From the IMG/VR virus record IMGVR_UViG_3300044628_000447, positions 1 to 52,743 of that record: a stretch of 52,743 bases of DNA; one strand, written 5' to 3'. Below are positions 1 through 52,743 of this stretch, piece by piece. The DNA comes from a virus. Its lineage: Duplodnaviria; Caudoviricetes. Numbering within the stretch: the stretch's first letter is position 1; the number at the start of each line of letters is the position of its first letter. The position numbers and the translations under genes are program-made. The notes below the pieces were generated by a model. That model saw only the letters and a list, made by a program, of their open reading frames with translations. It made no database searches and had not been told where the DNA came from.

Positions 1-127
1 TCATACCAGTTCTGGTAGTTGTTTATCTGCCTTTAGATCGTATATGAGACGACGAACTTGCTCTAGGGTCTCATAATCCCCAAAACATTCTTTACCTTCA
101 TAGTTTCTCCAAGAGTGTAAAAACCCG
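1..127. repeat. Terminal direct repeat, identical to 52617..52743 (circular assembly overlap)
   Basis: Exact 127-bp identity. ORFs 52225..52620 and 1..258 join across the junction with an ATGA overlap. Confidence 0.95.
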
Positions 128-258
128 CAATCATGCTTAAGTTTGGAGCGAATCTCTTCAAGGATTTCATCAATCACAATTAGAGCGTCTGTTCCAGCTA
201 AGGCGTAGGAGTGTTCTGGGCCTTCTTCTGGAAGGTCAAATTCTAATATAGCTTTCAT
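1..258 (-). CDS. Phage hypothetical protein
   Basis: 85 aa ORF with ATGA overlaps in a tightly packed minus-strand operon. Confidence 0.75.
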   Translation of the reverse strand: MKAILEFDLPEEGPEHSYALAGTDALIVIDEILEEIRSKLKHDCGFLHSWRNYEGKECFGDYETLEQVRRLIYDLKADKQLPELV

Positions 259-437
259 AGTATATATTCTTCTAGTCCGTTTTCGCTTAGTGTTTTAGCC
301 TGCATAGCAATGACGTTATGCAGCTTCCATATTTCTTGTCTAGCTTGCTTTACTTCTTCAATAAGAGCGTCTTTCTCAGATTGAATGTCTTGATATAAGA
401 AGATTAGTTCTTCTTTTGATTTATTATTTATGTTCAT
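255..437 (-). CDS. Small coiled-coil hypothetical protein
   Basis: 60 aa, overlap-coupled to both neighbours. Confidence 0.7.
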   Translation of the reverse strand: MNINNKSKEELIFLYQDIQSEKDALIEEVKQARQEIWKLHNVIAMQAKTLSENGLEEYIL

Positions 438-625
438 TTCTTAACCTTGAACCAGTTCGGGAAATGTCCAAAGTCCCTTGGTTCAGTAACTTGATTATTC
501 TTTCCACAGCAATCACACTTACCGTAATGCCATGTTGATACTTTGTTTATCCTAACACCATGCTTAATCCCGCATTCGGAACAACACCAGTCTGGATACG
601 GCTTTATTGTCGTTGTGCCAGCCAT
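434..625 (-). CDS. Small Zn-ribbon hypothetical protein
   Basis: CSEC and CDCC cysteine pairs. Confidence 0.7.
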   Translation of the reverse strand: MAGTTTIKPYPDWCCSECGIKHGVRINKVSTWHYGKCDCCGKNNQVTEPRDFGHFPNWFKVKK

Positions 626-954
626 TTGTTGTATGCCTTTGCAGCAAGAATCTGATTCTCGTAGTTGATTTCTTCCAGACTCTTTTGCGGTAGGTCTGGA
701 TTGATGTAGTCGAAGTCTCCTTGGTAGTTGTTTACCACGGGGATGGCTTGACTCGGTTGGGGGTTGTGAGAACCAATATAGGTGTTCTGCTGTTGATCTG
801 GAGGATCATTCCTCAGATACATTTCCTTAATATGCGGTGTTCCGCCTTTTGGATATGTAAGGGTTCTCTTCTCTGTGTATGTCTCCTTGCTCACACTAGA
901 GCAAGCTTGCATTGCTACTGCTGTCGCAACCATAGCGACTATTTTTGTGTTCAT
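604..954 (-). CDS. Putative lipoprotein
   Basis: N-terminal hydrophobic stretch ending in a lipobox-like MQA-C. Confidence 0.55.
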   Translation of the reverse strand: MNTKIVAMVATAVAMQACSSVSKETYTEKRTLTYPKGGTPHIKEMYLRNDPPDQQQNTYIGSHNPQPSQAIPVVNNYQGDFDYINPDLPQKSLEEINYENQILAAKAYNKWLAQRQ

Positions 955-985
955 GGTTCCTTTCTGTCTTGGTTTAACTGAAAGT

Positions 986-1177
986 CTATTCGTCTTCTTC
1001 CTCTACTTCTTCCTCTTCATCTTCTGATTGATCTATCGTATTCTTGATAATCTCATGTATCTTGACCTCCAGCACCCCGATCATGGACGCTAGGGTTAGG
1101 TCAAACTCGCTGCTGTATCTTTCCACGAGTTTATCCAAATCCTCTTGGAACATTTCGATCTGTTTTGATTCTTTCAT
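986..1177 (-). CDS. Hypothetical protein with acidic tail (probable start MKESK)
   Basis: ORF with a poly-Glu C-terminus; the start codon is uncertain. Confidence 0.6.
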   Translation of the reverse strand: MKESKQIEMFQEDLDKLVERYSSEFDLTLASMIGVLEVKIHEIIKNTIDQSEDEEEEVEEEDE

Positions 1178-1268
1178 TTTGATAGTAGCTTGATCAAGTC
1201 TAACGCCACCGCGCCTACTACGGCAATTAGAAAAATCAGAAGAATGTTTCTCTCGCACATTTGAGAGA

Positions 1269-1296
1269 ATCCTACACAGACAGTAAATCCTGTCAA
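1269..1296 (-). promoter_or_regulatory. Sigma70-like promoter TTGACA-N14-TG-TAGGAT
   Basis: Intergenic consensus -35, extended TG and -10 with a 16-bp spacer. Confidence 0.55.
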
Positions 1297-1307
1297 CACA
1301 TTTTTAT

Positions 1308-2423
1308 TTACGGATACACTTTTTCTAGCGCATAAAGTCCATTACCATCGGAATACCACCCCTTGCCAGTGTAGACATCCAGCACATCCTCGAAGTATTT
1401 CTCATACATCGGTGCTACCTTATCGAGAGTAAAGTTGGCCATGGAGAATCTGCGGCAATTCTCTGGATCGATATCATCGATGTTCTTGATCGCATCCACA
1501 AAATCACCCATCGTCCTGCACCGATAGCCAGTGAGTCCGTGGATATTGTTCTCCGCGAAGCTTCCCCAGTCAGTAGTAATCGTTGGAGTCCCAGAAAGCA
1601 GGTTCTCGATCTGGACACCGCCAAATGGTTCGACATACATACTTGGAAGGAAGGATGCTTTTGCGTTAGCCATTAACTTCTTTCTAGTCGGGACATCTGC
1701 GTAGCCGATATACTCAACGTGGTCTGGCAGCTTGTATCCATCCTCCTTTTGACCCGCGATTACCAGCTTCACTCCAGCAATCTTGGTTGCCTGTATCGCT
1801 ACGTTGACTCCCTTACCGTCATAGACCCTTCCAAGGTAGAGAAAGTAATCTTCTTTTCGCGTGTTATACTCAAAGTCTTCTGGGTCGAAGTAGTTTGGGA
1901 TAACAACATCATACCAGTCTTGATTGCAGCTACCCACGTTTTTTAAGCCGCAATATGCGTGATAGATCGCGTAGGATTCAAACACCTTCCATCTAGCCCA
2001 GTGTCCACCAGCGTATCCAATCCCCGGCTCTACTGTGATTAGGTCTGGATGCGCGTCACACACAGGGCGAACACCACTTCCCCAGAATGGAAGAATGAAA
2101 TCATGCTTCTTCTTTCGCTGCGCTACCTGCTTAATCGCGTTTCGGTAGAACGTCTGGTAGGCATGGTCGGTTGTGCTGAATTTAAAGAATTTACTTTTCC
2201 AATCGTGGCTACCGTAGCTCTTCTCAAAATCATCGTTGGTTAGAACGGTGACGTGTTCTGTGCATGGGAGATCAGAGTCTTCATGCCCGTAGTGGATAAC
2301 CGTGTGGCCGCGCTCGGTCATCATCTTTCCGAACTTGACCACCTTTTGAGTATAGGCACATGCGTTAAACTGCTTAGAGCTAACAGTGTGTGGCAAGCCG
2401 AGTATATGGTATGTGTGTTTCAT
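1308..2423 (-). CDS. Glycosyltransferase, GT-B fold (GT4-like)
   Basis: LYLGRV..GKG motif and the EPFGGVQIE (E-x7-E) signature. Confidence 0.9.
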   Translation of the reverse strand: MKHTYHILGLPHTVSSKQFNACAYTQKVVKFGKMMTERGHTVIHYGHEDSDLPCTEHVTVLTNDDFEKSYGSHDWKSKFFKFSTTDHAYQTFYRNAIKQVAQRKKKHDFILPFWGSGVRPVCDAHPDLITVEPGIGYAGGHWARWKVFESYAIYHAYCGLKNVGSCNQDWYDVVIPNYFDPEDFEYNTRKEDYFLYLGRVYDGKGVNVAIQATKIAGVKLVIAGQKEDGYKLPDHVEYIGYADVPTRKKLMANAKASFLPSMYVEPFGGVQIENLLSGTPTITTDWGSFAENNIHGLTGYRCRTMGDFVDAIKNIDDIDPENCRRFSMANFTLDKVAPMYEKYFEDVLDVYTGKGWYSDGNGLYALEKVYP

Positions 2424-2965
2424 TCGCAGGAGTAAACTGTGTCGTGTAATTTGAGTCGCGGTAAATTATCGTTTACGATAAAGCTGGCATCTCGAAATGT
2501 GATTCTGTTCGTGGGTTGTATTGTGAGCCTGCCGTTGTCTAGCTTGATAAAGTAAAAATCTTTATCTTGCTCTGGCGTATCGCTCCATCCGTCATTAACA
2601 TGGGTGACGTTGAACAGATACTCCCCAGACAAGATTACATCATTGATTTTAACCTGCATTCGCAGACCGCGCAGGTGAGGGTTTGCGAGCGTGGTGAAAT
2701 CGTATGAGTAGCAGTCCCACAGTTGTGCTTGCTTGATAGACCACTCATTACCTTTTTTAGAAAACGAAATAGCATGAGGGGGAACGTTACGATACATCGC
2801 ACCACCGTCACGAAGAATGACGTTAATTCCCCAAGCTCTTCCGGGGATACTTGTGATGCCCACCCACATCGCCTCAACGAATCCACACGGTTCTTGATGC
2901 GTGTAACGCGAATCAATATGCACATACTGATGGACAGGGATATTTCCAATCTTTGAGAAGATCAT
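2420..2965 (-). CDS. Phage hypothetical protein
   Basis: 181 aa, overlap-coupled to the glycosyltransferase. Confidence 0.75.
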   Translation of the reverse strand: MIFSKIGNIPVHQYVHIDSRYTHQEPCGFVEAMWVGITSIPGRAWGINVILRDGGAMYRNVPPHAISFSKKGNEWSIKQAQLWDCYSYDFTTLANPHLRGLRMQVKINDVILSGEYLFNVTHVNDGWSDTPEQDKDFYFIKLDNGRLTIQPTNRITFRDASFIVNDNLPRLKLHDTVYSCE

Positions 2966-3171
2966 TTCTCTAGGATTACTTTTTCTTTGATTTTTGATCC
3001 ATCACAAAAACAGAACATTTCTTCTGCTTCTTCAAGCGAATCGTAAGAGGCTTGATGATACATGCTGAAATACATATCCGCCCATTGCCACAATGTCCAT
3101 ATATTGCGTTGTTGAATCACATACTGTTTTCTTCCATTTTGGAAGGTTCTTTCAATAATTCGCGCTTTCAT
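2962..3171 (-). CDS. Hypothetical protein (probable start MKARII)
   Basis: ORF in operon with ATGA overlaps. Confidence 0.65.
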   Translation of the reverse strand: MKARIIERTFQNGRKQYVIQQRNIWTLWQWADMYFSMYHQASYDSLEEAEEMFCFCDGSKIKEKVILEK

Positions 3172-3410
3172 GCTACTGACTTGCTGCCTTTGCACTTCCA
3201 TTTTTTCCTCGACAGTCGGTTGGGGCTATTCGGGTCATTCTTCCAGTCACCTTTGATCTTTGCCGAACGCGCACAATACGCATCCCCCTTGGCCGTGCCG
3301 GGACGAATACGATCCTTGCCATCCTTCGCCTTTCCAGCCTGCCCATACTTGATTGTCTTTGTTCTACCTGTCTTTGGATTCTTAACTACCTTGGTAAATC
3401 TTTTTTTCAT
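3168..3410 (-). CDS. Small basic phage protein
   Basis: Lys/Arg-rich; YCARS...DPNSPNRLSRKKWKC pattern seen in aquatic phages. Confidence 0.75.
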   Translation of the reverse strand: MKKRFTKVVKNPKTGRTKTIKYGQAGKAKDGKDRIRPGTAKGDAYCARSAKIKGDWKNDPNSPNRLSRKKWKCKGSKSVA

Positions 3411-3476
3411 TTATATCAATTTATATGGGGTTATATATAGTTTACTACTAAAACGTATAAATTTAGTATAACTAAC

Positions 3477-3623
3477 CTACCGTTTCTTTGCAGTCTTCTT
3501 TGATTCTTTAAATGCTTTTGCAGTTGGTGCACCTTTTGAACCCGGCTTCCTCATCTTCTCACCGCTACCCGCTGCGATGCGTTTCTTTTTTGCATTGATG
3601 TTTGCGTATAGTCCTTTTTTCAT
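3477..3623 (-). CDS. Small basic protein (48 aa, not in ORF track)
   Basis: Manual translation MKKGLYANINAKKKRIAAGSGEKMRKPGSKGAPTAKAFKESKKTAKKR. Confidence 0.75.
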   Translation of the reverse strand: MKKGLYANINAKKKRIAAGSGEKMRKPGSKGAPTAKAFKESKKTAKKR

Positions 3624-3790
3624 TTCTTCTTTTTCTTTGACATTCCAGCTTCGGAGAGTGCAATCGCAATAGCCTGCTTGCGGCTTTTCACAATTGGAGC
3701 TTTCTTCGGGCCTTTAGGGTTTTTACCGCTATGTAGTTTACCAGCTTTGTATTCCCGCATAACTTTTGCTATTTTCTTTTTACCTTTCAT
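3620..3790 (-). CDS. Small basic protein, DUF6496-like (56 aa, not in ORF track)
   Basis: Manual translation MKGKKKIAKVMREYKAGKLHSG...VKSRKQAIAIALSEAGMSKKKKK. Confidence 0.75.
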   Translation of the reverse strand: MKGKKKIAKVMREYKAGKLHSGKNPKGPKKAPIVKSRKQAIAIALSEAGMSKKKKK

Positions 3791-4119
3791 AATTCAAATC
3801 CTTCCATTCCATCTCGTAACAGTTTAAAGAACAGGTCAGCCGACATGGTAACTTTCCAGTCCTTGTTAGATTTTTTGTGTGCGACAATCCAAGGTTTTCC
3901 GCCACCATCCCTCATAGCTTGTTCGCAGGCTTTATCAAGATTAAGATTCTCCACGAATTTAACTTCTTGATGGAGACTGGAAAGCTCTTCGCATATTACG
4001 TCTGGACTGTCTTGGCCTCCAGCGTATTGCTGACCACGGCGAGCGGTGAAGCCTTCTTTCCTAAGCTCATCTCGCCAAAGACGTTCACCGCGCTTTCCTT
4101 TTTGTCGGGAGTTAATCAT
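3787..4119 (-). CDS. Holliday junction resolvase, PD-(D/E)XK Hjc-like
   Basis: NSRQKGKRGER...SPDV...QEVK motifs. Confidence 0.8.
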   Translation of the reverse strand: MINSRQKGKRGERLWRDELRKEGFTARRGQQYAGGQDSPDVICEELSSLHQEVKFVENLNLDKACEQAMRDGGGKPWIVAHKKSNKDWKVTMSADLFFKLLRDGMEGFEL

Positions 4120-4460
4120 TTTTTATCCTTCTTGATTTCTTCTACACCAGAGCGGAGTTCAGACACGACTCCAAACTTATCGTTCTCATAATCAATCTCG
4201 GCTAAATCAATAGCCCGTTCGGCGATGTATATTAGCTCTTTAATTTGCTCCCGCGCCTCGTCGCGCTCTTTGGCTATTCTTGCAACATCACTATTTGCTG
4301 CCATGCAAAGCTCAAGTTTATGTCGCGCCTCGTCGCGCTCGCGCTCTAAACGCTCACACGTTGCTTTTAATAGGAAAGACCATTGCCCATTAGAGGCGAT
4401 TACCGCTGCTTCTGTTTCTGGTGTGTCCATTTGAGTAATGTTAGAACGGGTTGAGTTCAT
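4116..4460 (-). CDS. Hypothetical protein with TPETEA and ERERDEAR modules
   Basis: Two ERDEAR repeats shared with ORFs at 50717 and 51390. Confidence 0.7.
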   Translation of the reverse strand: MNSTRSNITQMDTPETEAAVIASNGQWSFLLKATCERLERERDEARHKLELCMAANSDVARIAKERDEAREQIKELIYIAERAIDLAEIDYENDKFGVVSELRSGVEEIKKDKK

Positions 4461-4635
4461 CTGTCAATACCTTTTTGTTGTCATTGAAGTATTCATCGTA
4501 GATTGAAATAGCCTCCCTGTAACACTTCTCTGCGTATTCATACCTGTCTTTGATTTCCTTCTCCCATATATCTCCCGCTTTATCTAGAAGCCTACAGGCG
4601 TGCTTGAATAGTTGATCCTTGTTCATTCTTCCCAT
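4441..4635 (-). CDS. Hypothetical protein
   Basis: 64 aa ORF in operon. Confidence 0.6.
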   Translation of the reverse strand: MGRMNKDQLFKHACRLLDKAGDIWEKEIKDRYEYAEKCYREAISIYDEYFNDNKKVLTDELNPF

Positions 4636-4955
4636 TTTCCAATCGCTCGCATGAAAGCCTCGGCACGCTGCATCGCGGTCGAGTTAATTACGCGCCAACC
4701 ATCTATTCCGGTTTGAACATCGAGAATCTCGCAGAGATAAAATCTGTAGCTACTTCTTTGATCCTCTGAAAGAATCTTTTCCGCTTCGTGCATGGCGTTC
4801 AAATCTTTGCAGTAATTTGGAACACCATGCGTCCCGTAATATCCACCTTCTTTTGTGACTCCAGAAGATGCTATTATTGTTCCGCTTTCAGAGACACGGA
4901 CATTTAAATGCCCGCATACACACGCAATAGCGATGTTAATTTGTTCGTTGTTCAT
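4623..4955 (-). CDS. Phage hypothetical protein (PNYCxDLNAMHEAE family)
   Basis: 110 aa ORF with a recurring phage motif. Confidence 0.7.
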   Translation of the reverse strand: MNNEQINIAIACVCGHLNVRVSESGTIIASSGVTKEGGYYGTHGVPNYCKDLNAMHEAEKILSEDQRSSYRFYLCEILDVQTGIDGWRVINSTAMQRAEAFMRAIGKWEE

Positions 4956-4962
4956 ATTTTTA

Positions 4963-6192
4963 TTATTCTTCTAGTTTACTGATTTCACCGTTCATCTTTA
5001 CCGAAAAGGACACATTCCTTGGCCCTCTACGATTCTTGTCAATGTATATGCAGGACTTGTCATCCTTGTGCTTAATGTGGATTACCGCATTTGAGTGCTG
5101 CTTGATTGCGCGGGACTCGCGTAGCTTCCCTTCATCATTCAACTGACTGCCAGTTATCACAGGAGCCTTGATTCTTGTGGCGAGGTTCTTGAGCTTCCTA
5201 GCAATATCGGAGACTGTCTGTTCGCGGGACTCGCTGGTTTCGTTCTCCACGATCTGGATATAGTCAACGATTACCACATCTGCTTTTCCAAGGAGGGATA
5301 GTCTCTGTGATTCCGCGATTATGGAGTCTAGGTCAAGAATATCGTCAACGATAGTCAGTGGCATGTCTCTGATTTCCAAGATTGCCTTACTGATTTTTGG
5401 AATCTCCCTTGAATAAATTGTCCGGTATTCTTCCGCAGCCCGAACCGGGATACCAGCATAGGATGCAACGAATCGCTCCAAGATGTCTGTCTTATCCATC
5501 TCAAGTGAGAAGTAAGCTACGCTTTTGTTTTCAAGAATATTAGCTAAACCAGCTTGAACCATGTAGATAGACTTACCACCACCCGATTCAGAGGCTACTG
5601 TCAATAGTTCCCCTTCGTGCAGCCCACCTTTCATCTTGCTATCGAGGTTGACTAATCCCGTCTTATACTTCGTTCTCTCTTGAGCCCCCTCCATCTGGTC
5701 GATAAGCTGCCCAGCGATTTCCTTCACGCTTGATAGGTTTGGCGATTTATCATTCTGACTAGTGGCAATCTTATCGGCTATGTCCTTCAAATCCGCCTTG
5801 GCAAGCTGGATGTCCCTCCTGTTATCCTCGATGATCTTGAGCGTGTCTCGGTATCCCTTGTAGCGGATTAGGTCTTTCCGATAATCGTTGGCCATCTCGA
5901 TTACTATGTCAGATGGTTTCATTTTGTGAGCTGAGAGAATGTCATATACTGCATTCTCCCCACCGATGATTTCTAGCTTCCCGTTTTTGGATAGTTCTGC
6001 AATGGCTGAGAACTCGCTTGTGTCCCCTGTCCGCTGGTATGTATCTCGGAGAGCTTCAAAGACGGTTCTATGGGCATCTATGGCGAAATAATCCACATCC
6101 CAGATTTGTGTAGCTAGGATGTTTGGGTTGCTTGCGATCAGAGATAGTGCTCCCACTTCTCCGAGGTGGAATATTGGTGTGTCTGTGTTCAT
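4963..6192 (-). CDS. dnaB: DnaB-like replicative helicase
   Basis: Walker A ASESGGGKS, YFSLEM, Walker B VIVDYIQ, SQLN, LRESRAI, KNRRG. Confidence 0.92.
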   Translation of the reverse strand: MNTDTPIFHLGEVGALSLIASNPNILATQIWDVDYFAIDAHRTVFEALRDTYQRTGDTSEFSAIAELSKNGKLEIIGGENAVYDILSAHKMKPSDIVIEMANDYRKDLIRYKGYRDTLKIIEDNRRDIQLAKADLKDIADKIATSQNDKSPNLSSVKEIAGQLIDQMEGAQERTKYKTGLVNLDSKMKGGLHEGELLTVASESGGGKSIYMVQAGLANILENKSVAYFSLEMDKTDILERFVASYAGIPVRAAEEYRTIYSREIPKISKAILEIRDMPLTIVDDILDLDSIIAESQRLSLLGKADVVIVDYIQIVENETSESREQTVSDIARKLKNLATRIKAPVITGSQLNDEGKLRESRAIKQHSNAVIHIKHKDDKSCIYIDKNRRGPRNVSFSVKMNGEISKLEE

Positions 6193-6211
6193 TGGTTATC
6201 GGTTCCGATAA

Positions 6212-7099
6212 TTAGAGGTTTGGCTTTACGGTTGACCAATCTATCTCTTCAAAGGATTGGTTTGTTTGTTGGGGTTTCTTTTGGTTGGATACCCACTCTG
6301 CTTTGAATCCTCTCCAACCACGGAGGACACATTCACGAAGCGCATCTTCCAGCGGCCAACCCGCCTTCTGTGCTTCTGACTTGATAATGTTTAGAACCGC
6401 TGGAGTAATCTTGGCTTTCTTTTCCTTGCGGATGTCGCAGAACGCTTCCCAAGTTTGCTCGGTAATCCCGTCTGGCTTTGGGGGGGGAACGATCGATTTT
6501 CGCAACCCTTGTGTCTTCATGGAACGGGGGGGTCTTGAATCAGAAGCTTTAGCTTCGCTTGCTTGTGCGGTAGCACGCTGACTTTCGTTGGTGTTGAAAA
6601 AGTCATTTGTGGAAGACGAAGCCTCTGCTGAGTTTTCCACGCCTATTTGCATTTCTATACCATTACTAGGTATTTCATTTACTATTCCTAGGTATTTGTC
6701 TGAGGTTTTTCCACAGTGTAGGTTTTCCGTAGTGTGGAAAACCCCTAGGGTGGCTGACTGTGCAAACCGAACTTCTACATACCACTTCTCCACTCTGCCA
6801 CCCTCCCCCTTTCTAACAACATCATCAATAAAACCAGCACTCTTGAGTTGTTTTTTGGCATGAGAAAACCTATCTCTTCCCCACCCAAGACCATTCATTG
6901 CGTATTCAGATGTCGCAAATACAGAACTATTCTGCTGCCACTTTCTTGTGTAGCAGTAGAAAGTGTAAAGAGCCAAGCAGTCTCCGGGGTTTTCCATCTT
7001 CAGAATCCTATCCACTGATGGTTTTGTTAATCCAACCAGATAATCTTCTGGCAATCCAGATGCCATCGTTTCGCATCTTTCGTATATCGTTACGTCCAT
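6212..7099 (-). CDS. Phage replication initiator (lambda O / replisome-organiser-like); probable start MDVTIYER
   Basis: Directly upstream of dnaB; wHTH-like N-terminus; C-terminal W..F...RK.KK...T...GW.G motif; internal repeats. Confidence 0.75.
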   Translation of the reverse strand: MDVTIYERCETMASGLPEDYLVGLTKPSVDRILKMENPGDCLALYTFYCYTRKWQQNSSVFATSEYAMNGLGWGRDRFSHAKKQLKSAGFIDDVVRKGEGGRVEKWYVEVRFAQSATLGVFHTTENLHCGKTSDKYLGIVNEIPSNGIEMQIGVENSAEASSSTNDFFNTNESQRATAQASEAKASDSRPPRSMKTQGLRKSIVPPPKPDGITEQTWEAFCDIRKEKKAKITPAVLNIIKSEAQKAGWPLEDALRECVLRGWRGFKAEWVSNQKKPQQTNQSFEEIDWSTVKPNL

Positions 7100-7232
7100 A
7101 AAAAAAGGCGACCCCTTGTAGTGGCGGACAAAAGCGGCAACTGACGCATGAGAGTGGTGAAACCACCACAAGGGATCATATATTTTATTTGTTTATTTAA
7201 TTTTGTCCTTCACATCGGCTCTCACCCCGATG
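7100..7232 (-). ncRNA. Putative cis-regulatory kissing-loop RNA, copy 1 (leader of replication initiator)
   Basis: 6-bp hairpin (7213-7232) and 15-bp stem (7110-7124/7163-7177); G-U pairs form only on the minus strand; loop complementary to 7148-7154. Confidence 0.65.
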
Positions 7233-7282
7233 GCAGAGATTGCTCCCTACGCCAACCATCCTAGAAATCGACACCTACCGTG

Positions 7283-7672
7283 TCAATACTTTATTTCAAT
7301 TTTTTCTTTCCCTCCACTAGTCCACAGAGGAAGATCGTCTAAAAGGTTATCCCACACTTCGTTGCATTCCTCTGATGTTGGCATCTCGATAATGGAAATC
7401 TTTTTATCAAGAGTAGCCTCCTTCTCATCCACCCTGCACTCTAGGAAGTAAATCTTGCTGACATTTTCCATGAGAACGAAGATCACAGCTTCCCCGTTTG
7501 GTTTTACGCCAAGGGTAATGAAAGGCCCGTCTTCATCGCAAGTCTCGTAGTGAACAACCAGACCCTCACCCAGAATCTTAGACAGAGCTAGATTGGATAT
7601 GAGGACGGAAGCCTGCATTGATGTGAGGATGTAGGTGGAAATTTGGTCTACGAGTTCTTTTGCGTTGTCCAT
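7283..7672 (-). CDS. Hypothetical protein
   Basis: 129 aa, first gene of the leftward operon. Confidence 0.7.
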   Translation of the reverse strand: MDNAKELVDQISTYILTSMQASVLISNLALSKILGEGLVVHYETCDEDGPFITLGVKPNGEAVIFVLMENVSKIYFLECRVDEKEATLDKKISIIEMPTSEECNEVWDNLLDDLPLWTSGGKEKIEIKY

Positions 7673-7728
7673 TATCGATACCGATAATCTGAGTTCATGC
7701 TTGACCTGTCAACAAAAGTTTGTAGACT
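7672..7728. promoter_or_regulatory. Divergent control region: palindrome 7672..7687 plus rightward promoter TTGACC-N14-TG-TAGACT (7701..7728)
   Basis: Motifs read directly between divergent genes; a leftward TTGACA lies at 7707..7712. Confidence 0.6.
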
Positions 7729-7739
7729 AATCACAGGAA

Positions 7740-8051
7740 ATGAGACTAGACCACCCACTGATTGGCGCATACGAAGCCTGCATGTCAACCTACGAAGAGT
7801 CAAAAAGGTTGAAGCAGTCTGGTAGGTTTGTGTTTGCCAAACAGCTTAAAGAGACAAGGGCAATGCTCGGTCTAACTTGCAGGCAGCTTGGAGGGTCAAT
7901 CGGGGTTACAGGACAACTTATCAGCCAAATTGAAACAACTGCCAAAAGTATCTTGAACCGAGATCAAGTCCAAAAAATTGTAGAACTATGCTCAAACGCA
8001 AAACACCCCTCCGCGCCAAATCTGGATTCAAAAAGCGAGGCGGGAAATTAA
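7740..8051 (+). CDS. XRE-family helix-turn-helix regulator
   Basis: LKETRAMLGLTCRQLGGSIGVTGQLISQIE matches the HTH_3 pattern. Confidence 0.8.
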   Translation: MRLDHPLIGAYEACMSTYEESKRLKQSGRFVFAKQLKETRAMLGLTCRQLGGSIGVTGQLISQIETTAKSILNRDQVQKIVELCSNAKHPSAPNLDSKSEAGN

Positions 8052-8302
8052 ACGCAGTCAGCGATAGGCGTAAGGAGCTAAACAAAGAATATGCATCAGT
8101 CCGTAGAGAGTATCTGCTATCAAGCTCAAGGTGTGAAGTCTGCGGGGGAGAAGCTACGGACATACATCACAAAAGTAAAAGGGGTAAGAACCTATCTAAC
8201 AAAGATACGTTCATGGCTGTTTGCCGCCAGTGTCATACCAACATCCACGACAATCCAGCGTGGGCAAGAGAAAAAGGATATTTGATTTATGAATATAAAT
8301 GA
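7988..8302 (+). CDS. Small HNH endonuclease
   Basis: CEVCG...DIHH...N...VCRQCHTNIH. Confidence 0.85.
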   Translation: MLKRKTPLRAKSGFKKRGGKLNAVSDRRKELNKEYASVRREYLLSSSRCEVCGGEATDIHHKSKRGKNLSNKDTFMAVCRQCHTNIHDNPAWAREKGYLIYEYK

Positions 8303-8531
8303 ACAACACAACTCATCGTTCCAAGGATACATTACCTGCAAGGGGTTTATCTCCGATGAGAAACCGGACAAGATTCGATTCCGCCAAGATTATGTCGATT
8401 GTTGGATAAAAAAGTCCGACATTAAAAAGATAGAAAGAATTGAAAAGACCCATGAGGGTGATACATTGGTATTGGTAACGGTGACTGAAGAGATTGCCAA
8501 TGTGTATGAACTTGAAGGTATCCTAGAATAG
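8289..8531 (+). CDS. Hypothetical protein
   Basis: 80 aa, overlaps the HNH stop. Confidence 0.65.
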   Translation: MNINEQHNSSFQGYITCKGFISDEKPDKIRFRQDYVDCWIKKSDIKKIERIEKTHEGDTLVLVTVTEEIANVYELEGILE

Positions 8532-8554
8532 TGCTAGGTAGTTCAAGCCGGATT

Positions 8555-9021
8555 TGATCTTTGAAACATTTTTGATCGCGCAGCGTGGAAGCCACTTCCC
8601 AAGGGGTTGTGCTGTAGCCATTGGCTATAGGGACACGCAGGCCATTGACCGCCTTAACCGTCAAATACATTACGCTGCCAAAACACGGCAAGCACCAATG
8701 TCGGGGGTGCAATTAAAACCGATGCGCTAGAGTAGCGTCTAGTCCGATCAGAATATTTTAGCTAGACTAGGGGAAATGGGGCTTCATGCCCCGTCCTGTA
8801 ATCCAATCACCCACTGTTTAAAACACTGGCAGAATCATTGGAGACAAAGGCTAACCCTAGTTTAGTTTACTTTGTAGCAGGTAGGTGTCTAATTACCGGA
8901 TGAGCGGTTATGGGACGGAAATATCCATCCGACGCCACATCGAACTGGGGGGACTCTGGGTAGTCCATAAGTTTGGCAACCCCACACCTATAAAGAGGAT
9001 GCATACTCGTTCCTGCTACAA
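8555..9021 (+). ncRNA. Array of three closed structured RNA-like domains after a boxA-like element
   Basis: Closing stems 8571-78/8745-52, 8760-72/8855-67 and 8872-81/9012-21; G-U pairs favour the + strand. Confidence 0.55.
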
Positions 9022-9031
9022 CTTATTTTAT

Positions 9032-9166
9032 ATGAAAAACACAACATCAAAATCAAACACAAGTTCCGTAAAGAAAACCAGCGCAGCAGGTAAGGGGGAT
9101 AGCCCAAGACCAATCACTAAAAAGTATTGGGAAAACTACGATGCTATTGATTGGAAGAAAAAGTAA
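9032..9166 (+). CDS. Small phage protein (GKGDSPR...YWENYDAI family), 44 aa
   Basis: C-terminal half of track ORF 8885..9166, starting at ATG 9032. Confidence 0.65.
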   Translation: MKNTTSKSNTSSVKKTSAAGKGDSPRPITKKYWENYDAIDWKKK

Positions 9167-11974
9167 TCATTCGCCCCAGTCATCAGTAGCATAATCTTCC
9201 TCATCAGCAACTAACGCAGGCTTTTCATCTCTTGACCAAAACCTATTAGTTGGAACAGCTTTATCGGTTCCGATAAAAACAAGTCCGTTCTTTCTAGCGA
9301 TTTCTAAGGCGTATACAAATGAATCCGCGCAATTATCTACAAGGATTCCATTAGCATAATATACATTATCATTTTCGAGGACCAAGTTTAATACCCTTGC
9401 GTCCCTTGTTTCTTTTGATGATCGCACAACTTTTGGAGCAGCAAACGCGCTTCCTGTAAGGATCGCCGTTAAAATCTTTACCACATTCAGCACATTTATA
9501 GGTAACTGTTTTATACTTTTCACGATTTGCATTTTGGAAACAAGCCCCGCTACAATACTTGGATTTTGTTTTGTTTTGTGTGATGACTGGTTTTCCGCAT
9601 TGCTTGCAAGACCCATCAAACTTTTCACGTTTGAGAATGCTGTTGTATGCATGATTTCTATGCCACTCTCTTCCTTCTTCTGATGAGTGCCACTCTTTTG
9701 CCGCCTCTTGAGCAAGCTTAAGAGACTCCAAATTCCTTGCGTAATAATGTTGGTCTTTGAATCTTTCTTGCATATGCATCCGCATGTGTTCGGCTTTTGA
9801 AAGAAGCTCCATATTTTCAATTCTGTTATCAGTCCAATCGCCATTCTTGTGATGGATTTCAAGGCCATCAGGAATAGGCCCGTTGTGCTCAATCCAAATG
9901 ACTCGATGTAGAAGTCTCTCGCCCGTAGCCTTGTTCCAGTCTTGATAATATCGACCCGTTGTTTGAATGCCGTATTTGCGTCCGTTGTGAATAATGAATT
10001 TAGGATGTTCCATACAATTAGTCTTTCTTCAGACTCTATTGTATATGCGCCCGAAAGGTTGTCAAGCCTGACCCATCCATCTTCCCATGTAAAAACACGA
10101 TGTTTTCCTTTTCCTTCAAGAACTCTTCCATCACTAAATTCTACTTTGCATATTTCGTTGTGAATTTCATCATGGATAAAAGAAATTTTTGTTACACCAA
10201 AAGGAGTAATCACTTCATCTCCGGGCGTTAGATTTTCAATCTTTACTTGACCTTTTGGAGTCAAAATCAATGTTCCCTCAACAAAACAGTCTGGCGAGTA
10301 TCCAATTCGCGCCTTAAAATCATTCTTAGTCTCAATAGAAATCTTGCGAGTCTTTAGAGTATACCTTCTAAGGCAAAGCTCTCTACCAAGCTCGCTGGCA
10401 TAATCAATTCCCCATATCGTTCTACTTTTGAATCCGTGATAGGCAGAATAGTGGAACTCGGATACAAGACGATCATAAACATCCTTACATGGACGCTTAT
10501 CCACATCCGCCGCGATACGGTCAGTCGGCCTACCCATAGAAGAGATTAGAACAATACTATGTCCATTTTGGTCATACTTTAGCCACTCTCTGATAATAGC
10601 CTGCCCAACCCTACCGCCATCACCGGACACGTCCATACCAAATCTCTTTGGCTCAACACCAGCTTCTCGGCAGATACGGACAACTTCAGTAGCAAGTTGG
10701 TTCTCAAATTCAGCAGTCTCTCTAGCGGAAAGCTGGATAACGTGCTGTTTCTCCATAAACATTACTTTGTTTTGAGTCCCGCGAACATATCCAAGTTTGG
10801 CTATTGTAAGCACGCACCTATCGCCTCCAGCGGTAAATGCAGTATCAAATCCCGCTACTTTGGTTAATCCCTCTGAAGACCACAATGGTTCATCTGCGGT
10901 GTTGGCGTTACGTATCAAGTCGCTAGTAAGAATGGTCTGAGCAAAGCCAGCCTTTGGCCACCAGCCAATAGCGTTACGAACATAGTCAACAGCATTCTCA
11001 TCACCGTAGCACTGCCGCAACATCTGAGCCTGCTTTGTCCTATCCATTAGGAACGGGAATGGTGGAGGCTCATTAGATGGTGCTTGAAAGTTTGGCGAAC
11101 GCATGCCGTTATAGAACAAGCAAACGCCTGTCTCGGTTTCCCACTTGTCCATGTCCATTGACACGCTTTCAAAGTTAGCCTGCCCTCTTGGAAGACACCA
11201 ACGTGTATGCGGATTGTCACCAGAAGATGGGTTGCCGATACCGATAAACACCTTATCGTCGTTAGAAGAAAGGTTGACTTTACTTGTCAACGCACCCATC
11301 TCCATTTCTGGCAACTCATCAAGGGCCAATCGAATCCTACTGTTCTTACGACCACGGGTTGTGTCAATAGCCTTCTGTCCTTCGTTACCTTGAGGGAATG
11401 CCAGAGCTTTAATAGCGTTACTGTAGTCCTTTTGGTCTCCACCGTCTCCACCTCCCCATACGATCATGTGGCGGTAGTCCATTAGGTTTCCAATCTTAAT
11501 CCGCGAACACTTCCATAGCTTTGAGATGATACCCCAGATACGATCCTCGGACGCACCGATAGTCGTAGTGGCAACCCAAGAAGATGTGCAGGTAGGAGCG
11601 GAACACCAATCAAGAAGAATCCAAAGACCAACAGGAAACGACTTACCCATAGATGCGGCTCCAGCAAGAACCACGTCATCATTATTGCAAAGCTCTTCAA
11701 TAGTTCTAAGAAGCTGAGTATTCATGTAGCCTCTTGATTTTATAGACACATCGTTAGGCCACTGAAATTGAACTGCTTTAATAAAATGCTCGAATGGAGT
11801 CAGTAACTTAAAGTCGCCTAGATCAATATTATTCTTAATGCAATAAGTTCGGCCATACTGACCACGGGTTATTGAGTAGCAGAACAATTCAATACTCAAA
11901 TCGTCCATTGTGTCTGGAAAAGCCATCCCGTATTTATTGATCGTTTTCTTGCTTGACATAATTCCATTTAACAA
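9167..11974 (-). CDS. terL: Terminase large subunit with intein
   Basis: Walker A GAASMGKS, Walker B LALDE, GNP coupling motif, RNase H-like GFDTA..GGD and SPD|CAD; true start may be ATG 11959. Confidence 0.9.
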   Translation of the reverse strand: MLNGIMSSKKTINKYGMAFPDTMDDLSIELFCYSITRGQYGRTYCIKNNIDLGDFKLLTPFEHFIKAVQFQWPNDVSIKSRGYMNTQLLRTIEELCNNDDVVLAGAASMGKSFPVGLWILLDWCSAPTCTSSWVATTTIGASEDRIWGIISKLWKCSRIKIGNLMDYRHMIVWGGGDGGDQKDYSNAIKALAFPQGNEGQKAIDTTRGRKNSRIRLALDELPEMEMGALTSKVNLSSNDDKVFIGIGNPSSGDNPHTRWCLPRGQANFESVSMDMDKWETETGVCLFYNGMRSPNFQAPSNEPPPFPFLMDRTKQAQMLRQCYGDENAVDYVRNAIGWWPKAGFAQTILTSDLIRNANTADEPLWSSEGLTKVAGFDTAFTAGGDRCVLTIAKLGYVRGTQNKVMFMEKQHVIQLSARETAEFENQLATEVVRICREAGVEPKRFGMDVSGDGGRVGQAIIREWLKYDQNGHSIVLISSMGRPTDRIAADVDKRPCKDVYDRLVSEFHYSAYHGFKSRTIWGIDYASELGRELCLRRYTLKTRKISIETKNDFKARIGYSPDCFVEGTLILTPKGQVKIENLTPGDEVITPFGVTKISFIHDEIHNEICKVEFSDGRVLEGKGKHRVFTWEDGWVRLDNLSGAYTIESEERLIVWNILNSLFTTDANTAFKQRVDIIKTGTRLRARDFYIESFGLSTTGLFLMALKSITRMAIGLITELKIWSFFQKPNTCGCICKKDSKTNIITQGIWSLLSLLKRRQKSGTHQKKEESGIEIMHTTAFSNVKSLMGLASNAENQSSHKTKQNPSIVAGLVSKMQIVKSIKQLPINVLNVVKILTAILTGSAFAAPKVVRSSKETRDARVLNLVLENDNVYYANGILVDNCADSFVYALEIARKNGLVFIGTDKAVPTNRFWSRDEKPALVADEEDYATDDWGE
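9332..10288 (-). mobile_element. Intein (319 aa) in the TerL nuclease motif
   Basis: Block A CFVEGTLILT, block B KGKHRVF, C-terminal YYANGILVDN followed by extein Cys+1. Confidence 0.9.
9369..10013 (-). CDS. HNH homing endonuclease nested out of frame inside the intein
   Basis: LHRVIW..HNGPIP.GLEIHHKNG...DNRIENMELLS..EH (HNH_3-like) plus CxxC...CSxxC Zn fingers; -1 frame relative to TerL. Confidence 0.88.
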   Translation of the reverse strand: MEHPKFIIHNGRKYGIQTTGRYYQDWNKATGERLLHRVIWIEHNGPIPDGLEIHHKNGDWTDNRIENMELLSKAEHMRMHMQERFKDQHYYARNLESLKLAQEAAKEWHSSEEGREWHRNHAYNSILKREKFDGSCKQCGKPVITQNKTKSKYCSGACFQNANREKYKTVTYKCAECGKDFNGDPYRKRVCCSKSCAIIKRNKGRKGIKLGPRK

Positions 11975-11994
11975 TAATTCTATATTTACACAAG

Positions 11995-12369
11995 ATGAAA
12001 TTGAAAGACCCTAAATTGTCTCCTGTCGGCGGATGGTTCTATCGTTACGAACTGACTAAAGGGACACTGAAATTTCCAGCTACCGTTTACGGAAGCACAT
12101 TTAGCAATCTCATTGCGAACGTAAAAAAAGATATGGATGTAAATCAGTATCCAATTCCAGCAACCCTTGCTGATGATATTGAGCATCAGATTTGTCTTAG
12201 GCAACCAGAAGGAAGATGCTGGATGCAAACAGGCGACACTGTTGCAAATGTTATACACGGCATCGCTCGCGTCATAGACAAAGCAACAGGAACAAAACTA
12301 GAGAAAAAGGCAAAGGGTTGTGCTGCTTGTGGAAAGCGCAGGCAGAAACTTAACACAATGTTTTCTTGA
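11995..12369 (+). CDS. Hypothetical protein with C-terminal CxxC
   Basis: GCAACGKRRQKLN; first gene of the structural operon. Confidence 0.7.
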   Translation: MKLKDPKLSPVGGWFYRYELTKGTLKFPATVYGSTFSNLIANVKKDMDVNQYPIPATLADDIEHQICLRQPEGRCWMQTGDTVANVIHGIARVIDKATGTKLEKKAKGCAACGKRRQKLNTMFS

Positions 12370-12400
12370 CTAACTCATTATCGTTTACGATAACTATACA

Positions 12401-14857
12401 ATGATTTCAACAGGCAACGATAACTTTTCACTTTTAACTCTTGGCCCCGATGGTGAGCCTCCCAAGACACGAATCAGTTCCGCAAATCATGCTTGGAACA
12501 TCGCTGAAAATCTTGCGAGAAACAATACTGGAAGAGAAAATAAAAGAATCCGCATCTATAAGAGTTACAAGCGGTTCCCCCCTACTGGCTACAGTAAGAT
12601 AGCTGAAAAGAAATTGCCTTGGCAAAGTGACGTAAACTGGGGAAGTCTTGAAGCAATCGTAAATAATCAGAAATCAAGTTATTATGACATCATCACCGAA
12701 AGGCAAGCGTGCGCCACGATTAAAACAAAATTCGGCAACGAAAGAGAAAAGCACGTTCACTCGGAAAACATCACGCAAGCGTTCGACCAAGCAATCCGTG
12801 AATGGCCGGGATACCTTTACAACAAGGAACAAGACATCGAATCCATGCTACTTTACGGCAAAGGAATCGGAATGTGGGACTCGCCAGTTGGATGGATGCC
12901 CAAGCACGTCTTCCTTTCTGACCTCCTTTTTCCAGATGACATCAAAGTTGATTTCAGCAATCTTGAAGAGTTCGTTGTTCGTCGCCGCCCAACCCCCTAC
13001 GAACTTTACAAAGTCATCCAAAACCGTGAAGCGGCAGAAGCACTAGGCTGGAATGTAGACGCAGTTATCGATGCTATCCGATTCCACCGCGCATTCAGCG
13101 AGCATAACAAATCCCGCGAAGATTTCTTCCGCACAATCAGTGAGTCTGGCTTCAACTGGTCTTTGAGCGTCAACCAGAAGATTGACCTATACGAAATCTA
13201 TTGGCGTGAATTTGACGGTAAGATCAGTAAGGCTGTTGTTTTGCAGGACTACAATCCAATCATCACTCACATCAACGGTTCCTTAAAAGGTAACAACAAG
13301 ATCAGCGAAGAGATAATCCGCGATCAGCACGGTTTCCTGCAACTACAAGTTGGAGTCTTTAGCGACTGGAGCGAGATCATGTATATGCTCACTGACTCGG
13401 TTGGTTCTGGTTTATTCCATGACATTAAGAGTCAAGCAGAAGCAGCCTATGTTGCATGCCGCCAATACGACTTCACGATGAACGGTTTGGTTGATGCAGT
13501 GCGCCTTAACTCAATGCTGATGGTTGAAGGTCAGTCGCCCGACGCGAGCAAGATGCTAAAGCAAATGGAATGGCTTCCAATCAGCGTAATGCCAGACGGT
13601 GCTAAATTCACACAGAACAGGTTCCAGCTTCCAGTAGGAGAGAGCATGAGCTTCATGCAGTTCTACATGGGCGATCTATACCGCAACCTCGGACAATACC
13701 GTATCGGTGCGCCAACCGCTGGAGGCAAGCAGCGCACAAAAGGCGAAGCAGAGCTTGATGCCGCTGAATCAGCAAAACTTTCTGGAACACAAATCCGTCG
13801 CTTCAATGAATGCGAAACGTTATACTTTAAAGAGCTATACCGACGATTTGTTTCTGCGAATAGAAACGACGACGGATATGAATATGTTAAAAAATTCTAC
13901 GACATCCTTGAACAGCTTGGCACTCCAAAGGAAGCGGCTTCTTGGAAGAACATTACCAGTGTGCGAAGCAACCTCATCAACGGAGCAGGTTCCCCCTCCT
14001 TCAAGCTCATTACTGCGGAGAAACTTGTTCAACTTACTTCAATCACACCAGCCAACGAAGGACAAGAAAATGCCGTTAAGGACGCCATCGCAGCTTTGGC
14101 CGGGAGGGACAACGTAGTTCGTTACCGTGATACTAAGCCAGAGCGCATCGATGATAACGCTCGCATTATCGGTTTCGAGAACGCTGGAATGACAGACGTT
14201 TTCGTGAACCCACAAAACTTCCCTGTGCTGCCAACAGACCCGCATATCGAACACGCTCAAGGTCACTTTGCAGACATGATGATGCAACTGCAAACAAACT
14301 TGCAGATGGTTCAAGCAGGACAGCCAGACATCAACGAACTTGCAAAGGCAGTCCGTTCTGTTCAGTTCAAAGGTGGACACATCATGGCTCACGTGGAGTT
14401 CATTGCAAAAGACGCTACCAAACAAGATTTCCTCAAGCAATTCATGCAGGGTATGGGAGAAGCTGGAAGCATGGCAGACCAACTTGGACAGGTTTACCAA
14501 GATATGCTGGCAGCAGAGCAAGAAAAAGGAAACGGCCAAGGAATGTCTGAAGAAGATATTAAACTCCAATACCTCGCCGCTAAATCTGGTATCGAGATCG
14601 ATACTAAGCAGAAACTCGCAGACATCTCAATCGGTAAGGCTTCCATCAGCCACGCGCAACGCACAGAGCAGCGCAAGCAGCAAGGCATCACTCAACTTGC
14701 CCTACAGAAAGCCAAGGCCCGTGCCGAGGTTGAGAAGGCAATGGGTAAGGTTCCTAAAGCACAGGTTCTTGAAGAAGAGGAAGAGGAAGAGATTGAGGAA
14801 ATGGAATCTCCAGAGATGGAGCAAACTCAGCCAGTAACACAACAACCTAATCAATGA
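12401..14857 (+). CDS. Probable portal protein
   Basis: 818 aa, helical, RTKGE motif, Q/E-rich tail, located before scaffold and capsid (synteny-based). Confidence 0.7.
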   Translation: MISTGNDNFSLLTLGPDGEPPKTRISSANHAWNIAENLARNNTGRENKRIRIYKSYKRFPPTGYSKIAEKKLPWQSDVNWGSLEAIVNNQKSSYYDIITERQACATIKTKFGNEREKHVHSENITQAFDQAIREWPGYLYNKEQDIESMLLYGKGIGMWDSPVGWMPKHVFLSDLLFPDDIKVDFSNLEEFVVRRRPTPYELYKVIQNREAAEALGWNVDAVIDAIRFHRAFSEHNKSREDFFRTISESGFNWSLSVNQKIDLYEIYWREFDGKISKAVVLQDYNPIITHINGSLKGNNKISEEIIRDQHGFLQLQVGVFSDWSEIMYMLTDSVGSGLFHDIKSQAEAAYVACRQYDFTMNGLVDAVRLNSMLMVEGQSPDASKMLKQMEWLPISVMPDGAKFTQNRFQLPVGESMSFMQFYMGDLYRNLGQYRIGAPTAGGKQRTKGEAELDAAESAKLSGTQIRRFNECETLYFKELYRRFVSANRNDDGYEYVKKFYDILEQLGTPKEAASWKNITSVRSNLINGAGSPSFKLITAEKLVQLTSITPANEGQENAVKDAIAALAGRDNVVRYRDTKPERIDDNARIIGFENAGMTDVFVNPQNFPVLPTDPHIEHAQGHFADMMMQLQTNLQMVQAGQPDINELAKAVRSVQFKGGHIMAHVEFIAKDATKQDFLKQFMQGMGEAGSMADQLGQVYQDMLAAEQEKGNGQGMSEEDIKLQYLAAKSGIEIDTKQKLADISIGKASISHAQRTEQRKQQGITQLALQKAKARAEVEKAMGKVPKAQVLEEEEEEEIEEMESPEMEQTQPVTQQPNQ

Positions 14858-15090
14858 ACACGACAGATAGAATCCAAGGTCTATGCGCGTCAATCGTAAA
14901 TCACGATGATTGGTATGCGCTTAAAACACAAATCCTTATGACTTGCCCTGCTAACGGGATTGAGTCAGTCAGACACGCTATTGCAACTATCGAGGCAAGC
15001 GCGGAATCTGGAACTGAGCAATTCAAGAAAGCTAAGAAGATCAAACAGCAAATCGAGCAAGCATCTGATCCAGACTTGGATGAAGCATAA
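14854..15090 (+). CDS. Hypothetical protein
   Basis: 78 aa between portal and scaffold. Confidence 0.7.
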   Translation: MNTTDRIQGLCASIVNHDDWYALKTQILMTCPANGIESVRHAIATIEASAESGTEQFKKAKKIKQQIEQASDPDLDEA

Positions 15091-15093
15091 TTT

Positions 15094-16383
15094 ATGAGCG
15101 AACAAACACAAAACAACGAAACAGCGGAGATCATCAAAGACCTCCAATCTAAACCACAAGTTCCAATCAAAGGAAACACTGCTGACTTCCTAAAGAAGTT
15201 TTCACGTAATCCAGATGGATCGCAAATTCAACAAGATACACAAATTGATAGCGATTCTTCTGAAGATGTTGTTGAAGATGTTATCGATTCCGATAACACG
15301 GAAAAGAAGCCGCTGATTCAGATGGAAAAGAAAAAGCCGGGGTTTGTTCAAAAACAAATTGAAGAGAACAAGCGTCTCAAAGAAGAGCTAGAGAAATACA
15401 AGAACCAAGAGATTCCAAAATACACCAGCAAGATTACAGAGCTTGAAGAGCTAGTAAAGAACAGTCAAACAACAGCAGAAGCAAACCACTACCAAGAACA
15501 ACTTAATAAAATCAACGAACAGAAATCAGAACTTGAAGCCAATCTTACAAAAGAGATTCAAGAGCTTCGTAGTAAGGTAGAGTTCCACGATATTACACAA
15601 AGCCCAGATTTCCAAGAGAAGTATGTTGCACCTATTCAGAACGCCTATTTCGAGGCTAAGGAAATCATTGGCGATGATGCTCAACTTCTTGCCATCTTCA
15701 ACCGTGGAACAGCGGCTAACGCTGCCATCTACGCAGCGCAAACTGAAGAAGCGAAAAGGGAGGCACTACGCGAACGAAAAGAAGCATTCCAAGAACTGAC
15801 CAATTCTCTCGATACCTACAACCAAGTTCGCTTTGTTGACGCTATCAAAGATTTCGAGAAGGCAACGCAGAGTCATGCGATGGCTGTATCCGATTGGCAA
15901 ACAACCAAGATGGAGTTGACCCGAAAAGCTAAGGAGAAAGAAGTAGCAACACGCAGTCAGTTTATCAATACATGGCGCGATAGCTACAAGCGTCAGGCTG
16001 AAGAAGTGGACAGCGAGATTGCAATTCCAGAGCAGATCGAATCCTTTATGAAGGATAAAGGTATCACATTCGATACATCCCGCGATGAAGCAATAGCACT
16101 GGCAGCAACTCAACAGTCAAATGATCCTGCATCGGTTGATGAAATGAACAGGCTTATCCACCAAGGGCGAGCATACAAAAAGCTTCAAGCTCTTGTTAAG
16201 GCACAGTCTGAAATGTTAAAAGAAAAGGATGATTTTATTAACAAGCTCAAGGGAGCTTCAAAGATTGAAGGATCACCGAAATCGACAACAGATTCTCAGC
16301 AAAGGCGGATTAGTCCTTCGGAGGGACTGATGGCTAAACTATCTAAGTTTACGCCACAAGGACGGATGCAAACTGCTAGGTAA
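15094..16383 (+). CDS. Probable capsid scaffolding protein
   Basis: Highly charged coiled-coil protein immediately upstream of the major capsid gene. Confidence 0.65.
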   Translation: MSEQTQNNETAEIIKDLQSKPQVPIKGNTADFLKKFSRNPDGSQIQQDTQIDSDSSEDVVEDVIDSDNTEKKPLIQMEKKKPGFVQKQIEENKRLKEELEKYKNQEIPKYTSKITELEELVKNSQTTAEANHYQEQLNKINEQKSELEANLTKEIQELRSKVEFHDITQSPDFQEKYVAPIQNAYFEAKEIIGDDAQLLAIFNRGTAANAAIYAAQTEEAKREALRERKEAFQELTNSLDTYNQVRFVDAIKDFEKATQSHAMAVSDWQTTKMELTRKAKEKEVATRSQFINTWRDSYKRQAEEVDSEIAIPEQIESFMKDKGITFDTSRDEAIALAATQQSNDPASVDEMNRLIHQGRAYKKLQALVKAQSEMLKEKDDFINKLKGASKIEGSPKSTTDSQQRRISPSEGLMAKLSKFTPQGRMQTAR

Positions 16384-16406
16384 GCCCTCGTTTCCGTATT
16401 AGCTGA

Positions 16407-16446
16407 AAGGGGAGCAGAGTAAAATCTGTTCCCCTTTTTTGTTTTT
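16407..16446 (+). terminator. Intrinsic terminator
   Basis: AAGGGGAGCAGA-GTAAAA-TCTGTTCCCCTT stem-loop followed by a T tract. Confidence 0.8.
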
Positions 16447-16450
16447 ATGC

Positions 16451-16478
16451 TTGACACGGTAATAGTAATATGTAGATT
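16451..16478 (+). promoter_or_regulatory. Sigma70-like promoter TTGACA-N14-TG-TAGATT for the capsid gene
   Basis: Consensus -35 and extended -10 directly after a terminator. Confidence 0.6.
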
Positions 16479-16706
16479 GCCGAATACAGAGTATGCCGAA
16501 AGCGTGAGCAATTAGGGGGATCAGTCCGCTCTGGCTGGCGAGTTTCCAATCTCGCATAAAAACTGGTATTCCGGACTGGTCTATTTTAATAGGCACCGAG
16601 GGTTGACTCCGGCTCGAAAGAAACAGGCACTCGCTTGATGCTTTCGAGTTTTCGTAGCAAGTGCCACAAGCAACAACAAAAACTAACTCAAACAAAATAC
16701 ACTAAT

Positions 16707-18122
16707 ATGTCAGAAATGATTCAATTCAATTCGTGTGAAGAGTTGGACAGCTTTTTCCGCGAGGGTCGTGAGTATTTCAACGATCTTTACGTCAAGAAGC
16801 TTGTCACCAACTCCACATACTTCACCCGTTTCGAGGAGCAGCCTTGGCCCCTCAACCACACCACCGAGCAGAAAGGTTTCCGTTTCGGTCGTGGTTTCTA
16901 CGATCCTTGCACCCCTTTCCGCAAGATTGTTGACGGATACTGCGAAACCGATTCTTGCTCTACCTTGAGCGAGGTTATCCAACGCCCCGGCACGGAGAGC
17001 TACACCTTTGAGCTTCTGCGCAAAGAGATGCACACCGACTGGATTTGCGTTGAGAGCCTTCTCTATCGCCTCTTCCCCGCTGAAGAAATTCTTCAGTTTG
17101 AAGAGAGCAATGCCCGTATCACTAAGAACGTGCATGAAGAGTTCCTTCGCGGCAACTACATTGGTGGTTCCGGCCACAAGTGGGTTGGTCTGACCACTGA
17201 TGACGGCACTTACTGCGGTCTTCTTGATGACGCTGCTTGGTTCGTTCCAACTAGCGACAACCAAGAAAACTCCAACAGCGGTTACAACCTCTGTGAGCTT
17301 CGCGTTAAAGTTGCTGTTGCTGATCTTCCTAAGATCGCTTACCTCTCGCTCGACATGCTCGATGACGCATTGATCGACCTCCAAAACGAGGACGACGCTT
17401 TCCGTCTCGACATCGCAGAAGCCACTGGTATGCAGCTTCTTGACATCGTTATCCCTGACCCTCGTGTTGGCCGTGCGCTTTACTTCCAAGCCAAGCGCAA
17501 CAACGGTTACTGGGATGCAAACACCGACTTCGACGCACGCCTCTCCAGCCTCAAGCTGGGTGTCAATCGCGTTATCGGTGACTACGCATTCGGATACGAC
17601 ATCAACGCCGCTCGCTTCAACGCAGCCCCGTCTGCCGATCAGCCAGCAGGACCATTCAGCCCGACCGATCCAACCACATGGGCGAAGCTCGTTCGCGTGC
17701 CTCGCTACACCAAGATCGTTCAGGAGAACGGTTGCAGCTACATCCCGAACAAGGATTACGCAAATGCCGACTTCGCAATCTCGGTTGCTATGGTCAACAA
17801 GGCAATGATCAAATGGACAATGCCTTCTCAAACTGGCTACAGCCAAGCTCAGATGATGGGCCAAAACTACGCTGGTGATTGGGAGTGGAAGAATCCAGAT
17901 TGGGAGTGCAACCGCTGGCGCAAGATGGGCTTCTATCAAGCTCAGTTCCGCCTCGCAGCACAGATCAAAGACCCAACCTTGATGCACTCATTCCTGCATC
18001 GCTTGCCTAAGACCAAGAACCTCTACGGTTCCTGCTGCCCTCTGAATGACTACACACCTCCGACTGAACCAGTCGATTGCTACAACTGCAATGGTGTTGG
18101 CGACATTCAAGAACCAGCCTAA
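16707..18122 (+). CDS. Probable major capsid protein (start MSEMIQF)
   Basis: 471 aa, strong C-ending codon bias, own promoter and terminator, follows the scaffold gene. Confidence 0.75.
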   Translation: MSEMIQFNSCEELDSFFREGREYFNDLYVKKLVTNSTYFTRFEEQPWPLNHTTEQKGFRFGRGFYDPCTPFRKIVDGYCETDSCSTLSEVIQRPGTESYTFELLRKEMHTDWICVESLLYRLFPAEEILQFEESNARITKNVHEEFLRGNYIGGSGHKWVGLTTDDGTYCGLLDDAAWFVPTSDNQENSNSGYNLCELRVKVAVADLPKIAYLSLDMLDDALIDLQNEDDAFRLDIAEATGMQLLDIVIPDPRVGRALYFQAKRNNGYWDANTDFDARLSSLKLGVNRVIGDYAFGYDINAARFNAAPSADQPAGPFSPTDPTTWAKLVRVPRYTKIVQENGCSYIPNKDYANADFAISVAMVNKAMIKWTMPSQTGYSQAQMMGQNYAGDWEWKNPDWECNRWRKMGFYQAQFRLAAQIKDPTLMHSFLHRLPKTKNLYGSCCPLNDYTPPTEPVDCYNCNGVGDIQEPA

Positions 18123-18139
18123 AAAGCAACGCTCATAAA

Positions 18140-18167
18140 GAGGGGGTGGGGTAAAACCCACCCTCTC
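18140..18167 (+). terminator. Hairpin, probable terminator after capsid gene
   Basis: GAGGGGGTGGG-GTAAAA-CCCACCCTCTC; weak T tract. Confidence 0.6.
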
Positions 18168-18191
18168 ACTTGGGCAAACTAAAATAAAATT

Positions 18192-18464
18192 ATGGCTTGT
18201 TTTTCAGACACACCCTACACCAACTGGGGTTATCAGATTCTTATCACGCTAAATAACGCTTCAGAAAGCACTCCTGTATCTCTTGGATGTTATTCACAAA
18301 TGAATGATTCTGGTAAATTGTATCAGTTCTATAAAGCATTCCAATCAATCGGTGTAGAGCGTGAATCTATTAGCCAAAACTGTTTTGAACAACTAACAGA
18401 TGCACAGCAATGGAATGCGCTAAATGAAGCCATTGCTTCTGCCTTGACTCCCGTTGAGGTTTAA
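18192..18464 (+). CDS. Putative virion protein with three C[FY] repeat modules
   Basis: ACFSD / GCYSQ / NCFEQ repeats. Confidence 0.65.
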   Translation: MACFSDTPYTNWGYQILITLNNASESTPVSLGCYSQMNDSGKLYQFYKAFQSIGVERESISQNCFEQLTDAQQWNALNEAIASALTPVEV

Positions 18465-18492
18465 TTATCGTAACCGATAAAGAATTTTAATT

Positions 18493-18786
18493 ATGTCACT
18501 TTCAGAAAATTGTTTTAAGGAATCAACACCAGACGTTCAGAACTGGGAAATCAAAAACCAAATCATTGCATCTGGAGAAGAGATTTCTGATGCAATTGGA
18601 AGTTTGCAAGGTTTTGCTATTCCAGAATATGACGAAATCGACATTAGCTACTATGGAACCACAAACAACGCATCTACCGTTGTTTATTCAAAAGACGGTT
18701 CGCCTGTTGCAACTCTTACGCTGACATATTCCGTTCAGCCCCCGATTGCAAATGACGCAAATCTAGTAAACGTAACACTCTCCTAA
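18493..18786 (+). CDS. Putative virion protein
   Basis: N-terminal NCFKE module and beta-rich C-terminus. Confidence 0.65.
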
Positions 18787-18787
18787 T

Positions 18788-20056
18788 ATGGGTTTAAAAT
18801 TCAATCCCTTCACTGGTAAGCTGGATTATGTTTCTTCGGACGGTAGCTTGCTTCCAGCCCCTCACGCTTCTACGCATTTCACTGGTGGAAGCGATCCTAT
18901 CGCGCCAGAAGATATTGACGCTGTTCCAGAAACTAGGACTATTACCGCTGGAACGGGATTGACAGGAGGCGGCAATCTAACCGCCAATAGAACGTTTCAA
19001 GTTCTTTTTGGAACAACCGCTGGAACTGTATGCGAAGGTAACGACCCAAGGCTTTCTGGCGGCGGCAGCGGTGGCGCAACCGGAGCTACTGGAGCCACTG
19101 GCGTTACAGGAGCAACCGGAGCCACAGGAATTCAAGGATCGACAGGAGCAACCGGAGAAGTTGGAGCTACTGGTGTTGCAGGAATCGATGGAGCTACAGG
19201 TGCTACAGGTGCTACAGGTGCTACGGGAGGAATCGGTGCTACAGGATTAACTGGAGCTACTGGTGGTCAAGCTACGGCAGACGTTCAAGTTTTTACATCT
19301 TCTGGAACTTGGAGCAAGCCTGCTGGAGCTAAAGCTGTTAAAGTTCAGCTTGTTGCTGGTGGCGGTGGCGGTGGTTCTGGACGCAAGGGTGCTGCTGGAA
19401 GCGTTAGGTTTGGTGGCGGTGGGGGAGGGAGCTCTCCTGTCACAATATTCAATGTCGATGCGTCAACGCTGCCAGCAGTTGTAACAGTTACTATTGGGGC
19501 AGGTGGAGTTGGGGGAGCCTCGGTTGGAACAAACAGCACAAATGGCTCTAATGGAACCAGCGGAGGAAACACAAGCTTTGGACAGTTTAGAGCTATTGGC
19601 GGCATTTTGGGTAATGGAGGGTCAGCGACAGCGGGAAATGGAGGTGTTTCGCCGGGAGCAGCACCAAATGGCGGTGCAAATGGTGGTAACGGTGGCGGCA
19701 CAGGGAATGCGACAGCGGCAGGTGTTGGAGTATATATCAGTGGTGGTGGCGGCGGAGGTGGTATAACTTCTGCAAATGCCTTAACTGCTGCATCCATAGG
19801 AGGAACCGTTTACACCTATGGACTAGCAGGCGCAGGATTTGGTTTATCTCCAACAGCGCACGGACTTTTTACCACACTAGGACTAGGCGGTGGAGGCGGT
19901 TCCTCTAGCGATACTGGAAACGCTCAAAGTGGTGGTAATGCAGGAATTTATGGTGGCGGTGGAGGCGGTGGCGGTGCGGCAGTCGATGGAGTTGGCGACT
20001 CTGGCGCAGGAGGAGCAGGCGGTGACGGAATCGCAATCATCACTACATATTTCTAG
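18788..20056 (+). CDS. Collagen-like / glycine-rich fibre protein
   Basis: (GAT)n triplets followed by [11 protein letters not shown] and a Gly-rich domain. Confidence 0.8.
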
Positions 20057-20059
20057 TTT

Positions 20060-20218
20060 ATGGATAACCATTACGCTATTATAGATGAAACAGGTGGATG
20101 GCTAGTAAACCTAGTTGTTTGGGATGGAAATCCAAATACATGGACACCTCCTTTTGGAACAATTGCTAAACATATTAATGAAGTAAACTTTTCTGAACTA
20201 CAACAAAAACCCGAATAA
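20060..20218 (+). CDS. Small protein, possible fibre chaperone (52 aa, not in ORF track)
   Basis: Manual translation [23 protein letters not shown]...; typical partner of Gly-rich fibres. Confidence 0.6.
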
Positions 20219-20223
20219 ATAAT

Positions 20224-21303
20224 ATGAGTATATCATGCACTAACGACAAAAACTGGGACGCCTTGAACTATGAAAGGTATCTTTCAATCGCTGAATCTAT
20301 TGGACTAGAAAATCCAATTTCATTTGGATGCTTTTCAGCACTTAATGAAGCGCAGCAAAACCTTCTTATTTCTGAAACTATTGCAGAAGGTTTCTCAACA
20401 GGCGGTGGGACTTCTGGCGCAACAGGAGCTACTGGCCCAGTAGGAGAAACAGGAGAAACTGGAGCCACTGGTGAACAGGGCATTGCTGGAACTGATGGCG
20501 CGACAGGTGCTACTGGTATCCAAGGTGAAGTTGGTGCAACTGGTGAAACGGGAGCTACTGGAGTCGGATTAATTTCTCCATACGAGGGGGAATTTATCAG
20601 AGAAGAGTTTAGAAATGCGGCGGCTGGACTTCAACTTATTTCTTTTTCAAATAATGGTGGAACAGCAAGCGTTACCGTTAATCCAACAACTACTGAAGCA
20701 AGAGATGGTATTGTAAAATTGCAAACAGGGAACGTCGCGTCTAACGATCAGCGTGGCGGATATATGAGCAATGCTACTAACTTTTTCCCGGGAAATGGTA
20801 ATCGTTATTATTTCGGTGTAGGCATTAGAACAGTTGCTCCATTTTTCGATGTTACATTGACTGGTTTTTATCAATTTGGTTTTTCAGATACTTCTTTGGG
20901 AGTAGGAACAGGATCGCTTTCATTTATTTCTACAAACGGAAGTAATTGGATTTGCTCTTCTAGGAACAATAACATTACTACAAATTTCGACACTGGAGTA
21001 TCGATAACGGATACTGATTGGAAAGATTTTGCTTTCTTGTATTATGAGAACGGAGACAGAGTTGATTTCTTTATTAACTCAGTAAGAGTTGTTACCTTCT
21101 GGAGCGCAGCAGGAACAAATGATCCAACCAATATTTATAGCGCAAACATCAACAAGCTAATGAATCGTGCTGGAGTAAAAGCCATGGTTCACAGGGTATC
21201 AACAACAGGAACAAACGTTGCTATTGACTTGGATTACCTTGACTTTGGAGTAAAATACAGCACAACGGTAGCTTCAAGATTTAATCCTATCCAACTTCTA
21301 TGA
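20224..21303 (+). CDS. Collagen-containing fibre with beta-sandwich-like C-terminus
   Basis: Shared N-terminal module, GxT repeats, beta-rich tail. Confidence 0.7.
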
Positions 21304-21482
21304 ATAAAAAATTTAGAGTTTATTACTCAACAGGTGAAAGCTTCAATGAGTTTCTAAAAATTGAAGAGGCAATTGAATACAAGCAAAAAAACAATCTTTT
21401 TTCTGAAATAGAAGTCATAGAATCTAATATTAGCGAAGTTGAATACGATTCAATTCCGCAAAATCCAGAAGAAATAGAATGA
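21300..21482 (+). CDS. Hypothetical protein
   Basis: 60 aa with ATGA overlaps. Confidence 0.6.
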
Positions 21483-22129
21483 TCCTTTCATGCACCTCAG
21501 ATAAGAACTGGGATATACTAAACTACGAAAGGTATCTTACAATAGCTCTCGCTATCGGAAACGATAACCCGTATAGTTTTGCGTGCTTTTCTGTTCTAAA
21601 TGAAGCGCAGCAGAATCTTCTAATCAGCCAAACAATTGCCCAAGGTCTTACAAGCGTATCACAGCCTAGATATTGGGGTTCATTCTGGTCTAACGAAGAT
21701 CAAGTTGCTCTGAACATAAACGAAGAGAAAGCTGTTACGCTTGAAGAAACCGATCCAGATTCAGATGGCGTATCGATAAACTCTAACAGCCAGATTACGT
21801 TTGCTAACGCAGGAGTATATTCAGTTACATTTTCAGTTCAGTGGACGAATACTCATGTTCAAATCCATGACTCCAATATCTGGCTAAAGAAAAACGGAGA
21901 TGTTGTTCCATCAACGAACTCTCGATTCAGTATTATAGAATCGCATGGTGGAGTTGATGGGCATGTAATTGGAACCGTGAACTACGCATTAAGACTTGAC
22001 GCTAACGATTACTTGGAACTATACTGGTCAACATCAGACCTACGTGTATCAATGCAGCATATTCCAGAGGTTTCGCCACACCCCGAAACTCCAAGCATTA
22101 TTCTGACAGCAACACAAGTGGCGATATGA
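21479..22129 (+). CDS. Virion protein with C1q/BclA-C-like domain
   Basis: ITFANAGVYSVTFSVQ...LDANDYLELYW; N-terminus paralogous to the 20224 ORF. Confidence 0.7.
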   Translation: MILSCTSDKNWDILNYERYLTIALAIGNDNPYSFACFSVLNEAQQNLLISQTIAQGLTSVSQPRYWGSFWSNEDQVALNINEEKAVTLEETDPDSDGVSINSNSQITFANAGVYSVTFSVQWTNTHVQIHDSNIWLKKNGDVVPSTNSRFSIIESHGGVDGHVIGTVNYALRLDANDYLELYWSTSDLRVSMQHIPEVSPHPETPSIILTATQVAI

Positions 22130-22302
22130 ACGAGCATCCTACAATAGCAGGAATCACTGGGACTCTAACAAGTCTTTTCGGAGTTATGGTATCTTTAATC
22201 CCCCATTTAGAAACGGGCCTTAGAATTTCGGGCGCATTTGTTGGCTTGGTGGCTGGCATATTAACATGCGTCTATATGTGGAAAAAAATAGAAAAGTTAT
22301 GA
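22126..22302 (+). CDS. Holin-like membrane protein (58 aa, not in ORF track)
   Basis: MNEHPTIAGITGTLTSLFGVMVSLIPHLETGLRISGAFVGLVAGILTCVYMWKKIEKL; two hydrophobic segments and a basic tail. Confidence 0.6.
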   Translation: MNEHPTIAGITGTLTSLFGVMVSLIPHLETGLRISGAFVGLVAGILTCVYMWKKIEKL

Positions 22303-22475
22303 AAATTGTAGAAGCAATCATTAATCGCGCAAAAGAGAAATCGACTTGGGCTGGCATCGGAACGATCCTTGCACTGGTTGGATTAAAGCTTGAGCCAGAG
22401 CAATTTACAGCTATCTCTACAGCAGTAATCGGCGTCATTGGTCTTTACGAAGTATTCCGCAAGGAAAAGAAATGA
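22299..22475 (+). CDS. Holin-like membrane protein (start MKIVEA)
   Basis: EKSTWAG motif, two TM segments, basic tail, upstream of the endolysin. Confidence 0.65.
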   Translation: MKIVEAIINRAKEKSTWAGIGTILALVGLKLEPEQFTAISTAVIGVIGLYEVFRKEKK

Positions 22476-22621
22476 CATCCAGAGCATTAATTGCTATCGT
22501 AGCATTATGTCTGATAGCAATCTTTCTTCTAACTGGATGCGAAACGTTGCGGATTGGTTTCGCAACCGATTACGGAACGTTCTCATACGAGATACCGACC
22601 AAGACACTGAGAGACAAGTGA
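22472..22621 (+). CDS. Small lipoprotein in lysis cassette (49 aa, not in ORF track)
   Basis: MTSRALIAIVALCLIAIFLLTG-CETLRIGFATDYGTFSYEIPTKTLRDK; lipobox LTG-C; ATGA and GTGA overlaps. Confidence 0.7.
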   Translation: MTSRALIAIVALCLIAIFLLTGCETLRIGFATDYGTFSYEIPTKTLRDK

Positions 22622-23097
22622 AGAACAAATATAAAGAAGTTAGTCGGCAAACCCCTAACTTCTCCAAGGGGAGAATAATCTATCCCAAGGCGGTAGTATT
22701 ACATCACACGTCTGGAAGCTATGTTGGTTCGGTAGCTTGGTGCATGAATCCAGAAAGCCAAGTAAGCTACCATTGTATCATTAAACGAGACGGAGAGCGC
22801 ACAGTCCTAGCATCTGATAACCAAAGGACGTGGCACGCAGGTAAGAGCTTTTGGCGTGGTAAGCCAGACCTAAATAGCTGGAGCTTGGGCGTAGCATTTG
22901 AGGGGGACACATACAAAGAAAGCTTGACAAAGGAGATGATAGAGTCTGCAATCGAATACCTAGTTCCCCGGATGAAAGAATTATCGTTATCGATAAAAGA
23001 CGTAACAGACCACAGGACAGTAAGCCCAAACCGCAAGAATGACTTGAAACCGTCGGAATACGACAGATTCATGCAAGAATTAAAAAAATACCTATGA
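22618..23097 (+). CDS. Endolysin, N-acetylmuramoyl-L-alanine amidase (Amidase_2); probable GTG start
   Basis: VVLHHT, VSYH, TWHAG, GVAFEG, DH..VSPNRKND. Confidence 0.9.
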   Translation: MKNKYKEVSRQTPNFSKGRIIYPKAVVLHHTSGSYVGSVAWCMNPESQVSYHCIIKRDGERTVLASDNQRTWHAGKSFWRGKPDLNSWSLGVAFEGDTYKESLTKEMIESAIEYLVPRMKELSLSIKDVTDHRTVSPNRKNDLKPSEYDRFMQELKKYL

Positions 23098-23975
23098 GCA
23101 AAGTTTCTTGGAGTTTCCAAGAGGTTAGCAGAAATGTTCACCTCTTTAACGTAAACCTTCAGAATGTTGGAGATGAACAATGGTTCCTACTACAGAGCGA
23201 TGTCCACTGGGACAATCCAAAGTGTGATAGGAAGAAACTCAAGAAACACCTCGATCTTGCACTAGAACGTAACGCTCCCGTGCTAGACTTTGGCGACTTC
23301 TTTTGCGCCATGCAAGGTAAGTATGACAGGCGATCATCGAAGAAAGATATTCGGCCAGAGCATCAGAACAACCAGTATTTGGATAGCCTGGTTAATACTG
23401 CGGCGGAATACCTTAAACCTTACGCTAAAATAATTACGGTAAGAGGCAATGGTAATCACGAATCGGCTATCAATAAAAACCATGAAACCGATCTAAACGA
23501 GCGACTTGCAGAAAGAATTCGTATGGACGGGGGAATCGCACGTAGAGGCGGTTATTCTGGTTACATTAGATTTCAAATCCATAACGGTAAAAGAAATAAC
23601 AGAAGCATCAAGCTTTGGTATTTCCACGGTAGCGGTGGCGGTGGCCCAGTAACTAGGGGTGTTATACAAACAAACCGCCAAGCTGTGTATGTATCAGACG
23701 CAGACATTGTAGCAAGCGGACACGTCCACGAAAGCTGGCAAGTAGCAGTTGAGAGGATGCGACTAAACTTAGCAGACAGAGTTGTTCTTGAGCGGCAGAC
23801 GCACGTTAAGATTGCTGGCTACAAAGAAGAATACGAAGACGGCTACGGTGGTTGGCATATCGAAACTGGTAAGCCTCCTAAACCAACGGGTGCATGGTGG
23901 CTTAGGATTTACCATCCAGAATACCAAGATAAGAACAGACCGGATGCTGAGTATGAATTGTTTGAAGCTAAATAA
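23094..23975 (+). CDS. Calcineurin-like metallophosphoesterase
   Basis: SDVH, FGD, GNHE, FHG and SGHVH motifs. Confidence 0.85.
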   Translation: MSKVSWSFQEVSRNVHLFNVNLQNVGDEQWFLLQSDVHWDNPKCDRKKLKKHLDLALERNAPVLDFGDFFCAMQGKYDRRSSKKDIRPEHQNNQYLDSLVNTAAEYLKPYAKIITVRGNGNHESAINKNHETDLNERLAERIRMDGGIARRGGYSGYIRFQIHNGKRNNRSIKLWYFHGSGGGGPVTRGVIQTNRQAVYVSDADIVASGHVHESWQVAVERMRLNLADRVVLERQTHVKIAGYKEEYEDGYGGWHIETGKPPKPTGAWWLRIYHPEYQDKNRPDAEYELFEAK

Positions 23976-23991
23976 AATGCTTGCAGTTTAA

Positions 23992-25155
<1,164 letters not shown>

Positions 25156-25197
25156 AATCCTTGACACTTTAGTAACTTAAATTATTTTCATAAAAAT

Positions 25198-25758
25198 ATG
25201 GGATGCTGCAATTCATATCCTCCGTGCCAAGCAAACAATACGAATGTTTGCGACCCGCTTGGCAATACAGATCAAGCATACAAGTTGGTCGTAGAGGATA
25301 TTGCGTTTTGCAAGAAATCGCTTCCAACTCCAGAGAATGTTTCAGCACTTCAATACGGTGCAAATCTTCTCATTGAATGGAAAGACGGCAGCGAAACCAA
25401 ACCATTTAGCCTGCCAGAACTGCAAGGAGCAACGGGTGCTGTTGGTATCGTTGGCGTAAAAAGCAATGGCGATTTTGTTTCTTTATATGCCGCTACAGGA
25501 GCTACTGGTGCTACTGGCTTTGACGTTATCGCAAACAATGGTTCTGGATGGGGAGTTGTATCTGGTGCAGTAATTACTGGAGTCAGTGACCAACCTAAAG
25601 GCGGTGGAGCAAACCGAGTATTCTTTGAGAACGATATTATCGTAACCGATAACTACACAATTTCTACAAACAAAAACGCAATGACAGCAGGGCCAATAAC
25701 GGTAGCATCTGGCGTCACTGTAACAGTGCCAGCAGGATCAACTTGGACAGTAGTTTAA
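25198..25758 (+). CDS. Tail/fibre-associated protein
   Basis: Shares the C-terminal [18 protein letters not shown] domain with the 24019 ORF. Confidence 0.7.
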   Translation: MGCCNSYPPCQANNTNVCDPLGNTDQAYKLVVEDIAFCKKSLPTPENVSALQYGANLLIEWKDGSETKPFSLPELQGATGAVGIVGVKSNGDFVSLYAATGATGATGFDVIANNGSGWGVVSGAVITGVSDQPKGGGANRVFFENDIIVTDNYTISTNKNAMTAGPITVASGVTVTVPAGSTWTVV

Positions 25759-25770
25759 CGAAACAAAATT

Positions 25771-26355
25771 ATGCCAGTAACAATTAACGGAACAACAGGA
25801 GTAGTAACGCCGGGAGCAACCATTGGATCAATCAATGGTATTTTGAAATCATCTTCTGGAGTAGTATCGCAAGCGAGTGTTGGAACTGATTATTCGCAAC
25901 TAACTCTCGCTACTGCACAGACTGCATCTGGAACTGCTGTTGACTTTACAGATATTCCAAGTTGGGTGAAGCGGATTACTGTGATGTTTAATGGTGTTAG
26001 CACAAACGGAACAAGCAATATAATTGTCCAACTTGGAGCATCATCAATTGAAACATCAGGATATAGTTCTTCAGTTGTTGCAGTAAATGTTGCTTCCGCT
26101 GGAACTCAGTTTACAAATGGATTTGGAATAACTCAAGCGACTGCCGCTGCAAGATCTTATTTTGGCGGATCAATTATTAATTTAATTTCTTCTAATTCAT
26201 GGTGTCAACTTTGCAATATATCTCAAGGTGATAATACTGTTCATTCTGGAGCTGGTGCTAAAACCCTATCCGGCGCACTTGATCGCATCCGAATTACTAC
26301 AGTAAACGGCACAGACACATTTGACGCTGGAACAATTAACATTTCTTACGAATAA
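25771..26355 (+). CDS. Tail fibre-like beta-rich protein
   Basis: SGTAVDFTDIPSWVKRIT...DRIRITT...FDAGTI pattern. Confidence 0.7.
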   Translation: MPVTINGTTGVVTPGATIGSINGILKSSSGVVSQASVGTDYSQLTLATAQTASGTAVDFTDIPSWVKRITVMFNGVSTNGTSNIIVQLGASSIETSGYSSSVVAVNVASAGTQFTNGFGITQATAAARSYFGGSIINLISSNSWCQLCNISQGDNTVHSGAGAKTLSGALDRIRITTVNGTDTFDAGTINISYE

Positions 26356-26358
26356 CAT

Positions 26359-26895
26359 ATGGCAACATCACTCTCATTAGAAAACGACTCCAGCCTCGCG
26401 CAAGGGTATCTCAAGGTTAATGGCTCAACCGCCGCTACGCTGACTACGAGTGGCATTACAGGAAACTTGACTGGTAATGTCACTGGAAATGTGACGGGGA
26501 ATGCTGACACTGCTACCAAGTTCTCAACAACTACTGGTTCCGCTCCTGCCTATGCTTGCCGCGCATGGGTTAACTTCGACGGAACTAAAGACACGACTGG
26601 CGCAACAAGCACAGCAAACACAAATCGACTTATTCGCGCAAGCGGTAATGTGACGAGCGTTTTGAGGAATGGAACTGGTGATTATACTGTGAATTTTGCT
26701 ACTGAAATGAATGATGCGAATTATAGTATTTTGCTTACTGGTGATACTCAAGGAACAACCACAATAAATGGTGGAAATTTTGCTTGTCTTTCAAGAAATG
26801 CCAGACCATCAACATCATCTTTTAGGTTTGAAACATTTGATGCAACAACTTTTAAAGATGTATTGCAAGGGAATGTAGCAATCTTCGGAAACTAA
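26359..26895 (+). CDS. Tail fibre-like protein
   Basis: GNxT repeats; RAWVNFDG...SGNVTSV...TGDYTVNF. Confidence 0.7.
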   Translation: MATSLSLENDSSLAQGYLKVNGSTAATLTTSGITGNLTGNVTGNVTGNADTATKFSTTTGSAPAYACRAWVNFDGTKDTTGATSTANTNRLIRASGNVTSVLRNGTGDYTVNFATEMNDANYSILLTGDTQGTTTINGGNFACLSRNARPSTSSFRFETFDATTFKDVLQGNVAIFGN

Positions 26896-26899
26896 TCTT

Positions 26900-27331
26900 A
26901 TGCCAACACAAATCACATCCGCAGGAATTACCTTTAATGACGCGACTACGCTGACAAGTGCTATTCCCGTTGACGGCTCGATTTCTACTAACAAGCTCGC
27001 CAATAACGCCGTCACAGCCGCAAAACTTGGCACTAACGAGCAGAAGCAGATTTGCAAAGCATGGGTGAATTTTAATGGGACTACATCGCCCGGCACGATT
27101 AAAGGAAGTTTTAATGTTTCAAGTGTTACAAAAGTAGCAACAGGATCATACGATGTTAATTTAATATCTCCATTAAGTAATAATTTATATAGCTGTGTAG
27201 CTACAGATAACTCAAGGGGGGCTACTGTAGCTTTTCCAAGCACAATATCTAAATTTATTGTTGGAACCTACAATACTTCTTTTTTACCAGCAGATTTTAC
27301 AGAAGTTTCTGCTATAGCATTCGGAAACTAA
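26900..27331 (+). CDS. Tail fibre-like protein (paralogue of 26359)
   Basis: KAWVNFNG...SFNVSSV...TGSYDVN; both proteins end in AIxFGN-like sequences. Confidence 0.7.
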   Translation: MPTQITSAGITFNDATTLTSAIPVDGSISTNKLANNAVTAAKLGTNEQKQICKAWVNFNGTTSPGTIKGSFNVSSVTKVATGSYDVNLISPLSNNLYSCVATDNSRGATVAFPSTISKFIVGTYNTSFLPADFTEVSAIAFGN

Positions 27332-27335
27332 TTTT

Positions 27336-27740
27336 ATGTTTATCACCTACCCACAACCCAACGGACAAGTCGCAGTAGTCATCCCTACTGGAGATGTATC
27401 GATTGCCATTAAAGATATTCCGGCAGGAGTAGAATACAAGATCGTTGATTCTATCTACATCGATAACGACTACTTCAACGCATACGAATTTGACGCTGAA
27501 ATTGGCGCAAAGATAAACATTGAAAAGGCGAAAGCTATTCACCTTGATAAGTTCCGTGCCGCTCGCGCTCCTAAACTCGCCAAGCTAGACATTGACTTCA
27601 TGAAGGCGGTAGAGGCTAACGACGAAGAGAAGAAAGCTGAAATCGTTGCAGAGAAGCAAGCCTTGCGCGACGTAACTCTGACTCCGCTTCCAGACGATCT
27701 TGAAGGAATTAAAGCCACTTGGCCAGACATTCTTAACTAA
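27336..27740 (+). CDS. Tail fibre assembly-like protein
   Basis: R..R...L..LD...M.A.E...KQALRD...WP pattern. Confidence 0.65.
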   Translation: MFITYPQPNGQVAVVIPTGDVSIAIKDIPAGVEYKIVDSIYIDNDYFNAYEFDAEIGAKINIEKAKAIHLDKFRAARAPKLAKLDIDFMKAVEANDEEKKAEIVAEKQALRDVTLTPLPDDLEGIKATWPDILN

Positions 27741-29581
27741 TGCCAAGCGAGGGTTCAGTATTTGATGGATTCACAAGTATCATAGCACAAGACGCTGATA
27801 CTCATCCATCATATTTGCCCGAATCAATAGTATCTGAGTCAGTCAATAGAACATTCCGTGGCGGTGTAAATAGAACCCGCCCAAGCATACGTAATATCAA
27901 GATATTCGCTGGAGAGAACCAGAGTGAGAATATCGTAAACGATATTGAGAGTGGCAACTTCCAAGGCGCATATCCATATCGCGCTACAAAATATAACTCG
28001 GCAGACGGAATACTTATCTCTGTATCTGGAGTAATATATTTCTTAAAGGTAGTAAACAACATTGCATACGCCTACAAGATTATCGATGGGAATGATCCAG
28101 CGATGATGCACACTTGGTTCGTTCAAGCCGAGGATAGAGTTTACATCCAGAACGGATACCAGAACGCCATTGCTTGGGACGGAGATTTAAACGTCCCCGC
28201 ATATCGCCTTAACCCATACAACCAAAAGATGCCAATCGGCACGATCATGGAGTATGCTTTTGGAAGGGTGTTTGTATCTGACAAGTTCAATCAGATTTAC
28301 GCCTCTGACATTATATACGGAAACGGGTTTACGGACACAACGAACACTGAGAACTTCACGGAGATTGGATACTGGGCAGAGGGAGGCGCGTTCTCAACTC
28401 CAGCAACGATGGGGAACATTACTGGCATGAAGGTAATGCCGCAGATTGGCAGCAACCTTCGCGGCCAAGGTGAGCTTGTTGTGCTGACTGGCAATGGAGC
28501 ATTCTCAATGGATGTTTCTATTCCTCGTTCTCAATGGAACACATCACAGATACAAAGGATCAGCCTGCTTGGTCGTGGTTGCGTGTCTCCTTATGTATCA
28601 CTAGCCAACTCTGAGCTTTGGTTTAGATCGCACGATGGTTGGGCATTCTACTCAAACAGCCAATCGGAGTTTGCAAGATACTTCTCGCTACGAAAGCTAT
28701 CTAGGGAAGTAAACAAGTGGGTTCAGAATGATACCCCGTGGCTAAAACAATTTGCGTCAACGATGTTCTTCAACAACTACCTAATCAACACCGTTGCTCC
28801 AGAGACAAAAAGGACAGACGATGTTGGGCTTCACAGGTATCACAGGGGGATGGTCGTGCTTGACCTAGACCAGTCATCCTCACCGTCTCCCGACGCACAG
28901 CTCTCATTTAGGTGGAACGGTATATGGACAGGGTTCCGACCAACTCAATTACTCACAGCACTGATAAGGGGAGAGAAGCGAGGGTTTGGATTCTCGTTCG
29001 ATAAAGACAATAGGAATAGACTTTACGAGATTACCATAACGCAAGGTGACGACTTTGGCCCGAACGGAACAAGGAAGATTGAATCATTCTTTACCACAGG
29101 TAGATACGATTTTAGCAGGACAGAGCAGACAAACAAGTTTCTCCGAAAGAAAATAACTGGTGGAGAAATGTGGATGAGCGAGATTAAGGGAGAAGTGGAA
29201 AGCTCTGTTGAGTATAGGTCTGACAGCAACCCGTGCTGGTCTGAATTGAAGGTTCCAACAACATACGGATGCGACTCATGTTCTCCGGTTGTTACTGACT
29301 GCGTTCCTCAACGTGGCGGAAACAGATACAAGCGATACAAGTTTAATACTCCAGACCCATCTGAATGTAATGACCTTGCAGGAATACCATCGGTGGAGGG
29401 AAGCGAGTTTCAGATTAAAGTGAACCTAGTTGGATCAACTACAGTTGATCGAGTTAGAATCATGGCGAACATAAAGAACAATGAAGACTCTCCTGTTGGC
29501 GACTGCCCAGAAGAAAATCAAGAGTGTGAACCATTTTTATGTTGCCAAGAGAAATACTGGGAATACAATATCGTAAATTAA
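27740..29581 (+). CDS. Probable tail nozzle / stabilisation protein
   Basis: 613 aa, beta-propeller-like, located in a podovirus-type tail module (synteny-based). Confidence 0.55.
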   Translation: MPSEGSVFDGFTSIIAQDADTHPSYLPESIVSESVNRTFRGGVNRTRPSIRNIKIFAGENQSENIVNDIESGNFQGAYPYRATKYNSADGILISVSGVIYFLKVVNNIAYAYKIIDGNDPAMMHTWFVQAEDRVYIQNGYQNAIAWDGDLNVPAYRLNPYNQKMPIGTIMEYAFGRVFVSDKFNQIYASDIIYGNGFTDTTNTENFTEIGYWAEGGAFSTPATMGNITGMKVMPQIGSNLRGQGELVVLTGNGAFSMDVSIPRSQWNTSQIQRISLLGRGCVSPYVSLANSELWFRSHDGWAFYSNSQSEFARYFSLRKLSREVNKWVQNDTPWLKQFASTMFFNNYLINTVAPETKRTDDVGLHRYHRGMVVLDLDQSSSPSPDAQLSFRWNGIWTGFRPTQLLTALIRGEKRGFGFSFDKDNRNRLYEITITQGDDFGPNGTRKIESFFTTGRYDFSRTEQTNKFLRKKITGGEMWMSEIKGEVESSVEYRSDSNPCWSELKVPTTYGCDSCSPVVTDCVPQRGGNRYKRYKFNTPDPSECNDLAGIPSVEGSEFQIKVNLVGSTTVDRVRIMANIKNNEDSPVGDCPEENQECEPFLCCQEKYWEYNIVN

Positions 29582-29587
29582 CTTATT

Positions 29588-30067
29588 ATGGACAATCAAG
29601 ATTCAGCCCCATCTCTAACATTTCCAAATGTTCCAGATGATTTTTGTCCTACTGGAAACTGGGCAAATGTATTGCAAGAGTTTATCGATGAGGTTCTAGC
29701 GAACGGAACAGTAAACGTCCCCGGCCTTGGTGATGTAACTCCTGCTGAGATACAAGAAATCAACGATACTCTTGCAGACCTTCAAAACCAAATAGATTCA
29801 ATTGAAGATAATGTTGTTATCAGAAAAGGAACCGTTACAGGTGTTCCAACGGGCGACTCTATTCAAACGGTTTCATTTGCAAATCTTCCTACCAATTCAT
29901 TTTTCGCTGGTGTAACTCCAATTGCCACGGCAAGTTTAGGAGCATCACCAACGCCTCTTTTTGCTGTGGTTGACGCAAGCAAAACAACATCTGGATTCTC
30001 AATTAGAGTTGAGAACAATGTTGCACAAATTACAAGTATAGATTGGGTTGCAATCTATTCTGTATAA
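29588..30067 (+). CDS. Putative tail-associated protein
   Basis: Coiled-coil plus TTSGFSI...WVAI C-terminal domain. Confidence 0.6.
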   Translation: MDNQDSAPSLTFPNVPDDFCPTGNWANVLQEFIDEVLANGTVNVPGLGDVTPAEIQEINDTLADLQNQIDSIEDNVVIRKGTVTGVPTGDSIQTVSFANLPTNSFFAGVTPIATASLGASPTPLFAVVDASKTTSGFSIRVENNVAQITSIDWVAIYSV

Positions 30068-30094
30068 ACAAAAACAATAAACTAGAACAATAAT

Positions 30095-30244
30095 ATGCTT
30101 AAAGGAACAGACCCAAAACTCACGCTTGATGGAACTTCCACTCGCGGTAAGATCAGCACCGCCATGGGCAATCAAAAGCTCAATGGTAAGGGTGGAGTGT
30201 ATAGCTCCAAGCCAATGCCGACAGTTGGGAAACCCGTTAAATAA
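30095..30244 (+). CDS. Small basic protein (49 aa, not in ORF track)
   Basis: Manual translation MLKGTDPKLTLDGTSTRGK...; A-rich leader. Confidence 0.55.
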   Translation: MLKGTDPKLTLDGTSTRGKISTAMGNQKLNGKGGVYSSKPMPTVGKPVK

Positions 30245-30259
30245 TTATCGGAATCGATA

Positions 30260-31219
30260 ATGGACACTCTCGATGAGATGGTCGAGGTGGTTAAGGGGTT
30301 TGTTGGCGACAGTGGAACGTGTTCCACGGAACGCGCCATCAAATCCATCAACCAAGCTAGACGCTTACTTTGGAACAAGCGTGAATGGAATGCTACGCAT
30401 GAATACTTTTGCGTGTGTTGCGTTGACGGTTGTTTCACGCTGCCTAATAGGTATGAGCAAATCAAGCTGGCTTGGATTGGAAAAGATTCAGTGTCACTCG
30501 CAGATGAGTGGTTCAATGCTACCAATGCGTATGGGCTTCGTGAACATAACTCATGCCACAGGCTAATAACTGAGGCAGGAGGCAGGCACGTTCTATTCAA
30601 CGATTACTCATCCAATATATATCAGATTGGAGTAATGATTGAAGACTACGAAGATGAAGGCGTTGAGATTGCATTTGAAGCACAAGACGAATACGGTTCT
30701 TATAGCCTTGTAAAGCTAACAACCCTTGGCCGTGGCGAACTAGCTAAAACATCTAAACACTACAAAGCAATCCGCTCGGTATCAAAGCCAGTAACTAAAG
30801 GCAGGATTCGCGTCTACGCATACGACACTGAGATAGAATCTCAAACGCTTATATCGGTTTACCATCCAACCGATGTGAATCCAGTGTTCCGCAGGTTTAG
30901 GACACCAAAGAAATGCAACTCAATTACTATCTATGCGTCGAAGAGATACTTCGATTTAGTGGACAATCAAGAGCTTGTTGAGTTTACTCCAGATGCCATG
31001 ATCTATGCCGTTCTTGCGCTTAACTCGCGTGAGAACCGTAAGCCGCAAGAGTATCTTACTAACCTATCTCTTGCTGTGCAAGAAGAAGAGAAGGCAATGG
31101 AGGGAGATCAGATTCCCACAGCCGCCCCACTACGAGTTGCTGACTACCGCAGAGCAGACAGCTTGATTGGAGCAGACTTGCTTTCACCAAGCCCAAACGA
31201 CTATTTCTTTCAACCATAA
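30260..31219 (+). CDS. Probable head-tail adaptor
   Basis: INQARRLLW...FTLP pattern and position. Confidence 0.5.
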   Translation: MDTLDEMVEVVKGFVGDSGTCSTERAIKSINQARRLLWNKREWNATHEYFCVCCVDGCFTLPNRYEQIKLAWIGKDSVSLADEWFNATNAYGLREHNSCHRLITEAGGRHVLFNDYSSNIYQIGVMIEDYEDEGVEIAFEAQDEYGSYSLVKLTTLGRGELAKTSKHYKAIRSVSKPVTKGRIRVYAYDTEIESQTLISVYHPTDVNPVFRRFRTPKKCNSITIYASKRYFDLVDNQELVEFTPDAMIYAVLALNSRENRKPQEYLTNLSLAVQEEEKAMEGDQIPTAAPLRVADYRRADSLIGADLLSPSPNDYFFQP

Positions 31220-31222
31220 CCA

Positions 31223-31717
31223 ATGACACTAGAAATACAGGAAAAGATAGATGCAAGAACGGTTGCTGGATACGGCGACCCGAACGATGTTTTAAACCAA
31301 TGTGACTTAGAGATACTAAAACTTCCTCCAAGGGAGTGTCCGCTTATCCACAGGTTCACCCCCGGCCTTTATATCCGAGAGATATTCATGCCAAAGGATA
31401 CAATCTTAACCTCTCTTTTACACCTAACCACGCATCCTTTTTTTGTATTGCAGGGCGATGTATCGGTATGGTATCACGACATTCCTACTCAAAGGTATCG
31501 CGCTCCATACACAGGAGTAACTGAAGCTGGAACTCGTAGGCTTCTCTATACACATGAAGATACTATCTGGACAACTTGTCACGTAACTAACTTGACTGAT
31601 CCAGATGAGATTATAGACTCTATCACATCAAGGGACTTCAACCCAAGCATTGATAAGGATCATCCTAGAGTGCAAGGTTGGAGACATAACAAATTAAATC
31701 TGGAGAATAATAAATGA
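31223..31717 (+). CDS. Cupin-like phage protein
   Basis: HRFTPGLYIREIFMPK...H...H...GD; precedes the ejection proteins. Confidence 0.65.
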   Translation: MTLEIQEKIDARTVAGYGDPNDVLNQCDLEILKLPPRECPLIHRFTPGLYIREIFMPKDTILTSLLHLTTHPFFVLQGDVSVWYHDIPTQRYRAPYTGVTEAGTRRLLYTHEDTIWTTCHVTNLTDPDEIIDSITSRDFNPSIDKDHPRVQGWRHNKLNLENNK

Positions 31718-32742
31718 GTAGCGCATTTGCAATAGCTGCTGGTGTTGTTGGTGTTGCTGGAGCGGCAACTGCTGCTGGTATTTCTATGTCTGCATCTGAC
31801 AGGGCTGCAAAAGCAAGCTCTAGGCAAGGCAAGAAATATCAACAACAACTACAATCTGCAACCGATGAGTTTAATAGGAATCAAAATAAATTAAAAAACA
31901 AAATTAATGAAATTGATCCAAGTTTAAATATACCACAATATAATTTACAAGACGCTACGGTTGAAGGAATAGAATCTGCAAACAGAATAACACAAAACAC
32001 TCTCCAACAAATAGAAAAAATAGCCCCCGGTAGCGCAAGCGCAAGGCAACAAACCGGAAACATTATAGCAAGCTATCTTCGTGGTGAAGTTCCTCAAGAC
32101 GTTCAAGATCAAACAATGCGAATGATCGCGGAGAGAGGTGGTGCTGGTTTTAATATTGCAACAGCAGGCAGAGGTGCTGCAATTCAAGCACCGCAAGCCG
32201 ATTTCGCAAGAAGCATTGGAAGTCTTTCTTCAGAATATCAACGGATGGGTATGGAAGCGAATTGGAGAAATGTCGCTGAAGCATTTAGATTTTATCAACA
32301 ACCCTCAGAAATGATGCAGTTTGGATTACAGGGAAGAGGACAAGATATTACTGTAGCTCAAGCAGAGCGGCAGAATCAATTCCAAAAATACGGAATGATT
32401 TCAGATATTAACACCGGAAGGTATAATGCTCTTACTGGGCAAGCGCAGCAGGTCTACAATGTAGGACAACAGAACATCCAAAACACTCTAGCCGCACGTC
32501 AAGCTGTAGGCCAAGGAGTTCAAAGTATTTCAAGCGCAACAGCGGGAGCATTGATGGGAGTTGGTGGTGCTTACGGTGGACTCGGAATGGCTCAAGGTGC
32601 TGGAACTCAATATGGATCAATGGCAGCAGCCCAACAAGCAGCACCTTATGCCGCTGGATTTAGTCAGATTCAAGGAATGGGTTACGTCCCAAGAGCGCAA
32701 TCAAACTCGGCTCAAAGGGCGCTAACAGGAGCTTACGGATAA
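31714..32742 (+). CDS. Putative DNA ejection (pilot) protein
   Basis: Hydrophobic Ala/Gly-rich N-terminus and Gln-rich body. Confidence 0.6.
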   Translation: MSSAFAIAAGVVGVAGAATAAGISMSASDRAAKASSRQGKKYQQQLQSATDEFNRNQNKLKNKINEIDPSLNIPQYNLQDATVEGIESANRITQNTLQQIEKIAPGSASARQQTGNIIASYLRGEVPQDVQDQTMRMIAERGGAGFNIATAGRGAAIQAPQADFARSIGSLSSEYQRMGMEANWRNVAEAFRFYQQPSEMMQFGLQGRGQDITVAQAERQNQFQKYGMISDINTGRYNALTGQAQQVYNVGQQNIQNTLAARQAVGQGVQSISSATAGALMGVGGAYGGLGMAQGAGTQYGSMAAAQQAAPYAAGFSQIQGMGYVPRAQSNSAQRALTGAYG

Positions 32743-32748
32743 AAGATT

Positions 32749-34404
32749 ATGGCACTACCAGCAATGATTTCTGGATTTGGACAGCAGACAGCTAACTATG
32801 GCATGTCAGTTGGTCAGTCCTTGCAACAACTAGGTCAACAAGTAGGTCAACAGCTTGCGATGCGAGAGTATCAAAAGCAGGCCGCTTCCGCGCTTCCAGC
32901 CATGCAACAGCAGTATGATTCTGCATTTAACAAGATAAAGCAAGGAGATACGGCTGGTGGATACATGGATGTGCTGAAAACCAATATGGCTTTCGGTGCT
33001 ACACAGAACCCATTCCTGCTTCCATACATTAACCAAGCAAGCCAGTTTGCAGAGGATGCCGCTAAGAATGTATTGTCACAAGGCTGGCAGACAATCCAAG
33101 CGGGACGTGGTGCTGGCGGTGGAATGCCAGCAACAGCAGGAATGAGCGGAGCGCAACTTGCGGAACAAGCTGCCCTTGGAATCGATGCCGAGACACCACT
33201 TCCAGAAGGTGATGTAATTAACTTTAATCAGCCAACAGATGCAACAGCTACGATGGATTCAATTGACCAAGCCGCTGCTGCTGGATTGCCAGCCGCCGCA
33301 GGGATGGCTCCAACCACACAAGAAGCTGCTGCCGCTGGTGCTGCTGGACAACCGTTCCCATTCCAAGGAGCATCACAAGGAGGCCCAACAAACGAATCAG
33401 CACAAGCGCAGAAAGCATTTGCAAAACTTCCTGTATACAAGCAAGCCGCAGTTGCAAACGTGGGTGCATATAATTCTCTTCCTCCACAACAGAAGCAACA
33501 AGCATTGCAGGCAGCAATGGATTCCGACCCCGGCGCACAGAACTACGACAAGGAAGCAATCGACCTTGGCGAGTTTGGTATTGATGTAGGGGAGATTGGA
33601 ATACCTAAAGTAAAAGAACAAGTTCGCGTCAAGATGACTGCAAGCGGAACAACTAAAGACGCTACGGTTAGAAAAACATTCTCTCAAGAATTTATTGAGG
33701 TAGGAAAAGAACAATACAAGGACAACAAGGAGTATGTTAAGAAGATCAAAGATGCTTCAAACGCACTGTCAAAAGAACGTCCATCTTCCTCATTGCCTAC
33801 ATTCAAGAAAATCTTTCAAGATAACGGTGGTATATTGAACGCAACATTTGCTCCTAACTCACGAAGGAACAGTGATACATTCCCGTTTGTGATGATACCA
33901 AGCGAGGGTGCTGCCGAGATTCCAATAACTGAGAAGCAATACGAATACATTCAAGCTATCCAGACATTGCCAGCAAACGCAGACTCTACTGGTTTGAATA
34001 TCTTGCCATCCAAGAAAAGCATGGAGGCTATGGCCGGTAAAGCAGCAGCCGCAGAACCACGGGATTCGGTTAAGGAAAGATTTCCTGTAAAACAAACCCA
34101 AGAACAAACATCTTCTGCAATTTCTTCAGATCGATTGCCGTCCGCTCCAGACAATCCATTCACGCAAGCGGCTGAACAAGCGATGGCGCGTCAATCTTCT
34201 GAAAAGAAAGCAACATTTGAAAAATCATTAAGAACTAAAATAGCTGATTACGATAAAAAGATTTCATCGCTATCTGGAGGTTCAACTAGAAAAGAAATGA
34301 TGCGACCAGAGTTTTTGCAAAAACAAAAATCCGAATACGATAGAATATGGAGAGAGCGAGAGGCATTGAAATCAGAGCTTGAAAAGCTAACATCTTCTAA
34401 TTAG
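32749..34404 (+). CDS. Putative DNA ejection / internal virion protein
   Basis: Gln/Ala-rich, lies between the pilot and large internal protein genes. Confidence 0.55.
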   Translation: MALPAMISGFGQQTANYGMSVGQSLQQLGQQVGQQLAMREYQKQAASALPAMQQQYDSAFNKIKQGDTAGGYMDVLKTNMAFGATQNPFLLPYINQASQFAEDAAKNVLSQGWQTIQAGRGAGGGMPATAGMSGAQLAEQAALGIDAETPLPEGDVINFNQPTDATATMDSIDQAAAAGLPAAAGMAPTTQEAAAAGAAGQPFPFQGASQGGPTNESAQAQKAFAKLPVYKQAAVANVGAYNSLPPQQKQQALQAAMDSDPGAQNYDKEAIDLGEFGIDVGEIGIPKVKEQVRVKMTASGTTKDATVRKTFSQEFIEVGKEQYKDNKEYVKKIKDASNALSKERPSSSLPTFKKIFQDNGGILNATFAPNSRRNSDTFPFVMIPSEGAAEIPITEKQYEYIQAIQTLPANADSTGLNILPSKKSMEAMAGKAAAAEPRDSVKERFPVKQTQEQTSSAISSDRLPSAPDNPFTQAAEQAMARQSSEKKATFEKSLRTKIADYDKKISSLSGGSTRKEMMRPEFLQKQKSEYDRIWREREALKSELEKLTSSN

Positions 34405-34413
34405 GATGTAAAA

Positions 34414-37400
34414 ATGACCTTCACATTTGATGAATTGAAGACAGCCAGAGATAGGGGTTACTCTGATGATGAAATTTGGAATACATTAATATCTGAGGAT
34501 AAGGAAATTAATCTTGCAAAAGAAAGGGGCTATTCTCTTGAGGAAGTTACATCAATACTTTCTGGAAAGCCAACGCAGGAGCGACTGGTTTCTCAAGAAC
34601 AACCAGAAGAAGAAGGATTCCTTCGCCAAGCAGCAGACATTCCAGTAAACATTTTTAAGGGTGGCGTTACTGGAACGAGGATGGTTACTGACATTTTCGG
34701 TGCGGCCAACCCATTATCAAAAGCACTTGCAGGAGTTGAGGACTACATGGATAGCTTGCTATCCGCAGAGGCAAAGCGTGACCAACAAAAGATTTCACAA
34801 ATCCTCGCTGATGCACAAGACAAGGGTGTTCTTGACCAAGTGATGGCAGGCATTGAAGCGTTTTCTGTAGCCCCCGCAGACACTCTAGCCAATGCGATGG
34901 GAACCATGATTCCTGTGCTGGCTACCGGACTTGCTGGAACTGCCGCTAGACTAGCCCCTGTAGCGATAAGAGGTGTTCAGCTTGGCATGGGTGCAGCGAT
35001 GGGTGCTGGCACAGTCAAGGGAGAGATTTACAATGCTGTATATAGTGAGCTAGATCAACAAGGAGTAGACCCAGAAACGGCAGACAAGAGGGCTTCCGAG
35101 GCACAAGCATACGGAGGAAAGAACCTAGATCAGATTTTAATTGGTGCGGGACTCGGAGCGGCAGCAGCTTCTACGGGAGCGGAGAAGATTCTTACTGCCG
35201 TTCTATCCAAACAAGGCAAGGGGGTTAGCGGAAATATTGTTCAGCGTGTGTTGAAGGGTGGAATTACGGAAGCCGCTCCAGAGGCAGCGCAGGGAGGGCA
35301 AGAGAAAATAGCAACCAATATTGCATTGCAACGCGAAGGATTTGATGTTCCTACCATGCGCGGAGTTGTATCGCAGGCCACAATGGAAGGTGTTGCTGGT
35401 ATTGGTTTGGGTGGATTTGCTGGAGCTATTGATACGAGCACAGCGAAATCGCCAGAGACAATAGAGGAAGAGAGCATTGAATCTGATGTCAATAAGGTGG
35501 TGAGGGAACTTACTGTTCCAACCGGAGACAGTAACGCAAAGACCATTGTTAGTGAAACCAACCGAGTTGAGAGAAAGATAGAAAAAAACAAGGTAAGGCT
35601 GAGTGGTCTTGAGCCAACTTCCCGCGAATATAAAAGGCTTTCACTAGAGATTTCAGAAGATGAGAAAAATCTTTCAGCGTTGAAGCAAGCTGTTGGCACT
35701 GTCACTGGATTATCGGAACCGATAAGACAAGTAGAGACTGAGCAAGTTAGGTTGGCTAGGGAGATTGGCGCGGAGCCAACTCAAGTAGCAGAAGCGGAGG
35801 CAGTAGCAGAACCTTCCCGAGCGGTAACACCAGCACCGGAAACCGCCGCAGAACCCGCAGTTGTTACCGAGCGGGAAGCTGCACCAGCAGAAGCTCCCGC
35901 GCCAGAGGTTGCTGCCATTGATAGATACACAGAGCTATCTCGCAACCCCAAACTTGGAACAGCTAAAGAGAGAAAGGCGTTAGAGCCAACTGTAGCAACG
36001 ACAACATTCAAAACGAGTCGCGGCAGCACATATTATATTTTGCCAGACGGGAAGATACGCCGAGACAAATACTCTGGAACAACAAGTTACTCCGATCAGA
36101 TTGCTTTTGTTTCTTCCGAAAACGCAGAAAAAATAAAAGAGATTCGGAATGAATATGAAGAAGGCAAGAATACTTCGATTGAAATTACTCCAGAGGTAAT
36201 TCGTTTTCAATTTAACGAAAAGACTGAAGAAGTTCCAATTACATCACAATCCCCGCAAGAAGGTCTTTCTCCTTTTGAGTTATCCGGTGGAAGATACCCA
36301 CATTTGGGTGATCCGGTAGTATCGGAAACAATAACGGAGCCAGCCGACGCACCAGCACAACCCGCAGGCATTGCAGTAGGCAACCGAATCCGTCTAGGCA
36401 AGAGTCCACAGACCTACACCATCGAAGAAGTAATCCCGCAGACCGCAGCAGAGCAAGAGCTAGGGGAGCAGTATTACTCTGTAAAGAACGAGAAGACAGG
36501 TGAGACGCAGGTTGTGGAGAAGGGAGACTTGAAACTTGTAAGGGCGAAAGGAGATATTCGACTTAATCCTCTTGGATATGATATTACTGAAGCTGTAGAG
36601 GATATTAAAGCTGGTAAAACCGACACACCACTTCGCGCAGTAAACCAAGTAATCGAAGAAGCTACTGAACTTCGCAATCGTGTATCTGCTGAATCCGCTA
36701 GGCGCAAGCAACCAAGGAAGACTGGCAAGGCCGCAATCTTGGAGCGAATTGCTAGGGAGCGTAGTGCTGGCAACATCAATGAGAAGACAGCTAGGGCATT
36801 AACAGACTTTATTAATAGGGTAAATGAAGATGCGATATGGGATACGGCTATCTCAATCCGCGCAAAAGGAGTAAGTAACTATGACTTCGCTGATAACCTA
36901 GTCACATTCTTTTTGAACCAAGATAAAGGCGACTTGGGTGCTGCTGTAAGCATCCACGAGTTTTGGCATGGGTTGTCCCGCTTTCTACCGGATACTGAAG
37001 TTCAGAAGATTAATAAAGATTATACTAAAGAACTAGAAGCATACCTTAAAGAGAATCCGTGGTTCTTGGCCTTTGTCGGAAGATACTCACTGACACCCGA
37101 ACAGTTTGAGGCATACAAGAAGTTTAATCCTAAAGAGGCTGAAACCAAACTCACACCAGTCAATGACGATCAAGGCAATATTGTTAAATACAATATCAAG
37201 TTTGATAAAGAGAACTACCGCTACATCATGCTGGATGAGTTCATTGCGGAGAAGATGACTGACCTTGTTCTTGGTAAGCAAGCTGCCCCTAATACATTCC
37301 TTGGAAAGCTTGCCAAGGTATTACGCGAGTTCATGGGATTGATTAAAGCTCGCCTTGGGATTGATCCATACGAGAAGTTTTATCAAGAAGTCACATTACC

Positions 37401-40400
37401 TAACGGAAAACTGACTCTTCAAAGGCAATCTGGCGTCGCTCCTGCAATGCAGATTTACGAGCCGCTTGAATACGATTACTCAACTCGGAGGATGATGGCA
37501 GCAGAGATGCCGCAACCTATAAGAAGCGAAGATGTTAATTCTGAAATAGATAAAGCCAAGAAGATCGATTCAGTCATAAAAGAAACGCTCTCAACCTTGG
37601 ACGCTAATGTTGCTAGAGACTACAATGCCTTTGTAAATGAAGGCAAAAGCGAGAAGCAAATCGCAGAGGAAAACGAAACTAGCATCAACTCGGTAAGAGT
37701 TAATATCGTCAAGGGTAAGAAGGCTGTCGGTGATGCTATCAAGAAAGCCAAGATCGACACTAACGCAAAACCAGACAACGGGGTTATTGGATGGACGATT
37801 GGCGCGGTCAAAAAGTATTTCACTAAGGAAGGCGAACTACCCGGTGGAACATTCCAGAACTGGGTAAGAAGGAACGCAAGGCTTTCTAAGGAAGCAGAAG
37901 AAGTAAGGCAAGCTACTCAAAGCTTCTACGATGGACTAAGGAAGATTTACAAGATTAACAGAATCAAGTTTATCCTTGATGGCTTCTCTTCCATCCCTCC
38001 AGAAGACGTGGCAATGTTCAACGATGCGCTGGCTGGTGAGATACCAATCACCTCTCTGCCTAAAGAAATCCAGAAGCCGATTACTAGGATGCGCCAACAC
38101 ATAGATGCGTTGTCTTCTGAGTTGGTTGCTACCGGTCAATTGCCAGAATACCTAGAGGCAAAAGTATTTAGCAGCCTCGGAGTCTACCTAACTAGAAGCT
38201 ACAAAATCTTCTCTGATCCAAAGTGGGTCAACAAGATTCCGCAAGAGAAGCTTACCGCAGCTAGGAATTTCTTGTTCCAACAAGAATTAAAGAACAATCC
38301 AGATTACACTATAGAAGACGCAGACAGGAAGCTTGAGCAGATGTTGAACGATTGGTCTGGAGAAAAGGATACAGCAGGCAAGCGCGGTGGTAGGCTTGGC
38401 GCGAAAGATTTGTCTGTAATGATGACTCGCTCTGATGTTCCCAAACAGCTACGGGATGTAATGGGGGAGAATACCAACATCATCTTCAACTACGCTAATA
38501 CAGTAGGAAAGATTTCTCGGTTTGTAGCAGATCAAAACTTCCTTGATGCTGTAAAAGCAGAAGGTGCAGGAAAGTTTTTGTTCACAAAAGACAGTGCGCC
38601 TAAAGGATTCAATACTCAAATAGCTCCAGAGGAAAGCAGAACGATGTCACCACTGAGCGGACTTCGCACTTCTCCAGAGATTGCCAAGGCGTTTGAGGAA
38701 TTTGGTAAGGCGTATGATTCCACACAGAATCCGTTCTTGCACACGTTGGCATGGCTAAATGCCGTAGGGAAAGCCAACCTTACCGTTGGTTCTGTTCTTA
38801 CACAGATGAGAAACTTGATTGGTCAGCCATTCTTCTTCCTATCAAATGGACACACAAACCTTGGCGTTATCAACGATGAAGTCAATCGTTTGATGAAAGA
38901 CCAAAAACTGAGCAAGAAAGAAGCGCGTGAAGAGCTTGTTAAGATGGCAGCGGGAGAAGGCTTGGTAGGAGAGAATGCCTATGCTGGTGAGCTTAAAGAA
39001 GCCTTCGAGCAGGTAGGACTAAAGACTTTCGAGGACATGGATGCTGATGACTTCAGCAAGCAATTCGTTTTATTCAGACTTTTCCGCTCTGGAACACAGG
39101 GAGCGCAGAGAATCTACCAGAAGACAGATGAGTTTGGTAAGATCATCGGATGGCTGAACGAAACTGACAGGGTAATGCGTATGAACGAAGGCATGAGCAG
39201 GGAAGATGCTATGTCTATCGCCTCCGAGCGCGTTCGCAATACCTACCCGACATACTCACAAGGAAGCCAAGCCTTGAGGTTGTTCCGTAGGCAACCATTC
39301 ATTGGCCCATTCGCCACGTTTTTCTACGAGACATTCCGAACAACATACTGGAATGCCAAGTATGCTTTTGATGACATCAACAAAGGTGGAGCGGCACGCA
39401 AGGAAGGAATTGCTAGGCTTGCTGGAACCATGGCGCAGCTTGCTATCGGAGCATTCCTTGCCAACGCAGTATCCAAAATGGTTTCTGGAATCACGGACGA
39501 AGAAGAAGAGGATGTCCGCAGAATGCTTCCACCATGGGAAAAGGATGCGGCAATGATATGGTTTCCGAAAGACAAGCAAGGAGTCTACAACTACATTAAC
39601 CTTTCCTACGTTTCCCCCTACAACGCTCTAACCGATCCATTCGTTGCAATGTTAAGCGGGTTTGCCCGTGGAGAAAACCCATTGACTGTATTGACAGATG
39701 CGGTGGGTTCTTTCTTGGAGCCTTTTACAAGCTGGCAACCAGTATCTGCTTCTATAATTGATGCAGCAAGAAACAAAACAGAGACAGGCAAGAAGGTCTA
39801 CAATGAAGAGGCTGATCTTTCCACTCAAACAACCGATGTTCTCTTGCATGTGTTTGGGAAAGCATTCACACCGGGAACCATTGACCGTATCCGCAGGCGT
39901 ATTGTTCCTGCAATCTACGGCGAGACGGTTGGAACACGCGCACCAGAACCAGTCAAAGAGATTGCTTCCGAGCTTACTGGTATTCGATTCCAGAACCTTG
40001 ACATGAAGCAAGCCTTCCAGAACAGGGCATGGGAATTTAATAAAGCGCAGAACGAATCAGAACGCATCTTCCGTGACGTTTCTACCCGCAGACGCAGAGT
40101 AACAGCGGAAGAACAGATCGAGGCATACCGAGTGGCAGAGCAAAGCAGGTTTGAAAACTGGCAGGAAATGTATCGTGATTACATGGCAGTCCGCAGGGCT
40201 GGAGCCACTGAGGATGAGGCAATCGAGTTGATGAACGACATCCGCATATCGAAGCGTGAAGCGTCACTGATTGCTGGTGGAGAATACATGCCGTATGAGG
40301 TCAGCAAGGAAGTAATCAGAAGATCAGAACTCAACGGCAACGAAGTTCCGTTGGATGAGATTGACGCCATTGCAGAGTCTATGCCGACAGTCTTGCAAGA

Positions 40401-40419
40401 CCTACCAAAAAATCCTTGA
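34414..40419 (+). CDS. Large internal virion / polyvalent protein (2001 aa)
   Basis: Gly/Ala-rich membrane-like N-region, HEFWH...DEFIAE zincin-like motif, sigma4-like HTH, long helical C-terminus. Confidence 0.7.
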   Translation: MTFTFDELKTARDRGYSDDEIWNTLISEDKEINLAKERGYSLEEVTSILSGKPTQERLVSQEQPEEEGFLRQAADIPVNIFKGGVTGTRMVTDIFGAANPLSKALAGVEDYMDSLLSAEAKRDQQKISQILADAQDKGVLDQVMAGIEAFSVAPADTLANAMGTMIPVLATGLAGTAARLAPVAIRGVQLGMGAAMGAGTVKGEIYNAVYSELDQQGVDPETADKRASEAQAYGGKNLDQILIGAGLGAAAASTGAEKILTAVLSKQGKGVSGNIVQRVLKGGITEAAPEAAQGGQEKIATNIALQREGFDVPTMRGVVSQATMEGVAGIGLGGFAGAIDTSTAKSPETIEEESIESDVNKVVRELTVPTGDSNAKTIVSETNRVERKIEKNKVRLSGLEPTSREYKRLSLEISEDEKNLSALKQAVGTVTGLSEPIRQVETEQVRLAREIGAEPTQVAEAEAVAEPSRAVTPAPETAAEPAVVTEREAAPAEAPAPEVAAIDRYTELSRNPKLGTAKERKALEPTVATTTFKTSRGSTYYILPDGKIRRDKYSGTTSYSDQIAFVSSENAEKIKEIRNEYEEGKNTSIEITPEVIRFQFNEKTEEVPITSQSPQEGLSPFELSGGRYPHLGDPVVSETITEPADAPAQPAGIAVGNRIRLGKSPQTYTIEEVIPQTAAEQELGEQYYSVKNEKTGETQVVEKGDLKLVRAKGDIRLNPLGYDITEAVEDIKAGKTDTPLRAVNQVIEEATELRNRVSAESARRKQPRKTGKAAILERIARERSAGNINEKTARALTDFINRVNEDAIWDTAISIRAKGVSNYDFADNLVTFFLNQDKGDLGAAVSIHEFWHGLSRFLPDTEVQKINKDYTKELEAYLKENPWFLAFVGRYSLTPEQFEAYKKFNPKEAETKLTPVNDDQGNIVKYNIKFDKENYRYIMLDEFIAEKMTDLVLGKQAAPNTFLGKLAKVLREFMGLIKARLGIDPYEKFYQEVTLPNGKLTLQRQSGVAPAMQIYEPLEYDYSTRRMMAAEMPQPIRSEDVNSEIDKAKKIDSVIKETLSTLDANVARDYNAFVNEGKSEKQIAEENETSINSVRVNIVKGKKAVGDAIKKAKIDTNAKPDNGVIGWTIGAVKKYFTKEGELPGGTFQNWVRRNARLSKEAEEVRQATQSFYDGLRKIYKINRIKFILDGFSSIPPEDVAMFNDALAGEIPITSLPKEIQKPITRMRQHIDALSSELVATGQLPEYLEAKVFSSLGVYLTRSYKIFSDPKWVNKIPQEKLTAARNFLFQQELKNNPDYTIEDADRKLEQMLNDWSGEKDTAGKRGGRLGAKDLSVMMTRSDVPKQLRDVMGENTNIIFNYANTVGKISRFVADQNFLDAVKAEGAGKFLFTKDSAPKGFNTQIAPEESRTMSPLSGLRTSPEIAKAFEEFGKAYDSTQNPFLHTLAWLNAVGKANLTVGSVLTQMRNLIGQPFFFLSNGHTNLGVINDEVNRLMKDQKLSKKEAREELVKMAAGEGLVGENAYAGELKEAFEQVGLKTFEDMDADDFSKQFVLFRLFRSGTQGAQRIYQKTDEFGKIIGWLNETDRVMRMNEGMSREDAMSIASERVRNTYPTYSQGSQALRLFRRQPFIGPFATFFYETFRTTYWNAKYAFDDINKGGAARKEGIARLAGTMAQLAIGAFLANAVSKMVSGITDEEEEDVRRMLPPWEKDAAMIWFPKDKQGVYNYINLSYVSPYNALTDPFVAMLSGFARGENPLTVLTDAVGSFLEPFTSWQPVSASIIDAARNKTETGKKVYNEEADLSTQTTDVLLHVFGKAFTPGTIDRIRRRIVPAIYGETVGTRAPEPVKEIASELTGIRFQNLDMKQAFQNRAWEFNKAQNESERIFRDVSTRRRRVTAEEQIEAYRVAEQSRFENWQEMYRDYMAVRRAGATEDEAIELMNDIRISKREASLIAGGEYMPYEVSKEVIRRSELNGNEVPLDEIDAIAESMPTVLQDLPKNP

Positions 40420-40486
40420 CTTCCCCGTAGAGACTGATAAACACTAGCTGTGCGGGTTTCGGCTTGCACGTGTGTTCATTGGTATT

Positions 40487-40522
40487 GGGGGGCACTCTCG
40501 CCTTGCGGGGGTGTCCCTTTCC
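40487..40522 (+). terminator. Probable terminator ending the structural operon
   Basis: GGGGCACTCTCG...CGGGGGTGTCCC stem followed by TTT; a second TTCG-loop hairpin lies at about 40450-40470. Confidence 0.55.
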
Positions 40523-40628
40523 AGTTATCGAAATCGATAATAAAAAAATCTGAAAAAAAGTATTGACCCAAATAAACAGACTCAATATATCTGTTGCCAC
40601 TCTCGCAATACCAACGAGGGTAAAACCA

Positions 40629-40784
40629 ATGAAACACTACAACGTAAAAGAATACTACGGCGAGCGTCCGTGTATCGAACCGCAATACATGCAGCAGCTT
40701 CAAATCCGTTGCCGCACGAAGCAACCTGCAACATCGAAACTGGCAACACTGATTGATAAAATCAAAAACCTAGTAACCAAATGA
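40629..40784 (+). CDS. Hypothetical protein (start MKHYNV)
   Basis: ATG after an AAAACCA leader; ATGA overlap downstream. Confidence 0.6.
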   Translation: MKHYNVKEYYGERPCIEPQYMQQLQIRCRTKQPATSKLATLIDKIKNLVTK

Positions 40785-40972
40785 ACAACCTAAAACAAAA
40801 GAAACTCCAAGAGGAATCATACCTTCGACTGATCGAGGCGGCTGCCAACCAAGGCAAGTTTAACCCCGAAGAATTGAAGAGCGCGAAAGACGTGCTCGCT
40901 CTCGCCAAGCATTATAAAGGCATCGCTGAAATTGTAACAGCTACTTACCTTGAGGGGGATGAAGACAAATGA
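40781..40972 (+). CDS. Hypothetical protein
   Basis: 63 aa, overlap-coupled. Confidence 0.65.
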   Translation: MNNLKQKKLQEESYLRLIEAAANQGKFNPEELKSAKDVLALAKHYKGIAEIVTATYLEGDEDK

Positions 40973-41163
40973 AAGATAAAATTAAAGCTTTCATAAACAT
41001 TTCTCTCGTTTGCTATCTATTCTTTTGCACTCTTTTTTTATTTATTACATCAGGTCAACGTAATAAATTGCGAGAGCAAGCAGTAGATAGAGGCTATGCG
41101 GAATGGGTCTTCGATAAAAATGACGGCACAACATGGCGTTGGAAGGAGGACGCAAATGATTGA
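40969..41163 (+). CDS. Small membrane protein (paralogue of 51211..51393)
   Basis: TM segment then AVxRG[YF]AEWV...GTTWRWKED. Confidence 0.7.
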   Translation: MKDKIKAFINISLVCYLFFCTLFLFITSGQRNKLREQAVDRGYAEWVFDKNDGTTWRWKEDAND

Positions 41164-41302
41164 CGAATCCCACCTAGAGGATGACCAATACGGAATGCGT
41201 AGAGTATGCGACACCGTTGAGGACATCGAAGATGATATGGATTGTGAGCCAATCACAAGAACCTGCAACCTTGACGGGGAGGAATGCGAATCATGCCAAT
41301 AG
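41156..41302 (+). CDS. Small acidic peptide ending CNLDGEECESCQ
   Basis: 48 aa from ATG 41156. Confidence 0.6.
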   Translation: MIDESHLEDDQYGMRRVCDTVEDIEDDMDCEPITRTCNLDGEECESCQ

Positions 41303-42057
41303 AATCATCAGGACATTGGTATGACATCAACGGGGAGGCTAGGCACACTATCCTCTCAGCTAAAGGAGAACCACGTTCCACTACTCTACGTGACGCGAAG
41401 AAGCACGGATGGTTTCCAAGTGTGACTACAGTAATGAAGGTATTGGCATCACCGGAGCTTGACCGCTGGAAACAGAATCAAGTTTTCATGGCCAGCCTAA
41501 CCCTATCAAGATTCCCAAATGAATCTGATGAGCAATACTGTGCAAGGATCATCGAAGACGCATTTAAGCAGGTATCGGATGCGGCAGACTTAGGAACAGA
41601 GATTCACAAAGCTCTTGAGAATCATTTCCAAGGTCTACCCTACGCACCGCACATGGAGCCATACGTTGCACCTGTTAAAGAATGGGTGTCGCAGAATAAT
41701 GTCCGCTTCCTAAAGCACGAACTACGGTTAGTGAACAGTGAAGTAGGCTATGCGGGAACAACCGATGCTCTCATTGAGAAGGACGGAATCCTTCATATCT
41801 TGGACTATAAATCAAGAAAGACGAAACCAGAATACAAAATTGCGCCATACGGCAAAGAACCAATGCAGATTGCAGCTTATGCCAAGATCGCTGGAGCCAG
41901 CCGAGGCGTGAACCTCTACATCTCTACCACAGAACCGGGAAGAATCGGTGACGCATGGTATGATGAAGAGACACTAGAATCTGAGTTTGAGGCGTTTAAA
42001 AGCGTATGCAAACTCTGGCAGCACATAAACAAATACAAACCAAAACAAAACCAATGA
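41284..42057 (+). CDS. PD-(D/E)XK exonuclease (RecB/Cas4-like)
   Basis: PSVTT, GTEIH, YAGTTD, LDYKS, QIAAY. Confidence 0.85.
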   Translation: MRIMPIESSGHWYDINGEARHTILSAKGEPRSTTLRDAKKHGWFPSVTTVMKVLASPELDRWKQNQVFMASLTLSRFPNESDEQYCARIIEDAFKQVSDAADLGTEIHKALENHFQGLPYAPHMEPYVAPVKEWVSQNNVRFLKHELRLVNSEVGYAGTTDALIEKDGILHILDYKSRKTKPEYKIAPYGKEPMQIAAYAKIAGASRGVNLYISTTEPGRIGDAWYDEETLESEFEAFKSVCKLWQHINKYKPKQNQ

Positions 42058-42860
42058 GCCAACTAGCAAACATAGAACAGAAAGAAGTAATTAAATCCGT
42101 AACTGGAAAGATCACGAAACTTTGGGAGCCTAAAGAATTTACTGGGCCTAAAGGAAAGTTTGAAATCCAAGGCGGTGAGATTGAAATTGACGGGCAACGC
42201 TACGGACTGAAGTTCTTTGAGAACAACCAGAACGCGAGCATCCTTGAAGGGAAAGTAGTCACCATCTCTTGCTCCCGTGGCAAGCATGGTTTCACCGGAG
42301 TTACCCTAGACCATGAATCCTTCTCCAAGAAGGACGGCACAAAGGTAGACCGTGACGTGATTAAAGTAACCAAGACGGGTAAGGTTGAGCTTGGGGAGGC
42401 AGATGCCATTCCAATGACTCACAGCACCGATACACCCAAGCAGACTATCGGAACCGATAACTCTGATAAAACCTTGGATGACCTAGTAATGCAACATCTC
42501 TACGTCAACGACCTAGTAAGGGCAGCATACGCCAAGAAGGGCTACGACGAAGAAACGCTTCGCTCCTACGTGGCATCGGTATTTATCGAGGCTAACCGCA
42601 AGGGGATTCACATCGGGGAGACAAAGAAAGAGGTTGAGCCAACCTACGACCCCGCTGACTGGGCATCGGCAATCGTCCCAAGTGGAACAAACAAAGGCAA
42701 AACACTGGCATCAATCGGTAAGCCAGCGTTGAAAAAACTGTATGCCTTTTACCTCGAAAAAGGGTTTAACACGCCATTCGCAAAGTGTGTTGAGCAAGCA
42801 GGTATCGACCTAAACATTTATGAGGCTGGAGATGATGATCTTCCAGATGTGGAATGGTAA
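42054..42860 (+). CDS. Putative ssDNA-binding/annealing protein
   Basis: OB-fold-like N-terminus, acidic aromatic tail DDDLPDVEW, follows the exonuclease. Confidence 0.55.
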   Translation: MSQLANIEQKEVIKSVTGKITKLWEPKEFTGPKGKFEIQGGEIEIDGQRYGLKFFENNQNASILEGKVVTISCSRGKHGFTGVTLDHESFSKKDGTKVDRDVIKVTKTGKVELGEADAIPMTHSTDTPKQTIGTDNSDKTLDDLVMQHLYVNDLVRAAYAKKGYDEETLRSYVASVFIEANRKGIHIGETKKEVEPTYDPADWASAIVPSGTNKGKTLASIGKPALKKLYAFYLEKGFNTPFAKCVEQAGIDLNIYEAGDDDLPDVEW

Positions 42861-43114
42861 CATACGATCAACTCACAAAAGCCACGAAGATCAAGATGAA
42901 GAAAGAGAAAGTTACGACTGACATTCTAGTAAAGTTGCTCAACACTTTCTTGCCAGACTCAGAGAAGATTCCACAAACTCGATCTGGACAGGTTCAAGTA
43001 TCACGATGGCTTAACCCTAACTCAGAATATCATTGCATTCCAAGGGCTGGTATCGCTCTAGCTATGGTTCAATGGACATACGGATTAGTATTACTACCAC
43101 CAGATGAGGTATAA
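42854..43114 (+). CDS. Hypothetical protein, possibly HTH DNA-binding
   Basis: QVSRWLN...P pattern resembling an XRE-like recognition helix. Confidence 0.5.
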   Translation: MVTYDQLTKATKIKMKKEKVTTDILVKLLNTFLPDSEKIPQTRSGQVQVSRWLNPNSEYHCIPRAGIALAMVQWTYGLVLLPPDEV

Positions 43115-43349
43115 CATAAGCACTAAGCAGGAAGACTTGCCAATTAGAGACTTGTGGTGCGCTGTTATTCAACAAGCGTATGAAGACACAAAATTAATTG
43201 ATAAGCGTTTTCAGTGTGAATCAAGAAACAAACAAAACCAAATGGATCACGACTCAGCAATCCAGTTTTTCAAAAGTGACTTCTTTGAAAGACTTTGTGA
43301 ATGCCTATCACTCGATTCAAACTCAATAAAATCAAAAGCCTTAACATGA
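43104..43349 (+). CDS. Phage hypothetical protein
   Basis: LW.AVI.QA..D...A..FF....F...C pattern. Confidence 0.65.
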   Translation: MRYNISTKQEDLPIRDLWCAVIQQAYEDTKLIDKRFQCESRNKQNQMDHDSAIQFFKSDFFERLCECLSLDSNSIKSKALT

Positions 43350-44326
43350 AAAAGAAAAAGCAACTAATGTTTATGTCTCCTGTAGATGAGGGAGAATTGG
43401 TAAATCAAGATAGATACTTGGTAGAAGTATTAGCTTGGGCACAAGCTGAATACCAAGGAATTAAGCTCACCATAGACCACATCAGAAAGTTGTTTAATAT
43501 GGTGCAGAGAGATGAATACCCCGGCGACAGTGTGCCAGACGAAATCGTTCTCATTTACGAGAAACTAGCTGGTGACTTGGAGTATGCAGAAGAACTAGCA
43601 GAAGATCAAATCGAGGTTGTAGAACCTGTAACAGAAAACAAAATGGAAGTATCAAAAGAAAGCAAAGAATCGTTGGCCCTAGTAAATAGTATCTCAGACG
43701 GGATTGAACTATCATCCTTCTCTAAGAAGTTTGACTTGGGAGAAGGAATGACACAGTGCGTTCCCCGTGGCGATGTAACCATGCAAGACTGGGTTGCAGC
43801 GTTTGGGTTCGGTCTAGCATTGGAGTCTGGTAGCCAGTGGATTATCGGTGATGCCGTGGTTGCGCTGGAGAATGCTGGACACGATGACGTAGTTAATCAA
43901 CTGTGCGGTAAGTTTAAGAAAAGCTACAGCACAGTGTCCGGTTATGCCCGTGCCTGCCGTGCATTTGAACATGGTAAGCGTGACCCTATGCTTCCCTTCT
44001 CAGTTTACAGGGAGATTGGAAACGCTAGTTTCGGAACAGCGCAAGAAACGCTCAAAAAGCAAAGTTTGCTTTTGGAACAAGCGAAGAGCGAGCAATTGTC
44101 TAGCACGGAGGTTCGCAACCGAGTCAAAGAGGAACAAGGTAAAAATGTTGACAGGCCACAGCCGCACCGTTACCTTCTTCTCAATGTCGGCAACACCAGT
44201 AACTCGGAAGTGCTTACTGAAATGCCAGAACAAATTGAACCACACCAATTACTTATCGACCTCGCAGGAAAGCGTTGGTTCGATCCAGCAAATGGGGAGT
44301 TTCTAAATTTCATTAAAGGAAAATAA
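43346..44326 (+). CDS. Hypothetical protein with LmbU-like DNA-binding region
   Basis: QWIIGD...YSTVSGYARACRAF...R...LPFSVYREI resembles the LmbU family. Confidence 0.55.
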   Translation: MKKKKQLMFMSPVDEGELVNQDRYLVEVLAWAQAEYQGIKLTIDHIRKLFNMVQRDEYPGDSVPDEIVLIYEKLAGDLEYAEELAEDQIEVVEPVTENKMEVSKESKESLALVNSISDGIELSSFSKKFDLGEGMTQCVPRGDVTMQDWVAAFGFGLALESGSQWIIGDAVVALENAGHDDVVNQLCGKFKKSYSTVSGYARACRAFEHGKRDPMLPFSVYREIGNASFGTAQETLKKQSLLLEQAKSEQLSSTEVRNRVKEEQGKNVDRPQPHRYLLLNVGNTSNSEVLTEMPEQIEPHQLLIDLAGKRWFDPANGEFLNFIKGK

Positions 44327-44327
44327 T

Positions 44328-44600
44328 ATGAGCGAAAAGCAAGATCACACAGACGAAGAGCTTAAACAGCAGGCTCAACTCAAACAATGGTTGGAAGAGA
44401 AGTTTAGCTTCCCTAAGATCAGCAACGATAAGACAAATGAGCTTGTCAAAGGCATGTCTTCGCTACTTCATGCTACAGCTACAATGATTGTCCGCACAGA
44501 AACCCGTCAATTTGAGGGGATGCGAGCCATCGACAAGCTGCAAGAAGTTTTGCTCTACTACATCAGCGGACAAACCGCAAAGGTAGTTAAGCCAGAATAA
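44328..44600 (+). CDS. Hypothetical protein
   Basis: 90 aa, last gene of the operon. Confidence 0.65.
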   Translation: MSEKQDHTDEELKQQAQLKQWLEEKFSFPKISNDKTNELVKGMSSLLHATATMIVRTETRQFEGMRAIDKLQEVLLYYISGQTAKVVKPE

Positions 44601-44771
44601 CAACTTTCCCCGTGGGCATTAGCCTGCCCTCAAGTGAGGGATCACGCCAAGAGTAGGTTGGTTAGTGGCGGGGAAAATATTTCGGTGAATGTGGCGGCGT
44701 GGTAGCTGGTTATTCATAGCACCGTGGGGCGGGAACCACATAGTTAAACGCCCAACATTTTCTAAAAAGGA

Positions 44772-44817
44772 GAGAGCCGCATGGGAGAATCAGTCCCGTG
44801 CGGCCCTCGGTTTTTTG
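44772..44817 (+). terminator. Intrinsic terminator between convergent operons
   Basis: GAGAGCCGCATGGGA...TCCCGTGCGGCCCTC followed by GGTTTTTT. Confidence 0.7.
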
Positions 44818-44876
44818 AGCTATAGCTGATCGTCTTTTAGCTCACCATGTTACGATGTCAAGATATTTTTGTTTGC

Positions 44877-45635
44877 TTAAAATAAAACTAGGGTGTCCAG
44901 CTTCTTGTCTGATTTTGAAAGATTATCCTTTGCCCAAAGAGGACGAAGGTTGCGATAATGATTAAGCCTAATTATCTCATCTTCTGTTTTTTCCATGGAA
45001 ACAGGCATGATATGGTCAATGTGCCATAGGTTGCGATTATCCCAAGACATTCCATCAACGAACTGAGATTCGATGTGAGATTTAAATTCTTCAAACGAAC
45101 AACCAAGAATATCGGCTGTTTTAGTATTCTTTCTGAATCCCATTTTTTGCAACGAGTTTTTTATGTTATTATGAATAAGCATTCTACATGCAAATAATGG
45201 ATCTTTTTTCATTCTATCATTTCTAGAATCATAAATTTTCTTTTTATTTGACTGAAAATATTTTTTACCACTGTTAGGATTTTTTAGCCTCCATTTTCTA
45301 GTTTGATCTCTGCCTCTTTCTGGATTCTTCCAATAATATCTTTTAGATGCGGCTCTTTGTTTTATTTTTATATTTTCAAATATTTCTTTCGTAACCCACC
45401 TTTCACCATTTGCATAACTTTGACAATAACACAAAAAAATCATTCCATCTTCCCTAGTATCTCCGCTCCTTCTAACTCCATTTATTTTTTTCGCATTAAA
45501 TACTTTATTGATTCTATCTGATTTATTTTTTTTGAAATCATGTTCTGTCATCCATTTTTCACCATTCTTGCAATCAGGATGGTATCCCCAAAACACCATT
45601 CCATCTTCTCTAATTGTTCCACGTTTTATTTTCAT
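44877..45635 (-). CDS. Free-standing HNH homing-type endonuclease (start MKIKRG)
   Basis: GCS.EEFK.HIESQF..GMSWDN...WHIDHI.P...NHY.NL.PLWA.DNLSK; two REDGM.F repeats; AT-rich. Confidence 0.85.
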   Translation of the reverse strand: MKIKRGTIREDGMVFWGYHPDCKNGEKWMTEHDFKKNKSDRINKVFNAKKINGVRRSGDTREDGMIFLCYCQSYANGERWVTKEIFENIKIKQRAASKRYYWKNPERGRDQTRKWRLKNPNSGKKYFQSNKKKIYDSRNDRMKKDPLFACRMLIHNNIKNSLQKMGFRKNTKTADILGCSFEEFKSHIESQFVDGMSWDNRNLWHIDHIMPVSMEKTEDEIIRLNHYRNLRPLWAKDNLSKSDKKLDTLVLF

Positions 45636-45760
45636 ATATAAAAGGACGCCCCCGCATGGCCACAAGACTGTCTGAATGACAGGTGAAACCTTTACCATGC
45701 AAGGGCGGTATATTTATAGTTCAAATTTAATCTTACGTTAATCGGGGTTTCACGCCGATT
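45636..45760 (-). ncRNA. Putative cis-regulatory kissing-loop RNA, copy 2 (leader of HNH gene)
   Basis: 6-bp hairpin (45740-45760) and 14-bp stem (45647-60/45694-707) with G-U pairs on the minus strand; loop complementary to 45683-45690. Confidence 0.65.
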
Positions 45761-45785
45761 TGTGTAAGTTAAATTAAACTATAAT

Positions 45786-47423
45786 TTACTGCAAGATATT
45801 TTTTGTGGAGATAGCTAAAGAAATTGATGGGTCACATTCCCCATCCATGAGTAAATCCATGCGTTTTATCTTCTTATCCAATGAATTACAAGTATCCTCC
45901 TCAATCGGAACTCCAGCCGCATACACGATGTATTGCAGACTTTTTGTGACGCCTCCCGCCCTGTGAACCCTTCCTAGAACTTGACGAAGATCGTATGCGC
46001 TTGGTTGAGGAAATATCAAAGAAACTCTTGGATGCTTCCCGTTCAAGTCATGGAGTGAAATTCCCTCCCTACATGCGGCAGAAATTCCAATTATCACACG
46101 GGCCTTGTCTCTCTGGAAAGAATCAATTGCTCCCTGCCTTTCCATTTTAGATTGACCTCCGCAAATTACTGCATCGGTATTTAGCTCTTTCATCAAGAAC
46201 TCCATTGTTTCACGGAAAGATACCGCTATGAATATACTATTTCCTTCTTCAAGATAATCCTTTGCCAATGAAGCAACTGAAGGCGATTTCAACAATTCTA
46301 TTTTTTGCCTTGCTCGTGTTTGTTCTGCTAAAACATTCGCACTAAAGTTTTCAGCGTGTCGCAGTTCTTCAACTCGCAGGCATAGATCATCATATTCTGA
46401 AGCAATGGCGCGAGTGTTTTCCATGTCAAAGGCTCTTGCGGCTATTAAAGTATCTGGAAATTGATCACCTAAATCAGAATGCCTTAGTCGATTCCCTCTC
46501 TCTGGATAAATTTTATGGTGAAGCCGTTTTAAGTAGTGATTGCCTCCTTGGAACTGAAAACCAAATCTTGTTTTTTTGCAACCATTAGAAGATAAAAACC
46601 TATAGTAATCTTTGCCTCCTTGGTGTAATCCAAGAAATTGGCCCAAGGCCCAAAGTTTTGTTGGATCATCTGCTATAGTTGCGCTCAAGGCTATTGCTTG
46701 AACGTCTTGAACAACGCTATCCCTTATTAGAAATGAGTTTTGGGAAGTCCCATTTGCTTTTCCGCGATGGCATTCGTCAAATATAAGTATAACATCATTA
46801 GGTATTTCATAAATAAACTTTTTCTTTTCAGAGCAAGACCATTTCCCTATTTTTGACTTTCCTGTTTTACAAAATTCCCAACCAACCGCTTCATATATTT
46901 CAACATTCATCGTTTTTGCGGCCCTATACCATGAAGTAACTACTGCAAGCGGACAAATTACAGCAACCCGCTTTCCTAACTCCCGCGCAATGCCGAGGGC
47001 GCAGAATGTTTTGCCGACACCCGTAGAATGACCCAAAAGCACCCGATTGTATTTCTGGATACTACGCACGCCGAGAGCCACTGATGTTTTCTGATACTCA
47101 AAGAGGACGGAATCATTGATAAGCGGAGGCAGCACAATTTCCTCGGCTGGCTCGTTATCGGAGTCGATAACATTGTCTAAAGGAACGTGCTTGAACTTGA
47201 GATCAGAATCACTCCACCAAGTCAGCGTCCACTCGCCACTGTATTTAGAAATAGAGATACCCGCATCTCGCATGGTTTGACGGTGAAATTCTTGATTCTC
47301 TTTGTAAAGCGGCCACCAATCAGAATCGATGGGAGCCTTTTTAAGCAGGCGGACACCGTTCTTGGTATTAAGCTGGATAGGATGAGACCACTCCAGCCGA
47401 GAGATAAGCTCGTGCGTTGTCAT
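45786..47423 (-). CDS. Superfamily 2 helicase
   Basis: HSTGVGKT, IFDECH, LSAT, EGISL, QVLGRVHRAG. Confidence 0.9.
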   Translation of the reverse strand: MTTHELISRLEWSHPIQLNTKNGVRLLKKAPIDSDWWPLYKENQEFHRQTMRDAGISISKYSGEWTLTWWSDSDLKFKHVPLDNVIDSDNEPAEEIVLPPLINDSVLFEYQKTSVALGVRSIQKYNRVLLGHSTGVGKTFCALGIARELGKRVAVICPLAVVTSWYRAAKTMNVEIYEAVGWEFCKTGKSKIGKWSCSEKKKFIYEIPNDVILIFDECHRGKANGTSQNSFLIRDSVVQDVQAIALSATIADDPTKLWALGQFLGLHQGGKDYYRFLSSNGCKKTRFGFQFQGGNHYLKRLHHKIYPERGNRLRHSDLGDQFPDTLIAARAFDMENTRAIASEYDDLCLRVEELRHAENFSANVLAEQTRARQKIELLKSPSVASLAKDYLEEGNSIFIAVSFRETMEFLMKELNTDAVICGGQSKMERQGAIDSFQRDKARVIIGISAACREGISLHDLNGKHPRVSLIFPQPSAYDLRQVLGRVHRAGGVTKSLQYIVYAAGVPIEEDTCNSLDKKIKRMDLLMDGECDPSISLAISTKNILQ

Positions 47424-47605
47424 AGCTCCCTCGCTTTCTTGAGTGCTAACTGTAGTTGGAGAAGTATAAGCGAATCAGTGCCTTCGTGAGCGTCACAGGC
47501 TGCCTCTAATGATTGCACAATCTCACGCTTTGCAGAGTGTCGGCTTTCCTCGATATGCTTGAATCGAAACAACGGTTTTTGGTTTTGTATGTTGTAGGTT
47601 CTCAT
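47420..47605 (-). CDS. Hypothetical protein
   Basis: 61 aa, ATGA-coupled to the helicase. Confidence 0.6.
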   Translation of the reverse strand: MRTYNIQNQKPLFRFKHIEESRHSAKREIVQSLEAACDAHEGTDSLILLQLQLALKKAREL

Positions 47606-47652
47606 ATGGTTTTTTGGTTTGTAAATACAGATTTATTTGCTATGATTGCCGC

Positions 47653-48231
47653 ATGGTAAATCCGAAAAGTGCGGTGAAAAAATGGGACTGGGGAAAGCTT
47701 GAAGCTCTGATAATATCTGGAAAAAGCCCAAAGGAGATATGCGCCTTACCGGAGTTTGAAGGGCTAAACGTGCGGTATCTGCAAAACATATCGGCAAGGA
47801 ATGGCTGGGTTAAGAAACGGAGGGAAGTTGAAGCGGCAGCACTGGCGGGAATGGAAAAGGGTATCATTGATAAACGAAGTGCAGGCGTGGAGGAGCACCA
47901 TAAGTTTGTATTCGGACAATTGGAGCGGTTGCGGAGTGCCATAGCTGAGAAGCAGGTTAAGGGAAGCGTGAAAGAATTGCGGGAGTATCTGGATATGTTG
48001 CAGAAGTATCTTGATGCGGCGGAAACAAGCTACGGTTTAAAGGCTGACCAAGTAAGAGATGAATCGGCAGTGAGTCTAAATGCAATGGTAGCATTGCATA
48101 TCATCCCGCCAAGTAGGGCGAGCGAAATGCAAGTTGTTGAGGCTGAAATTATTGCAGCCAATGCAGAATGCCAGAAAGTCATAAGTGACAAGGGAAGTGA
48201 AAGCACTTGCGAGGAAGGTGAAAGAGAGTAA
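47653..48231 (+). CDS. Candidate terminase small subunit
   Basis: N-terminal HTH-like WDW...GKSPKEI...GW, helical middle and acidic tail; isolated + strand gene near the non-coding region. Confidence 0.5.
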   Translation: MVNPKSAVKKWDWGKLEALIISGKSPKEICALPEFEGLNVRYLQNISARNGWVKKRREVEAAALAGMEKGIIDKRSAGVEEHHKFVFGQLERLRSAIAEKQVKGSVKELREYLDMLQKYLDAAETSYGLKADQVRDESAVSLNAMVALHIIPPSRASEMQVVEAEIIAANAECQKVISDKGSESTCEEGERE

Positions 48232-48345
48232 AAAAAATCACTATCGGAGGGGCGAAAAAGTTAACGTAAAGGCTGATGGTTGTCGGTATCGAGAATGTTG
48301 AGCTAGTAGGATTGGACTACAGGCACAACATTGCCGGCAACGTAT

Positions 48346-48624
48346 TTATTGAATGACCGTTGCTTTTTGGACGGTTGCCATTGCAGCATCAAAGGCCAAT
48401 TGATAATCGGGGTCTAAATCATCTTCCAATTGCTCTAGCGCCCATTCCAACGCTGTCAGCAATTCCGGTGCGGCAGCAATCAGGCGAGCGTTTGCTTGCA
48501 TTTCATCGATACCTCCGCTTGAAGAACCGGGACAAGCAAGAATTGTGTCGCCGTTTGCAGAATTTACAACTAAATCGTTCCAGCCTTGAGCTTTCCAAGG
48601 CCCGGGTGTGTGTTGTGTTGTCAT
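48346..48624 (-). CDS. Phage protein of the HTPGPW / ANARLIAAAPELL family
   Basis: Both motifs are present. Confidence 0.8.
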   Translation of the reverse strand: MTTQHTPGPWKAQGWNDLVVNSANGDTILACPGSSSGGIDEMQANARLIAAAPELLTALEWALEQLEDDLDPDYQLAFDAAMATVQKATVIQ

Positions 48625-48748
48625 AGGTTAATGAATATAAGGGCTGTTATTACGATTGAAAGAATGAGCAAAAGGCTGAAAAAGCGGTCCTTTGCGCGGT
48701 CATACTGTAGTTTGCTGTGTAGTTTATTCATGTTATTGTTTCCGATAA

Positions 48749-49099
48749 TCAAAACGATGAAACGATGATGCCGCCCTCAAACTCGATAAGTTGGCCTCGG
48801 TCTTGAATATAATCGCGGATGGCAGAATCAAACGCATCATCATCAATCTCCTCCTCCTCATTAAAGCCAAGCTCTTGCCAAGCGTTAGAGAAGTAATCAT
48901 GCGCCCAGTCCTGCAGGCTCTCATATTCTGAGTAATCGCAACGTATGGCTACGGCGTCAAACTCGATGGCTTCCCCGCAATCGTCTTCCATTTGCTCTAA
49001 ATACTCAACGAGGGCAAAAGCTCCAGCGATAGAGAAAGAGCTGTTTTCGTCATCGGCGAGCATTTGAGCGGCTTGTGTAGTGGATAGTGTGGTTTTCAT
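48749..49099 (-). CDS. Acidic phage hypothetical protein
   Basis: FS..G..AL.EYLE...IEFD.VAI.CDYSEY pattern. Confidence 0.7.
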   Translation of the reverse strand: MKTTLSTTQAAQMLADDENSSFSIAGAFALVEYLEQMEDDCGEAIEFDAVAIRCDYSEYESLQDWAHDYFSNAWQELGFNEEEEIDDDAFDSAIRDYIQDRGQLIEFEGGIIVSSF

Positions 49100-49136
49100 T
49101 TTATGGTTTTCTAGTGTGTGTTTATGGGTTGATTTA

Positions 49137-49325
49137 TTAATGTTTTATTTTACCGCCGCCTGGCCCACATTTTCCTGAAACGTAGTCCATCCAGAGTTCA
49201 CGATCAAATGCGGGATTCTGTGAGGCGCAAAACCTCGCAATCTCTCTAATGGCCTCCTGCGAGAATGTGCCTTTATTGGATAGGCGGATATGGTCTGCAA
49301 GTTGGATCAATTGTTTTTTTGTCAT
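49137..49325 (-). CDS. Small phage protein (MTKK...NPAFDRE)
   Basis: First gene downstream of the promoter at 49400-49428. Confidence 0.65.
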   Translation of the reverse strand: MTKKQLIQLADHIRLSNKGTFSQEAIREIARFCASQNPAFDRELWMDYVSGKCGPGGGKIKH

Positions 49326-49399
49326 GGTGTGTGGTTTCGGTTTTTGGTTTGTGTCTCTCAGAGCCAGCATTGATCAGGCTTTCCGATTGACTTGAGATG

Positions 49400-49428
49400 A
49401 CAATACACAAGGATGCATCACACGTCAA
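49400..49428 (-). promoter_or_regulatory. Sigma70-like early promoter TTGACG-N15-TG-TATTGT
   Basis: 17-bp spacer with an extended -10. Confidence 0.65.
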
Positions 49429-49470
49429 CGAAAAAGATGAGAAAAGAGTAAATTATTTTTCATGGGTGCA

Positions 49471-49524
49471 AGCATAAAGCATGCCAAGCAACAACAAACA
49501 CGTTGCAAGCAACTAGTGTGCCAA
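49471..49524 (-). promoter_or_regulatory. Two tandem sigma54 (-24/-12) type sites
   Basis: TTGGCACACTAGTTGCT (49508..49524) and TTGGCATGCTTTATGCT (49471..49487). Confidence 0.65.
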
Positions 49525-49563
49525 TATAACAGATGGATTGATAAAAGAGGCAAAAGAGGTGGC

Positions 49564-49888
49564 ATTCTCAATAAGAGGGAGTTATTGAGACTGAGAAGGG
49601 GAAAGCGAGAGAATCAGCCTTCTTGAGATTCAGTCTCATTAAAACACTAGCGTTGTTTTAATATCCCTCCCCATCTCCTTATTGAGAATCAGTCTCAATA
49701 AGAACCAGTGTCATCTCAACATCTCATTACACTAAATGCAATCTGTTGTTGAGAATCAGTCTCAATAAGCGAACCTCATTCGCTATTCTCGATCAACGAA
49801 TGTCACACGCTTATTGAGAATTGATAACATCAAATAACACACCATTGCGATAATGGACATCATTCCAGCATTAGCCAGTCTCAACAAG
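49564..49888. repeat. Array of (C)TTATTGAGAATCAGTCTCAATAAG-related inverted repeats (Fur-box-like)
   Basis: Full or near-full copies at 49678, 49746 and 49623; partial copies at 49564, 49582, 49810 and 49876. Confidence 0.8.
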
Positions 49889-50179
49889 ACCATGCCTCAT
49901 ATCATGCCTTGCATCTCTATGGCCAGACCATAGCACAACATCATAGTGTCACAGCATAGGCTAGGCATAGGGCACGATCAAAGGAATCTCTTTTCTTATA
50001 GAGCGTGACCCGTCCCCCCACCCTCCCCCATGCACCCAGATTCTGGCTTACTAACATCCATAAAAGACCTATAGCTTTACAGAAACTCCATTTTTCCCCA
50101 TTCCCCATCCCCCATGTCCCTAGCTTCTCTATGTCCCTAGTGTCCCTAGCTCCCCTAGTGTTCTCTTACCCACCCCATA

Positions 50180-50356
50180 TTATTTAGCCTTCTTCTGGAT
50201 GAGTTTCCTTATGTCATCCATTATGCCTATTGGGTTGGTAGTCTCTATCTCTATACCTAGGGCGGATAGTTCTTTCTTTACTTGGGATACTGTGTAGGCT
50301 CTCTCTACTGCGCGGGCGTATAGCCTCTGTAGTTCGCGGGCTAGGTGGTCTTCCAT
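50180..50356 (-). CDS. Hypothetical protein (58 aa, not in ORF track)
   Basis: Manual translation MEDHLARELQRLYARAVE... Confidence 0.5.
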   Translation of the reverse strand: MEDHLARELQRLYARAVERAYTVSQVKKELSALGIEIETTNPIGIMDDIRKLIQKKAK

Positions 50357-50499
50357 GATAAGTAATCTTTTAATTCTTGGAGGGTTTTGGTGTCATTCTT
50401 CTCTAGGGCGGTGAAGTAGGCTTCTTGGGACTTCATTTCGACTATATACTCCATGGCCCTGTGTAGTTCTTCTAGCCTGTCTTTTTGTTCTTGAGTCAT
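50341..50499 (-). CDS. Hypothetical protein (52 aa, not in ORF track)
   Basis: Manual translation MTQEQKDRLEELHRAMEY...; ATGA overlap upstream. Confidence 0.55.
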   Translation of the reverse strand: MTQEQKDRLEELHRAMEYIVEMKSQEAYFTALEKNDTKTLQELKDYLSWKTT

Positions 50500-50720
50500 T
50501 TCATTCCGAATATTTTCATTAGATCGTCCACGGAGTTGGAGTTGTGGATTGTCCTTGGTTCATCATCTTCCCCGTCGTAGAATGCTATATCCCATGTTTG
50601 GTTGAATAGTTTCCTTATACCAGCGGCGGATAGGGTTACTTTACCGTCCCCCGCGAAGGATGGGTTTTTCTCTACGTATTTAGCCCATAGTTCACTCTTC
50701 TTCATTTCCTTGAGTCTCAA
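50496..50720 (-). CDS. Hypothetical protein
   Basis: 74 aa ORF in operon. Confidence 0.65.
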   Translation of the reverse strand: MRLKEMKKSELWAKYVEKNPSFAGDGKVTLSAAGIRKLFNQTWDIAFYDGEDDEPRTIHNSNSVDDLMKIFGMK

Positions 50721-51214
50721 TTAAAGTTCTCGTCTCTGAACTTGCGGGTTAGCTCTCTAATAGCATCACCTGTGTGGAGAACATTGATGTCATTGTATAG
50801 CTTAATTAGTAATGCCCTATACTCATCTCTCTCATTCTCCGCTCTTGCTGCCATCTCTACCGCGCATTCCCACTTGTTTTTCCACCCTTCTATTTCATGC
50901 TTCGCCTCGTCACGCTCTTGCCTTGTTTTATTCAGAATCTCCCATGCCTCAACTTCGCACCTGTAGGTATGAATTGCGTTTAGTGCTTCGTCCCGCTCAT
51001 TGCATAACTTATTAACTTCAAGCATATTTTCTGTTGCGAGAATGTCATATTTCTTCTGTGTCTCGTCGCGCTCGCGTTCCAACCTTCTGCAAAGGTCTTC
51101 AAGCGATTCCCCTCTAGCCGCAGATAAGCAGGCATCCGTCTCTGGCGTGCTGGATGGCGCGGAAAAAAATTGCGCCACCGGATTTTCGGAGCCTTTAATT
51201 ATTTCAATTTTCAT
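50717..51214 (-). CDS. Hypothetical protein with TPETDA and four ERDE modules
   Basis: Repeated ERERDE/ERDEA modules. Confidence 0.7.
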   Translation of the reverse strand: MKIEIIKGSENPVAQFFSAPSSTPETDACLSAARGESLEDLCRRLERERDETQKKYDILATENMLEVNKLCNERDEALNAIHTYRCEVEAWEILNKTRQERDEAKHEIEGWKNKWECAVEMAARAENERDEYRALLIKLYNDINVLHTGDAIRELTRKFRDENFN

Positions 51215-51393
51215 TCCCCGTCCTCCTTCCACCGCCATGTTGTGCCACCTTCGGCATCAACAACCCACTCTGCGAAACCTCGTTTTACCGCCTCAACCTT
51301 CAATTCATCCCGTTGCCAAGCAGCCCCAAAAGCTGCGATTATCAAAAAGATAACGCCTAGTGTAGTAATCCATTCGATTGCAAGTTTGCTCAT
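51211..51393 (-). CDS. Small membrane protein (paralogue of 40969..41163)
   Basis: TM segment then AVKRGFAEWV...GTTWRWKED. Confidence 0.7.
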   Translation of the reverse strand: MSKLAIEWITTLGVIFLIIAAFGAAWQRDELKVEAVKRGFAEWVVDAEGGTTWRWKEDGE

Positions 51394-51653
51394 TTCCCGC
51401 CCTCCTTGAGTTGGTCAAGTTCGGCGCGGAGGATACCTTGTGCATACGAAAACTCTCCGTATCCTTCTGTATGAGGGATTGCTTCAATCGCCCTCTTTGC
51501 AATGTTACGAAGCTTTGCGTTTTGCTTCCGCGCCTCGTCGCGCTCGCGTTTTGACTTCTCGGCTTGATCCATGTAGTAGTGTGATTGTTCCTTGTAAAAA
51601 TCCGCCATTCGCACCATATTTTCAATTATATCAGGTGTATCATTATTTTTCAT
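51390..51653 (-). CDS. Hypothetical protein with ERDEAR module
   Basis: Probable start MKNNDTP. Confidence 0.65.
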   Translation of the reverse strand: MKNNDTPDIIENMVRMADFYKEQSHYYMDQAEKSKRERDEARKQNAKLRNIAKRAIEAIPHTEGYGEFSYAQGILRAELDQLKEGGK

Positions 51654-51907
51654 TGGTTTATTTTCTCCTCTATCCTTTGTAACCATATTGGTTTTCCGTT
51701 TTCATCAACTTGGTTTCTGATCACTTTTTTCTTTTTGTAATGTTTTTTCCTATTTACACGTATGTCTCGGTAGGGCCACGAATCTGTAAAGCTCTCCACG
51801 GTTATAGACCTGTGCTTGTTTAGGCAAACTCTTTTCCTATAAGTTACCCCGTCTACCTTCCTGCTTTCAATGACATTTGTTTTTGATTTGCACTTTGGAC
51901 ATATCAT
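51650..51907 (-). CDS. NrdR-like Zn-ribbon protein lacking an ATP cone
   Basis: MICPKC...T.VIESR...RKRVC...H...TVE matches the NrdR N-terminal ribbon. Confidence 0.7.
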   Translation of the reverse strand: MICPKCKSKTNVIESRKVDGVTYRKRVCLNKHRSITVESFTDSWPYRDIRVNRKKHYKKKKVIRNQVDENGKPIWLQRIEEKINQ

Positions 51908-51925
51908 TTTATCGGTTCCGATAAT

Positions 51926-52228
51926 TTACTCTTTGATAAAGATTCCCTCTGGAGTGAGGGTTCCTTTTCGGTCTTTAATCTCATTATATGCGGACTCCAT
52001 GCAGTCTGTTATCTTGATTCCGCGAAGTTCGCAGTAGTTAATCAGACATACCATTACATCTCCAACAGCATCGATAATATCATCGATTTTGCATTTCGCG
52101 TGTCCGTCTGCCAACTCTCCTGCCTCTGAGAAGAATTTAAATAGCTGCATTGAAGGGGTAGCGTTAGGGATGATTTGCCTGTCTTTTGCCCAATTAATGA
52201 TCTTTTCTTCTAGTTCTTCGTATTTCAT
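51926..52228 (-). CDS. MazG-like nucleotide pyrophosphohydrolase
   Basis: WAKDR, K..SEAGELAD, DAVGD, AYNEIKDRKG. Confidence 0.85.
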   Translation of the reverse strand: MKYEELEEKIINWAKDRQIIPNATPSMQLFKFFSEAGELADGHAKCKIDDIIDAVGDVMVCLINYCELRGIKITDCMESAYNEIKDRKGTLTPEGIFIKE

Positions 52229-52620
52229 AAAGTAATCTTTTTCAGTTCTATTCCAAATTCCTCTGCTAGTGTTAATGTGCTGTTATCATATTCATAGGAT
52301 TCCTTGTATACTATCTTGGTAATACCGTATGATTTCAGTGCTTTTAGGCAGTCATTGCAGGGTAGGGTTGTTACCGCTGCCATAGTAGCCTCACCGGGGC
52401 GTAAATATCGTAGCGCGTTTTGCTCTGCGTGGACAACGTATAGCCTTCTTTTATCCCTGTCAGTCCAGTCTTCGGGCATCCCTGTAGGAAACCCATTGTA
52501 ACCCACAGCAGCAACAGAATTGTCGCCGCGAAGAATGCAGGCCCCGACCTTGCGCCACCTGTCTTTTGATTTCTTACTAACTGTCTCAGCAATATGTAAT
52601 GCATATTCCTCCCATGTCAT
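52225..52620 (-). CDS. dCMP deaminase-like protein
   Basis: SKD...KVGACI, GYNG, HAEQNAL, PCNDC. Confidence 0.9.
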   Translation of the reverse strand: MTWEEYALHIAETVSKKSKDRWRKVGACILRGDNSVAAVGYNGFPTGMPEDWTDRDKRRLYVVHAEQNALRYLRPGEATMAAVTTLPCNDCLKALKSYGITKIVYKESYEYDNSTLTLAEEFGIELKKITL

Positions 52621-52743
52621 ACCAGTTCTGGTAGTTGTTTATCTGCCTTTAGATCGTATATGAGACGACGAACTTGCTCTAGGGTCTCATAATCCCCAAA
52701 ACATTCTTTACCTTCATAGTTTCTCCAAGAGTGTAAAAACCCG
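52617..52743. repeat. Terminal direct repeat, copy of 1..127
   Basis: Exact match to the first 127 nt. Confidence 0.95.

Follow-up and report, generated by a model that had tools for sequence, protein, structure and literature searches.

Why would a phage carry the same short palindrome again and again around its genome, both between and within its genes? The window analysed here (the whole stretch of DNA, 52.7 kb) is the complete genome of an uncultured phage from lake water, with termini formed by fixed 127-bp terminal repeats. An earlier note on this DNA had described a genome-wide set of the 16-bp word TTATCG-N4-CGATAA, had read it as the binding site of a dimeric protein, and had proposed codon-preserving shuffles, a motif search in related phages and a test for reduced variation at in-gene sites. 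All 14 exact copies lie where the earlier note had placed them, while 100 dinucleotide shuffles gave a mean of 0.00 and a largest count of 0. With up to two mismatches allowed, 26 matches were obtained in the window versus a shuffle mean of 1.89 (largest 6), and the core ATCG-N4-CGAT occurs 20 times, each time extended as TATCG-N4-CGATA. The spacer is strictly 4 bp; other arm spacings yield 0–3 matches in the window. A total of 19 sites were considered credible.

The sites were followed through aligned relatives and five complete relatives, G001–G005, which together with the window make six complete genomes. The exact copy at 2466–2481 is situated in the 3′ end of gene 2420–2965(-), 46 nt ahead of the stop, with the glycosyltransferase start about 50 nt downstream of it, and has an orthologous site in G001 and G005. 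A core site, ATATCG-N4-CGATAG at 5339–5354, which the earlier list of near-copies had overlooked, lies inside the DnaB-like helicase gene and at the same codon position (around amino acid 283) in G001, and the exact copy at 6196–6211 fills the 19-nt gap from the stop of the O-like initiator to the DnaB start, with a counterpart just upstream of DnaB in G001. The copy at 7672–7687 overlaps the start codon of gene 7283–7672(-) in the divergent region that precedes the XRE gene. The large terminase gene contains the site at 9261–9276, 94 nt ahead of the stop; the arms of this site are exact in 38 of 40 aligned relatives, and it stands around amino acid 903 in G001–G004. The copy at 12378–12393, between gene 11995–12369 and the portal gene, matches exactly in 32 of the 37 relatives aligned, and that at 15281–15296, inside the gene in scaffold position, in 16 of 19. 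The site at 18465–18480, immediately 3′ of the stop of 18192–18464, marks the border between a conserved head block and a variable fibre block and is exact in 4 of 6 aligned relatives.

In the second half of this series, a one-mismatch site (CTATCG...) at 21552–21567, 73 nt into gene 21479–22129, shows 0–1 mismatch in 3/3 aligned relatives, as does the exact copy at 22981–22996, located within the amidase gene and 101 nt ahead of the stop, in 8/8. A further one-mismatch site (24002–24017) fills the gap in front of the tail-fibre gene, which starts at 24019, and G003 and G004 have orthologous sites ahead of that gene. The exact copy at 25637–25652 lies in gene 25198–25758, 106 nt before the stop. 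The core site ATATCG-N4-CGATAT at 27930–27945, 190 nt into gene 27740–29581, reads NTATCG-N4-CGATAN in 14/14 aligned relatives and stands around amino acid 67 in all five complete ones. At 30245–30260, the palindrome extends from a stop codon to the ATG of 30260–31219, its last A being the A of the ATG; a counterpart stands just before the orthologue of that gene in G001, G003, G004 and G005, and in G002 the nearest site is just past the end of the orthologue of the upstream gene 30095–30244. The site at 35710–35725, inside a 2001-aa gene (around amino acid 435), occupies the same position in G001, G003 and G004, and the next one (40525–40540) falls in the gap after that gene and before 40781–40972, which has a site 56–229 nt upstream in 6/6 orthologues. 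The remaining sites are a one-mismatch copy at 42445–42460, inside gene 42006–42860 (around amino acid 149) and at the same codon position in G001–G004; an exact copy at 47155–47170, inside helicase gene 45786–47423(-), with sites at nearby positions (amino acids 83–95) in G004 and G005; a probable weak site (TTATTG..., a core mismatch) at 48733–48748, which fills the gap after the stop of 48749–49099(-); and an exact copy at 51909–51924, which fills the gap between the MazG-like gene 51926–52228(-) and the NrdR-like zinc-ribbon gene 51650–51907(-). Among the near-copies previously listed, those at 21552, 24002, 27930 and 42445 were thus kept at orthologous places, while 14166 and 14589 were counted as chance because they are not kept as sites in relatives (0/68 aligned relatives with 0 mismatches and 0/69 with fewer than two, respectively).

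Within the 54 genes of at least 80 aa, 7 full and 12 core sites were observed, compared with means of 0.26 and 0.48 and maxima of 2 and 3 in 500 codon-preserving (synonymous) shuffles, so the enrichment survives when the encoded proteins are held constant. Nine of the 11 in-gene sites encode I-x-x-D-[NKI], in agreement with the peptide pattern I-x-x-D-[NK] noted before, including VIDSDN in both the scaffold-position gene (15281) and the helicase gene (47155); the other two encode L-S-x-x-I (LSLSI at 22981 and LSEPI at 35710). Eight of the 19 sites are outside genes of at least 80 aa, in DNA that makes up 14.7% of the genome (binomial P 0.0036), eight stand between a stop codon and a start codon, and tiny intergenic gaps are enriched for sites. 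Spacing is more even than random in 6/6 complete genomes (CV 0.44–0.63 vs ~0.93; P from <0.0002 to 0.016). The run at about 3 kb that had been pointed out earlier is real in the window, where five intervals measure 3065, 3117, 2903, 3184 and 3087 bp, but relatives do not keep this exact period.

The word was found in 80/80 related loci, with 0 for a reversed control, and in 5/5 complete relatives, which carry 16–24 copies each, often at the same codon as in the window. The arms are 98–100% conserved vs 73–84% for the flanks, synonymous positions included, and are under purifying selection. They are invariant across phages whose proteins are 30–60% identical. In a distant phage (L214), of which 21 kb are visible, so that further shared genes are possible, 14 core sites were counted, one of them about 50 nt upstream of the gene encoding its homologue of p341, the protein discussed below. 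A search of IMG/VR with the exact 16-mer returned 112 new loci; apart from 13 of them discussed below, its recurrence there is confined to contigs of this phage family. No pairing covariation between the arms was seen: the base at motif position 7 is independent of that at position 10 (Fisher P 0.41), and of the 12 sites with two mismatches, 10 carry changes that do not compensate each other. Because pairing covariation is lacking, a duplex site for a dimer is favoured over a hairpin, and the alignments lend indirect support to a dyad-symmetric duplex site that would be read by a dimeric protein throughout the genome and the family. That part of the earlier reading agrees with these data; its choice of the XRE protein as the best cognate is not supported.

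We infer that the copies are docking sites on duplex DNA for a phage-encoded homodimeric helix-turn-helix (HTH) protein, most likely p341, a tentative reading to which we would give slightly less than an even chance. Each site would consist of a pair of 7-bp half-sites, TTATCG[T/G], flanking an A/T-rich centre of 2 bp, their midpoints being separated by one helical turn, and the target of p341 would be the TTATCGKWWMCGATAA duplex. Loading of the protein at about 20 places would leave no stretch longer than about 6.6 kb without a site. Because exact placement would matter little, selection could put sites at the cheapest spots, namely tiny intergenic gaps or codons tolerating I-x-x-D-N or L-S-x-x-I. 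The purpose would then be genome-wide and not promoter-specific: the bound protein could coat or bridge the chromosome, act as a long-range silencer or roadblock, or label phage DNA as 'self', in a manner resembling KorB/OB, Noc/NBS or stoperators.

The candidate binder p341 is the 326-aa product of 43346–44326 (plus strand), with a ParB/Noc/LmbU-like HTH and a predicted homodimeric state; the site at 42445 is about 900 nt upstream of its gene. The protein is present in 5/5 complete relatives, its HTH is invariant across 27 sequences, and its putative recognition helix is KKSYSTVSGYARACRAF; the L214 homologue, 33% identical, retains YSTVSG[FY]AR. Its AF2 model (pLDDT 80.5) resembles most closely, among PDB entries searched with Foldseek, the DNA-binding domains of ParB, Noc and Spo0J (probability up to 0.99, E 0.05–0.9), and its central HTH matches the NCBIfam LmbU-family model (E 1e-6) at 28.8 bits, far under the family cut-off of 125. 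None of these structural and family matches reaches significance or a curated cut-off, and searches of Pfam and PHROG gave no match. The homodimer score was 0.68 vs 0.00 for the best control; among proteins whose structures were solved as pairs, 20 of 30 attain that mark, compared with 1 of 23 among those solved as single chains. The predictions share at least 73% of contacts between runs, with pLDDT of at least 70. Two observations count against p341: none of the 6/6 family orthologues has a site within 300 nt upstream, and the XRE protein and p205 are likewise universal in the six genomes, p205 being also present in L214.

A conserved host factor could also account for arms that are invariant over proteins of 30–60% identity. 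The word might be read by a host transcription factor, by a nucleoid protein or by a nuclease that it tames as Chi does RecBCD, and the phage would accumulate it to exploit or evade that protein. We regard this as unlikely, although the even, genome-wide spacing and the constancy of the arms over GC contents of 44–55% and proteins down to 30–33% identity speak for it, and Chi-rich phages are on record (PMC12315714). Synechococcus phage S-CAM7 has a glycosyltransferase 72% identical to that of the window, yet 0 sites in 216 kb, and the 13 of the 112 IMG/VR loci without family proteins hold just 1–2 core sites each. Moreover, the word has 12–14 specified, dyad-symmetric bases, and to our knowledge no known Chi word is of this kind.

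The XRE/Cro-type HTH protein encoded at 7740–8051 (plus strand), the best cognate according to the earlier note, would act as a stoperator-like global repressor; it is our second or third choice as binder, and this role is about as unlikely as that of a host protein. Cro/C1-type dimers bind palindromes of such size, the protein is a canonical HTH (Pfam HTH_31, E 8e-6) found in 5/5 complete relatives with a recognition helix conserved in 51 sequences, and in the window a site lies within its divergent promoter region. However, a core site within 300 nt upstream occurs in just 6 of 48 XRE orthologues and is a subclade feature, whereas another palindrome, ATTGACYTGTCAAT, stands at back-to-back -35 boxes in 49/49 upstream regions. 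The latter is single-copy in the window, and the separate palindrome TTGACCTGTCAA at the back-to-back -35 boxes there (7701–7712) is outside the lattice; this single-copy element is more likely the XRE operator. Neither an integrase, in line with the earlier remark that none was visible, nor another sign of lysogeny was found among the phage proteins scanned.

A phage nuclease or recombination system might instead target the sites, through the PD-(D/E)XK protein p110 (3787–4119) or the HNH protein encoded at 7988–8302, resulting in site-specific nicks or breaks, as in the nicked genomes of T5-like phages, or in hot spots of module exchange; we consider this improbable. Dimeric PD-(D/E)XK enzymes cut interrupted palindromes, which counts in its favour, and p110 is 73–87% identical across 20 orthologues and present in 5/5 complete relatives, but the only family hints for it point weakly to resolvases (E 0.03). 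The site at 18465–18480 coincides exactly with the point at which a variant contig joins or diverges, although one side of this joint comprises only 20 nt, and only about 7 of 22 borders between conserved and variable genes have a site within 200 nt (hand count), which is not clearly above other borders. In Cluster O mycobacteriophages, two deletions are located between repeats (PMC4351075), which also speaks for this reading.

A role in DNA packaging, with the sites read by the putative HTH/coiled-coil protein p205 (47653–48231), possibly a small terminase, appears still less probable. Apart from its wide distribution, p205 begins with a three-helix HTH that leads into long helices, and its gene in L214 is flanked by two sites, the first ending 1 nt ahead of the start and the second beginning 22 nt past the stop. 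Against this, conservation of the putative recognition helix of p205 is low (13 invariant columns among 12 sequences) although the DNA word is invariant, the p205 model is poor (pLDDT 63.6, no fold match with E <4), and packaging with fixed 127-bp terminal repeats requires one signal and not twenty. The ejection mark also named in the earlier note is likewise a conceivable reading. Finally, an RNA or single-strand DNA hairpin serving as a terminator, a processing site or a device for translational coupling is very improbable, for although a 6-bp stem with a 4-nt loop could form and eight sites stand between stop and start codons, the stem is invariant without co-variation, genes on either strand contain sites and show no strand preference past a general A>T skew, and many sites are deep within genes.

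Known systems offer partial parallels to docking by p341. Twelve OB sites lie on RK2. KorB and its OB operators on this IncP plasmid (PMC11790492), like Noc/NBS and ParB/parS, resemble the present case in combining a palindromic site and a dimeric ParB-type HTH protein with sites scattered round a similar-sized replicon, and, for KorB, in action at a distance and not at promoters alone. In contrast, a CTPase domain like that at the ParB N terminus is not detectable in p341 (no Pfam match), and the scanned phage proteins did not include a KorA- or ParA-like partner. LmbU is described as a homodimer that binds the palindrome CGCCGGCG (PMC6510168), but in actinomycetes it acts locally, activating a biosynthetic gene cluster, and is not a genome-wide phage factor. 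Cluster A stoperators also comprise more than 20 copies of one short word genome-wide, many in short intergenic spaces; each is an asymmetric 13-mer whose orientation follows transcription and to which a monomeric immunity repressor binds in temperate phages (PMC9283540). Strict membership in that class therefore fails, since the word here is a palindrome. Half of its copies, moreover, are in genes, and no lysogeny genes were seen among the proteins scanned.

The closest published analogue is the set of 17-bp dyad repeats of Cluster O mycobacteriophages, in which Corndog carries 34 copies of TGTTCGG-N3-CCGAACA in 69.8 kb (PMC4351075) and Ryadel 31 copies (PMC6439249); the authors of the former study predict a dimeric binder with a role other than promoter control. 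Both sets have invariant arms and a short, variable, A/T-rich spacer, run to tens of copies across a non-temperate-looking phage genome, are distributed over tiny intergenic gaps, the starts of genes and their interiors, and recur at similar positions in relatives. The words are unrelated (7-bp arms with N3 vs 6–7-bp arms with N4/N2 here), as are the phage lineages and habitats, and the Corndog ParB_N protein gp90, whose Pfam match is ParB_N only, is no homologue of p341 (hhalign probability 0.3%). A further difference is that the copies in our phage proved evenly spaced when tested, and that their conservation extends to phages with about 30% protein identity.

The lattice formed by the 16-bp palindrome TTATCG-N4-CGATAA is real, strongly selected and family-wide. 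All 14 exact copies listed in the earlier note were recovered (starting at 2466, 6196, 7672, 9261, 12378, 15281, 18465, 22981, 25637, 30245, 35710, 40525, 47155 and 51909), compared with none in 100 shuffles. When up to two mismatches were allowed, 26 matches were obtained against 1.89 expected, and the core ATCG-N4-CGAT occurred in 20 copies, every one within TATCG-N4-CGATA, with 0-3 copies at other spacings. The codon-preserving shuffle proposed as a check (500 synonymous-codon shuffles keeping all proteins and the per-gene codon usage of the 54 genes of at least 80 aa) bore this out, the genes holding 7 full and 12 core sites versus means of 0.26 and 0.48 (maxima 2 and 3). The scaffold-position gene and the helicase do both contain the peptide VIDSDN, as described, and the proposed I-x-x-D-[NK] reading of the in-gene sites held, as I-x-x-D-[NKI], for 9 of 11, but L-S-x-x-I was read in 2. 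The near-copies at 14166 and 14589, counted as members of the set in the earlier note, were not kept in relatives and are attributed to chance.

The 52,743-bp genome has direct terminal repeats of 127 bp and is sparsely annotated. The left arm, on the minus strand, encodes a glycosyltransferase, a DnaB-like helicase and an O-like initiator, and is followed by a weak XRE-type HTH gene (7740-8051) and then the large terminase. A long plus-strand block carries the portal, the scaffold and capsid positions, collagen-like fibres and an amidase, after which lie an exonuclease, a helicase, an EndoVII-like protein, a dCMP deaminase, a MazG-like protein and an NrdR-like zinc ribbon; no tRNA was found in the window. 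Cultured relatives were not detected, since neither the capsid protein nor p341 (the 326-aa product of 43346-44326, plus strand) had a tblastn match in 50,697 phage records, and blastn of the window returned collagen-repeat matches only. In IMG/VR, 196 relatives were identified by the capsid protein, and the best 80 of these, 77-92% identical, were fetched with flanks; their DNA is about 70-79% identical to the window where it can be aligned at all.

The motif search in related phages suggested in the earlier note found the full word in all 80 capsid loci, with the reversed control word in none, and in five complete relative genomes, which hold 23, 23, 16, 21 and 24 core sites and no control copies (16-25 core sites per genome over the six genomes including the window). 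Individual sites were retained as well. Exact arms are seen in 38 of the 40 relatives that align at the site 94 nt ahead of the terminase stop, in 32 of 37 for the site preceding the portal gene and in 16 of 19 for the scaffold-position site, while the site 190 nt into the gene at 27740-29581 was kept in 14/14 and lies at the same codon in all five complete genomes. Across orthologous sites, the arm columns are 0.98-1.00 conserved (majority fraction) versus 0.73-0.84 for the flanks, and this conservation includes synonymous third positions, in agreement with the reduced synonymous variation predicted for in-gene sites; the spacer varies between relatives while the arms stay fixed. When one exact 16-mer was scanned in IMG/VR, 114 stretches were returned, and 99 of the 112 new loci encode proteins of the window's family. 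The 13 loci without family proteins contain one core site (11 loci) or two (2 loci), so that outside the family the IMG/VR copies of the word are single or double chance copies.

Regarding placement, 8 of the 19 credible sites fall within the 14.7% of the genome outside genes of at least 80 aa (P 0.0036), and the intergenic sites typically extend from the stop codon to 0-12 nt short of the next start. The spacing is more even than random placement in all six complete genomes (P from <0.0002 to 0.016), with coefficients of variation of 0.52, 0.54, 0.63, 0.58, 0.44 and 0.52 versus approximately 0.93 for random placement, and the largest site-free gap in the six genomes is 6.6 kb. The run of roughly 3.07-kb spacing reported earlier is real in the window for its five intervals, but the period is not kept in relatives, partly because about 320 extra aa are present in the window's terminase (Hint/intein match). 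This even coverage, together with the flexible, low-cost placement, points to a function for which every stretch of a few kb must contain a site, wherever it lies, and not to one tied to fixed promoter distances. A fixed activator position is ruled out by the bimodal distribution of site-to-start distances (7-20 nt or 50-125 nt), and scans for sigma-70 promoters and terminators gave chance-level results with no consistent link to the sites. A role at mosaic junctions was set aside, as a site lies near only about 7 of 22 conserved/variable borders (hand count). Two variant contigs in sequencing run X7 depart from the window: in one, 18481 is joined to 24661, and the other aligns with the window only from 18462 onward. 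Both positions fall exactly at the site at 18465-18480, where the conserved head block borders on the variable block of collagen fibres. This joint, in which only 20 nt are available on one side, is a weak hint that sites might act as exchange points.

The anatomy of the site was examined in 127 sites matching NTATCG-N4-CGATAN, pooled from the six genomes. At position 7, 123 sites have T or G, and at position 10, 121 have A or C; the two central spacer positions (8-9) are A/T in most sites, and the free outer positions are T in 89 and A in 97 of the 127. The word is thus composed of two 7-bp half-sites flanking a 2-bp centre, and, the half-site centres being 10 bp apart, the half-sites lie on one face of the helix. 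Such an anatomy reads, by analogy, as that of an operator of a dimeric HTH protein. An intrinsic terminator or structured RNA hairpin was also considered. Variation at position 7 is independent of that at position 10 (Fisher P 0.41), and 10 of the 12 sites with two arm mismatches are non-compensatory (2 are compensatory), which argues against selection for pairing; the hairpin was rejected on these grounds and because both orientations are used. On the sense strand, AA is favoured over TT at the spacer centre (P 2e-6); this parallels the A>T skew of the coding strands and was therefore not read as functional polarity. The preferred spacer differs between genomes, being TTAA in 16 of 25 sites of the relative G005 (L209-L211), TCAA in 11 of 24 of G001 (L197-L199) and GAAC in 5 of 20 in the window, which may reflect fine tuning or co-adaptation to each binder, or a concerted spread of copies.

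The closest published case is that of the 17-bp dyad repeats of the Cluster O phages. According to the available text of the Cluster O paper (PMC4351075), Corndog carries 34 copies of TGTTCGG-N3-CCGAACA with invariant arms and an A/T-rich centre, of which 14 are intergenic, 10 lie close to 5' ends and the other 10 fall within genes; these phages are not temperate, their host lacks the word, and its function is reported to be unknown. Like these repeats, the word studied here consists of inverted arms that do not vary, separated by a short spacer that is variable and A/T-rich, and it occurs in tens of copies genome-wide, in similar places in relatives and in both gaps and gene interiors. The window's lattice belongs to a known yet unexplained kind, genome-wide dyad repeats in phages without signs of lysogeny having been in print since 2015 with neither binder nor purpose in the text available (PMC4351075). 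From 2016 on, the literature search returned only a genome announcement that, in its accessible part, repeats the Cluster O observation (PMC6439249); searches with the motif letters gave primers and unrelated operators only, and further literature searches added nothing relevant beyond the Cluster O paper.

The best-supported reading of the lattice is one in which a phage protein would act on the entire chromosome by coating, bridging, silencing or marking it. The sites would serve as a genome-wide loading lattice, through which the protein would enter the chromosome at about 20 points. A role in nuclease control or self-marking is possible. Classical immunity silencing is unlikely, as no lysogeny genes were seen; no integrase or ParA match was found among the scanned proteins, a set covering part of the small ORFs. 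The Cluster A stoperators are described in the accessible part of the source as asymmetric, oriented and monomer-bound (PMC9283540), unlike the window's word, which is a palindrome and not an asymmetric, transcription-oriented element.

Since the arms are invariant, the protein that reads them must be universal and have a conserved recognition surface. The general idea of the earlier note, a dimeric protein binding all around the genome, is partly supported, but its preferred cognate, the XRE protein (7740-8051, plus strand), is not, and p341 is the better candidate. The XRE protein is universal in the complete relatives and its recognition helix is conserved, but a lattice site is present in the promoter of only 6 of 48 orthologues. 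A different palindrome, ATTGACYTGTCAAT, occurs in 49/49 XRE upstream regions (7701-7712 in the window, plus 48 related loci), where it forms overlapping back-to-back -35 boxes (leftward TTGACA-17-GATTAT, rightward TTGACC-16-TAGACT). It is single-copy in the window and probably serves the XRE protein as a local switch operator. Other candidates were p205 and a group that was discarded. The homologue of p205 (product of 47653-48231) in L214, a 21-kb stretch of a distant phage contig, has a site 1 nt ahead of its start; the putative recognition helix of p205 is poorly conserved, its model was uninformative and its fold search gave nothing significant. The product of 42854-43114 (p86, Cro/YdaS-like HTH by eye) is absent from relatives G002-G004, which retain the lattice. 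Both the O-like initiator and the NrdR-like zinc ribbon were present in 1/5 relatives only, and p129, found in 3/5 at 20-28% identity, is too poorly conserved. The candidates were accordingly ranked with p341 first, the XRE protein and a host factor next, and then nucleases and p205.

The p341 gene (43346-44326) is universal in the complete relatives, has 678 homologues, all without a name, and contains a stretch, KKSYSTVSGYARACRAF, that is invariant in 27 sequences. In its AF2 model (pLDDT 80.5), the top Foldseek matches in the PDB were the DNA-binding domains of ParB, Noc and Spo0J, with probabilities of 0.8-0.99 but E-values of 0.05-0.9; they include 6t1f, 7nfu (probability 0.99), 1vz0 and 6s6h (TM 0.54), with TM by target of 0.35-0.54. 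The ESM Atlas gave the same ParB-like lead, the BFVD search returned uncharacterised phage proteins only, no Pfam HTH_ParB match was obtained, and neither p341 nor p205 had a match in the PDB by sequence. The protein also aligned with the LmbU family (NF038070, NCBIfam; E 1e-6), residues 145-275 covering profile positions 11-133 of 171, although it scored 28.8 bits, far short of the curated cut-off of 125 bits. LmbU, in the part of the report available, binds the palindrome CGCCGGCG by a central HTH and forms homodimers (PMC6510168). Homodimer prediction for p341 gave 0.68 versus 0.00 for the best control, the runs agreeing on at least 73% of contacts with pLDDT of at least 70; a score at that level was attained by 20 of the 30 proteins whose solved structures are pairs and by 1 of the 23 whose solved structures are single chains. 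The predicted interface comprises the invariant helices 149-174 and a C-terminal beta domain. The prediction supports, but does not show, that p341 pairs as a homodimer. Compared with ParB, KorB and Noc, the palindrome lattice is observed here, the p341 homodimer is predicted, and its binding to the sites is a proposal. The nearest mechanistic model is KorB with its OB sites, as presented in the accessible part of the source (PMC11790492); the N-terminal CTP-binding domain of ParB (PF02195) had no Pfam match in p341 at E <=0.05, so p341 is without the defining CTPase feature and KorB-like sliding is unsupported. Corndog gp90 is not a relative of p341; it does match ParB_N, in contrast to p341.

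A profile search with p341 returned 199 cluster representatives, among them distant homologues with different recognition helices (P0139, P0143, P0131 and P0153, the last on a 59.5-kb contig). Another representative, P0130, was traced to a 52.8-kb metagenome contig, 21 kb of which make up L214. This stretch has a GC content of 55.5%, and its only detectable homologues are those of p341 (33% identity), p205 (30%) and p86 (41% over 44 aa). It contains 14 TATCG-N4-CGATA sites, one of them lying about 50 nt ahead of the gene for the p341 homologue, which retains YSTVSG[FY]AR; the lattice is conserved down to about 30% protein identity. In another distant homologue, P0213, the p341-type HTH domain is fused to an N6/N4 DNA methylase domain, and this architecture hints that the p341-type domain may elsewhere target enzymes to specific DNA words.

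A broader proposal, which we consider unlikely, is that p341-type proteins would be a partner-less, CTPase-less offshoot of the ParB/LmbU HTH, acting on an even, "holocentric" lattice to gather, shield or mark as self the replicating chromosome of a lytic phage, for instance to protect it from nucleases of the phage itself or of the host, or to keep packaging in order. Each lineage would have its own word, matched to its own helix, and the Cluster O repeats would be an instance of one undescribed chromosome-organising system. The present case extends these repeats to an uncultured freshwater family of very large size (196 capsid relatives, 678 p341 homologues). Here the lattice is demonstrably selected and evenly spaced, and there is a single, well-defined candidate protein that could be assayed inexpensively (326 aa with the 16-bp duplex TTATCGGTTCCGATAA, and TTGACCTGTCAA for comparison). 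If the binder were confirmed, whether the lattice serves in silencing, compaction, self-marking or nuclease control would become directly testable.

The word could also serve as a marker to recognise and bin this phage family, and it already exposes a misfiled contig. A glycosyltransferase scan of genome contigs gave a single match, a 51.8-kb contig of the window's phage family (L213; G006:C3) binned in a Candidatus Woesearchaeota MAG of 800 kb, and all 20 core sites of the MAG sit on this one contig, which is probably a misbinned phage and not a host link. A picocyanobacterial host is a guess. The stretch is contained in 24 DNA runs (lake or wastewater), all as assembled contigs, and no RNA runs holding it were listed; the four runs compared with the window showed mostly collagen-repeat joints, from contigs and hence with no read-end information. 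The source record of loci L011, L125 and L151 is listed at 52,743 bp, the length of the window, yet is only about 76% identical, the equal length being either a coincidence or a listing quirk.

Several genes merit separate mention. The large terminase (9167-11974, minus strand) has 935 aa versus about 610 aa in relatives (tblastn coverage 0.60); a Hint_2 (intein) match (aa 563-592, E 2.4e-8), which passes the Pfam cut-off, indicates that it probably bears an intein. The minus-strand gene at 3787-4119 encodes p110, a 110-aa, PD-(D/E)XK-like protein by eye (Hjc and PDDEXK_15 matches weak, E 0.03), which is among the best conserved small proteins (73-87% identity, 20 orthologues). Two very basic small proteins are encoded on the same strand at 3477-3623 (48 aa, 17 K/R) and 3620-3790 (56 aa, 20 K/R), with 71-90% identity to their counterparts in relatives. 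They may condense DNA or be internal proteins; sequence-specific binding by them is unlikely, and joint action with the lattice is conceivable. Finally, the glycosyltransferase (1308-2423, minus strand) is 72% identical to that of the Synechococcus myophage S-CAM7 (L212), which contains no copy of the word and in which the gene adjoins a collagen-repeat ORF, a 2OG-Fe(II) oxygenase and a tail fibre. The window's own collagen-like fibre genes lie at 18788-25155 (plus strand), suggesting that such fibres are glycosylated and that there has been gene flow with cyanophages.

Follow-up and report, generated by a model that had tools for sequence, protein, structure and literature searches.

A family of pseudoknotted leader RNAs upstream of phage replication genes, tentatively read as a cis-acting gate on initiator expression

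A leader RNA of about 150 nt, encoded on the minus strand at 7250..7100, directly precedes the gene for the replication initiator in the window, that is, the whole stretch of DNA that was analysed, a complete virus record of 52,743 bp with direct terminal repeats. Comparison of this leader with its relatives in uncultured phages points to a genuine family of structured RNAs that is well supported and apparently undescribed. The sequence comparisons establish the fold of the leader, its strand, its position and its portability from one operon to another. Its function is read more tentatively as that of a cis-acting dosing gate, an attenuator or translation gate, on the expression of the replication initiator.

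Fold of the leader and its two copies

The leader contains six helices, P0, P1, P2, P3 and the pseudoknot helices PK1 and PK2, whose positions are collected in Table 1. In the 5' half the order is P0, P1 with the PK1 5' strand as its loop, a spacer of 2-13 nt, the PK2 5' strand and an A/U-rich loop of 15-29 nt. The 3' half consists of the P2 5' arm, 2-10 nt, the PK1 3' strand, P3, the PK2 3' strand, the P2 3' arm, the tail and the AUG. Through PK1 and PK2 the 5' half of the leader is anchored inside the long stem P2, which is 15-17 bp in length and encloses 31-38 nt. The strands inside P2 are joined with almost no unpaired bases, and in copy 1 no gap separates P3 from PK1, which is 5' of it, or from PK2, which is 3' of it. 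The topology suggests two coaxial stacks, P1-PK1-P3 and PK2-P2, in which case the A/U-rich loop at 7179..7200 would have to span the stacked PK2-P2 helix. The G of GCC closes P2, and the tail itself begins with CC.

Table 1. Coordinates of the two leader copies and of the neighbouring genes in the window
Feature	Position	Strand	Description	Basis
Promoter-like site, copy 1	7258..7286	-	TTGACA (7286..7281), 17 nt, TAGGAT (7263..7258)	10/12 match
P0, copy 1	7233..7250	-	7-bp hairpin GUAGGGA[GCAA]UCUCUGC, GNRA tetraloop	folding; 4/7 pairs changed on both sides
P1, copy 1	7213..7232	-	hairpin CAUCGG[GGUGAGAG]CCGAUG; loop 7225..7219 (GUGAGAG) is the PK1 5' strand	folding and covariation
PK2 5' strand, copy 1	7201..7208	-	GGACAAAA, partner 7133..7126	comparison among members
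A/U-rich single-stranded loop, copy 1	7179..7200	-	semi-conserved AUUAAAU(U)GAAC/AAAC, AUAU at end	alignments
P2 5' arm, copy 1	7162..7178	-	17 bp with 7125..7109	folding; 14/15 core pairs changed on both sides
PK1 3' strand, copy 1	7148..7154	-	CUCUCAU, partner loop 7225..7219	covariation
P3, copy 1	7134..7147	-	small hairpin GCG[UCAGUUGC]CGC	folding; 2/3 pairs changed on both sides
PK2 3' strand, copy 1	7126..7133	-	UUUUGUCC, abutting the P2 3' arm	comparison among members
P2 3' arm, copy 1	7109..7125	-	GCCACUACAAGGGGUCG	folding and covariation
Tail, copy 1	7100..7108	-	CC + U7, from P2 to the start codon	CC invariant in the family
Upstream ORF, copy 1	7090..7179	-	29 codons; AUG 7179..7177 at the P2 base, through P2, UAA 7092..7090	not family-wide
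Replication-initiator O-like protein gene	6212..7099	-	first ORF of the operon, 295 aa	phrog_678 at 2e-25
DnaB helicase gene	4963..6192	-	3' of the initiator gene	DnaB_C at 2e-35
P1, copy 2	45760..45740	-	layout as in copy 1	
PK1, copy 2	45753..45746 with 45690..45683	-	loop GUGAAACC, interior GGUUUCAC	
PK2, copy 2	45737..45729 with 45669..45661	-	weak	
P2, copy 2	45707..45695 with 45659..45647	-		
P3, copy 2	45682..45668	-		
Tail, copy 2	45646..45636	-		
HNH/endonuclease VII-like gene	44877..45635	-	directly 3' of copy 2; true start AUG 45635	phrog_1035 at 8e-12

Covariation was evaluated on a MAFFT alignment of 17 distinct members that was fitted to no structure and from which three exact duplicates and one 5'-truncated copy had been left out. 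In this alignment 91.2% of the cells were paired, as compared with 73.7% in column shuffles, none of 500 of which reached the observed value, and 41-48% in slid controls. All cells of PK1 were paired (119/119) and five of its seven pairs changed on both sides; of the other two pairs, one is U-A throughout and the other is G-U, G-C or A-U, depending on the member. The PK1 loops and targets fall into six matched classes, GUGAGAG/CUCUCAY, GUAGGAG/CUCCUAU, GUAGGAA/UUCCUAU, GUGAAGAA/UUCUUCAC, AUGAAGAA/UUCUUCAU and GUGAAACC/GGUUUCAC. Changes on both sides were also found in 14 of the 15 pairs of P2, two of the three pairs of P3 and four of the seven pairs of P0. The unfitted alignment supports P0, P1, P2, P3 and PK1 at the level of sequence comparison.

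The sixth helix, PK2, is formed by the 5' part of the A-rich segment that follows P1 and the pyrimidine-rich strand between P3 and the P2 3' arm. When the two strands were compared without any alignment, cognate Watson-Crick runs were 7-10 bp long in 15 of 17 members, while the mean of non-cognate combinations was 4.75. In 49 of 64 distinct members seven or more consecutive Watson-Crick pairs can form, and the 64 together carry 35 distinct words. On an alignment whose 5' ends were anchored on the PK2 pairing itself, and which therefore leans towards PK2, all eight pairs had changes on both sides and 87.8% of the cells were paired, versus 73.7% in shuffles and 42-65% in slid controls. PK2 is supported by the anchored alignment together with the alignment-free comparison. 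A cross-matrix of PK1 strands with G-U pairs allowed was not discriminating, because the purine-rich loops also wobble-pair with the pyrimidine strand, and it was this observation that led to PK2. A second tertiary pairing, between the A/U-rich loop and the P3 loop (UGAAC/GUUC, AACU/AGUU), was inconsistent by eye and was dropped.

G-U and U-G pairs are frequent in the helices, and the fold is therefore confined to the minus-strand transcript. Another possibility that was considered is a function at the DNA level, in which inverted repeats and an AT-rich spacer next to the initiator gene would make up an origin or an operator. The leader does adjoin replication genes and its middle part is AT-rich. 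However, the many G-U pairs would be A-C mismatches on the other strand, the crossing pairings and the compensatory changes would have no meaning except in a single RNA strand, and the words vary from phage to phage and from copy to copy, so that a role at the DNA level is very improbable.

The original prediction had been made from copy 1 and its recurrence in the same genome, and most of it was borne out. The P1 hairpin is present at 7232..7213 of the minus strand, and so is the predicted 15-bp stem GAUCCCUUGUGGUGG/CCACUACAAGGGGUC with its two G-U pairs, which extends to 17 bp (7178..7162 with 7125..7109) and which, as claimed, is confined by the G-U pairs to the minus-strand transcript. The complementarity of CUCUCAU (7154..7148) to the loop GUGAGAG (7225..7219) is there as well, and covariation supports the pairing. 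The pseudoknotted leader was correctly placed directly 5' of the replication initiator, for copy 1 ends with GCC-U7-AUG and the initiator AUG occupies 7099..7097. The A-rich linker holds as an A-rich stretch, of 34 nt, after P1, but not as an unstructured one, since 7208..7201 pair with 7133..7126. The second pseudoknot PK2, the 5' GNRA hairpin P0 (7250..7233) and the inner hairpin P3 (7147..7134) had been missed. Folding of copy 1 as a single sequence recovered P1 and P2, with z = -2.1 and six of 200 shuffles folding as well.

A second copy with the same layout and compensating sequence had been noted at 45760..45636 and is confirmed, with the loop GUGAAACC and the interior strand GGUUUCAC. 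A full-model search without filters found exactly two copies in the window. Copy 2 scored 67 bits with the covariance model R2, and its folding gave z = -7.0 with none of 200 shuffles as good. The loop and target words of the two copies do not cross-pair. Copy 2 is located between a superfamily-2 helicase gene and the HNH/endonuclease VII-like gene, it has neither P0 nor a clear promoter, and its linker can pair instead with upstream 45784..45764. The nearest homologue of the copy-2 HNH gene (71% identity, in locus L235) has the same helicase gene upstream and no leader, which fixes the start of the HNH gene at 45635 and makes copy 2 an insertion or loss polymorphism. The leader is also placed, as a portable module, before a homing-endonuclease gene.

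Members of the family and the genes that follow them

A blastn search of 50,697 phage records gave no match to the copy 1 locus and only five short unrelated matches to the copy 2 locus. No relatives of the replication initiator or of the copy-2 helicase protein were found among uncultured viral contigs. Close relatives were reached via the DnaB protein, and then via the DnaB alignment, among uncultured viral contigs and metagenome contigs. A covariance model, R1, was built from five leaders and detected the element in all close relatives with sufficient upstream sequence, with 14 matches among the window and 80 loci and seven among 31 further loci. Near distant DnaB genes R1 found nothing credible, and model R2, built from 58 sequences, found nothing at the distant DnaB loci except locus L081 at E = 0.066. 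The search of genome contigs with R1 missed a known copy, in contig G001, and is to be regarded as an insensitive route. Additionally, viral contigs were scanned twice for exact words with the P1 hairpin of two classes, which gave members at 54 of 80 listed loci and then at 22 of 80; these scans fix the loop word and so add no covariation in PK1, but much for the other helices.

In all, 87 sequences from uncultured phages comprise at least 65 distinct members after removal of duplicates. A covariance model had been suggested as a check of the original prediction; such a model was built, relatives were found in metagenomes, and the homologues covary in the helix between loop and target. These data suffice to define an Rfam-style family. 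The borderline R2 match, L081, is a distant phage with a simpler version of the layout, in which the hairpin loop GUGAGAC has its complement, GUCUCAC, at the upper end of a perfect stem; U7 and a start codon come next.

The sequencing runs holding the family, among the matches listed, are DNA metagenomes from lake water, except for one from wastewater and one that is unspecified, and there is no RNA run among them. A scan of genome contigs with the DnaB alignment gave no close prophage, the best match having 33% identity and the matches coming from mixed phyla. The Bacteroidota -7 motif TAnnTTTG is not enriched in the window (41 matches vs. 40 expected), and ARAGORN found no tRNA.

A promoter-like site, TTGAC[ACT]-N16-18-TAnnnT, lies 5' of the leader in 47 of 51 distinct members, and a GNRA-capped P0 follows this site in 48 of the 51, both counts being taken over distinct relatives with at least 75 nt of upstream sequence. 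The exact sequence TTGACA-N17-TAGnnT occurs once in the window, as the promoter before copy 1, where P0 starts about 7 nt after the -10 element. The -10 element ends about 5-8 nt 5' of P0, which makes P0 the probable 5' terminus of the transcript. At the other end of the leader, GCC and the start codon are 9-16 nt apart in 64/64 members and 11-13 nt apart in 55 of them, a narrow spacing that could simply reflect genome compaction.

The placement of P0 at the predicted +1 position, together with a compact fold that leaves few single-stranded bases, would suit a 5' stabiliser against 5'-end-dependent or 5'-to-3' nucleases, or an RNase III site in the stacked PK2-P2 helix of 23-27 bp. Both 5' hairpin stabilisers and RNase III sites are established for phage early mRNAs. 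However, copy 2 is internal to an operon and has no P0, simple hairpins would do for protection, and the pyrimidine/U tract and the fixed spacing would be left unexplained. Stabilisation or processing is consequently an improbable main role.

The first ORF 3' of the leader belongs to at least 10 unrelated families, mostly O-like, DnaD-like or HTH replication initiators. Two other families are small and have no assigned function, and the first ORF of locus L293 is weakly HNH-like; HNH-like first ORFs follow the leader in two cases. The many families of first ORFs and the leaderless HNH homologue indicate that the leader is a portable module of the operon head and not of one protein. Portability across at least 10 gene families, homing endonucleases included, makes the leader a candidate expression-control part.

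A possible cis-acting dosing gate

Structured leaders that dose replication initiators are textbook knowledge for plasmids and for satellite phage P4. To our knowledge, such leaders have not been described for virulent, uncultured phages or for hosts seemingly without Shine-Dalgarno sites. It is possible, and on present evidence it is the reading we lean to, that the leader acts in cis as a gate on initiator expression. The RNA would be the 5' leader of the replication operon, about 150 nt long and transcribed from its own promoter, in which PK1, P3 and PK2 form first, during transcription. By pre-folding the 31-38-nt interior, these helices would allow the 15-17-bp P2 to close at once in the wake of the polymerase. 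A share of the transcripts would then be stopped just 5' of the first gene by P2 together with the CC and the pyrimidine/U tract after it. In the read-through mRNA a rigid domain would stand 11-13 nt 5' of the AUG, at the edge of the ribosome footprint, where it would limit or time loading. The outcome would be a set, gene-independent level of replication-initiator expression, and the leader would offer a handle on replication timing in such phages.

The joining of the interior strands without unpaired bases fits a pre-organising role. The presence of copy 2 between two genes, with neither P0 nor promoter, also argues for the gate, and the resemblance to a terminator is seen in L081 too, where the complementarity of loop to hairpin and the perfect stem are followed by U7. 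Termination and any effect on translation are what we infer from this layout. Moreover, the terminator and ribosome rules applied here may not be those of the host.

What the leader has in common with intrinsic terminators and leader attenuators is a GC-rich stem with a U-rich tract after it and a location between promoter and first gene. The tail of the leader is pyrimidine-rich and then A-rich, and four or more consecutive U come after the stem in 44 of 64 distinct members. The claim that stem and tract look like a terminator stands to that extent, but the run is absent in the remaining 20/64 and an invariant CC separates the stem from the tract. Furthermore, an intrinsic terminator has a loop of 3-8 nt and an immediate U-tract, whereas the leader has a folded interior of 31-38 nt and a CC spacer; it is not a canonical intrinsic terminator, and a consensus scan made no terminator call.

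Of the suggested cis-regulatory pseudoknot acting as attenuator or translational switch, the pseudoknotted leader located in cis is supported. A search for a conserved competing pairing, of the antiterminator kind, found none, and no alternative pairing of P2 or of the tail with upstream segments is conserved; there is thus no evident two-state switch. Nor is translational repression evident, for the tail and the AUG are unpaired in the predicted folds. The vicinity of the start codon shows no third complementary site.

Known leader RNAs and other possible roles

That the leader could not be assigned to a known family agrees with Rfam. With Rfam 15 at gathering thresholds the window had no matches, and at E up to 10 the two copies gave matches at chance level only, the best having 23.5 bits vs. 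a gathering score of 100, with no bacterial cis-regulator of such shape among them. No description of the leader RNA was found in the literature that was searched. PMC10690425 reports 8,495 unnamed candidate RNAs from IMG/VR, and the family may figure anonymously among these candidates. In its presumed working the leader is closest to the IncI/IncB rep leaders and to the P4 immunity leader, from whose defining features it departs in the points compared below.

In the IncI-alpha/IncB repY-repZ systems, loop pairing is reportedly combined with coupling to a leader peptide and with an antisense gene. In these rep leaders (ColIb-P9 repY-repZ and pMU720, with the antisense Inc RNA; PMC8053102), the leader lies 5' of a replication-initiator gene, as here, and a 5' hairpin loop pairs with a distant downstream sequence to make a pseudoknot. 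A short leader ORF that ends at the initiator start codon, as reportedly in the plasmids, is found here in many members. The plasmid target lies beside the ribosome site, whereas the phage target, 7154..7148, is inside P2 and 48-55 nt from the AUG. The phage leader also differs in having two pseudoknots, P0 and P3, in being encoded by a phage and not a plasmid, and in showing no sequence or model similarity to the plasmid leaders. Antisense promoter-like matches are weak (8-9/12), being present in 12 of 17 members and in none of the other five; their -10 element is the conserved AUAU read backwards, and no terminator for an antisense RNA was found. No convincing antisense gene was seen.

These likenesses bear on a lesser possibility, the most probable of the rival readings, that control is purely translational and plasmid-like, as in IncI/IncB repY-repZ or R1 tap-repA, with a leader ORF through P2 and coupled initiation. 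Ribosomes that start at an AUG at the base of P2 would unfold the structure and stop near the main AUG, and the pseudoknots would set how often this happens. Of 50 distinct members examined, mostly of the GUGAGAG class, 46 have an upstream AUG at or near the P2 base, behind the unpaired A/U-rich stretch, from which a short ORF starts; its stop falls -6 to +11 nt from the main AUG in 23 of the 46, including 10 AUGA overlaps, and in copy 1 the stop UAA overlaps the main ORF. A Shine-Dalgarno sequence is present in 14 of 49 phage genes by a loose motif, most genes being without one and their upstream regions being A/T-rich, so an A-rich leader may suffice for initiation. There is also the plasmid precedent, as PMC8053102 presents it.

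Several observations count against coupled initiation of this kind. No AUG lies between P1 and the main AUG in 16 of 20 distinct members of the GAAGAA class, and L012, L014, L016 and copy 2 lack one too. The lack of such an AUG in most of the GAAGAA class means that the upstream ORF is no defining feature of the family. The ORFs that do exist vary in frame and in length, from 6 to over 49 codons, with nine in-frame fusions to the gene; base composition alone predicts an open frame through the GC-rich stem; and the PK1 target, as noted, does not adjoin the AUG. The plasmid rep analogy drawn in the original prediction is accordingly partial: a leader ORF is present in 46/50 members but absent from most of the GAAGAA class, and the antisense promoter matches are weak. 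A -1 frameshift on U UUU UUA at 7105..7099, which would fuse the upstream ORF with the initiator frame, was considered and set aside, the arrangement not being conserved.

The other system to which the leader was likened, that of P1 and P4 c4, resembles it in part. In the P4 immunity system (CI RNA, seqA, seqC; PMC4825925), as in P1/P7 c4, an untranslated leader of a phage replication operon carries complementary words, and the outcome in P4 is premature termination 5' of the replication genes. A processed P4 RNA acts in trans on two flanking sites, whereas the pairing here can be satisfied in cis, within one fold. The likeness to a replication-operon leader with complementary words is sound, but no c4 or IsrK model in Rfam matches the leader.

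By analogy with P4 CI and seqA/seqC, a terminated or processed leader RNA might shut off nascent leaders of the same 'address', and the changing loop words would then be immunity or incompatibility classes among co-infecting relatives. This is unlikely to be the main role, although leaders with the same promoter and P0 do differ in their PK1 and PK2 words (L010/L011/L018, L013 and L012/L014/L016), six PK1 classes and 35 PK2 words exist, the two copies of one genome do not cross-pair, and P4, as described in PMC4825925, sets a precedent. One transcript carries both partners, and since they can pair with each other in cis the loop is not free. Moreover, P2 varies as fast (14/15 pairs), so that the changes can be explained without selection for a diverse 'address', and no IsrK/SeqA or c4 family of Rfam matches.

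The complexity of the fold raises a different question. A double pseudoknot of six helices is more elaborate than a plain attenuator needs, and it has conserved unpaired positions, namely YCAKUY in the P3 loop, AUAU 5' of P2, CC 3' of P2 and the loop motif AUUAAAUUGAAC. The base of P2, 11-13 nt from the AUG, is where the mRNA leaves the 30S subunit. In the pistol ribozyme, the P1 loop is said to pair with the strand between the P2 5' arm and P3, and P1, the pseudoknot and P3 can reportedly stack. The PK1 topology is alike, but the leader has three times the size, its counterpart of the junction with the pistol cleavage site is a paired strand, that of PK2, and no model match was obtained at E up to 10.

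A receptor or catalyst of some kind, whether a metabolite riboswitch, a protein operator, an IRES-like or put-like docking site for the ribosome or RNA polymerase, or a self-cleaving RNA, would fit these features but is rather doubtful. About 11 columns are invariant among the 17 diverse members, mostly inside helices, which leaves few invariant nucleotides for a ligand pocket or an active site, and no ribozyme or riboswitch of Rfam matched, even at E up to 10.

A speculative extension, to which we give only low credence, is that the PK1 and PK2 words form a programmable RNA 'address' that pairs with sister transcripts as well as within the leader or, just as conceivably, that the leader is a docking module for the ribosome or polymerase. 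If the address exists, a phage would count its own leader RNAs and shut off its replication genes, and co-infecting relatives with other addresses would be blind to the signal; virulent phages whose hosts lack Shine-Dalgarno sites would then possess a code for immunity or incompatibility written in RNA. If the leader is a docking module, it would be a bacterial counterpart of an IRES or of put RNA.

A last likeness is to the leader of T4 gene 32, whose A/U stretch is reportedly unpaired up to the AUG and whose regulator is said to be its own product, the ssDNA-binding protein. That leader, which PMC10690425 mentions, reportedly has a 5' pseudoknot followed by an A/U-rich stretch and is located upstream of a replication-related phage gene, as is the leader of the window. 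In the phage family, however, P2 closes the A/U-rich loop, and different members have different genes after the leader.

Leaders in the window and in a distant phage

A simpler leader was found upstream of the replication genes of a distant phage, L081, whose DnaB is 24% identical. The loop of its hairpin, GUGAGAC, can pair with GUCUCAC, which forms part of the top of a perfect terminator-like stem; U7 and then AUG follow this stem. The L081 leader may be distantly related to the double-pseudoknot family.

In copy 2, the second leader of the window, the A/U-rich linker was found by folding (z = -7) to pair with upstream sequence, a predicted fold that lengthens the 5' hairpin, P1, to approximately 21 bp. 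The extended P1 is predicted to compete with the weak PK2, the pairing of the linker with the strand just before the 3' arm of P2, of this copy.

The U7 tract of copy 1 forms a heptamer, U UUU UUA, in the frame of the 29-codon upstream ORF. A -1 slip at this heptamer would enter the initiator frame. When the relatives were compared, the heptamer arrangement was found not to be conserved.

Features discussed in this section
Feature	Location	Strand	Remarks
129-aa ORF	window 7283-7672	-	3' end within -35 of leader promoter
U7 tract	window 7099-7105	-	copy 1
Extended P1 pairing	window 45764-45784 with 45716-45739	-	copy 2
Large terminase-like ORF	window 9167-11974	-	phrog_30251
TATCG-N4-CGATA, example sites	window 6197-6210, 7673-7686, 12379-12392, 18466-18479, 24003-24016, 30246-30259		
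Weakly HNH-endonuclease-like ORF	L293:562-1335	-	phrog_8048, 2.4e-4
Simpler leader	L081:4030-4145	+	upstream of replication genes

Genes near the leaders

The 129-aa ORF, a possible regulator, had no match when compared with Pfam and PHROG. Homologues (20-32% identity) lie upstream in 12 of the 15 related loci. In one relative, L293, the ORF directly downstream of a GUGAGAG-class leader weakly resembles HNH endonucleases and would join copy 2 as another instance in which this leader precedes a nuclease gene. Elsewhere in the window, the terminase-like ORF has a Hint domain and therefore probably contains an intein.

A repeated palindrome

The palindrome TATCG-N4-CGATA occurs at 26 sites in the window, 20 of them perfect, compared with 0.87 expected; a frequent form is TTATCGnnnnCGATAA. 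On both strands, a start codon follows many of the copies at a distance of 3-25 nt. Possible roles of the palindrome are those of a phage-wide operator or a promoter; alternatively, it may form a hairpin in RNA. The palindrome is also present in relatives, immediately upstream of the leader promoter.

Follow-up and report, generated by a model that had tools for sequence, protein, structure and literature searches.

We sought to explain how one stretch of a viral large terminase gene (terL) can carry an intein and, in another reading frame of the same DNA, a complete HNH nuclease gene. Inteins are textbook in-frame selfish elements. The locus lies in a 52,743-nucleotide stretch of Caudoviricetes DNA (hereafter the window; positions 1 to 52,743 of IMG/VR record IMGVR_UViG_3300044628_000447, a complete genome with terminal repeats). 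In all likelihood it is a composite mobile element, in which a class-1 mini-intein has a separately expressed HNH homing-endonuclease gene running through its centre in the -1 frame.

The terminase, the intein and the HNH reading frame

The coding features of the locus were assigned as follows.

9167..11974, minus strand: TerL precursor ORF, 935 aa as listed; N-extein, intein and C-extein in that order
10289..11959, minus strand: TerL N-extein, ending ...GYSPD; in 77 of 80 close relatives SPD (or SCD) is joined directly to L-[AGS]-D, with no insert
9170..9331, minus strand: TerL C-extein, 54 codons from Cys+1-Ala-Asp-Ser; stop at 9167-9169
9332..10288, minus strand: class-1 intein, 319 codons (957 nt), CFVEG...ILVDN319 followed by Cys+1; Hint_2 match, mini-intein fold
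9953..10288, minus strand: Hint N-lobe, intein residues 1 to about 112; 1-81 modelled confidently, 82-112 placed solely by conservation
9332..9430, minus strand: Hint C-lobe, intein residues 287-319, blocks F/G, ...VLNLVLENDNVYYANGILVDN; the first ~20 codons overlap the HNH C-terminal tail
9369..10013, minus strand: ORF of the HNH homing endonuclease, 214 aa and a TGA; entirely contained in the intein, in the -1 (= +2) frame with respect to TerL
9780..9914, minus strand: HNH_3 catalytic core, HNH residues 34-78; Pfam match, invariant residues
9426..9608, minus strand: two CxxC...C...C zinc-ribbon modules, HNH residues 136-196; conserved Cys, presumed DNA-binding part

The ORF translation places the insertion at SPD|C of TerL, with Cys1 encoded by 10286-10288, Asn319 by 9332-9334 and Cys+1 by 9329-9331. 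In the alignment of relatives, position +1 is Cys in the window allele and Leu in empty alleles, and the insertion point is supported as the acidic motif conserved near the C-terminal end of the nuclease domain in TerL. The original prediction had a 319-aa intein interrupting TerL at the SPD|CAD acidic motif, and ORF and codon reading reproduced all of its coordinates. TerL likely starts at the ATG at 11959. A stop scan of 9100-10500 found the terminal TGA as the sole stop in the TerL frame and 33 stops in the third frame; the HNH frame was open solely between the TGA at 10031 and the TGA at 9371. Searches with the N-extein returned no match at E <= 0.01 in Pfam or PHROGs, and phmmer against the PDB found nothing. 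By eye, its translation contains a Walker-A-like GAASMGKS and a DELPE motif. Ranks 1-4 and most other listed clusters in the ESM Atlas were terminase clusters (0.97-0.98), and the host proteins of related inteins matched Terminase_6N/6C or Terminase_3/3C in profile searches.

Profile searches of both frames, a check proposed with the original prediction, returned a family above cut-off in each: Hint_2 in the TerL frame (TerL residues 563-592, 34.9 bits, cut-off 28.4) and HNH_3 (PF13392) in the -1 frame (70.1 bits, cut-off 24.8, E 1.2e-19). Cys1 and the block B residue His63 were unchanged in 11/11 aligned inteins, Asn319 was invariant, Cys+1 was present, and N301, L302, L304, N308 and Y310-N319 of Hint-C were largely invariant. 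AlphaFold2 modelled intein residues 1-80/81 with a pLDDT of 69-90 and the C-lobe with 77-84. The confident parts matched the solved mini-inteins 6bs8, 6riy and gp41-1 in Foldseek (E about 2e-5, prob 1.00), and all 15 PDB matches of the intein model at E <= 0.001 were inteins or related Hint/Hedgehog autoprocessing domains. Residues 82-286 had a pLDDT below 50 and the in-frame middle had no Pfam match, in keeping with the earlier claim that this part resembles no domain. Residues 82-112 nonetheless appear from conservation to belong to the Hint N-lobe despite low AlphaFold2 confidence there; in five divergent inteins, TerL-frame identity equalled or exceeded HNH-frame identity up to about codon 112. 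Two canonical splicing positions are unusual in the window intein. The Thr position of the block B TxxH motif is Lys60 (the canonical T-x-x-H is found in L020 and L026), and Asp318 stands at the penultimate position in place of the usual His, which more distant relatives have.

The -1 ORF also matched PHROG 15471 ('HNH endonuclease', 4.1e-21); HNH_3 was its only Pfam family, with no Endonuclease_7 match at E <= 0.1. Residues H54, H55, N57, D59, N67, H76 and H80 were unchanged in 11/11 aligned HNH proteins, and the Cys quartets C136/C139/C154/C158 and C174/C177/C192/C196 were invariant or nearly so. An intact HNH nuclease with Zn fingers, predicted from ATG 10013 to TGA 9369, is what the ORF, the HNH_3 match and the Cys quartets describe. 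AlphaFold2 modelled it with a mean pLDDT of 84.2 from an 11-sequence alignment; the same DNA scores 84 in the HNH frame and < 50 in the TerL frame. The best Foldseek PDB match of the HNH protein was I-HmuI (1u3e), a weak one (E 0.15, prob 0.77), and its zinc part matched the YacG zinc ribbon 4tma_K with prob 0.97. A second, small separate HNH lies at 7988..8302 of the window.

Since packaging depends on TerL and the record represents a complete genome bearing terminal repeats, we infer that the TerL protein is spliced. The terL message would be translated straight through all 319 intein codons. A Hint domain would form from the N-lobe (residues 1 to about 112) together with the C-lobe (residues about 287-319). 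Between them the HNH gene, read off frame for ~175-205 residues, would loop out as a linker with no structure, and Cys1, Asn319 and Cys+1 would excise the intein to yield active TerL reading SPD-C-ADS. Sequence and conservation suggest that the HNH protein would be made independently from ATG 10013, most likely from its own short transcript starting at TTGACA-16-TACAAT. The population pattern suggests that in mixed infections the enzyme would cut intein-less terL alleles, and that repair would copy the intein, the HNH gene and a few hundred flanking bases into the cut allele.

Selection and stop avoidance in the overlapping frames

Six close relatives carry inteins that align to that of the window without gaps. 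Selection was measured on the window and five distinct relatives with gapless 319-codon inteins (L016 was dropped, its intein being identical to that of L015), with dN/dS calculated by NG86 over 15 pairs. Two further features were defined by this comparison.

9431..9922, minus strand: TerL-frame linker, spanning about intein codons 123-286; here the HNH gene is read through off frame, dN/dS 1.18, pLDDT < 50
9923..10012, minus strand: N-junction, where about intein codons 93-122 overlap HNH codons 1-30; slowed at all three codon positions

In the exteins and Hint-N, diversity was highest at TerL codon position 3 (0.37-0.56). Across codons 126-305 the highest diversity was found at TerL position 2 (0.25-0.45), which is the HNH wobble position, and after codon 306 the peak was back at TerL position 3. 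The dN/dS of the central intein was 0.106 in the HNH frame, 1.18 in the TerL frame (codons 126-290) and 1.60 in the third frame, while Hint-N in the TerL frame gave 0.082. These values support strong purifying selection on the HNH frame, the lack of which the original prediction had named as evidence against itself. At the N-junction, diversity was 0.09-0.18 at every codon position and dS was 0.29-0.30 in either frame, versus 1.2-1.7 in flanking single-frame sequence; codons 291-320 likewise varied little at any position. Protein constraint in both frames thus appears confined to two junctions, at about intein codons 93-122 and 288-306, and over the central ~165 codons the TerL frame seems to evolve like a non-coding frame that need only stay open. 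The locus had been called a true dual-coding region: both frames are indeed open, but dual protein constraint is found at the two junctions only. The pattern suggests three layers of selection, acting on the TerL frame at the intein ends, on the HNH frame centrally, and on both frames together with expression signals at the junctions. It would be a clean case of overprinting, with one frame under ordinary purifying selection and the other selected only against stops.

The same measurements bear on whether the HNH gene is a decaying relic of a past invasion, unexpressed, within an intein inherited only vertically. Such decay does occur in the family: L025 has a premature stop at 95 aa, L026 and L027 share an internal deletion to 116 aa, and the phiCD119 version is broken. 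This fate is also discussed in a 2025 preprint (10.1101/2025.01.02.630785). In the window's own group, the dN/dS of 0.106, the retention of every catalytic and zinc-binding residue, and the scattering of the intein among empty alleles with divergent flanks make a relic highly improbable.

The openness of the TerL frame was compared with a null in which the HNH protein was back-translated with the window's own codon usage. The mean expectation was 5.26 TerL-frame stops across the HNH ORF and none was found (P(0) = 0.00115); the window's other genes contain 4.43 +1-frame stops per 100 codons. As a caveat, shuffling synonymous codons inside the window's HNH gene gave no better than P(0) = 0.145; the composition of the gene is itself already depleted of NTA and NTG (7 of 37 NTN codons, versus 38% genome-wide). 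The TerL frame was stop-free in all 28 embedded loci, comprising the window, L001-L004, and 12 of 14 and 11 of 15 loci from two further examined sets, and it was open even where the HNH gene had decayed (L025, L026, L027). Nine free-standing HNH homologues had 1-12 stops in the equivalent frame, and a split form in a Vibrio phage had 14 in the TerL frame. The openness of the TerL frame is more than chance, and the earlier statement that this frame must remain stop-free agrees with both the 0 versus 5.26 count and the 28 open loci. In six free-standing homologues the TerL-type frame (HNH +1) contained 1-12 stops and the third frame 2-37, which may mean that just one of the two alternatives could accommodate the overlap, the other being full of stops.

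If two compensating indels in assembly or sequencing had moved an in-frame HNH gene out of frame, such errors would not hold an accidental frame open for 214 codons. We found nothing in support of this artefact. The same frame structure is present in 27 other independently assembled loci, four of them isolate phage genomes, and the codon-position signal changes frame within the junctions, where diversity is low at all three positions. An artefact is vanishingly improbable.

Probable expression of the HNH gene

A candidate promoter precedes the HNH start codon.

10038..10065, minus strand: sigma-70-like putative promoter in the Hint-N coding sequence; TTGACA (10065-10060), 16-nt spacer, TACAAT (10043-10038)

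The TACAAT hexamer ends 24 nt before the HNH ATG. This was the sole sigma-70 site of at least 11/12 on both strands of the 52.7-kb window (105 kb of scanned strand), and it was kept in 5/5 distinct close relatives, once as TACATT. A 10/12 site in L020 shares the position of the window site, and the two may not be independent. In Clostridium phage phiCDHM19 a perfect 12/12 site lies at -51 and is followed by the Shine-Dalgarno sequence AAGGAG and a GTG. Among the 19 embedded lineages, 5 had a site of at least 10/12 within the 235 nt before or at the HNH start, against 0.66 expected. Strong Shine-Dalgarno sequences were also found in L024, L004 and L003, and are absent from the window's own genes. 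The predicted window leader is unstructured, with a folding energy of -2.4 kcal/mol that 172 of 200 shuffles matched or bettered. The leader is also short and A-rich.

We weighed whether, in the same architecture, the HNH gene might have no promoter of its own: ribosomes would initiate internally at ATG 10013 of the full-length terL message, and the hexamers would be a by-product of conserved Hint codons. Sites of at least 10/12 are missing from 14 of 19 embedded lineages, and the strong Shine-Dalgarno sequences of several members would be enough for internal initiation. The hexamers fall within the conserved Hint codons RLDN and YTIE, so that their conservation may be partly protein-driven. 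No other window gene has so good a sigma-70 site, and the host polymerase may therefore work with a different consensus. Yet the single best match in 105 kb of scanned strand lies exactly where a promoter is needed, and the synonymous third positions within the hexamers (CTT, GAC, TAT and ACA) are invariant among close relatives despite a nearby TerL wobble diversity of 0.37-0.45. The unrelated host lineage of phiCDHM19, moreover, has its 12/12 site in the same relative place. We therefore regard expression without a dedicated promoter as unlikely.

Programmed -1 frameshifting from the TerL frame would instead fuse N-extein, Hint-N and HNH or, if a second shift followed, produce a canonical in-frame intein. 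Both frames are on one strand with a -1 offset, and the original prediction had listed frameshifting beside internal initiation. However, an HNH-frame TGA (10031-10029) stands 6 codons before the ATG and leaves 18 nt for a shift, and by eye this gap holds no X XXY YYZ heptamer and varies in sequence among relatives. For these reasons frameshifting is not favoured. Of 17 embedded or split loci compared, 16 have an ATG or GTG at the head of the HNH N-terminus, and making TerL by way of the HNH frame would leave the TerL frame free to gain stops, which it has not done in any of the 28 embedded loci. Frameshifting is thus exceedingly improbable, and of the pair originally proposed it is initiation that the promoter-like and Shine-Dalgarno signals favour. 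These signals suggest internal initiation within the terL sequence, probably from the element's own promoter.

Probable homing, relatives and comparison with known systems

The intein was missing from 77 of the best 80 TerL relatives. Within the flanks examined, the HNH gene was found in 2 of 79 related loci, precisely the two with the intein. On an 81-row TerL tree, the six intein-bearing rows need 6 state changes (gains and losses counted together), at least 5 of them forced by starred branches. Between L016 and L035, mismatches upstream of the insertion numbered 14, 27, 3, 6, 6... per 100 nt and those downstream 12, 0, 0, 1 per 40 nt. L039 and L040 showed a similar pile-up at the insertion site, and in the pair L097/L067 the divergence was less cleanly confined to it. 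The flanking tracts look co-converted, and the scattered presence of the element fits active homing.

In some cos phages, HNH proteins encoded beside the terminase genes work with the terminase, and the free-standing homologues of the window enzyme always adjoin terminase genes, standing between TerL and the portal gene in the case of L007-L011 and L021 and ahead of TerS in that of L012. That the window HNH is such a packaging accessory rather than a homing enzyme is nevertheless very unlikely. Of the 79 closely related loci, 77 have neither an HNH copy in the flanks examined nor an intein, so that packaging in this clade can do without the HNH. A small separate HNH is already present in the window at 7988..8302, and the flank pattern fits homing.

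The composite element belongs to a broader family. Another 27 loci show this frame offset, four of them from published isolate phages of unrelated hosts; the HNH start is offset by 2 mod 3 from the TerL frame in the window and in 6/6 published loci examined, and in 23 embedded IMG/VR loci the host frame that stays open is at +1 to the HNH frame. The hosts of these relatives include Clostridium, Acinetobacter, Rhodobacteraceae and Tetrasphaera, and HNH identity across the embedded family falls to about 33%. The HNH tree requires at least 3 switches between free-standing genes beside terL and intein-embedded ones. In the split form (L005, Vibrio phage 1.238.A), the N-fragment of TerL stops within the HNH ORF, and Hint-C is encoded after it by an ORF of its own, in the frame of that fragment.

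Gosselin, Arsenault and Gogarten (10.1101/2025.01.02.630785) describe non-canonical actinophage inteins, of their type D, with an endonuclease VII-like enzyme 'in reading frame 3 relative to the intein', propose that a free-standing endonuclease invaded an intein, and consider decay of such enzymes to unused relics. The window element shares with these the same-strand endonuclease ORF between splicing blocks at a +2 offset, the in-frame middle without recognisable structure, the large terminase among the host genes, and a distribution that suggests continuing transfer. It differs in its enzyme (HNH_3 with two zinc ribbons, against endonuclease VII-like, IPR004211) and in its phage, which is uncultured and of a non-actinophage type. 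A tblastn search with the Tetrasphaera-phage HNH found no other actinophage among 22 matching records (50,697 searched). The parts of the preprint considered contain no frame-specific selection analysis, stop-avoidance statistics, or promoter or ribosome-binding signals. The original prediction had judged the layout rare rather than certainly new, which this preprint bears out: an out-of-frame intein endonuclease was, on the texts considered, first reported there in 2025 with a different type of enzyme. Because its enzyme is HNH_3, the window element is filed as a variant within the out-of-frame intein endonucleases, outside the endonuclease VII-like family.

The ShiLan-type HNH genes concealed within DNA methylase genes of phages (Arsenault et al., Genes 2025, PMC11855218) are likewise out of frame in an insertion open in the host frame, with a homing-like distribution. 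As that article describes them, the insertion has no splicing domain and is thought to be kept as a protein loop, whereas that of the window has a Hint domain for its removal; no ribosome-binding site was found there and leaderless initiation was proposed, whereas several intein-HNH members have clear Shine-Dalgarno and promoter-like signals. The fractured genes of Dassa et al. 2009 (PMC2677866) are split inteins whose two halves flank a free-standing endonuclease gene. They too have an independent endonuclease gene set between Hint-N and Hint-C coding sequence in a phage gene, and their layout recurs in L005. The host frame of the window, in contrast, is unbroken, and its intein is therefore contiguous and would splice in cis. 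I-HmuI-type HNH enzymes of phage group I introns, and free-standing endonucleases in collaborative or trans homing, are described in PMC6083498 and PMC2790892. The window enzyme shares the HNH-type catalytic motif with the former, I-HmuI being its best, if weak, structural match (E 0.15), and its free-standing homologues adjoin the terL target gene like the latter. Unlike the I-HmuI type, its carrier is an intein, not an intron (Rfam found no match over 9000-10600), and its presumed DNA-binding part consists of zinc ribbons.

More tentatively, the results can be read jointly, as one integrated, long-lived mobile element that is also an evolutionary hub, a reading that is plausible but that we stop slightly short of favouring. 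How inteins acquire endonucleases and how split inteins originate have been argued mostly from end states. In the joint reading, one DNA stretch would do four jobs, as the end of the Hint N-lobe, promoter, leader and first ~30 endonuclease codons. The hub would consist of the free/embedded switches and of a linker that yields split inteins when it gains stops, as in the Vibrio phage form. If true, this would provide a concrete, sampled pathway for both processes. The intein-HNH family would represent the state in between, in which an endonuclease gene equipped with expression signals of its own passes out of frame through a mini-intein. This state has been stable over deep divergence, and decayed, free-standing and split relatives are all sampled. 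The 115-residue Hint core, tolerating an unstructured insert of ~200 residues, may be useful in protein engineering. For annotation, pipelines call one long 'terminase' at such loci and miss the nuclease, as happened in four GenBank phages. The families phrog_30251 and phrog_35162 match the off-frame peptide, and PHROGs families are thus partly built on it.

Two nested frames and the selection acting on them

The window is a complete virus record of 52,743 bp with direct terminal repeats. Two nested frames in the large terminase (TerL) gene were obtained from an ORF listing and a stop scan, and the ends of the intein were read from the translation.

9167..11974, minus strand: TerL precursor ORF, 935 aa, open from end to end
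9369..10013, minus strand: HNH ORF, 214 aa, in the -1 frame within the TerL ORF
10286-10288, minus strand: intein Cys1
9332-9334, minus strand: intein Asn319, with Cys+1 directly after it

All coordinates given in the original prediction were correct. Between 9100 and 10500 the stop scan found the terminal stop alone in the TerL frame, an HNH frame open solely from TGA 10031 to TGA 9371, and 33 stops in the third frame. The assignment of a Hint domain to one frame and an HNH nuclease to the other was borne out by Pfam searches, each match lying above its cut-off: in the long ORF, residues 563-592 match Hint_2 (34.9 bits against 28.4), and the short -1 ORF matches HNH_3 (70.1 bits against 24.8). 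A group I intron as the carrier was rejected, since 9000-10600 gave no Rfam match at E <= 1.

Structure models were calculated from equally shallow 11-sequence alignments for both frames. The HNH-frame model reached a mean pLDDT of 84.2, while the intein-frame model was confident for residues 1-81 and 287-319 alone, with 82-286 below 50. The confident parts of the intein model matched the solved mini-inteins Msm DnaB, Mch DnaB and gp41-1 (E ~2e-5, probability 1.00). The HNH model gave a weak match to I-HmuI (E 0.15) and a match to YacG-type zinc ribbons (probability 0.97), and a search of the HNH profile against the sequences of solved structures returned nothing. The catalytic His/Asn/His residues and two Cys quartets were kept in the HNH alignment.

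Selection was measured on the window and its IMG/VR relatives, six of which have gapless inteins of 319 codons that are 72-92% identical in nucleotide sequence. Compared loci are numbered, L001-L006 being published phages; L016 was left out of this set because its intein is identical to that of L015.

Mean pairwise diversity at TerL codon positions 1/2/3, and dN/dS by the Nei-Gojobori method (15 pairs)
N-extein: diversity 0.22 / 0.16 / 0.56
Hint-N: diversity 0.12 / 0.07 / 0.37; dN/dS 0.082 in the TerL frame
Overlap (codons 93-306): diversity 0.11 / 0.32 / 0.18
Centre: dN/dS 0.106 in the HNH frame, 1.18 in the TerL frame, 1.60 in the third frame (control)

Within the overlap, TerL position 2 is the wobble position of the HNH, and beyond codon 306 the diversity maximum was back at TerL position 3. 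The junctions (codons 93-125 and 291-306) were slow at all three codon positions, with dS of ~0.2-0.3 in either frame as compared with 1.0-1.7 in the flanking single-frame sequence. Among five divergent members, identity in the TerL and HNH frames over codons 93-112 was 0.53 vs 0.42, then 0.46 vs 0.47; HNH-frame identity dominated over codons 123-290, and the TerL frame was back from 293. Taken together, the frame-wise diversity, dN/dS and identity argue that the HNH is a working gene under purifying selection and that the central part of the intein does not work as a protein. The region had been described as truly dual-coding; constraint on both frames is confined to the junctions.

Stop avoidance and expression of the HNH

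When the HNH protein was back-translated with the codon usage of the window, a mean of 5.26 TerL-frame stops was expected, and none occurred in 0.115% of trials. NTA and NTG made up 7 of the 37 NTN codons in the HNH gene, five of them unavoidable ATG, compared with 38% in the window's other genes. Synonymous shuffling within the gene gave probabilities of zero stops of 0.145 for the window, 0.217 for L002 and 0.298 for L004, and of 3e-4 for phiCDHM19 and < 5e-5 for Highwayman. Such shuffling is too conservative for the first three because their codon composition is itself adapted, and it was replaced by back-translation under genome codon usage and by natural free-standing controls, that is, homologues encoded as separate genes beside the terminase. 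The TerL-type frame contained 1-12 stops in nine free-standing homologues and the TerL frame 14 in the split Vibrio-phage form, and these natural controls are clearer than shuffling on stop avoidance. Stops in the other alternative frame numbered 9-37 for embedded genes and 2-37 for those free-standing homologues that belonged to the shuffling set. This stop load is probably the reason that every embedded case shares one offset.

An HNH-frame stop lies six codons ahead of ATG 10013, and the start codon at the head of the HNH is kept among relatives. A strong Shine-Dalgarno sequence precedes the HNH start in L024, phiCDHM19, L004 and L003; none was found ahead of the HNH ATG in the window. Shine-Dalgarno-like sequence was likewise absent from the 20 nt before the start of all 18 long window ORFs, which suggests a host that starts translation without one. 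A consensus scan located the following site.

10065..10038, minus strand: promoter-like site TTGACA-16-TACAAT, ending 24 nt before the HNH ATG

It scores 11/12, which no other site on either strand of the genome reaches, and it is kept in all five distinct close relatives. The distant L020 carries TTGACG-16-TACAAT at the same place, L023 has TTGACA-17-TAAATT, phiCDHM19 a perfect TTGACA-17-TATAAT and L003 a 10/12 site. Within the 235-nt search region, sites of at least 10/12 were present in 5 of 19 embedded lineages vs 0.66 expected from the background rate, the other 14 having none. The hexamers overlap conserved Hint codons. We favour expression of the HNH from a separate short transcript, which would start at its own promoter, on the basis of the promoter-like site, its conservation and a predicted leader that is unstructured.

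Distribution and mobility

In four phages, tblastn searches located homologues of the HNH beneath CDSs annotated as terminase, each at offset 2 mod 3 and with no TerL-frame stop across the HNH.

Clostridium phage phiCDHM19
Tetrasphaera phage TJE1
Acinetobacter phage Highwayman
Rhodobacteraceae phage LS06-2018-MD07

The same arrangement was seen at 12 of 14 loci in a first scan of IMG/VR and at 11 of 15 examined loci in a second. Those 15, out of 80, were the 14 whose match spanned ~100+ query residues together with L185; the remaining 65 were short HNH-motif matches except L018 and L025, both covered in the first scan. With the window included there are at least 28 embedded loci, whose terminases belong to several unrelated families. 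The HNH has decayed in three, through a stop in L025 and a deletion in L026 and L027, yet the host frame is open there too. In Vibrio phage 1.238.A the parts are the same, but the gene is fractured and the intein split. Since PHROG families 30251 and 35162 matched the off-frame peptide, such read-through proteins are already in databases, unrecognised. Prokaryote genomes scanned with the HNH alignment yielded three weak partial matches alone, which gave no clue to the host. Clostridium phage phi CD119 (778-2595) has a terminase annotated as two same-frame ORFs, ter2 and ORF3; three stops (1744, 1759, 1849) separate them, upstream of a truncated HNH remnant whose frame is open from 1920. Unlike its relative phiCDHM19, this phage lacks the HNH N-terminus and is broken near the HNH start, either by decay or through errors in an early sequence.

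Free-standing HNH genes directly adjoin terminase genes. In a tree of 33 HNH genes, embedded and free-standing forms interleave, needing five state changes of which at least three are forced. At L021 (649-2888) and L022, a free-standing HNH of the same family comes directly after a TerL that has no intein; the two proteins share a nearly identical tail (...TSAGY), as though insertion of the HNH had duplicated the terL 3' end. In the IMG/VR contig L126, an HNH_3-like ORF (2881-3321) occupies the -1 frame within an open frame of 809 aa that has a DNA methyltransferase-like C-terminus and no Hint motifs seen, resembling the published ShiLan-type hidden HNH.

The intein was absent in 77 of the best 80 (75-89% identity) of 263 confirmed N-extein relatives. 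Such empty alleles have SPD (or SCD) followed directly by Leu, where intein alleles have Cys+1. The TerL tree held 81 N-exteins; L038 and L105, missed by the motif parser, were dropped, L014 was left out as a partial sequence, and L110 and L111 were fetched later. Its six intein-bearing genes each lie beside empty alleles and require six state changes, at least five of them forced by well-supported branches. By local tblastn, the HNH was present in 2 of 79 related loci, precisely the two with the intein. Occupied and nearest empty alleles differed mostly close to the site, within ~200 nt on its upstream side and 40 nt on its downstream side: L016 vs L035 showed upstream mismatches per 100 nt of 14, 27, 3, 6, 6... 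and downstream mismatches per 40 nt of 12, 0, 0, 1. L039 vs L040 was similar, and L097 vs L067 less clean. This pattern is as would be expected of repair-mediated homing with co-conversion. Several synonymous differences fall within ~30 nt of the insertion point on both sides (L035/L016, L040/L039), and the +1 residue changes from Leu to Cys between empty and occupied alleles; these changes might also shield the occupied allele from its own nuclease.

The host protein and published systems

The N-extein matched no Pfam or PHROG family and nothing meaningful among PDB sequences; the ESM Atlas placed it in terminase clusters (0.98). The TerL gene had no blastn match among 50,697 phage records, and tblastn with the whole TerL matched five records, every one over the intein only. 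Related inteins sit in proteins that match Terminase_6N/6C or Terminase_3/3C, where the intein starts at 144-148 in nuclease-domain profiles 155 positions long. For the TerL of L021, the match to T4 gp17 among solved structures (by sequence) covers the ATPase part only. The junction in phiCDHM19 is HDDA|C...N|CDA, which we take to be the C-terminal acidic motif of terminase nucleases. SPD|C-ADS of the window falls within the same D-x-x-D motif, one residue earlier.

Two directly relevant works come from the same laboratory. A 2025 preprint (10.1101/2025.01.02.630785) describes an endonuclease VII-like gene in frame 3 of inteins, as well as antisense LAGLIDADG or VSR-like genes, and calls the same-strand case unreported until then. 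A 2025 Genes paper (PMC11855218) reports an HNH that lies out of frame in a methylase insertion lacking an intein; its authors found no ribosome-binding site. The layout is common to the window and the preprint inteins as described there, but the nuclease of the window is of the HNH_3/zinc-ribbon type, not endonuclease VII-like, and occurs outside actinophages; tblastn with TJE1, the one actinophage member, found no further actinophages with the HNH among 22 matching records. The original prediction had called the arrangement rare, not certainly new, which agrees with the same-strand endonucleases already in that preprint. The element is not the first of its kind and represents a different, apparently widespread variant. 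What we could not find in the accessible literature is the pattern of selection by frame, the statistics on stop avoidance, the promoter-like site within the intein and the sampled series of free, embedded, decayed and split forms. The out-of-frame HNH intein is real and well supported by comparative evidence, and it had been interpreted correctly from a single sequence.

Two further features of the window were observed. The palindrome TATCG-N4-CGATA occurs in 24 copies (at most one mismatch) vs 0.30 expected; several copies precede ORF starts by 1-15 nt, and one is within the TerL C-extein. The motif may serve regulation or recognition across the phage.

6197-6210, 7673-7686, 9262-9275, 12379-12392, 24003-24016, 30246-30259: example copies of TATCG-N4-CGATA
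7988..8302, plus strand: second, small HNH protein of a different type, 104 aa (PHROG 740, 1.9e-11)

The second HNH, encoded ~1 kb away from the terL 3' end, may be a packaging-associated HNH.

Follow-up and report, generated by a model that had tools for sequence, protein, structure and literature searches.

A structured 5′ leader RNA of lake-water phages that precedes replication genes and an HNH endonuclease gene

In the immunity system of satellite P4, the CI RNA pairs with the seqA and seqC sequences in the constitutive leader of the replication operon, and it acts in trans, a processed RNA bringing about premature termination in a temperate element. Pairing between a hairpin loop and a distant strand is described for the rep leaders of the I-complex (IncI1 ColIb-P9 repZ and IncB pMU720 repA; PMC8053102). 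In the homing-endonuclease genes of T-even phages (I-TevI, I-TevII, I-TevIII, segB and Aeh1 mobE), stable hairpins at the gene start are thought to restrain translation, and in seg43(25) of Aeromonas phage 25 a hairpin lies just upstream of the ribosome site, which it leaves uncovered (PMC2988022). The pistol ribozyme is frequently found near phage genes (section 2.3 of PMC6154101), and a conserved A-triplet in its P1–P2 joiner docks in the P1 minor groove (PMC6101554).

We describe here a leader RNA that occurs twice in the window, by which we mean the whole stretch of DNA analysed, a virus record of 52,743 bp that is complete and has direct terminal repeats. Copy 1 stands before replication genes and copy 2 before a gene for an HNH, endonuclease VII-like protein with the conserved HNH C-terminus seen in an alignment of its homologs (Table 1). 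Copy 2 is a member, on a side branch, of a family of ~150-nt cis-acting 5′ leader RNAs in ~50-kb lake-water phages, and we file this family as a new one of a known kind, the structured cis-regulatory leaders of replication genes. The genes of the window are of tailed-phage type, with an intein-bearing terminase, tail fibres, an endolysin, RusA, DnaB and an O-like initiator, and further genes encode a ferredoxin, MazG and a glycosyltransferase sharing 72% identity with one of Synechococcus phage S-CAM7. The public runs that contain window DNA are lake-water metagenomes, and among 22 public runs none listed as containing it is an RNA run. The likeliest source is a lytic cyanophage, and the leader-bearing lake-water phages as a group are probably cyanophages.

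Table 1. Positions in the window of the two leader copies, their parts and the neighboring genes.
Feature	Positions	Strand	Remarks
Copy 1 promoter, TTGACA-17-TAGGAT	7258..7286	-	10/12 matches; promoter conserved there in relatives
Copy 1 leader	7100..7251	-	Match to covariance model R1, 155.1 bits, E 3e-27
Copy 1 P0, GNRA hairpin	7250-7233	-	
Copy 1 P1	7232-7213	-	Loop GGUGAGAG
Copy 1 linker motif UUAAAU	7200-7195	-	
Copy 1 P2 arms	7178-7162 and 7125-7109	-	
Copy 1 target CUCUCAU	7154-7148	-	
Copy 1 P3	7147-7134	-	
O-like replication initiation gene	6212..7099	-	First gene behind copy 1; phrog_678, E 2.1e-25
DnaB gene	4963-6192	-	Next after the O-like gene; DnaB_C, E 1.7e-35
SNF2/ResIII-type helicase gene	45786..47423	-	Upstream of copy 2
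AU-rich helix extending copy 2 P1	45716..45785	-	~20 bp; MFE fold
Copy 2 hairpin P1	45740..45760	-	AAUCGG[CGUGAAACC]CCGAUU; aligned by covariance models R1 and R2
Copy 2 P1 loop	45754-45746	-	CGUGAAACC
Copy 2 linker	45708..45739	-	32 nt, A/U-rich; UUAAAU at 45730-45725, family-invariant (36 members)
Copy 2 stem P2	45647..45707	-	33-nt interior
Copy 2 P2 arms	45707-45694 and 45660-45647	-	CGCCCUUGCAUGGU with GCCAUGCGGGGGCG
Copy 2 target	45690-45683	-	GGUUUCAC
Copy 2 P3	45682-45668	-	
Copy 2 junction after P3	45667-45661	-	UCUUGUG
Copy 2 tail	45636..45646	-	UCCUUUUAUAU; 11 nt from P2 to the start codon, AUG = 45635-45633
HNH / endonuclease VII-like gene	44877..45635	-	252 aa from AUG 45635; PHROG phrog_1035, E 8.3e-12

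The RNA of copy 2 is read from the minus strand (45760-45636) and consists of hairpin P1, with a 6-bp stem and a 9-nt loop, a 32-nt linker and stem P2, whose arms pair at 14 positions with three G-U pairs among them. Within P2 lie the target strand, a small inner hairpin, P3, and the junction behind it, and the target is a perfect Watson-Crick complement, over 8 nt, of the P1-loop bases GUGAAACC. The preliminary description of this DNA had given the copy 2 sequence, P1, linker, P2, target and tail exactly as we find them on the minus strand; P3, which adjoins the target, is absent from it. A Watson-Crick run of at least eight between loop and interior arose by chance in 164 of 200,000 shuffles. 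The 134-nt copy 2 leader has a folding energy of -40.5 kcal/mol (z = -3.43), and none of 200 shuffles is as stable. In the orthologous copies of three other phage records, P1, P2, P3 and the loop-target pairing are all kept despite changes of letters, and there are compensatory P2 changes among the four HNH-linked copies. That a further copy exists with loop and target both changed and the pairing kept is borne out by copy 1, where the two strands read GUGAGAG and CUCUCAU, both unlike those of copy 2. The folding energy of copy 1 is by itself unremarkable (z = -1.78; 11 of 200 shuffles as stable).

A pattern made from both copies led to one related phage, G001, which carries both copies and is alignable with the window in 26 blocks of 65–90% DNA identity. 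Its copy 1 leader is an island of 80.6% identity with a different first gene behind it, and no homolog of the window's initiator was found in G001. Searches with the initiator and with the helicase as single proteins yielded no relatives, and with the helicase alignment as query 32 related loci were obtained. An alignment of 19 leaders (A5) served to build the covariance model R1, and a broader model, R2, was used beside it. By BLAST and R1, 26 of the 33 records have a copy-1-type leader, including 16 of 16 of those that are at least 90% complete, and in the 16 near-complete related phages, without exception, one leader after a TTGACA/TAnnnT promoter heads the replication genes. A second copy is present only in G000, G001, G008 and G030 among the 33 records, and R2 gives the identical set. 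There is also a weak third R2 match in G020 (24.7 bits, E 0.008). A further pattern scan added 11 more divergent members, which we call B-type.

Beyond these records, the copy-1 core is present in 102 IMG/VR viral contigs; 80 of these were retrieved, and R2 confirmed the leader in every one. Pattern matches in prokaryote genomes, of which 185,579 were scanned, numbered 13, and R2 upheld a single one as a leader. Its contig, 51.8 kb long and assigned to a Woesearchaeota MAG, is probably a mis-binned phage, so that the match gives no information about the host. No DNA match to either leader was found in the GenBank phage collection, the whole window has no match at the gathering score to any of the 4227 families of Rfam 15, and with E values up to 10 three leaders gave chance-level matches only, none of them on the sense strand. 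Full-text literature searches did not bring up any account of a phage leader of this kind. The leader is thus a well-supported structured RNA without an Rfam match that is present in at least 100 IMG/VR contigs.

The structure of the leader is conserved throughout the family. RNAalifold, run unguided on the 19 leaders of A5, finds P0, P1, P2 and P3 with compensatory changes at 16 of 33 pairs, and in its consensus P0 is a 6-bp stem with a GNRA loop, P2 has 17 pairs and the target is unpaired. When the pseudoknot helix formed by loop and target is included, 97.5% of the cells in A5 are paired and both sides have changed at 21 of 40 pairs, and slid controls reach at most 49.3%. In 65 distinct sequences 98.6% of the cells are paired and none of 500 shuffles reaches the observed values; the pseudoknot helix itself is 96.7% paired with both-side changes at five of its seven pairs, in an alignment whose underlying model excludes the pseudoknot. 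Loop and target form at least seven contiguous pairs in 35 of 36 diverse members and five in the remaining one. The target strand directly adjoins P3 in 33 members and is one base off in two, and because the pseudoknot directly adjoins P3, P1, the kissing helix and P3 may stack. Across the family P2 has 14–17 bp, the linker 32–45 nt and the 3′ junction 7–9 nt, and P0 is optional. Unpaired bases that are invariant in the 36 members are UAAAU in the linker, AUAU before P2, CA.U in the P3 loop and CUU after P3; GCC after P2 is likewise invariant except for UCC in two HNH-linked copies, and the top three P1 pairs are invariant in the copy-1 type. Eight loop types occur: GUGAGAG, GUGAAGG, GUAGGAG, GUAGGAA, GUGAAGAA, GUGGAAA, GUGAGAA and GUGAAACC. 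These covarying loop/target codes constitute a test bed for RNA tertiary pairing.

At several positions the sense strand always has a U-G pair (e.g. at pair 81/153 in all 65 sequences), and since G-U pairs are tolerated only on that strand, we conclude that the element acts as RNA. This, together with the covariation of loop and target, supports the RNA module proposed in the preliminary description. A replication origin, an operator or a recombination site that acts at the DNA level might be considered because the element adjoins initiator and DnaB genes and because inverted repeats flank an AT-rich stretch within it. We regard this as extremely improbable, however, not only because of the strand-specific G-U pairs but also because the loop-target covariation joins sites ~60 nt apart in a manner that is asymmetric in duplex DNA, because the element is present before an HNH gene, and because different initiator families stand behind one and the same leader.

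The leader is linked to its promoter and is modular with respect to the gene behind it. In all 36 diverse members the AUG lies 9–12 nt past P2, whichever the first gene may be. The first ORFs, 116 in a count that holds duplicates from contigs present in both alignments, fall into five single-linkage clusters: O-like/DnaD-like initiators (63), small proteins of 93–104 aa (40), proteins of ~90 aa (7), HNH proteins (4) and unknown (2). The type of the kissing pair is independent of the first gene, with GUGAGAG standing before at least six different N-termini. The covariance-model search and table of downstream genes that the preliminary description had proposed thus yielded a family with five first-ORF clusters, and its view of a portable module before an initiator and a nuclease fits the results in that the leader precedes at least five unrelated clusters of first genes, mostly replication initiators with HNH genes in addition. 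We note that the leader stands at a mosaic boundary, at which promoter and leader are constant and initiator genes are swapped, and that it has been taken up by a mobile nuclease cassette.

Of the plausible models for the function of the leader, we favor that of a clamp in cis, which would gate the translation of the first gene and also cap the 5′ end and, where a U-tract is present, would in addition terminate part of the transcripts; we put the probability of this reading at roughly 0.5. That the module limits expression, as the preliminary description supposed, is plausible. Gating at translation or termination, and a direction that is that of a throttle rather than of an activator, are what we infer. 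The leader would be transcribed from a host-type promoter (TTGAC-N16/17-TAnnnT) and adopts a fixed compact fold made of an optional P0, P1, an A-rich linker with UAAAU, the clamp P2 of 14–17 bp, a kissing strand of 7–8 nt and P3. Ending 9–12 nt before the start codon, P2 would bury the sole G-rich run that resembles a Shine-Dalgarno (SD) site, and it is proposed that translation initiation of the first gene is thereby held low. The gene so throttled would usually be a replication initiator and, in the case of copy 2, the HNH nuclease, and where P2 is followed by CC and U4–7, part of the transcripts would probably be stopped as well. A translational gate is favored because a long helix with a G-rich arm, P2, keeps its position near the start codon of an mRNA that would begin at P0, and because SD sites are few in this phage, in which only nine of 48 window genes have an SD-like 4-mer 4–13 nt before the start codon. 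The G-run in the 3′ arm of P2 is family-invariant and lies 11–16 nt from the AUG, which is far for an SD site.

In function, the leader comes closest to the rep leaders of the I-complex and to the T-even hairpins. The I-complex rep leaders are similar in that pairing between a loop and a strand within an initiator leader bears on initiator translation (PMC8053102). They differ in that the target of the phage leader is situated in the open interior of a long stem, 45–50 nt before the AUG, and not beside the ribosome site, that it has no conserved leader peptide, and that there is no sequence relation. Nor was an antisense RNA gene of the I-complex type found, as neither of two relatives has a promoter for one and no U-tract follows the antisense hairpins.

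The contribution of termination is expected to differ among members. P2 with CC and U4–7 behind it is terminator-like in 76 of 80 copy-1 types, among them copy 1 of the window with its tail of CC and U7. Within the 36 diverse members, 23 have at least four U within 9 nt past P2 and 13 do not, and because of the latter termination is not a function of the family as a whole. At copy 2 of the window P2 is followed by UCC and then U4, and its P2 loop exceeds the 8-nt limit of the terminator scan. Inspection of the 36-member alignment revealed no conserved alternative pairing or switch helix, and judged from these sequences the fold looks static. A hairpin that competes for the upper part of the P2 5′ arm can be drawn in some copy-1 types and is impossible in B types, where the gap between arm and target is 1–3 nt.

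Some further candidate features were considered and rejected. A local ‘antiterminator’ hairpin is not conserved across the family. An internal sigma-70 promoter in the linker matches 9 of 12 hexamer positions in copy 1, and the spacing of its motifs varies by 10–14 nt family-wide. The copy 2 linker contains TATAAATA, which resembles the T4 late promoter consensus, and its role as a late promoter was discarded because it is missing in the three other HNH-linked copies. In G001 the in-frame upstream extensions of the two first genes (from TTG 7171 and ATG 45698) are missing, and the reading frame is interrupted by indels within P2. A 19-codon ORF in copy 1 that might encode a leader peptide has its AUG in 10 of 19 leaders of the copy-1 type, and the B and HNH-linked types lack this AUG throughout. 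Finally, a pairing between the A-rich 5′ flank and the U-rich tail that appears in the copy 2 fold is of low complexity and is impossible in B types.

A plain hairpin would do as a throttle, and the invariant single-stranded bases suggest a partner or a chemistry for which the throttle model does not account. Together with the elaborate kissing interaction, they keep alive the readings in which the leader is a sensor, a trans-acting RNA or a ribozyme. A sensor would bind a small molecule, as a riboswitch does, or a phage or host protein, and this would decide whether the first gene is expressed; the protein variants include a translational operator and an RNA that modifies RNA polymerase, such as a put-like antiterminator. 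The invariance of the unpaired bases in 36 members, maintained despite only ~54% identity between subgroups, is consistent with a sensor, as are the top three P1 pairs that never vary in the copy-1 type, the GNRA loop of P0 near the 5′ end and the location of the element, always directly behind its promoter. We nonetheless consider a sensor unlikely, because there is no candidate ligand or protein, the downstream genes are non-metabolic, there is no conserved alternative helix of the kind that expression platforms use, no Rfam riboswitch model matches, and P0 is missing in two of the four HNH-linked copies.

In architecture the leader resembles pistol, whose pseudoknot is described as lying between P1 and P3 (PMC6154101): its P1 loop pairs with the 7–8 nt directly before P3 in 35 of 36 members, and both have a conserved A-rich joiner and an association with phages (PMC6154101, PMC6101554). 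A self-cleaving ribozyme with a pistol-like fold would cut in the junction after P3 and so process the 5′ end of the mRNA. The pistol topology of three stems with a P1-loop pseudoknot at the P2–P3 junction (PMC6154101) and the invariance of both UAAAU in the joiner and the top P1 pairs agree with such an activity, but we hold it to be very unlikely. UAAAU, although invariant, lies inside a joiner of 32–45 nt as against 7 nt in pistol, the 3′ junction has 7–9 nt, and a P2 of 14–17 bp would hold the cleavage products together. The position of the catalytic G (pistol G40) is not conserved in the leader family, the pseudoknot strand being followed by G in the copy-1 type but by C in the B and HNH-linked ones. 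Five genomes with eight leaders (G000, G001, G011, G028 and G030) give no match at E<=10 to RF02679, the Pistol model of Rfam, whose threshold is 34.5 bits.

The presence of two copies with different codes raises the question of recognition in trans, and the preliminary description had suggested that the loop of copy 2 could pair with copy 1, which also contains GGUUUCAC. This sequence is indeed present in copy 1 at 7164-7157, with three of its eight bases within the P2 5′ arm, but it occurs in only three of 19 copy-1-type leaders (G000, G029 and G014) and in one of the four two-copy genomes, so that the proposed cross-talk is not upheld; judged on this distribution, its occurrence in copy 1 would most simply be a matter of chance. 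In a more general form, the loop/target codes might act between leader molecules of the same phage or of co-infecting phages, where leader RNAs cut short by termination, or an antisense RNA, would act on nascent leaders, with P4 CI-seqA/seqC and Inc RNA as analogues. There are eight loop/target types in otherwise conserved leaders, the two copies differ in type in all four two-copy genomes, the terminator-like stem and U-tract of 76 of 80 copy-1 types could release an RNA of ~150 nt, and both window copies have promoter-like sites on the opposite strand. The leader also resembles that of P4 in having complementary short strands before replication genes and specificity variants between relatives, although its pairing is satisfied in cis, with the partner of the loop fixed beside P3 in 35 of 36 members, and no lysogeny genes were seen when the window ORFs were compared with PHROGs. 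Specifically, there is no integrase or repressor among the 49 ORFs scanned, and an immunity role is therefore unlikely. The opposite-strand promoter-like sites are found in neither of the two relatives scanned and no terminator follows them. The Rfam library includes a P1/P4 antisense RNA model, and there is no Rfam match on the window at gathering scores or on the sense strand of three leaders at E<=10. Taken with the scarcity of GGUUUCAC, these observations make recognition in trans quite unlikely.

A similarly small chance is given to a bolder proposal, namely that the leaders are one lineage of a ‘replication-gate’ RNA class, widespread in phages and uncatalogued, with an active role, either as a pistol-like ribozyme that processes the replication mRNA at its 5′ end or as a programmable RNA tag of self and non-self with eight loop/target codes, and that homing-endonuclease cassettes have captured them. 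If the tag version were true, it would amount to an incompatibility system for lytic phages, in which co-infecting relatives tell self from non-self leaders. Should a function follow, the loop/target codes would offer parts for orthogonal control of expression.

Returning to the favored cis-acting gate, its position at copy 2 invites comparison with the T-even hairpins, since both place a stable structure directly before a free-standing nuclease gene. The T-even hairpins are simple ones in which a canonical SD site is hidden, and an internal late promoter allows them to be bypassed (PMC2988022), whereas the phage leader has four helices and a pseudoknot, has its own promoter and is borrowed from the leaders of replication genes. 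No conserved internal promoter was found in it.

The four HNH-linked leaders have a common type (GUGAAACC/GGUUUCAC) that differs from that of the resident copy 1 in each of the four genomes. They are 63–76% identical to one another, with a mean of 49–62% to B types and of 48–53% to copy-1 types. Copy 2 of the window has 54% aligned identity with its own copy 1, and as this is lower than the identity shared among the HNH-linked copies, copy 2 is not regarded as a recent duplicate of copy 1. The leader travels with this HNH cassette, although the tie is not obligate. The suggestion in the preliminary description that it may move with the mobile HNH gene stands insofar as the cassette is present in four records and in both orientations: in G008 and G030 it consists of a TTGACC-16-TATCTT promoter, a mini-P0, the leader and the HNH gene, and it occupies the shared intergenic locus but faces the helicase gene. 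The suggestion does not extend to HNH homologs at large. The closest of these (G002, 71% aa identity) begins 31 nt past the helicase stop codon and has no leader, and among the best 80 of at least 570 IMG/VR loci with HNH homologs 79 lack the element, only that of G001 having it by R1 or R2, although very divergent leaders could be missed because both models were run with default filters.

The promoters of the cassette also vary. In G001 a TTGACA-16-TATCTT promoter overlaps the end of the helicase gene, and copy 2 of the window has only a weak counterpart, TTGCAG-17-TAACTT, so that read-through from the helicase gene may matter here. The AU-rich helix that extends P1 of copy 2, which like P3 is absent from the preliminary description, is specific to the window, starts directly past the helicase stop codon and is not present in copy-1-type leaders; with this upstream extension included, the z score of the copy 2 leader is -6.81, and none of 200 shuffles is as stable. 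On read-through transcripts the extension would, according to the predicted fold, pair with the conserved linker motif. A partial counterpart of it can be made out by eye in G001.

The palindrome TATCG-N4-CGATA occurs at 20 sites in the window, against 0.01 expected, and many of these sites are found immediately ahead of start codons. In related phage records one such site also precedes, by about 10 nt, the -35 element of the leader promoter, the TTGACA/TAnnnT-type promoter directly in front of the leader RNA. The repeated palindrome may be the operator of a phage regulator, or it may form a small RNA hairpin.

Within copy 1, the pseudoknotted leader ahead of the O-like initiator gene, there is a 19-codon ORF (MRQLPLLSATTRGRLFLWT) whose start coincides with the end of the pseudoknot target and whose stop lies 7 nt past the initiator's AUG; the AUG of the short ORF is kept in only 10 of the 19 aligned leaders. 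Promoter-like hexamers are present opposite both leaders, copy 1 and the related copy 2 ahead of an HNH gene, and none were found in the two relatives scanned. A second, small HNH-like ORF is situated near the copy 1 promoter region, on the opposite strand.

Features of the window and of one further contig
Feature	Sequence	Position	Strand	Detail
19-codon ORF	window, copy 1	7090-7149	(-)	
Glycosyltransferase, ferredoxin-like, MazG-like genes	window	1308-2423, 2420-2965, 51926-52228	all (-)	
TATCG-N4-CGATA, example sites	window	6197-6210, 7673-7686, 12379-12392, 18466-18479, 24003-24016, 30246-30259		
935-aa ORF	window	9167-11974	(-)	large terminase match
Promoter-like hexamers opposite leaders	window	45692-45720, 7157-7184	(+)	9/12 matches each
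Second HNH-like ORF	window	7988-8302	(+)	phrog_740, E 1.9e-11
Full copy-1-type leader	contig L199 (51,842 bases, prokaryote genome contigs)	794-944		117 bits

The large terminase similarity of the 935-aa ORF is confined to residues 561-896, with a Hint (intein) domain at residues 563-592, and the product is probably either a terminase with an intein or a fused terminase. The glycosyltransferase of the window shares 72% identity with the glycosyltransferase of Synechococcus phage S-CAM7 and is accompanied by ferredoxin-like and MazG-like genes, and this cyanophage-type auxiliary set hints at a cyanobacterial host. The contig L199, which carries a full copy-1-type leader, is phage-sized and has been assigned to a MAG of 'Candidatus Woesearchaeota', and this bin probably holds a contaminating phage contig.
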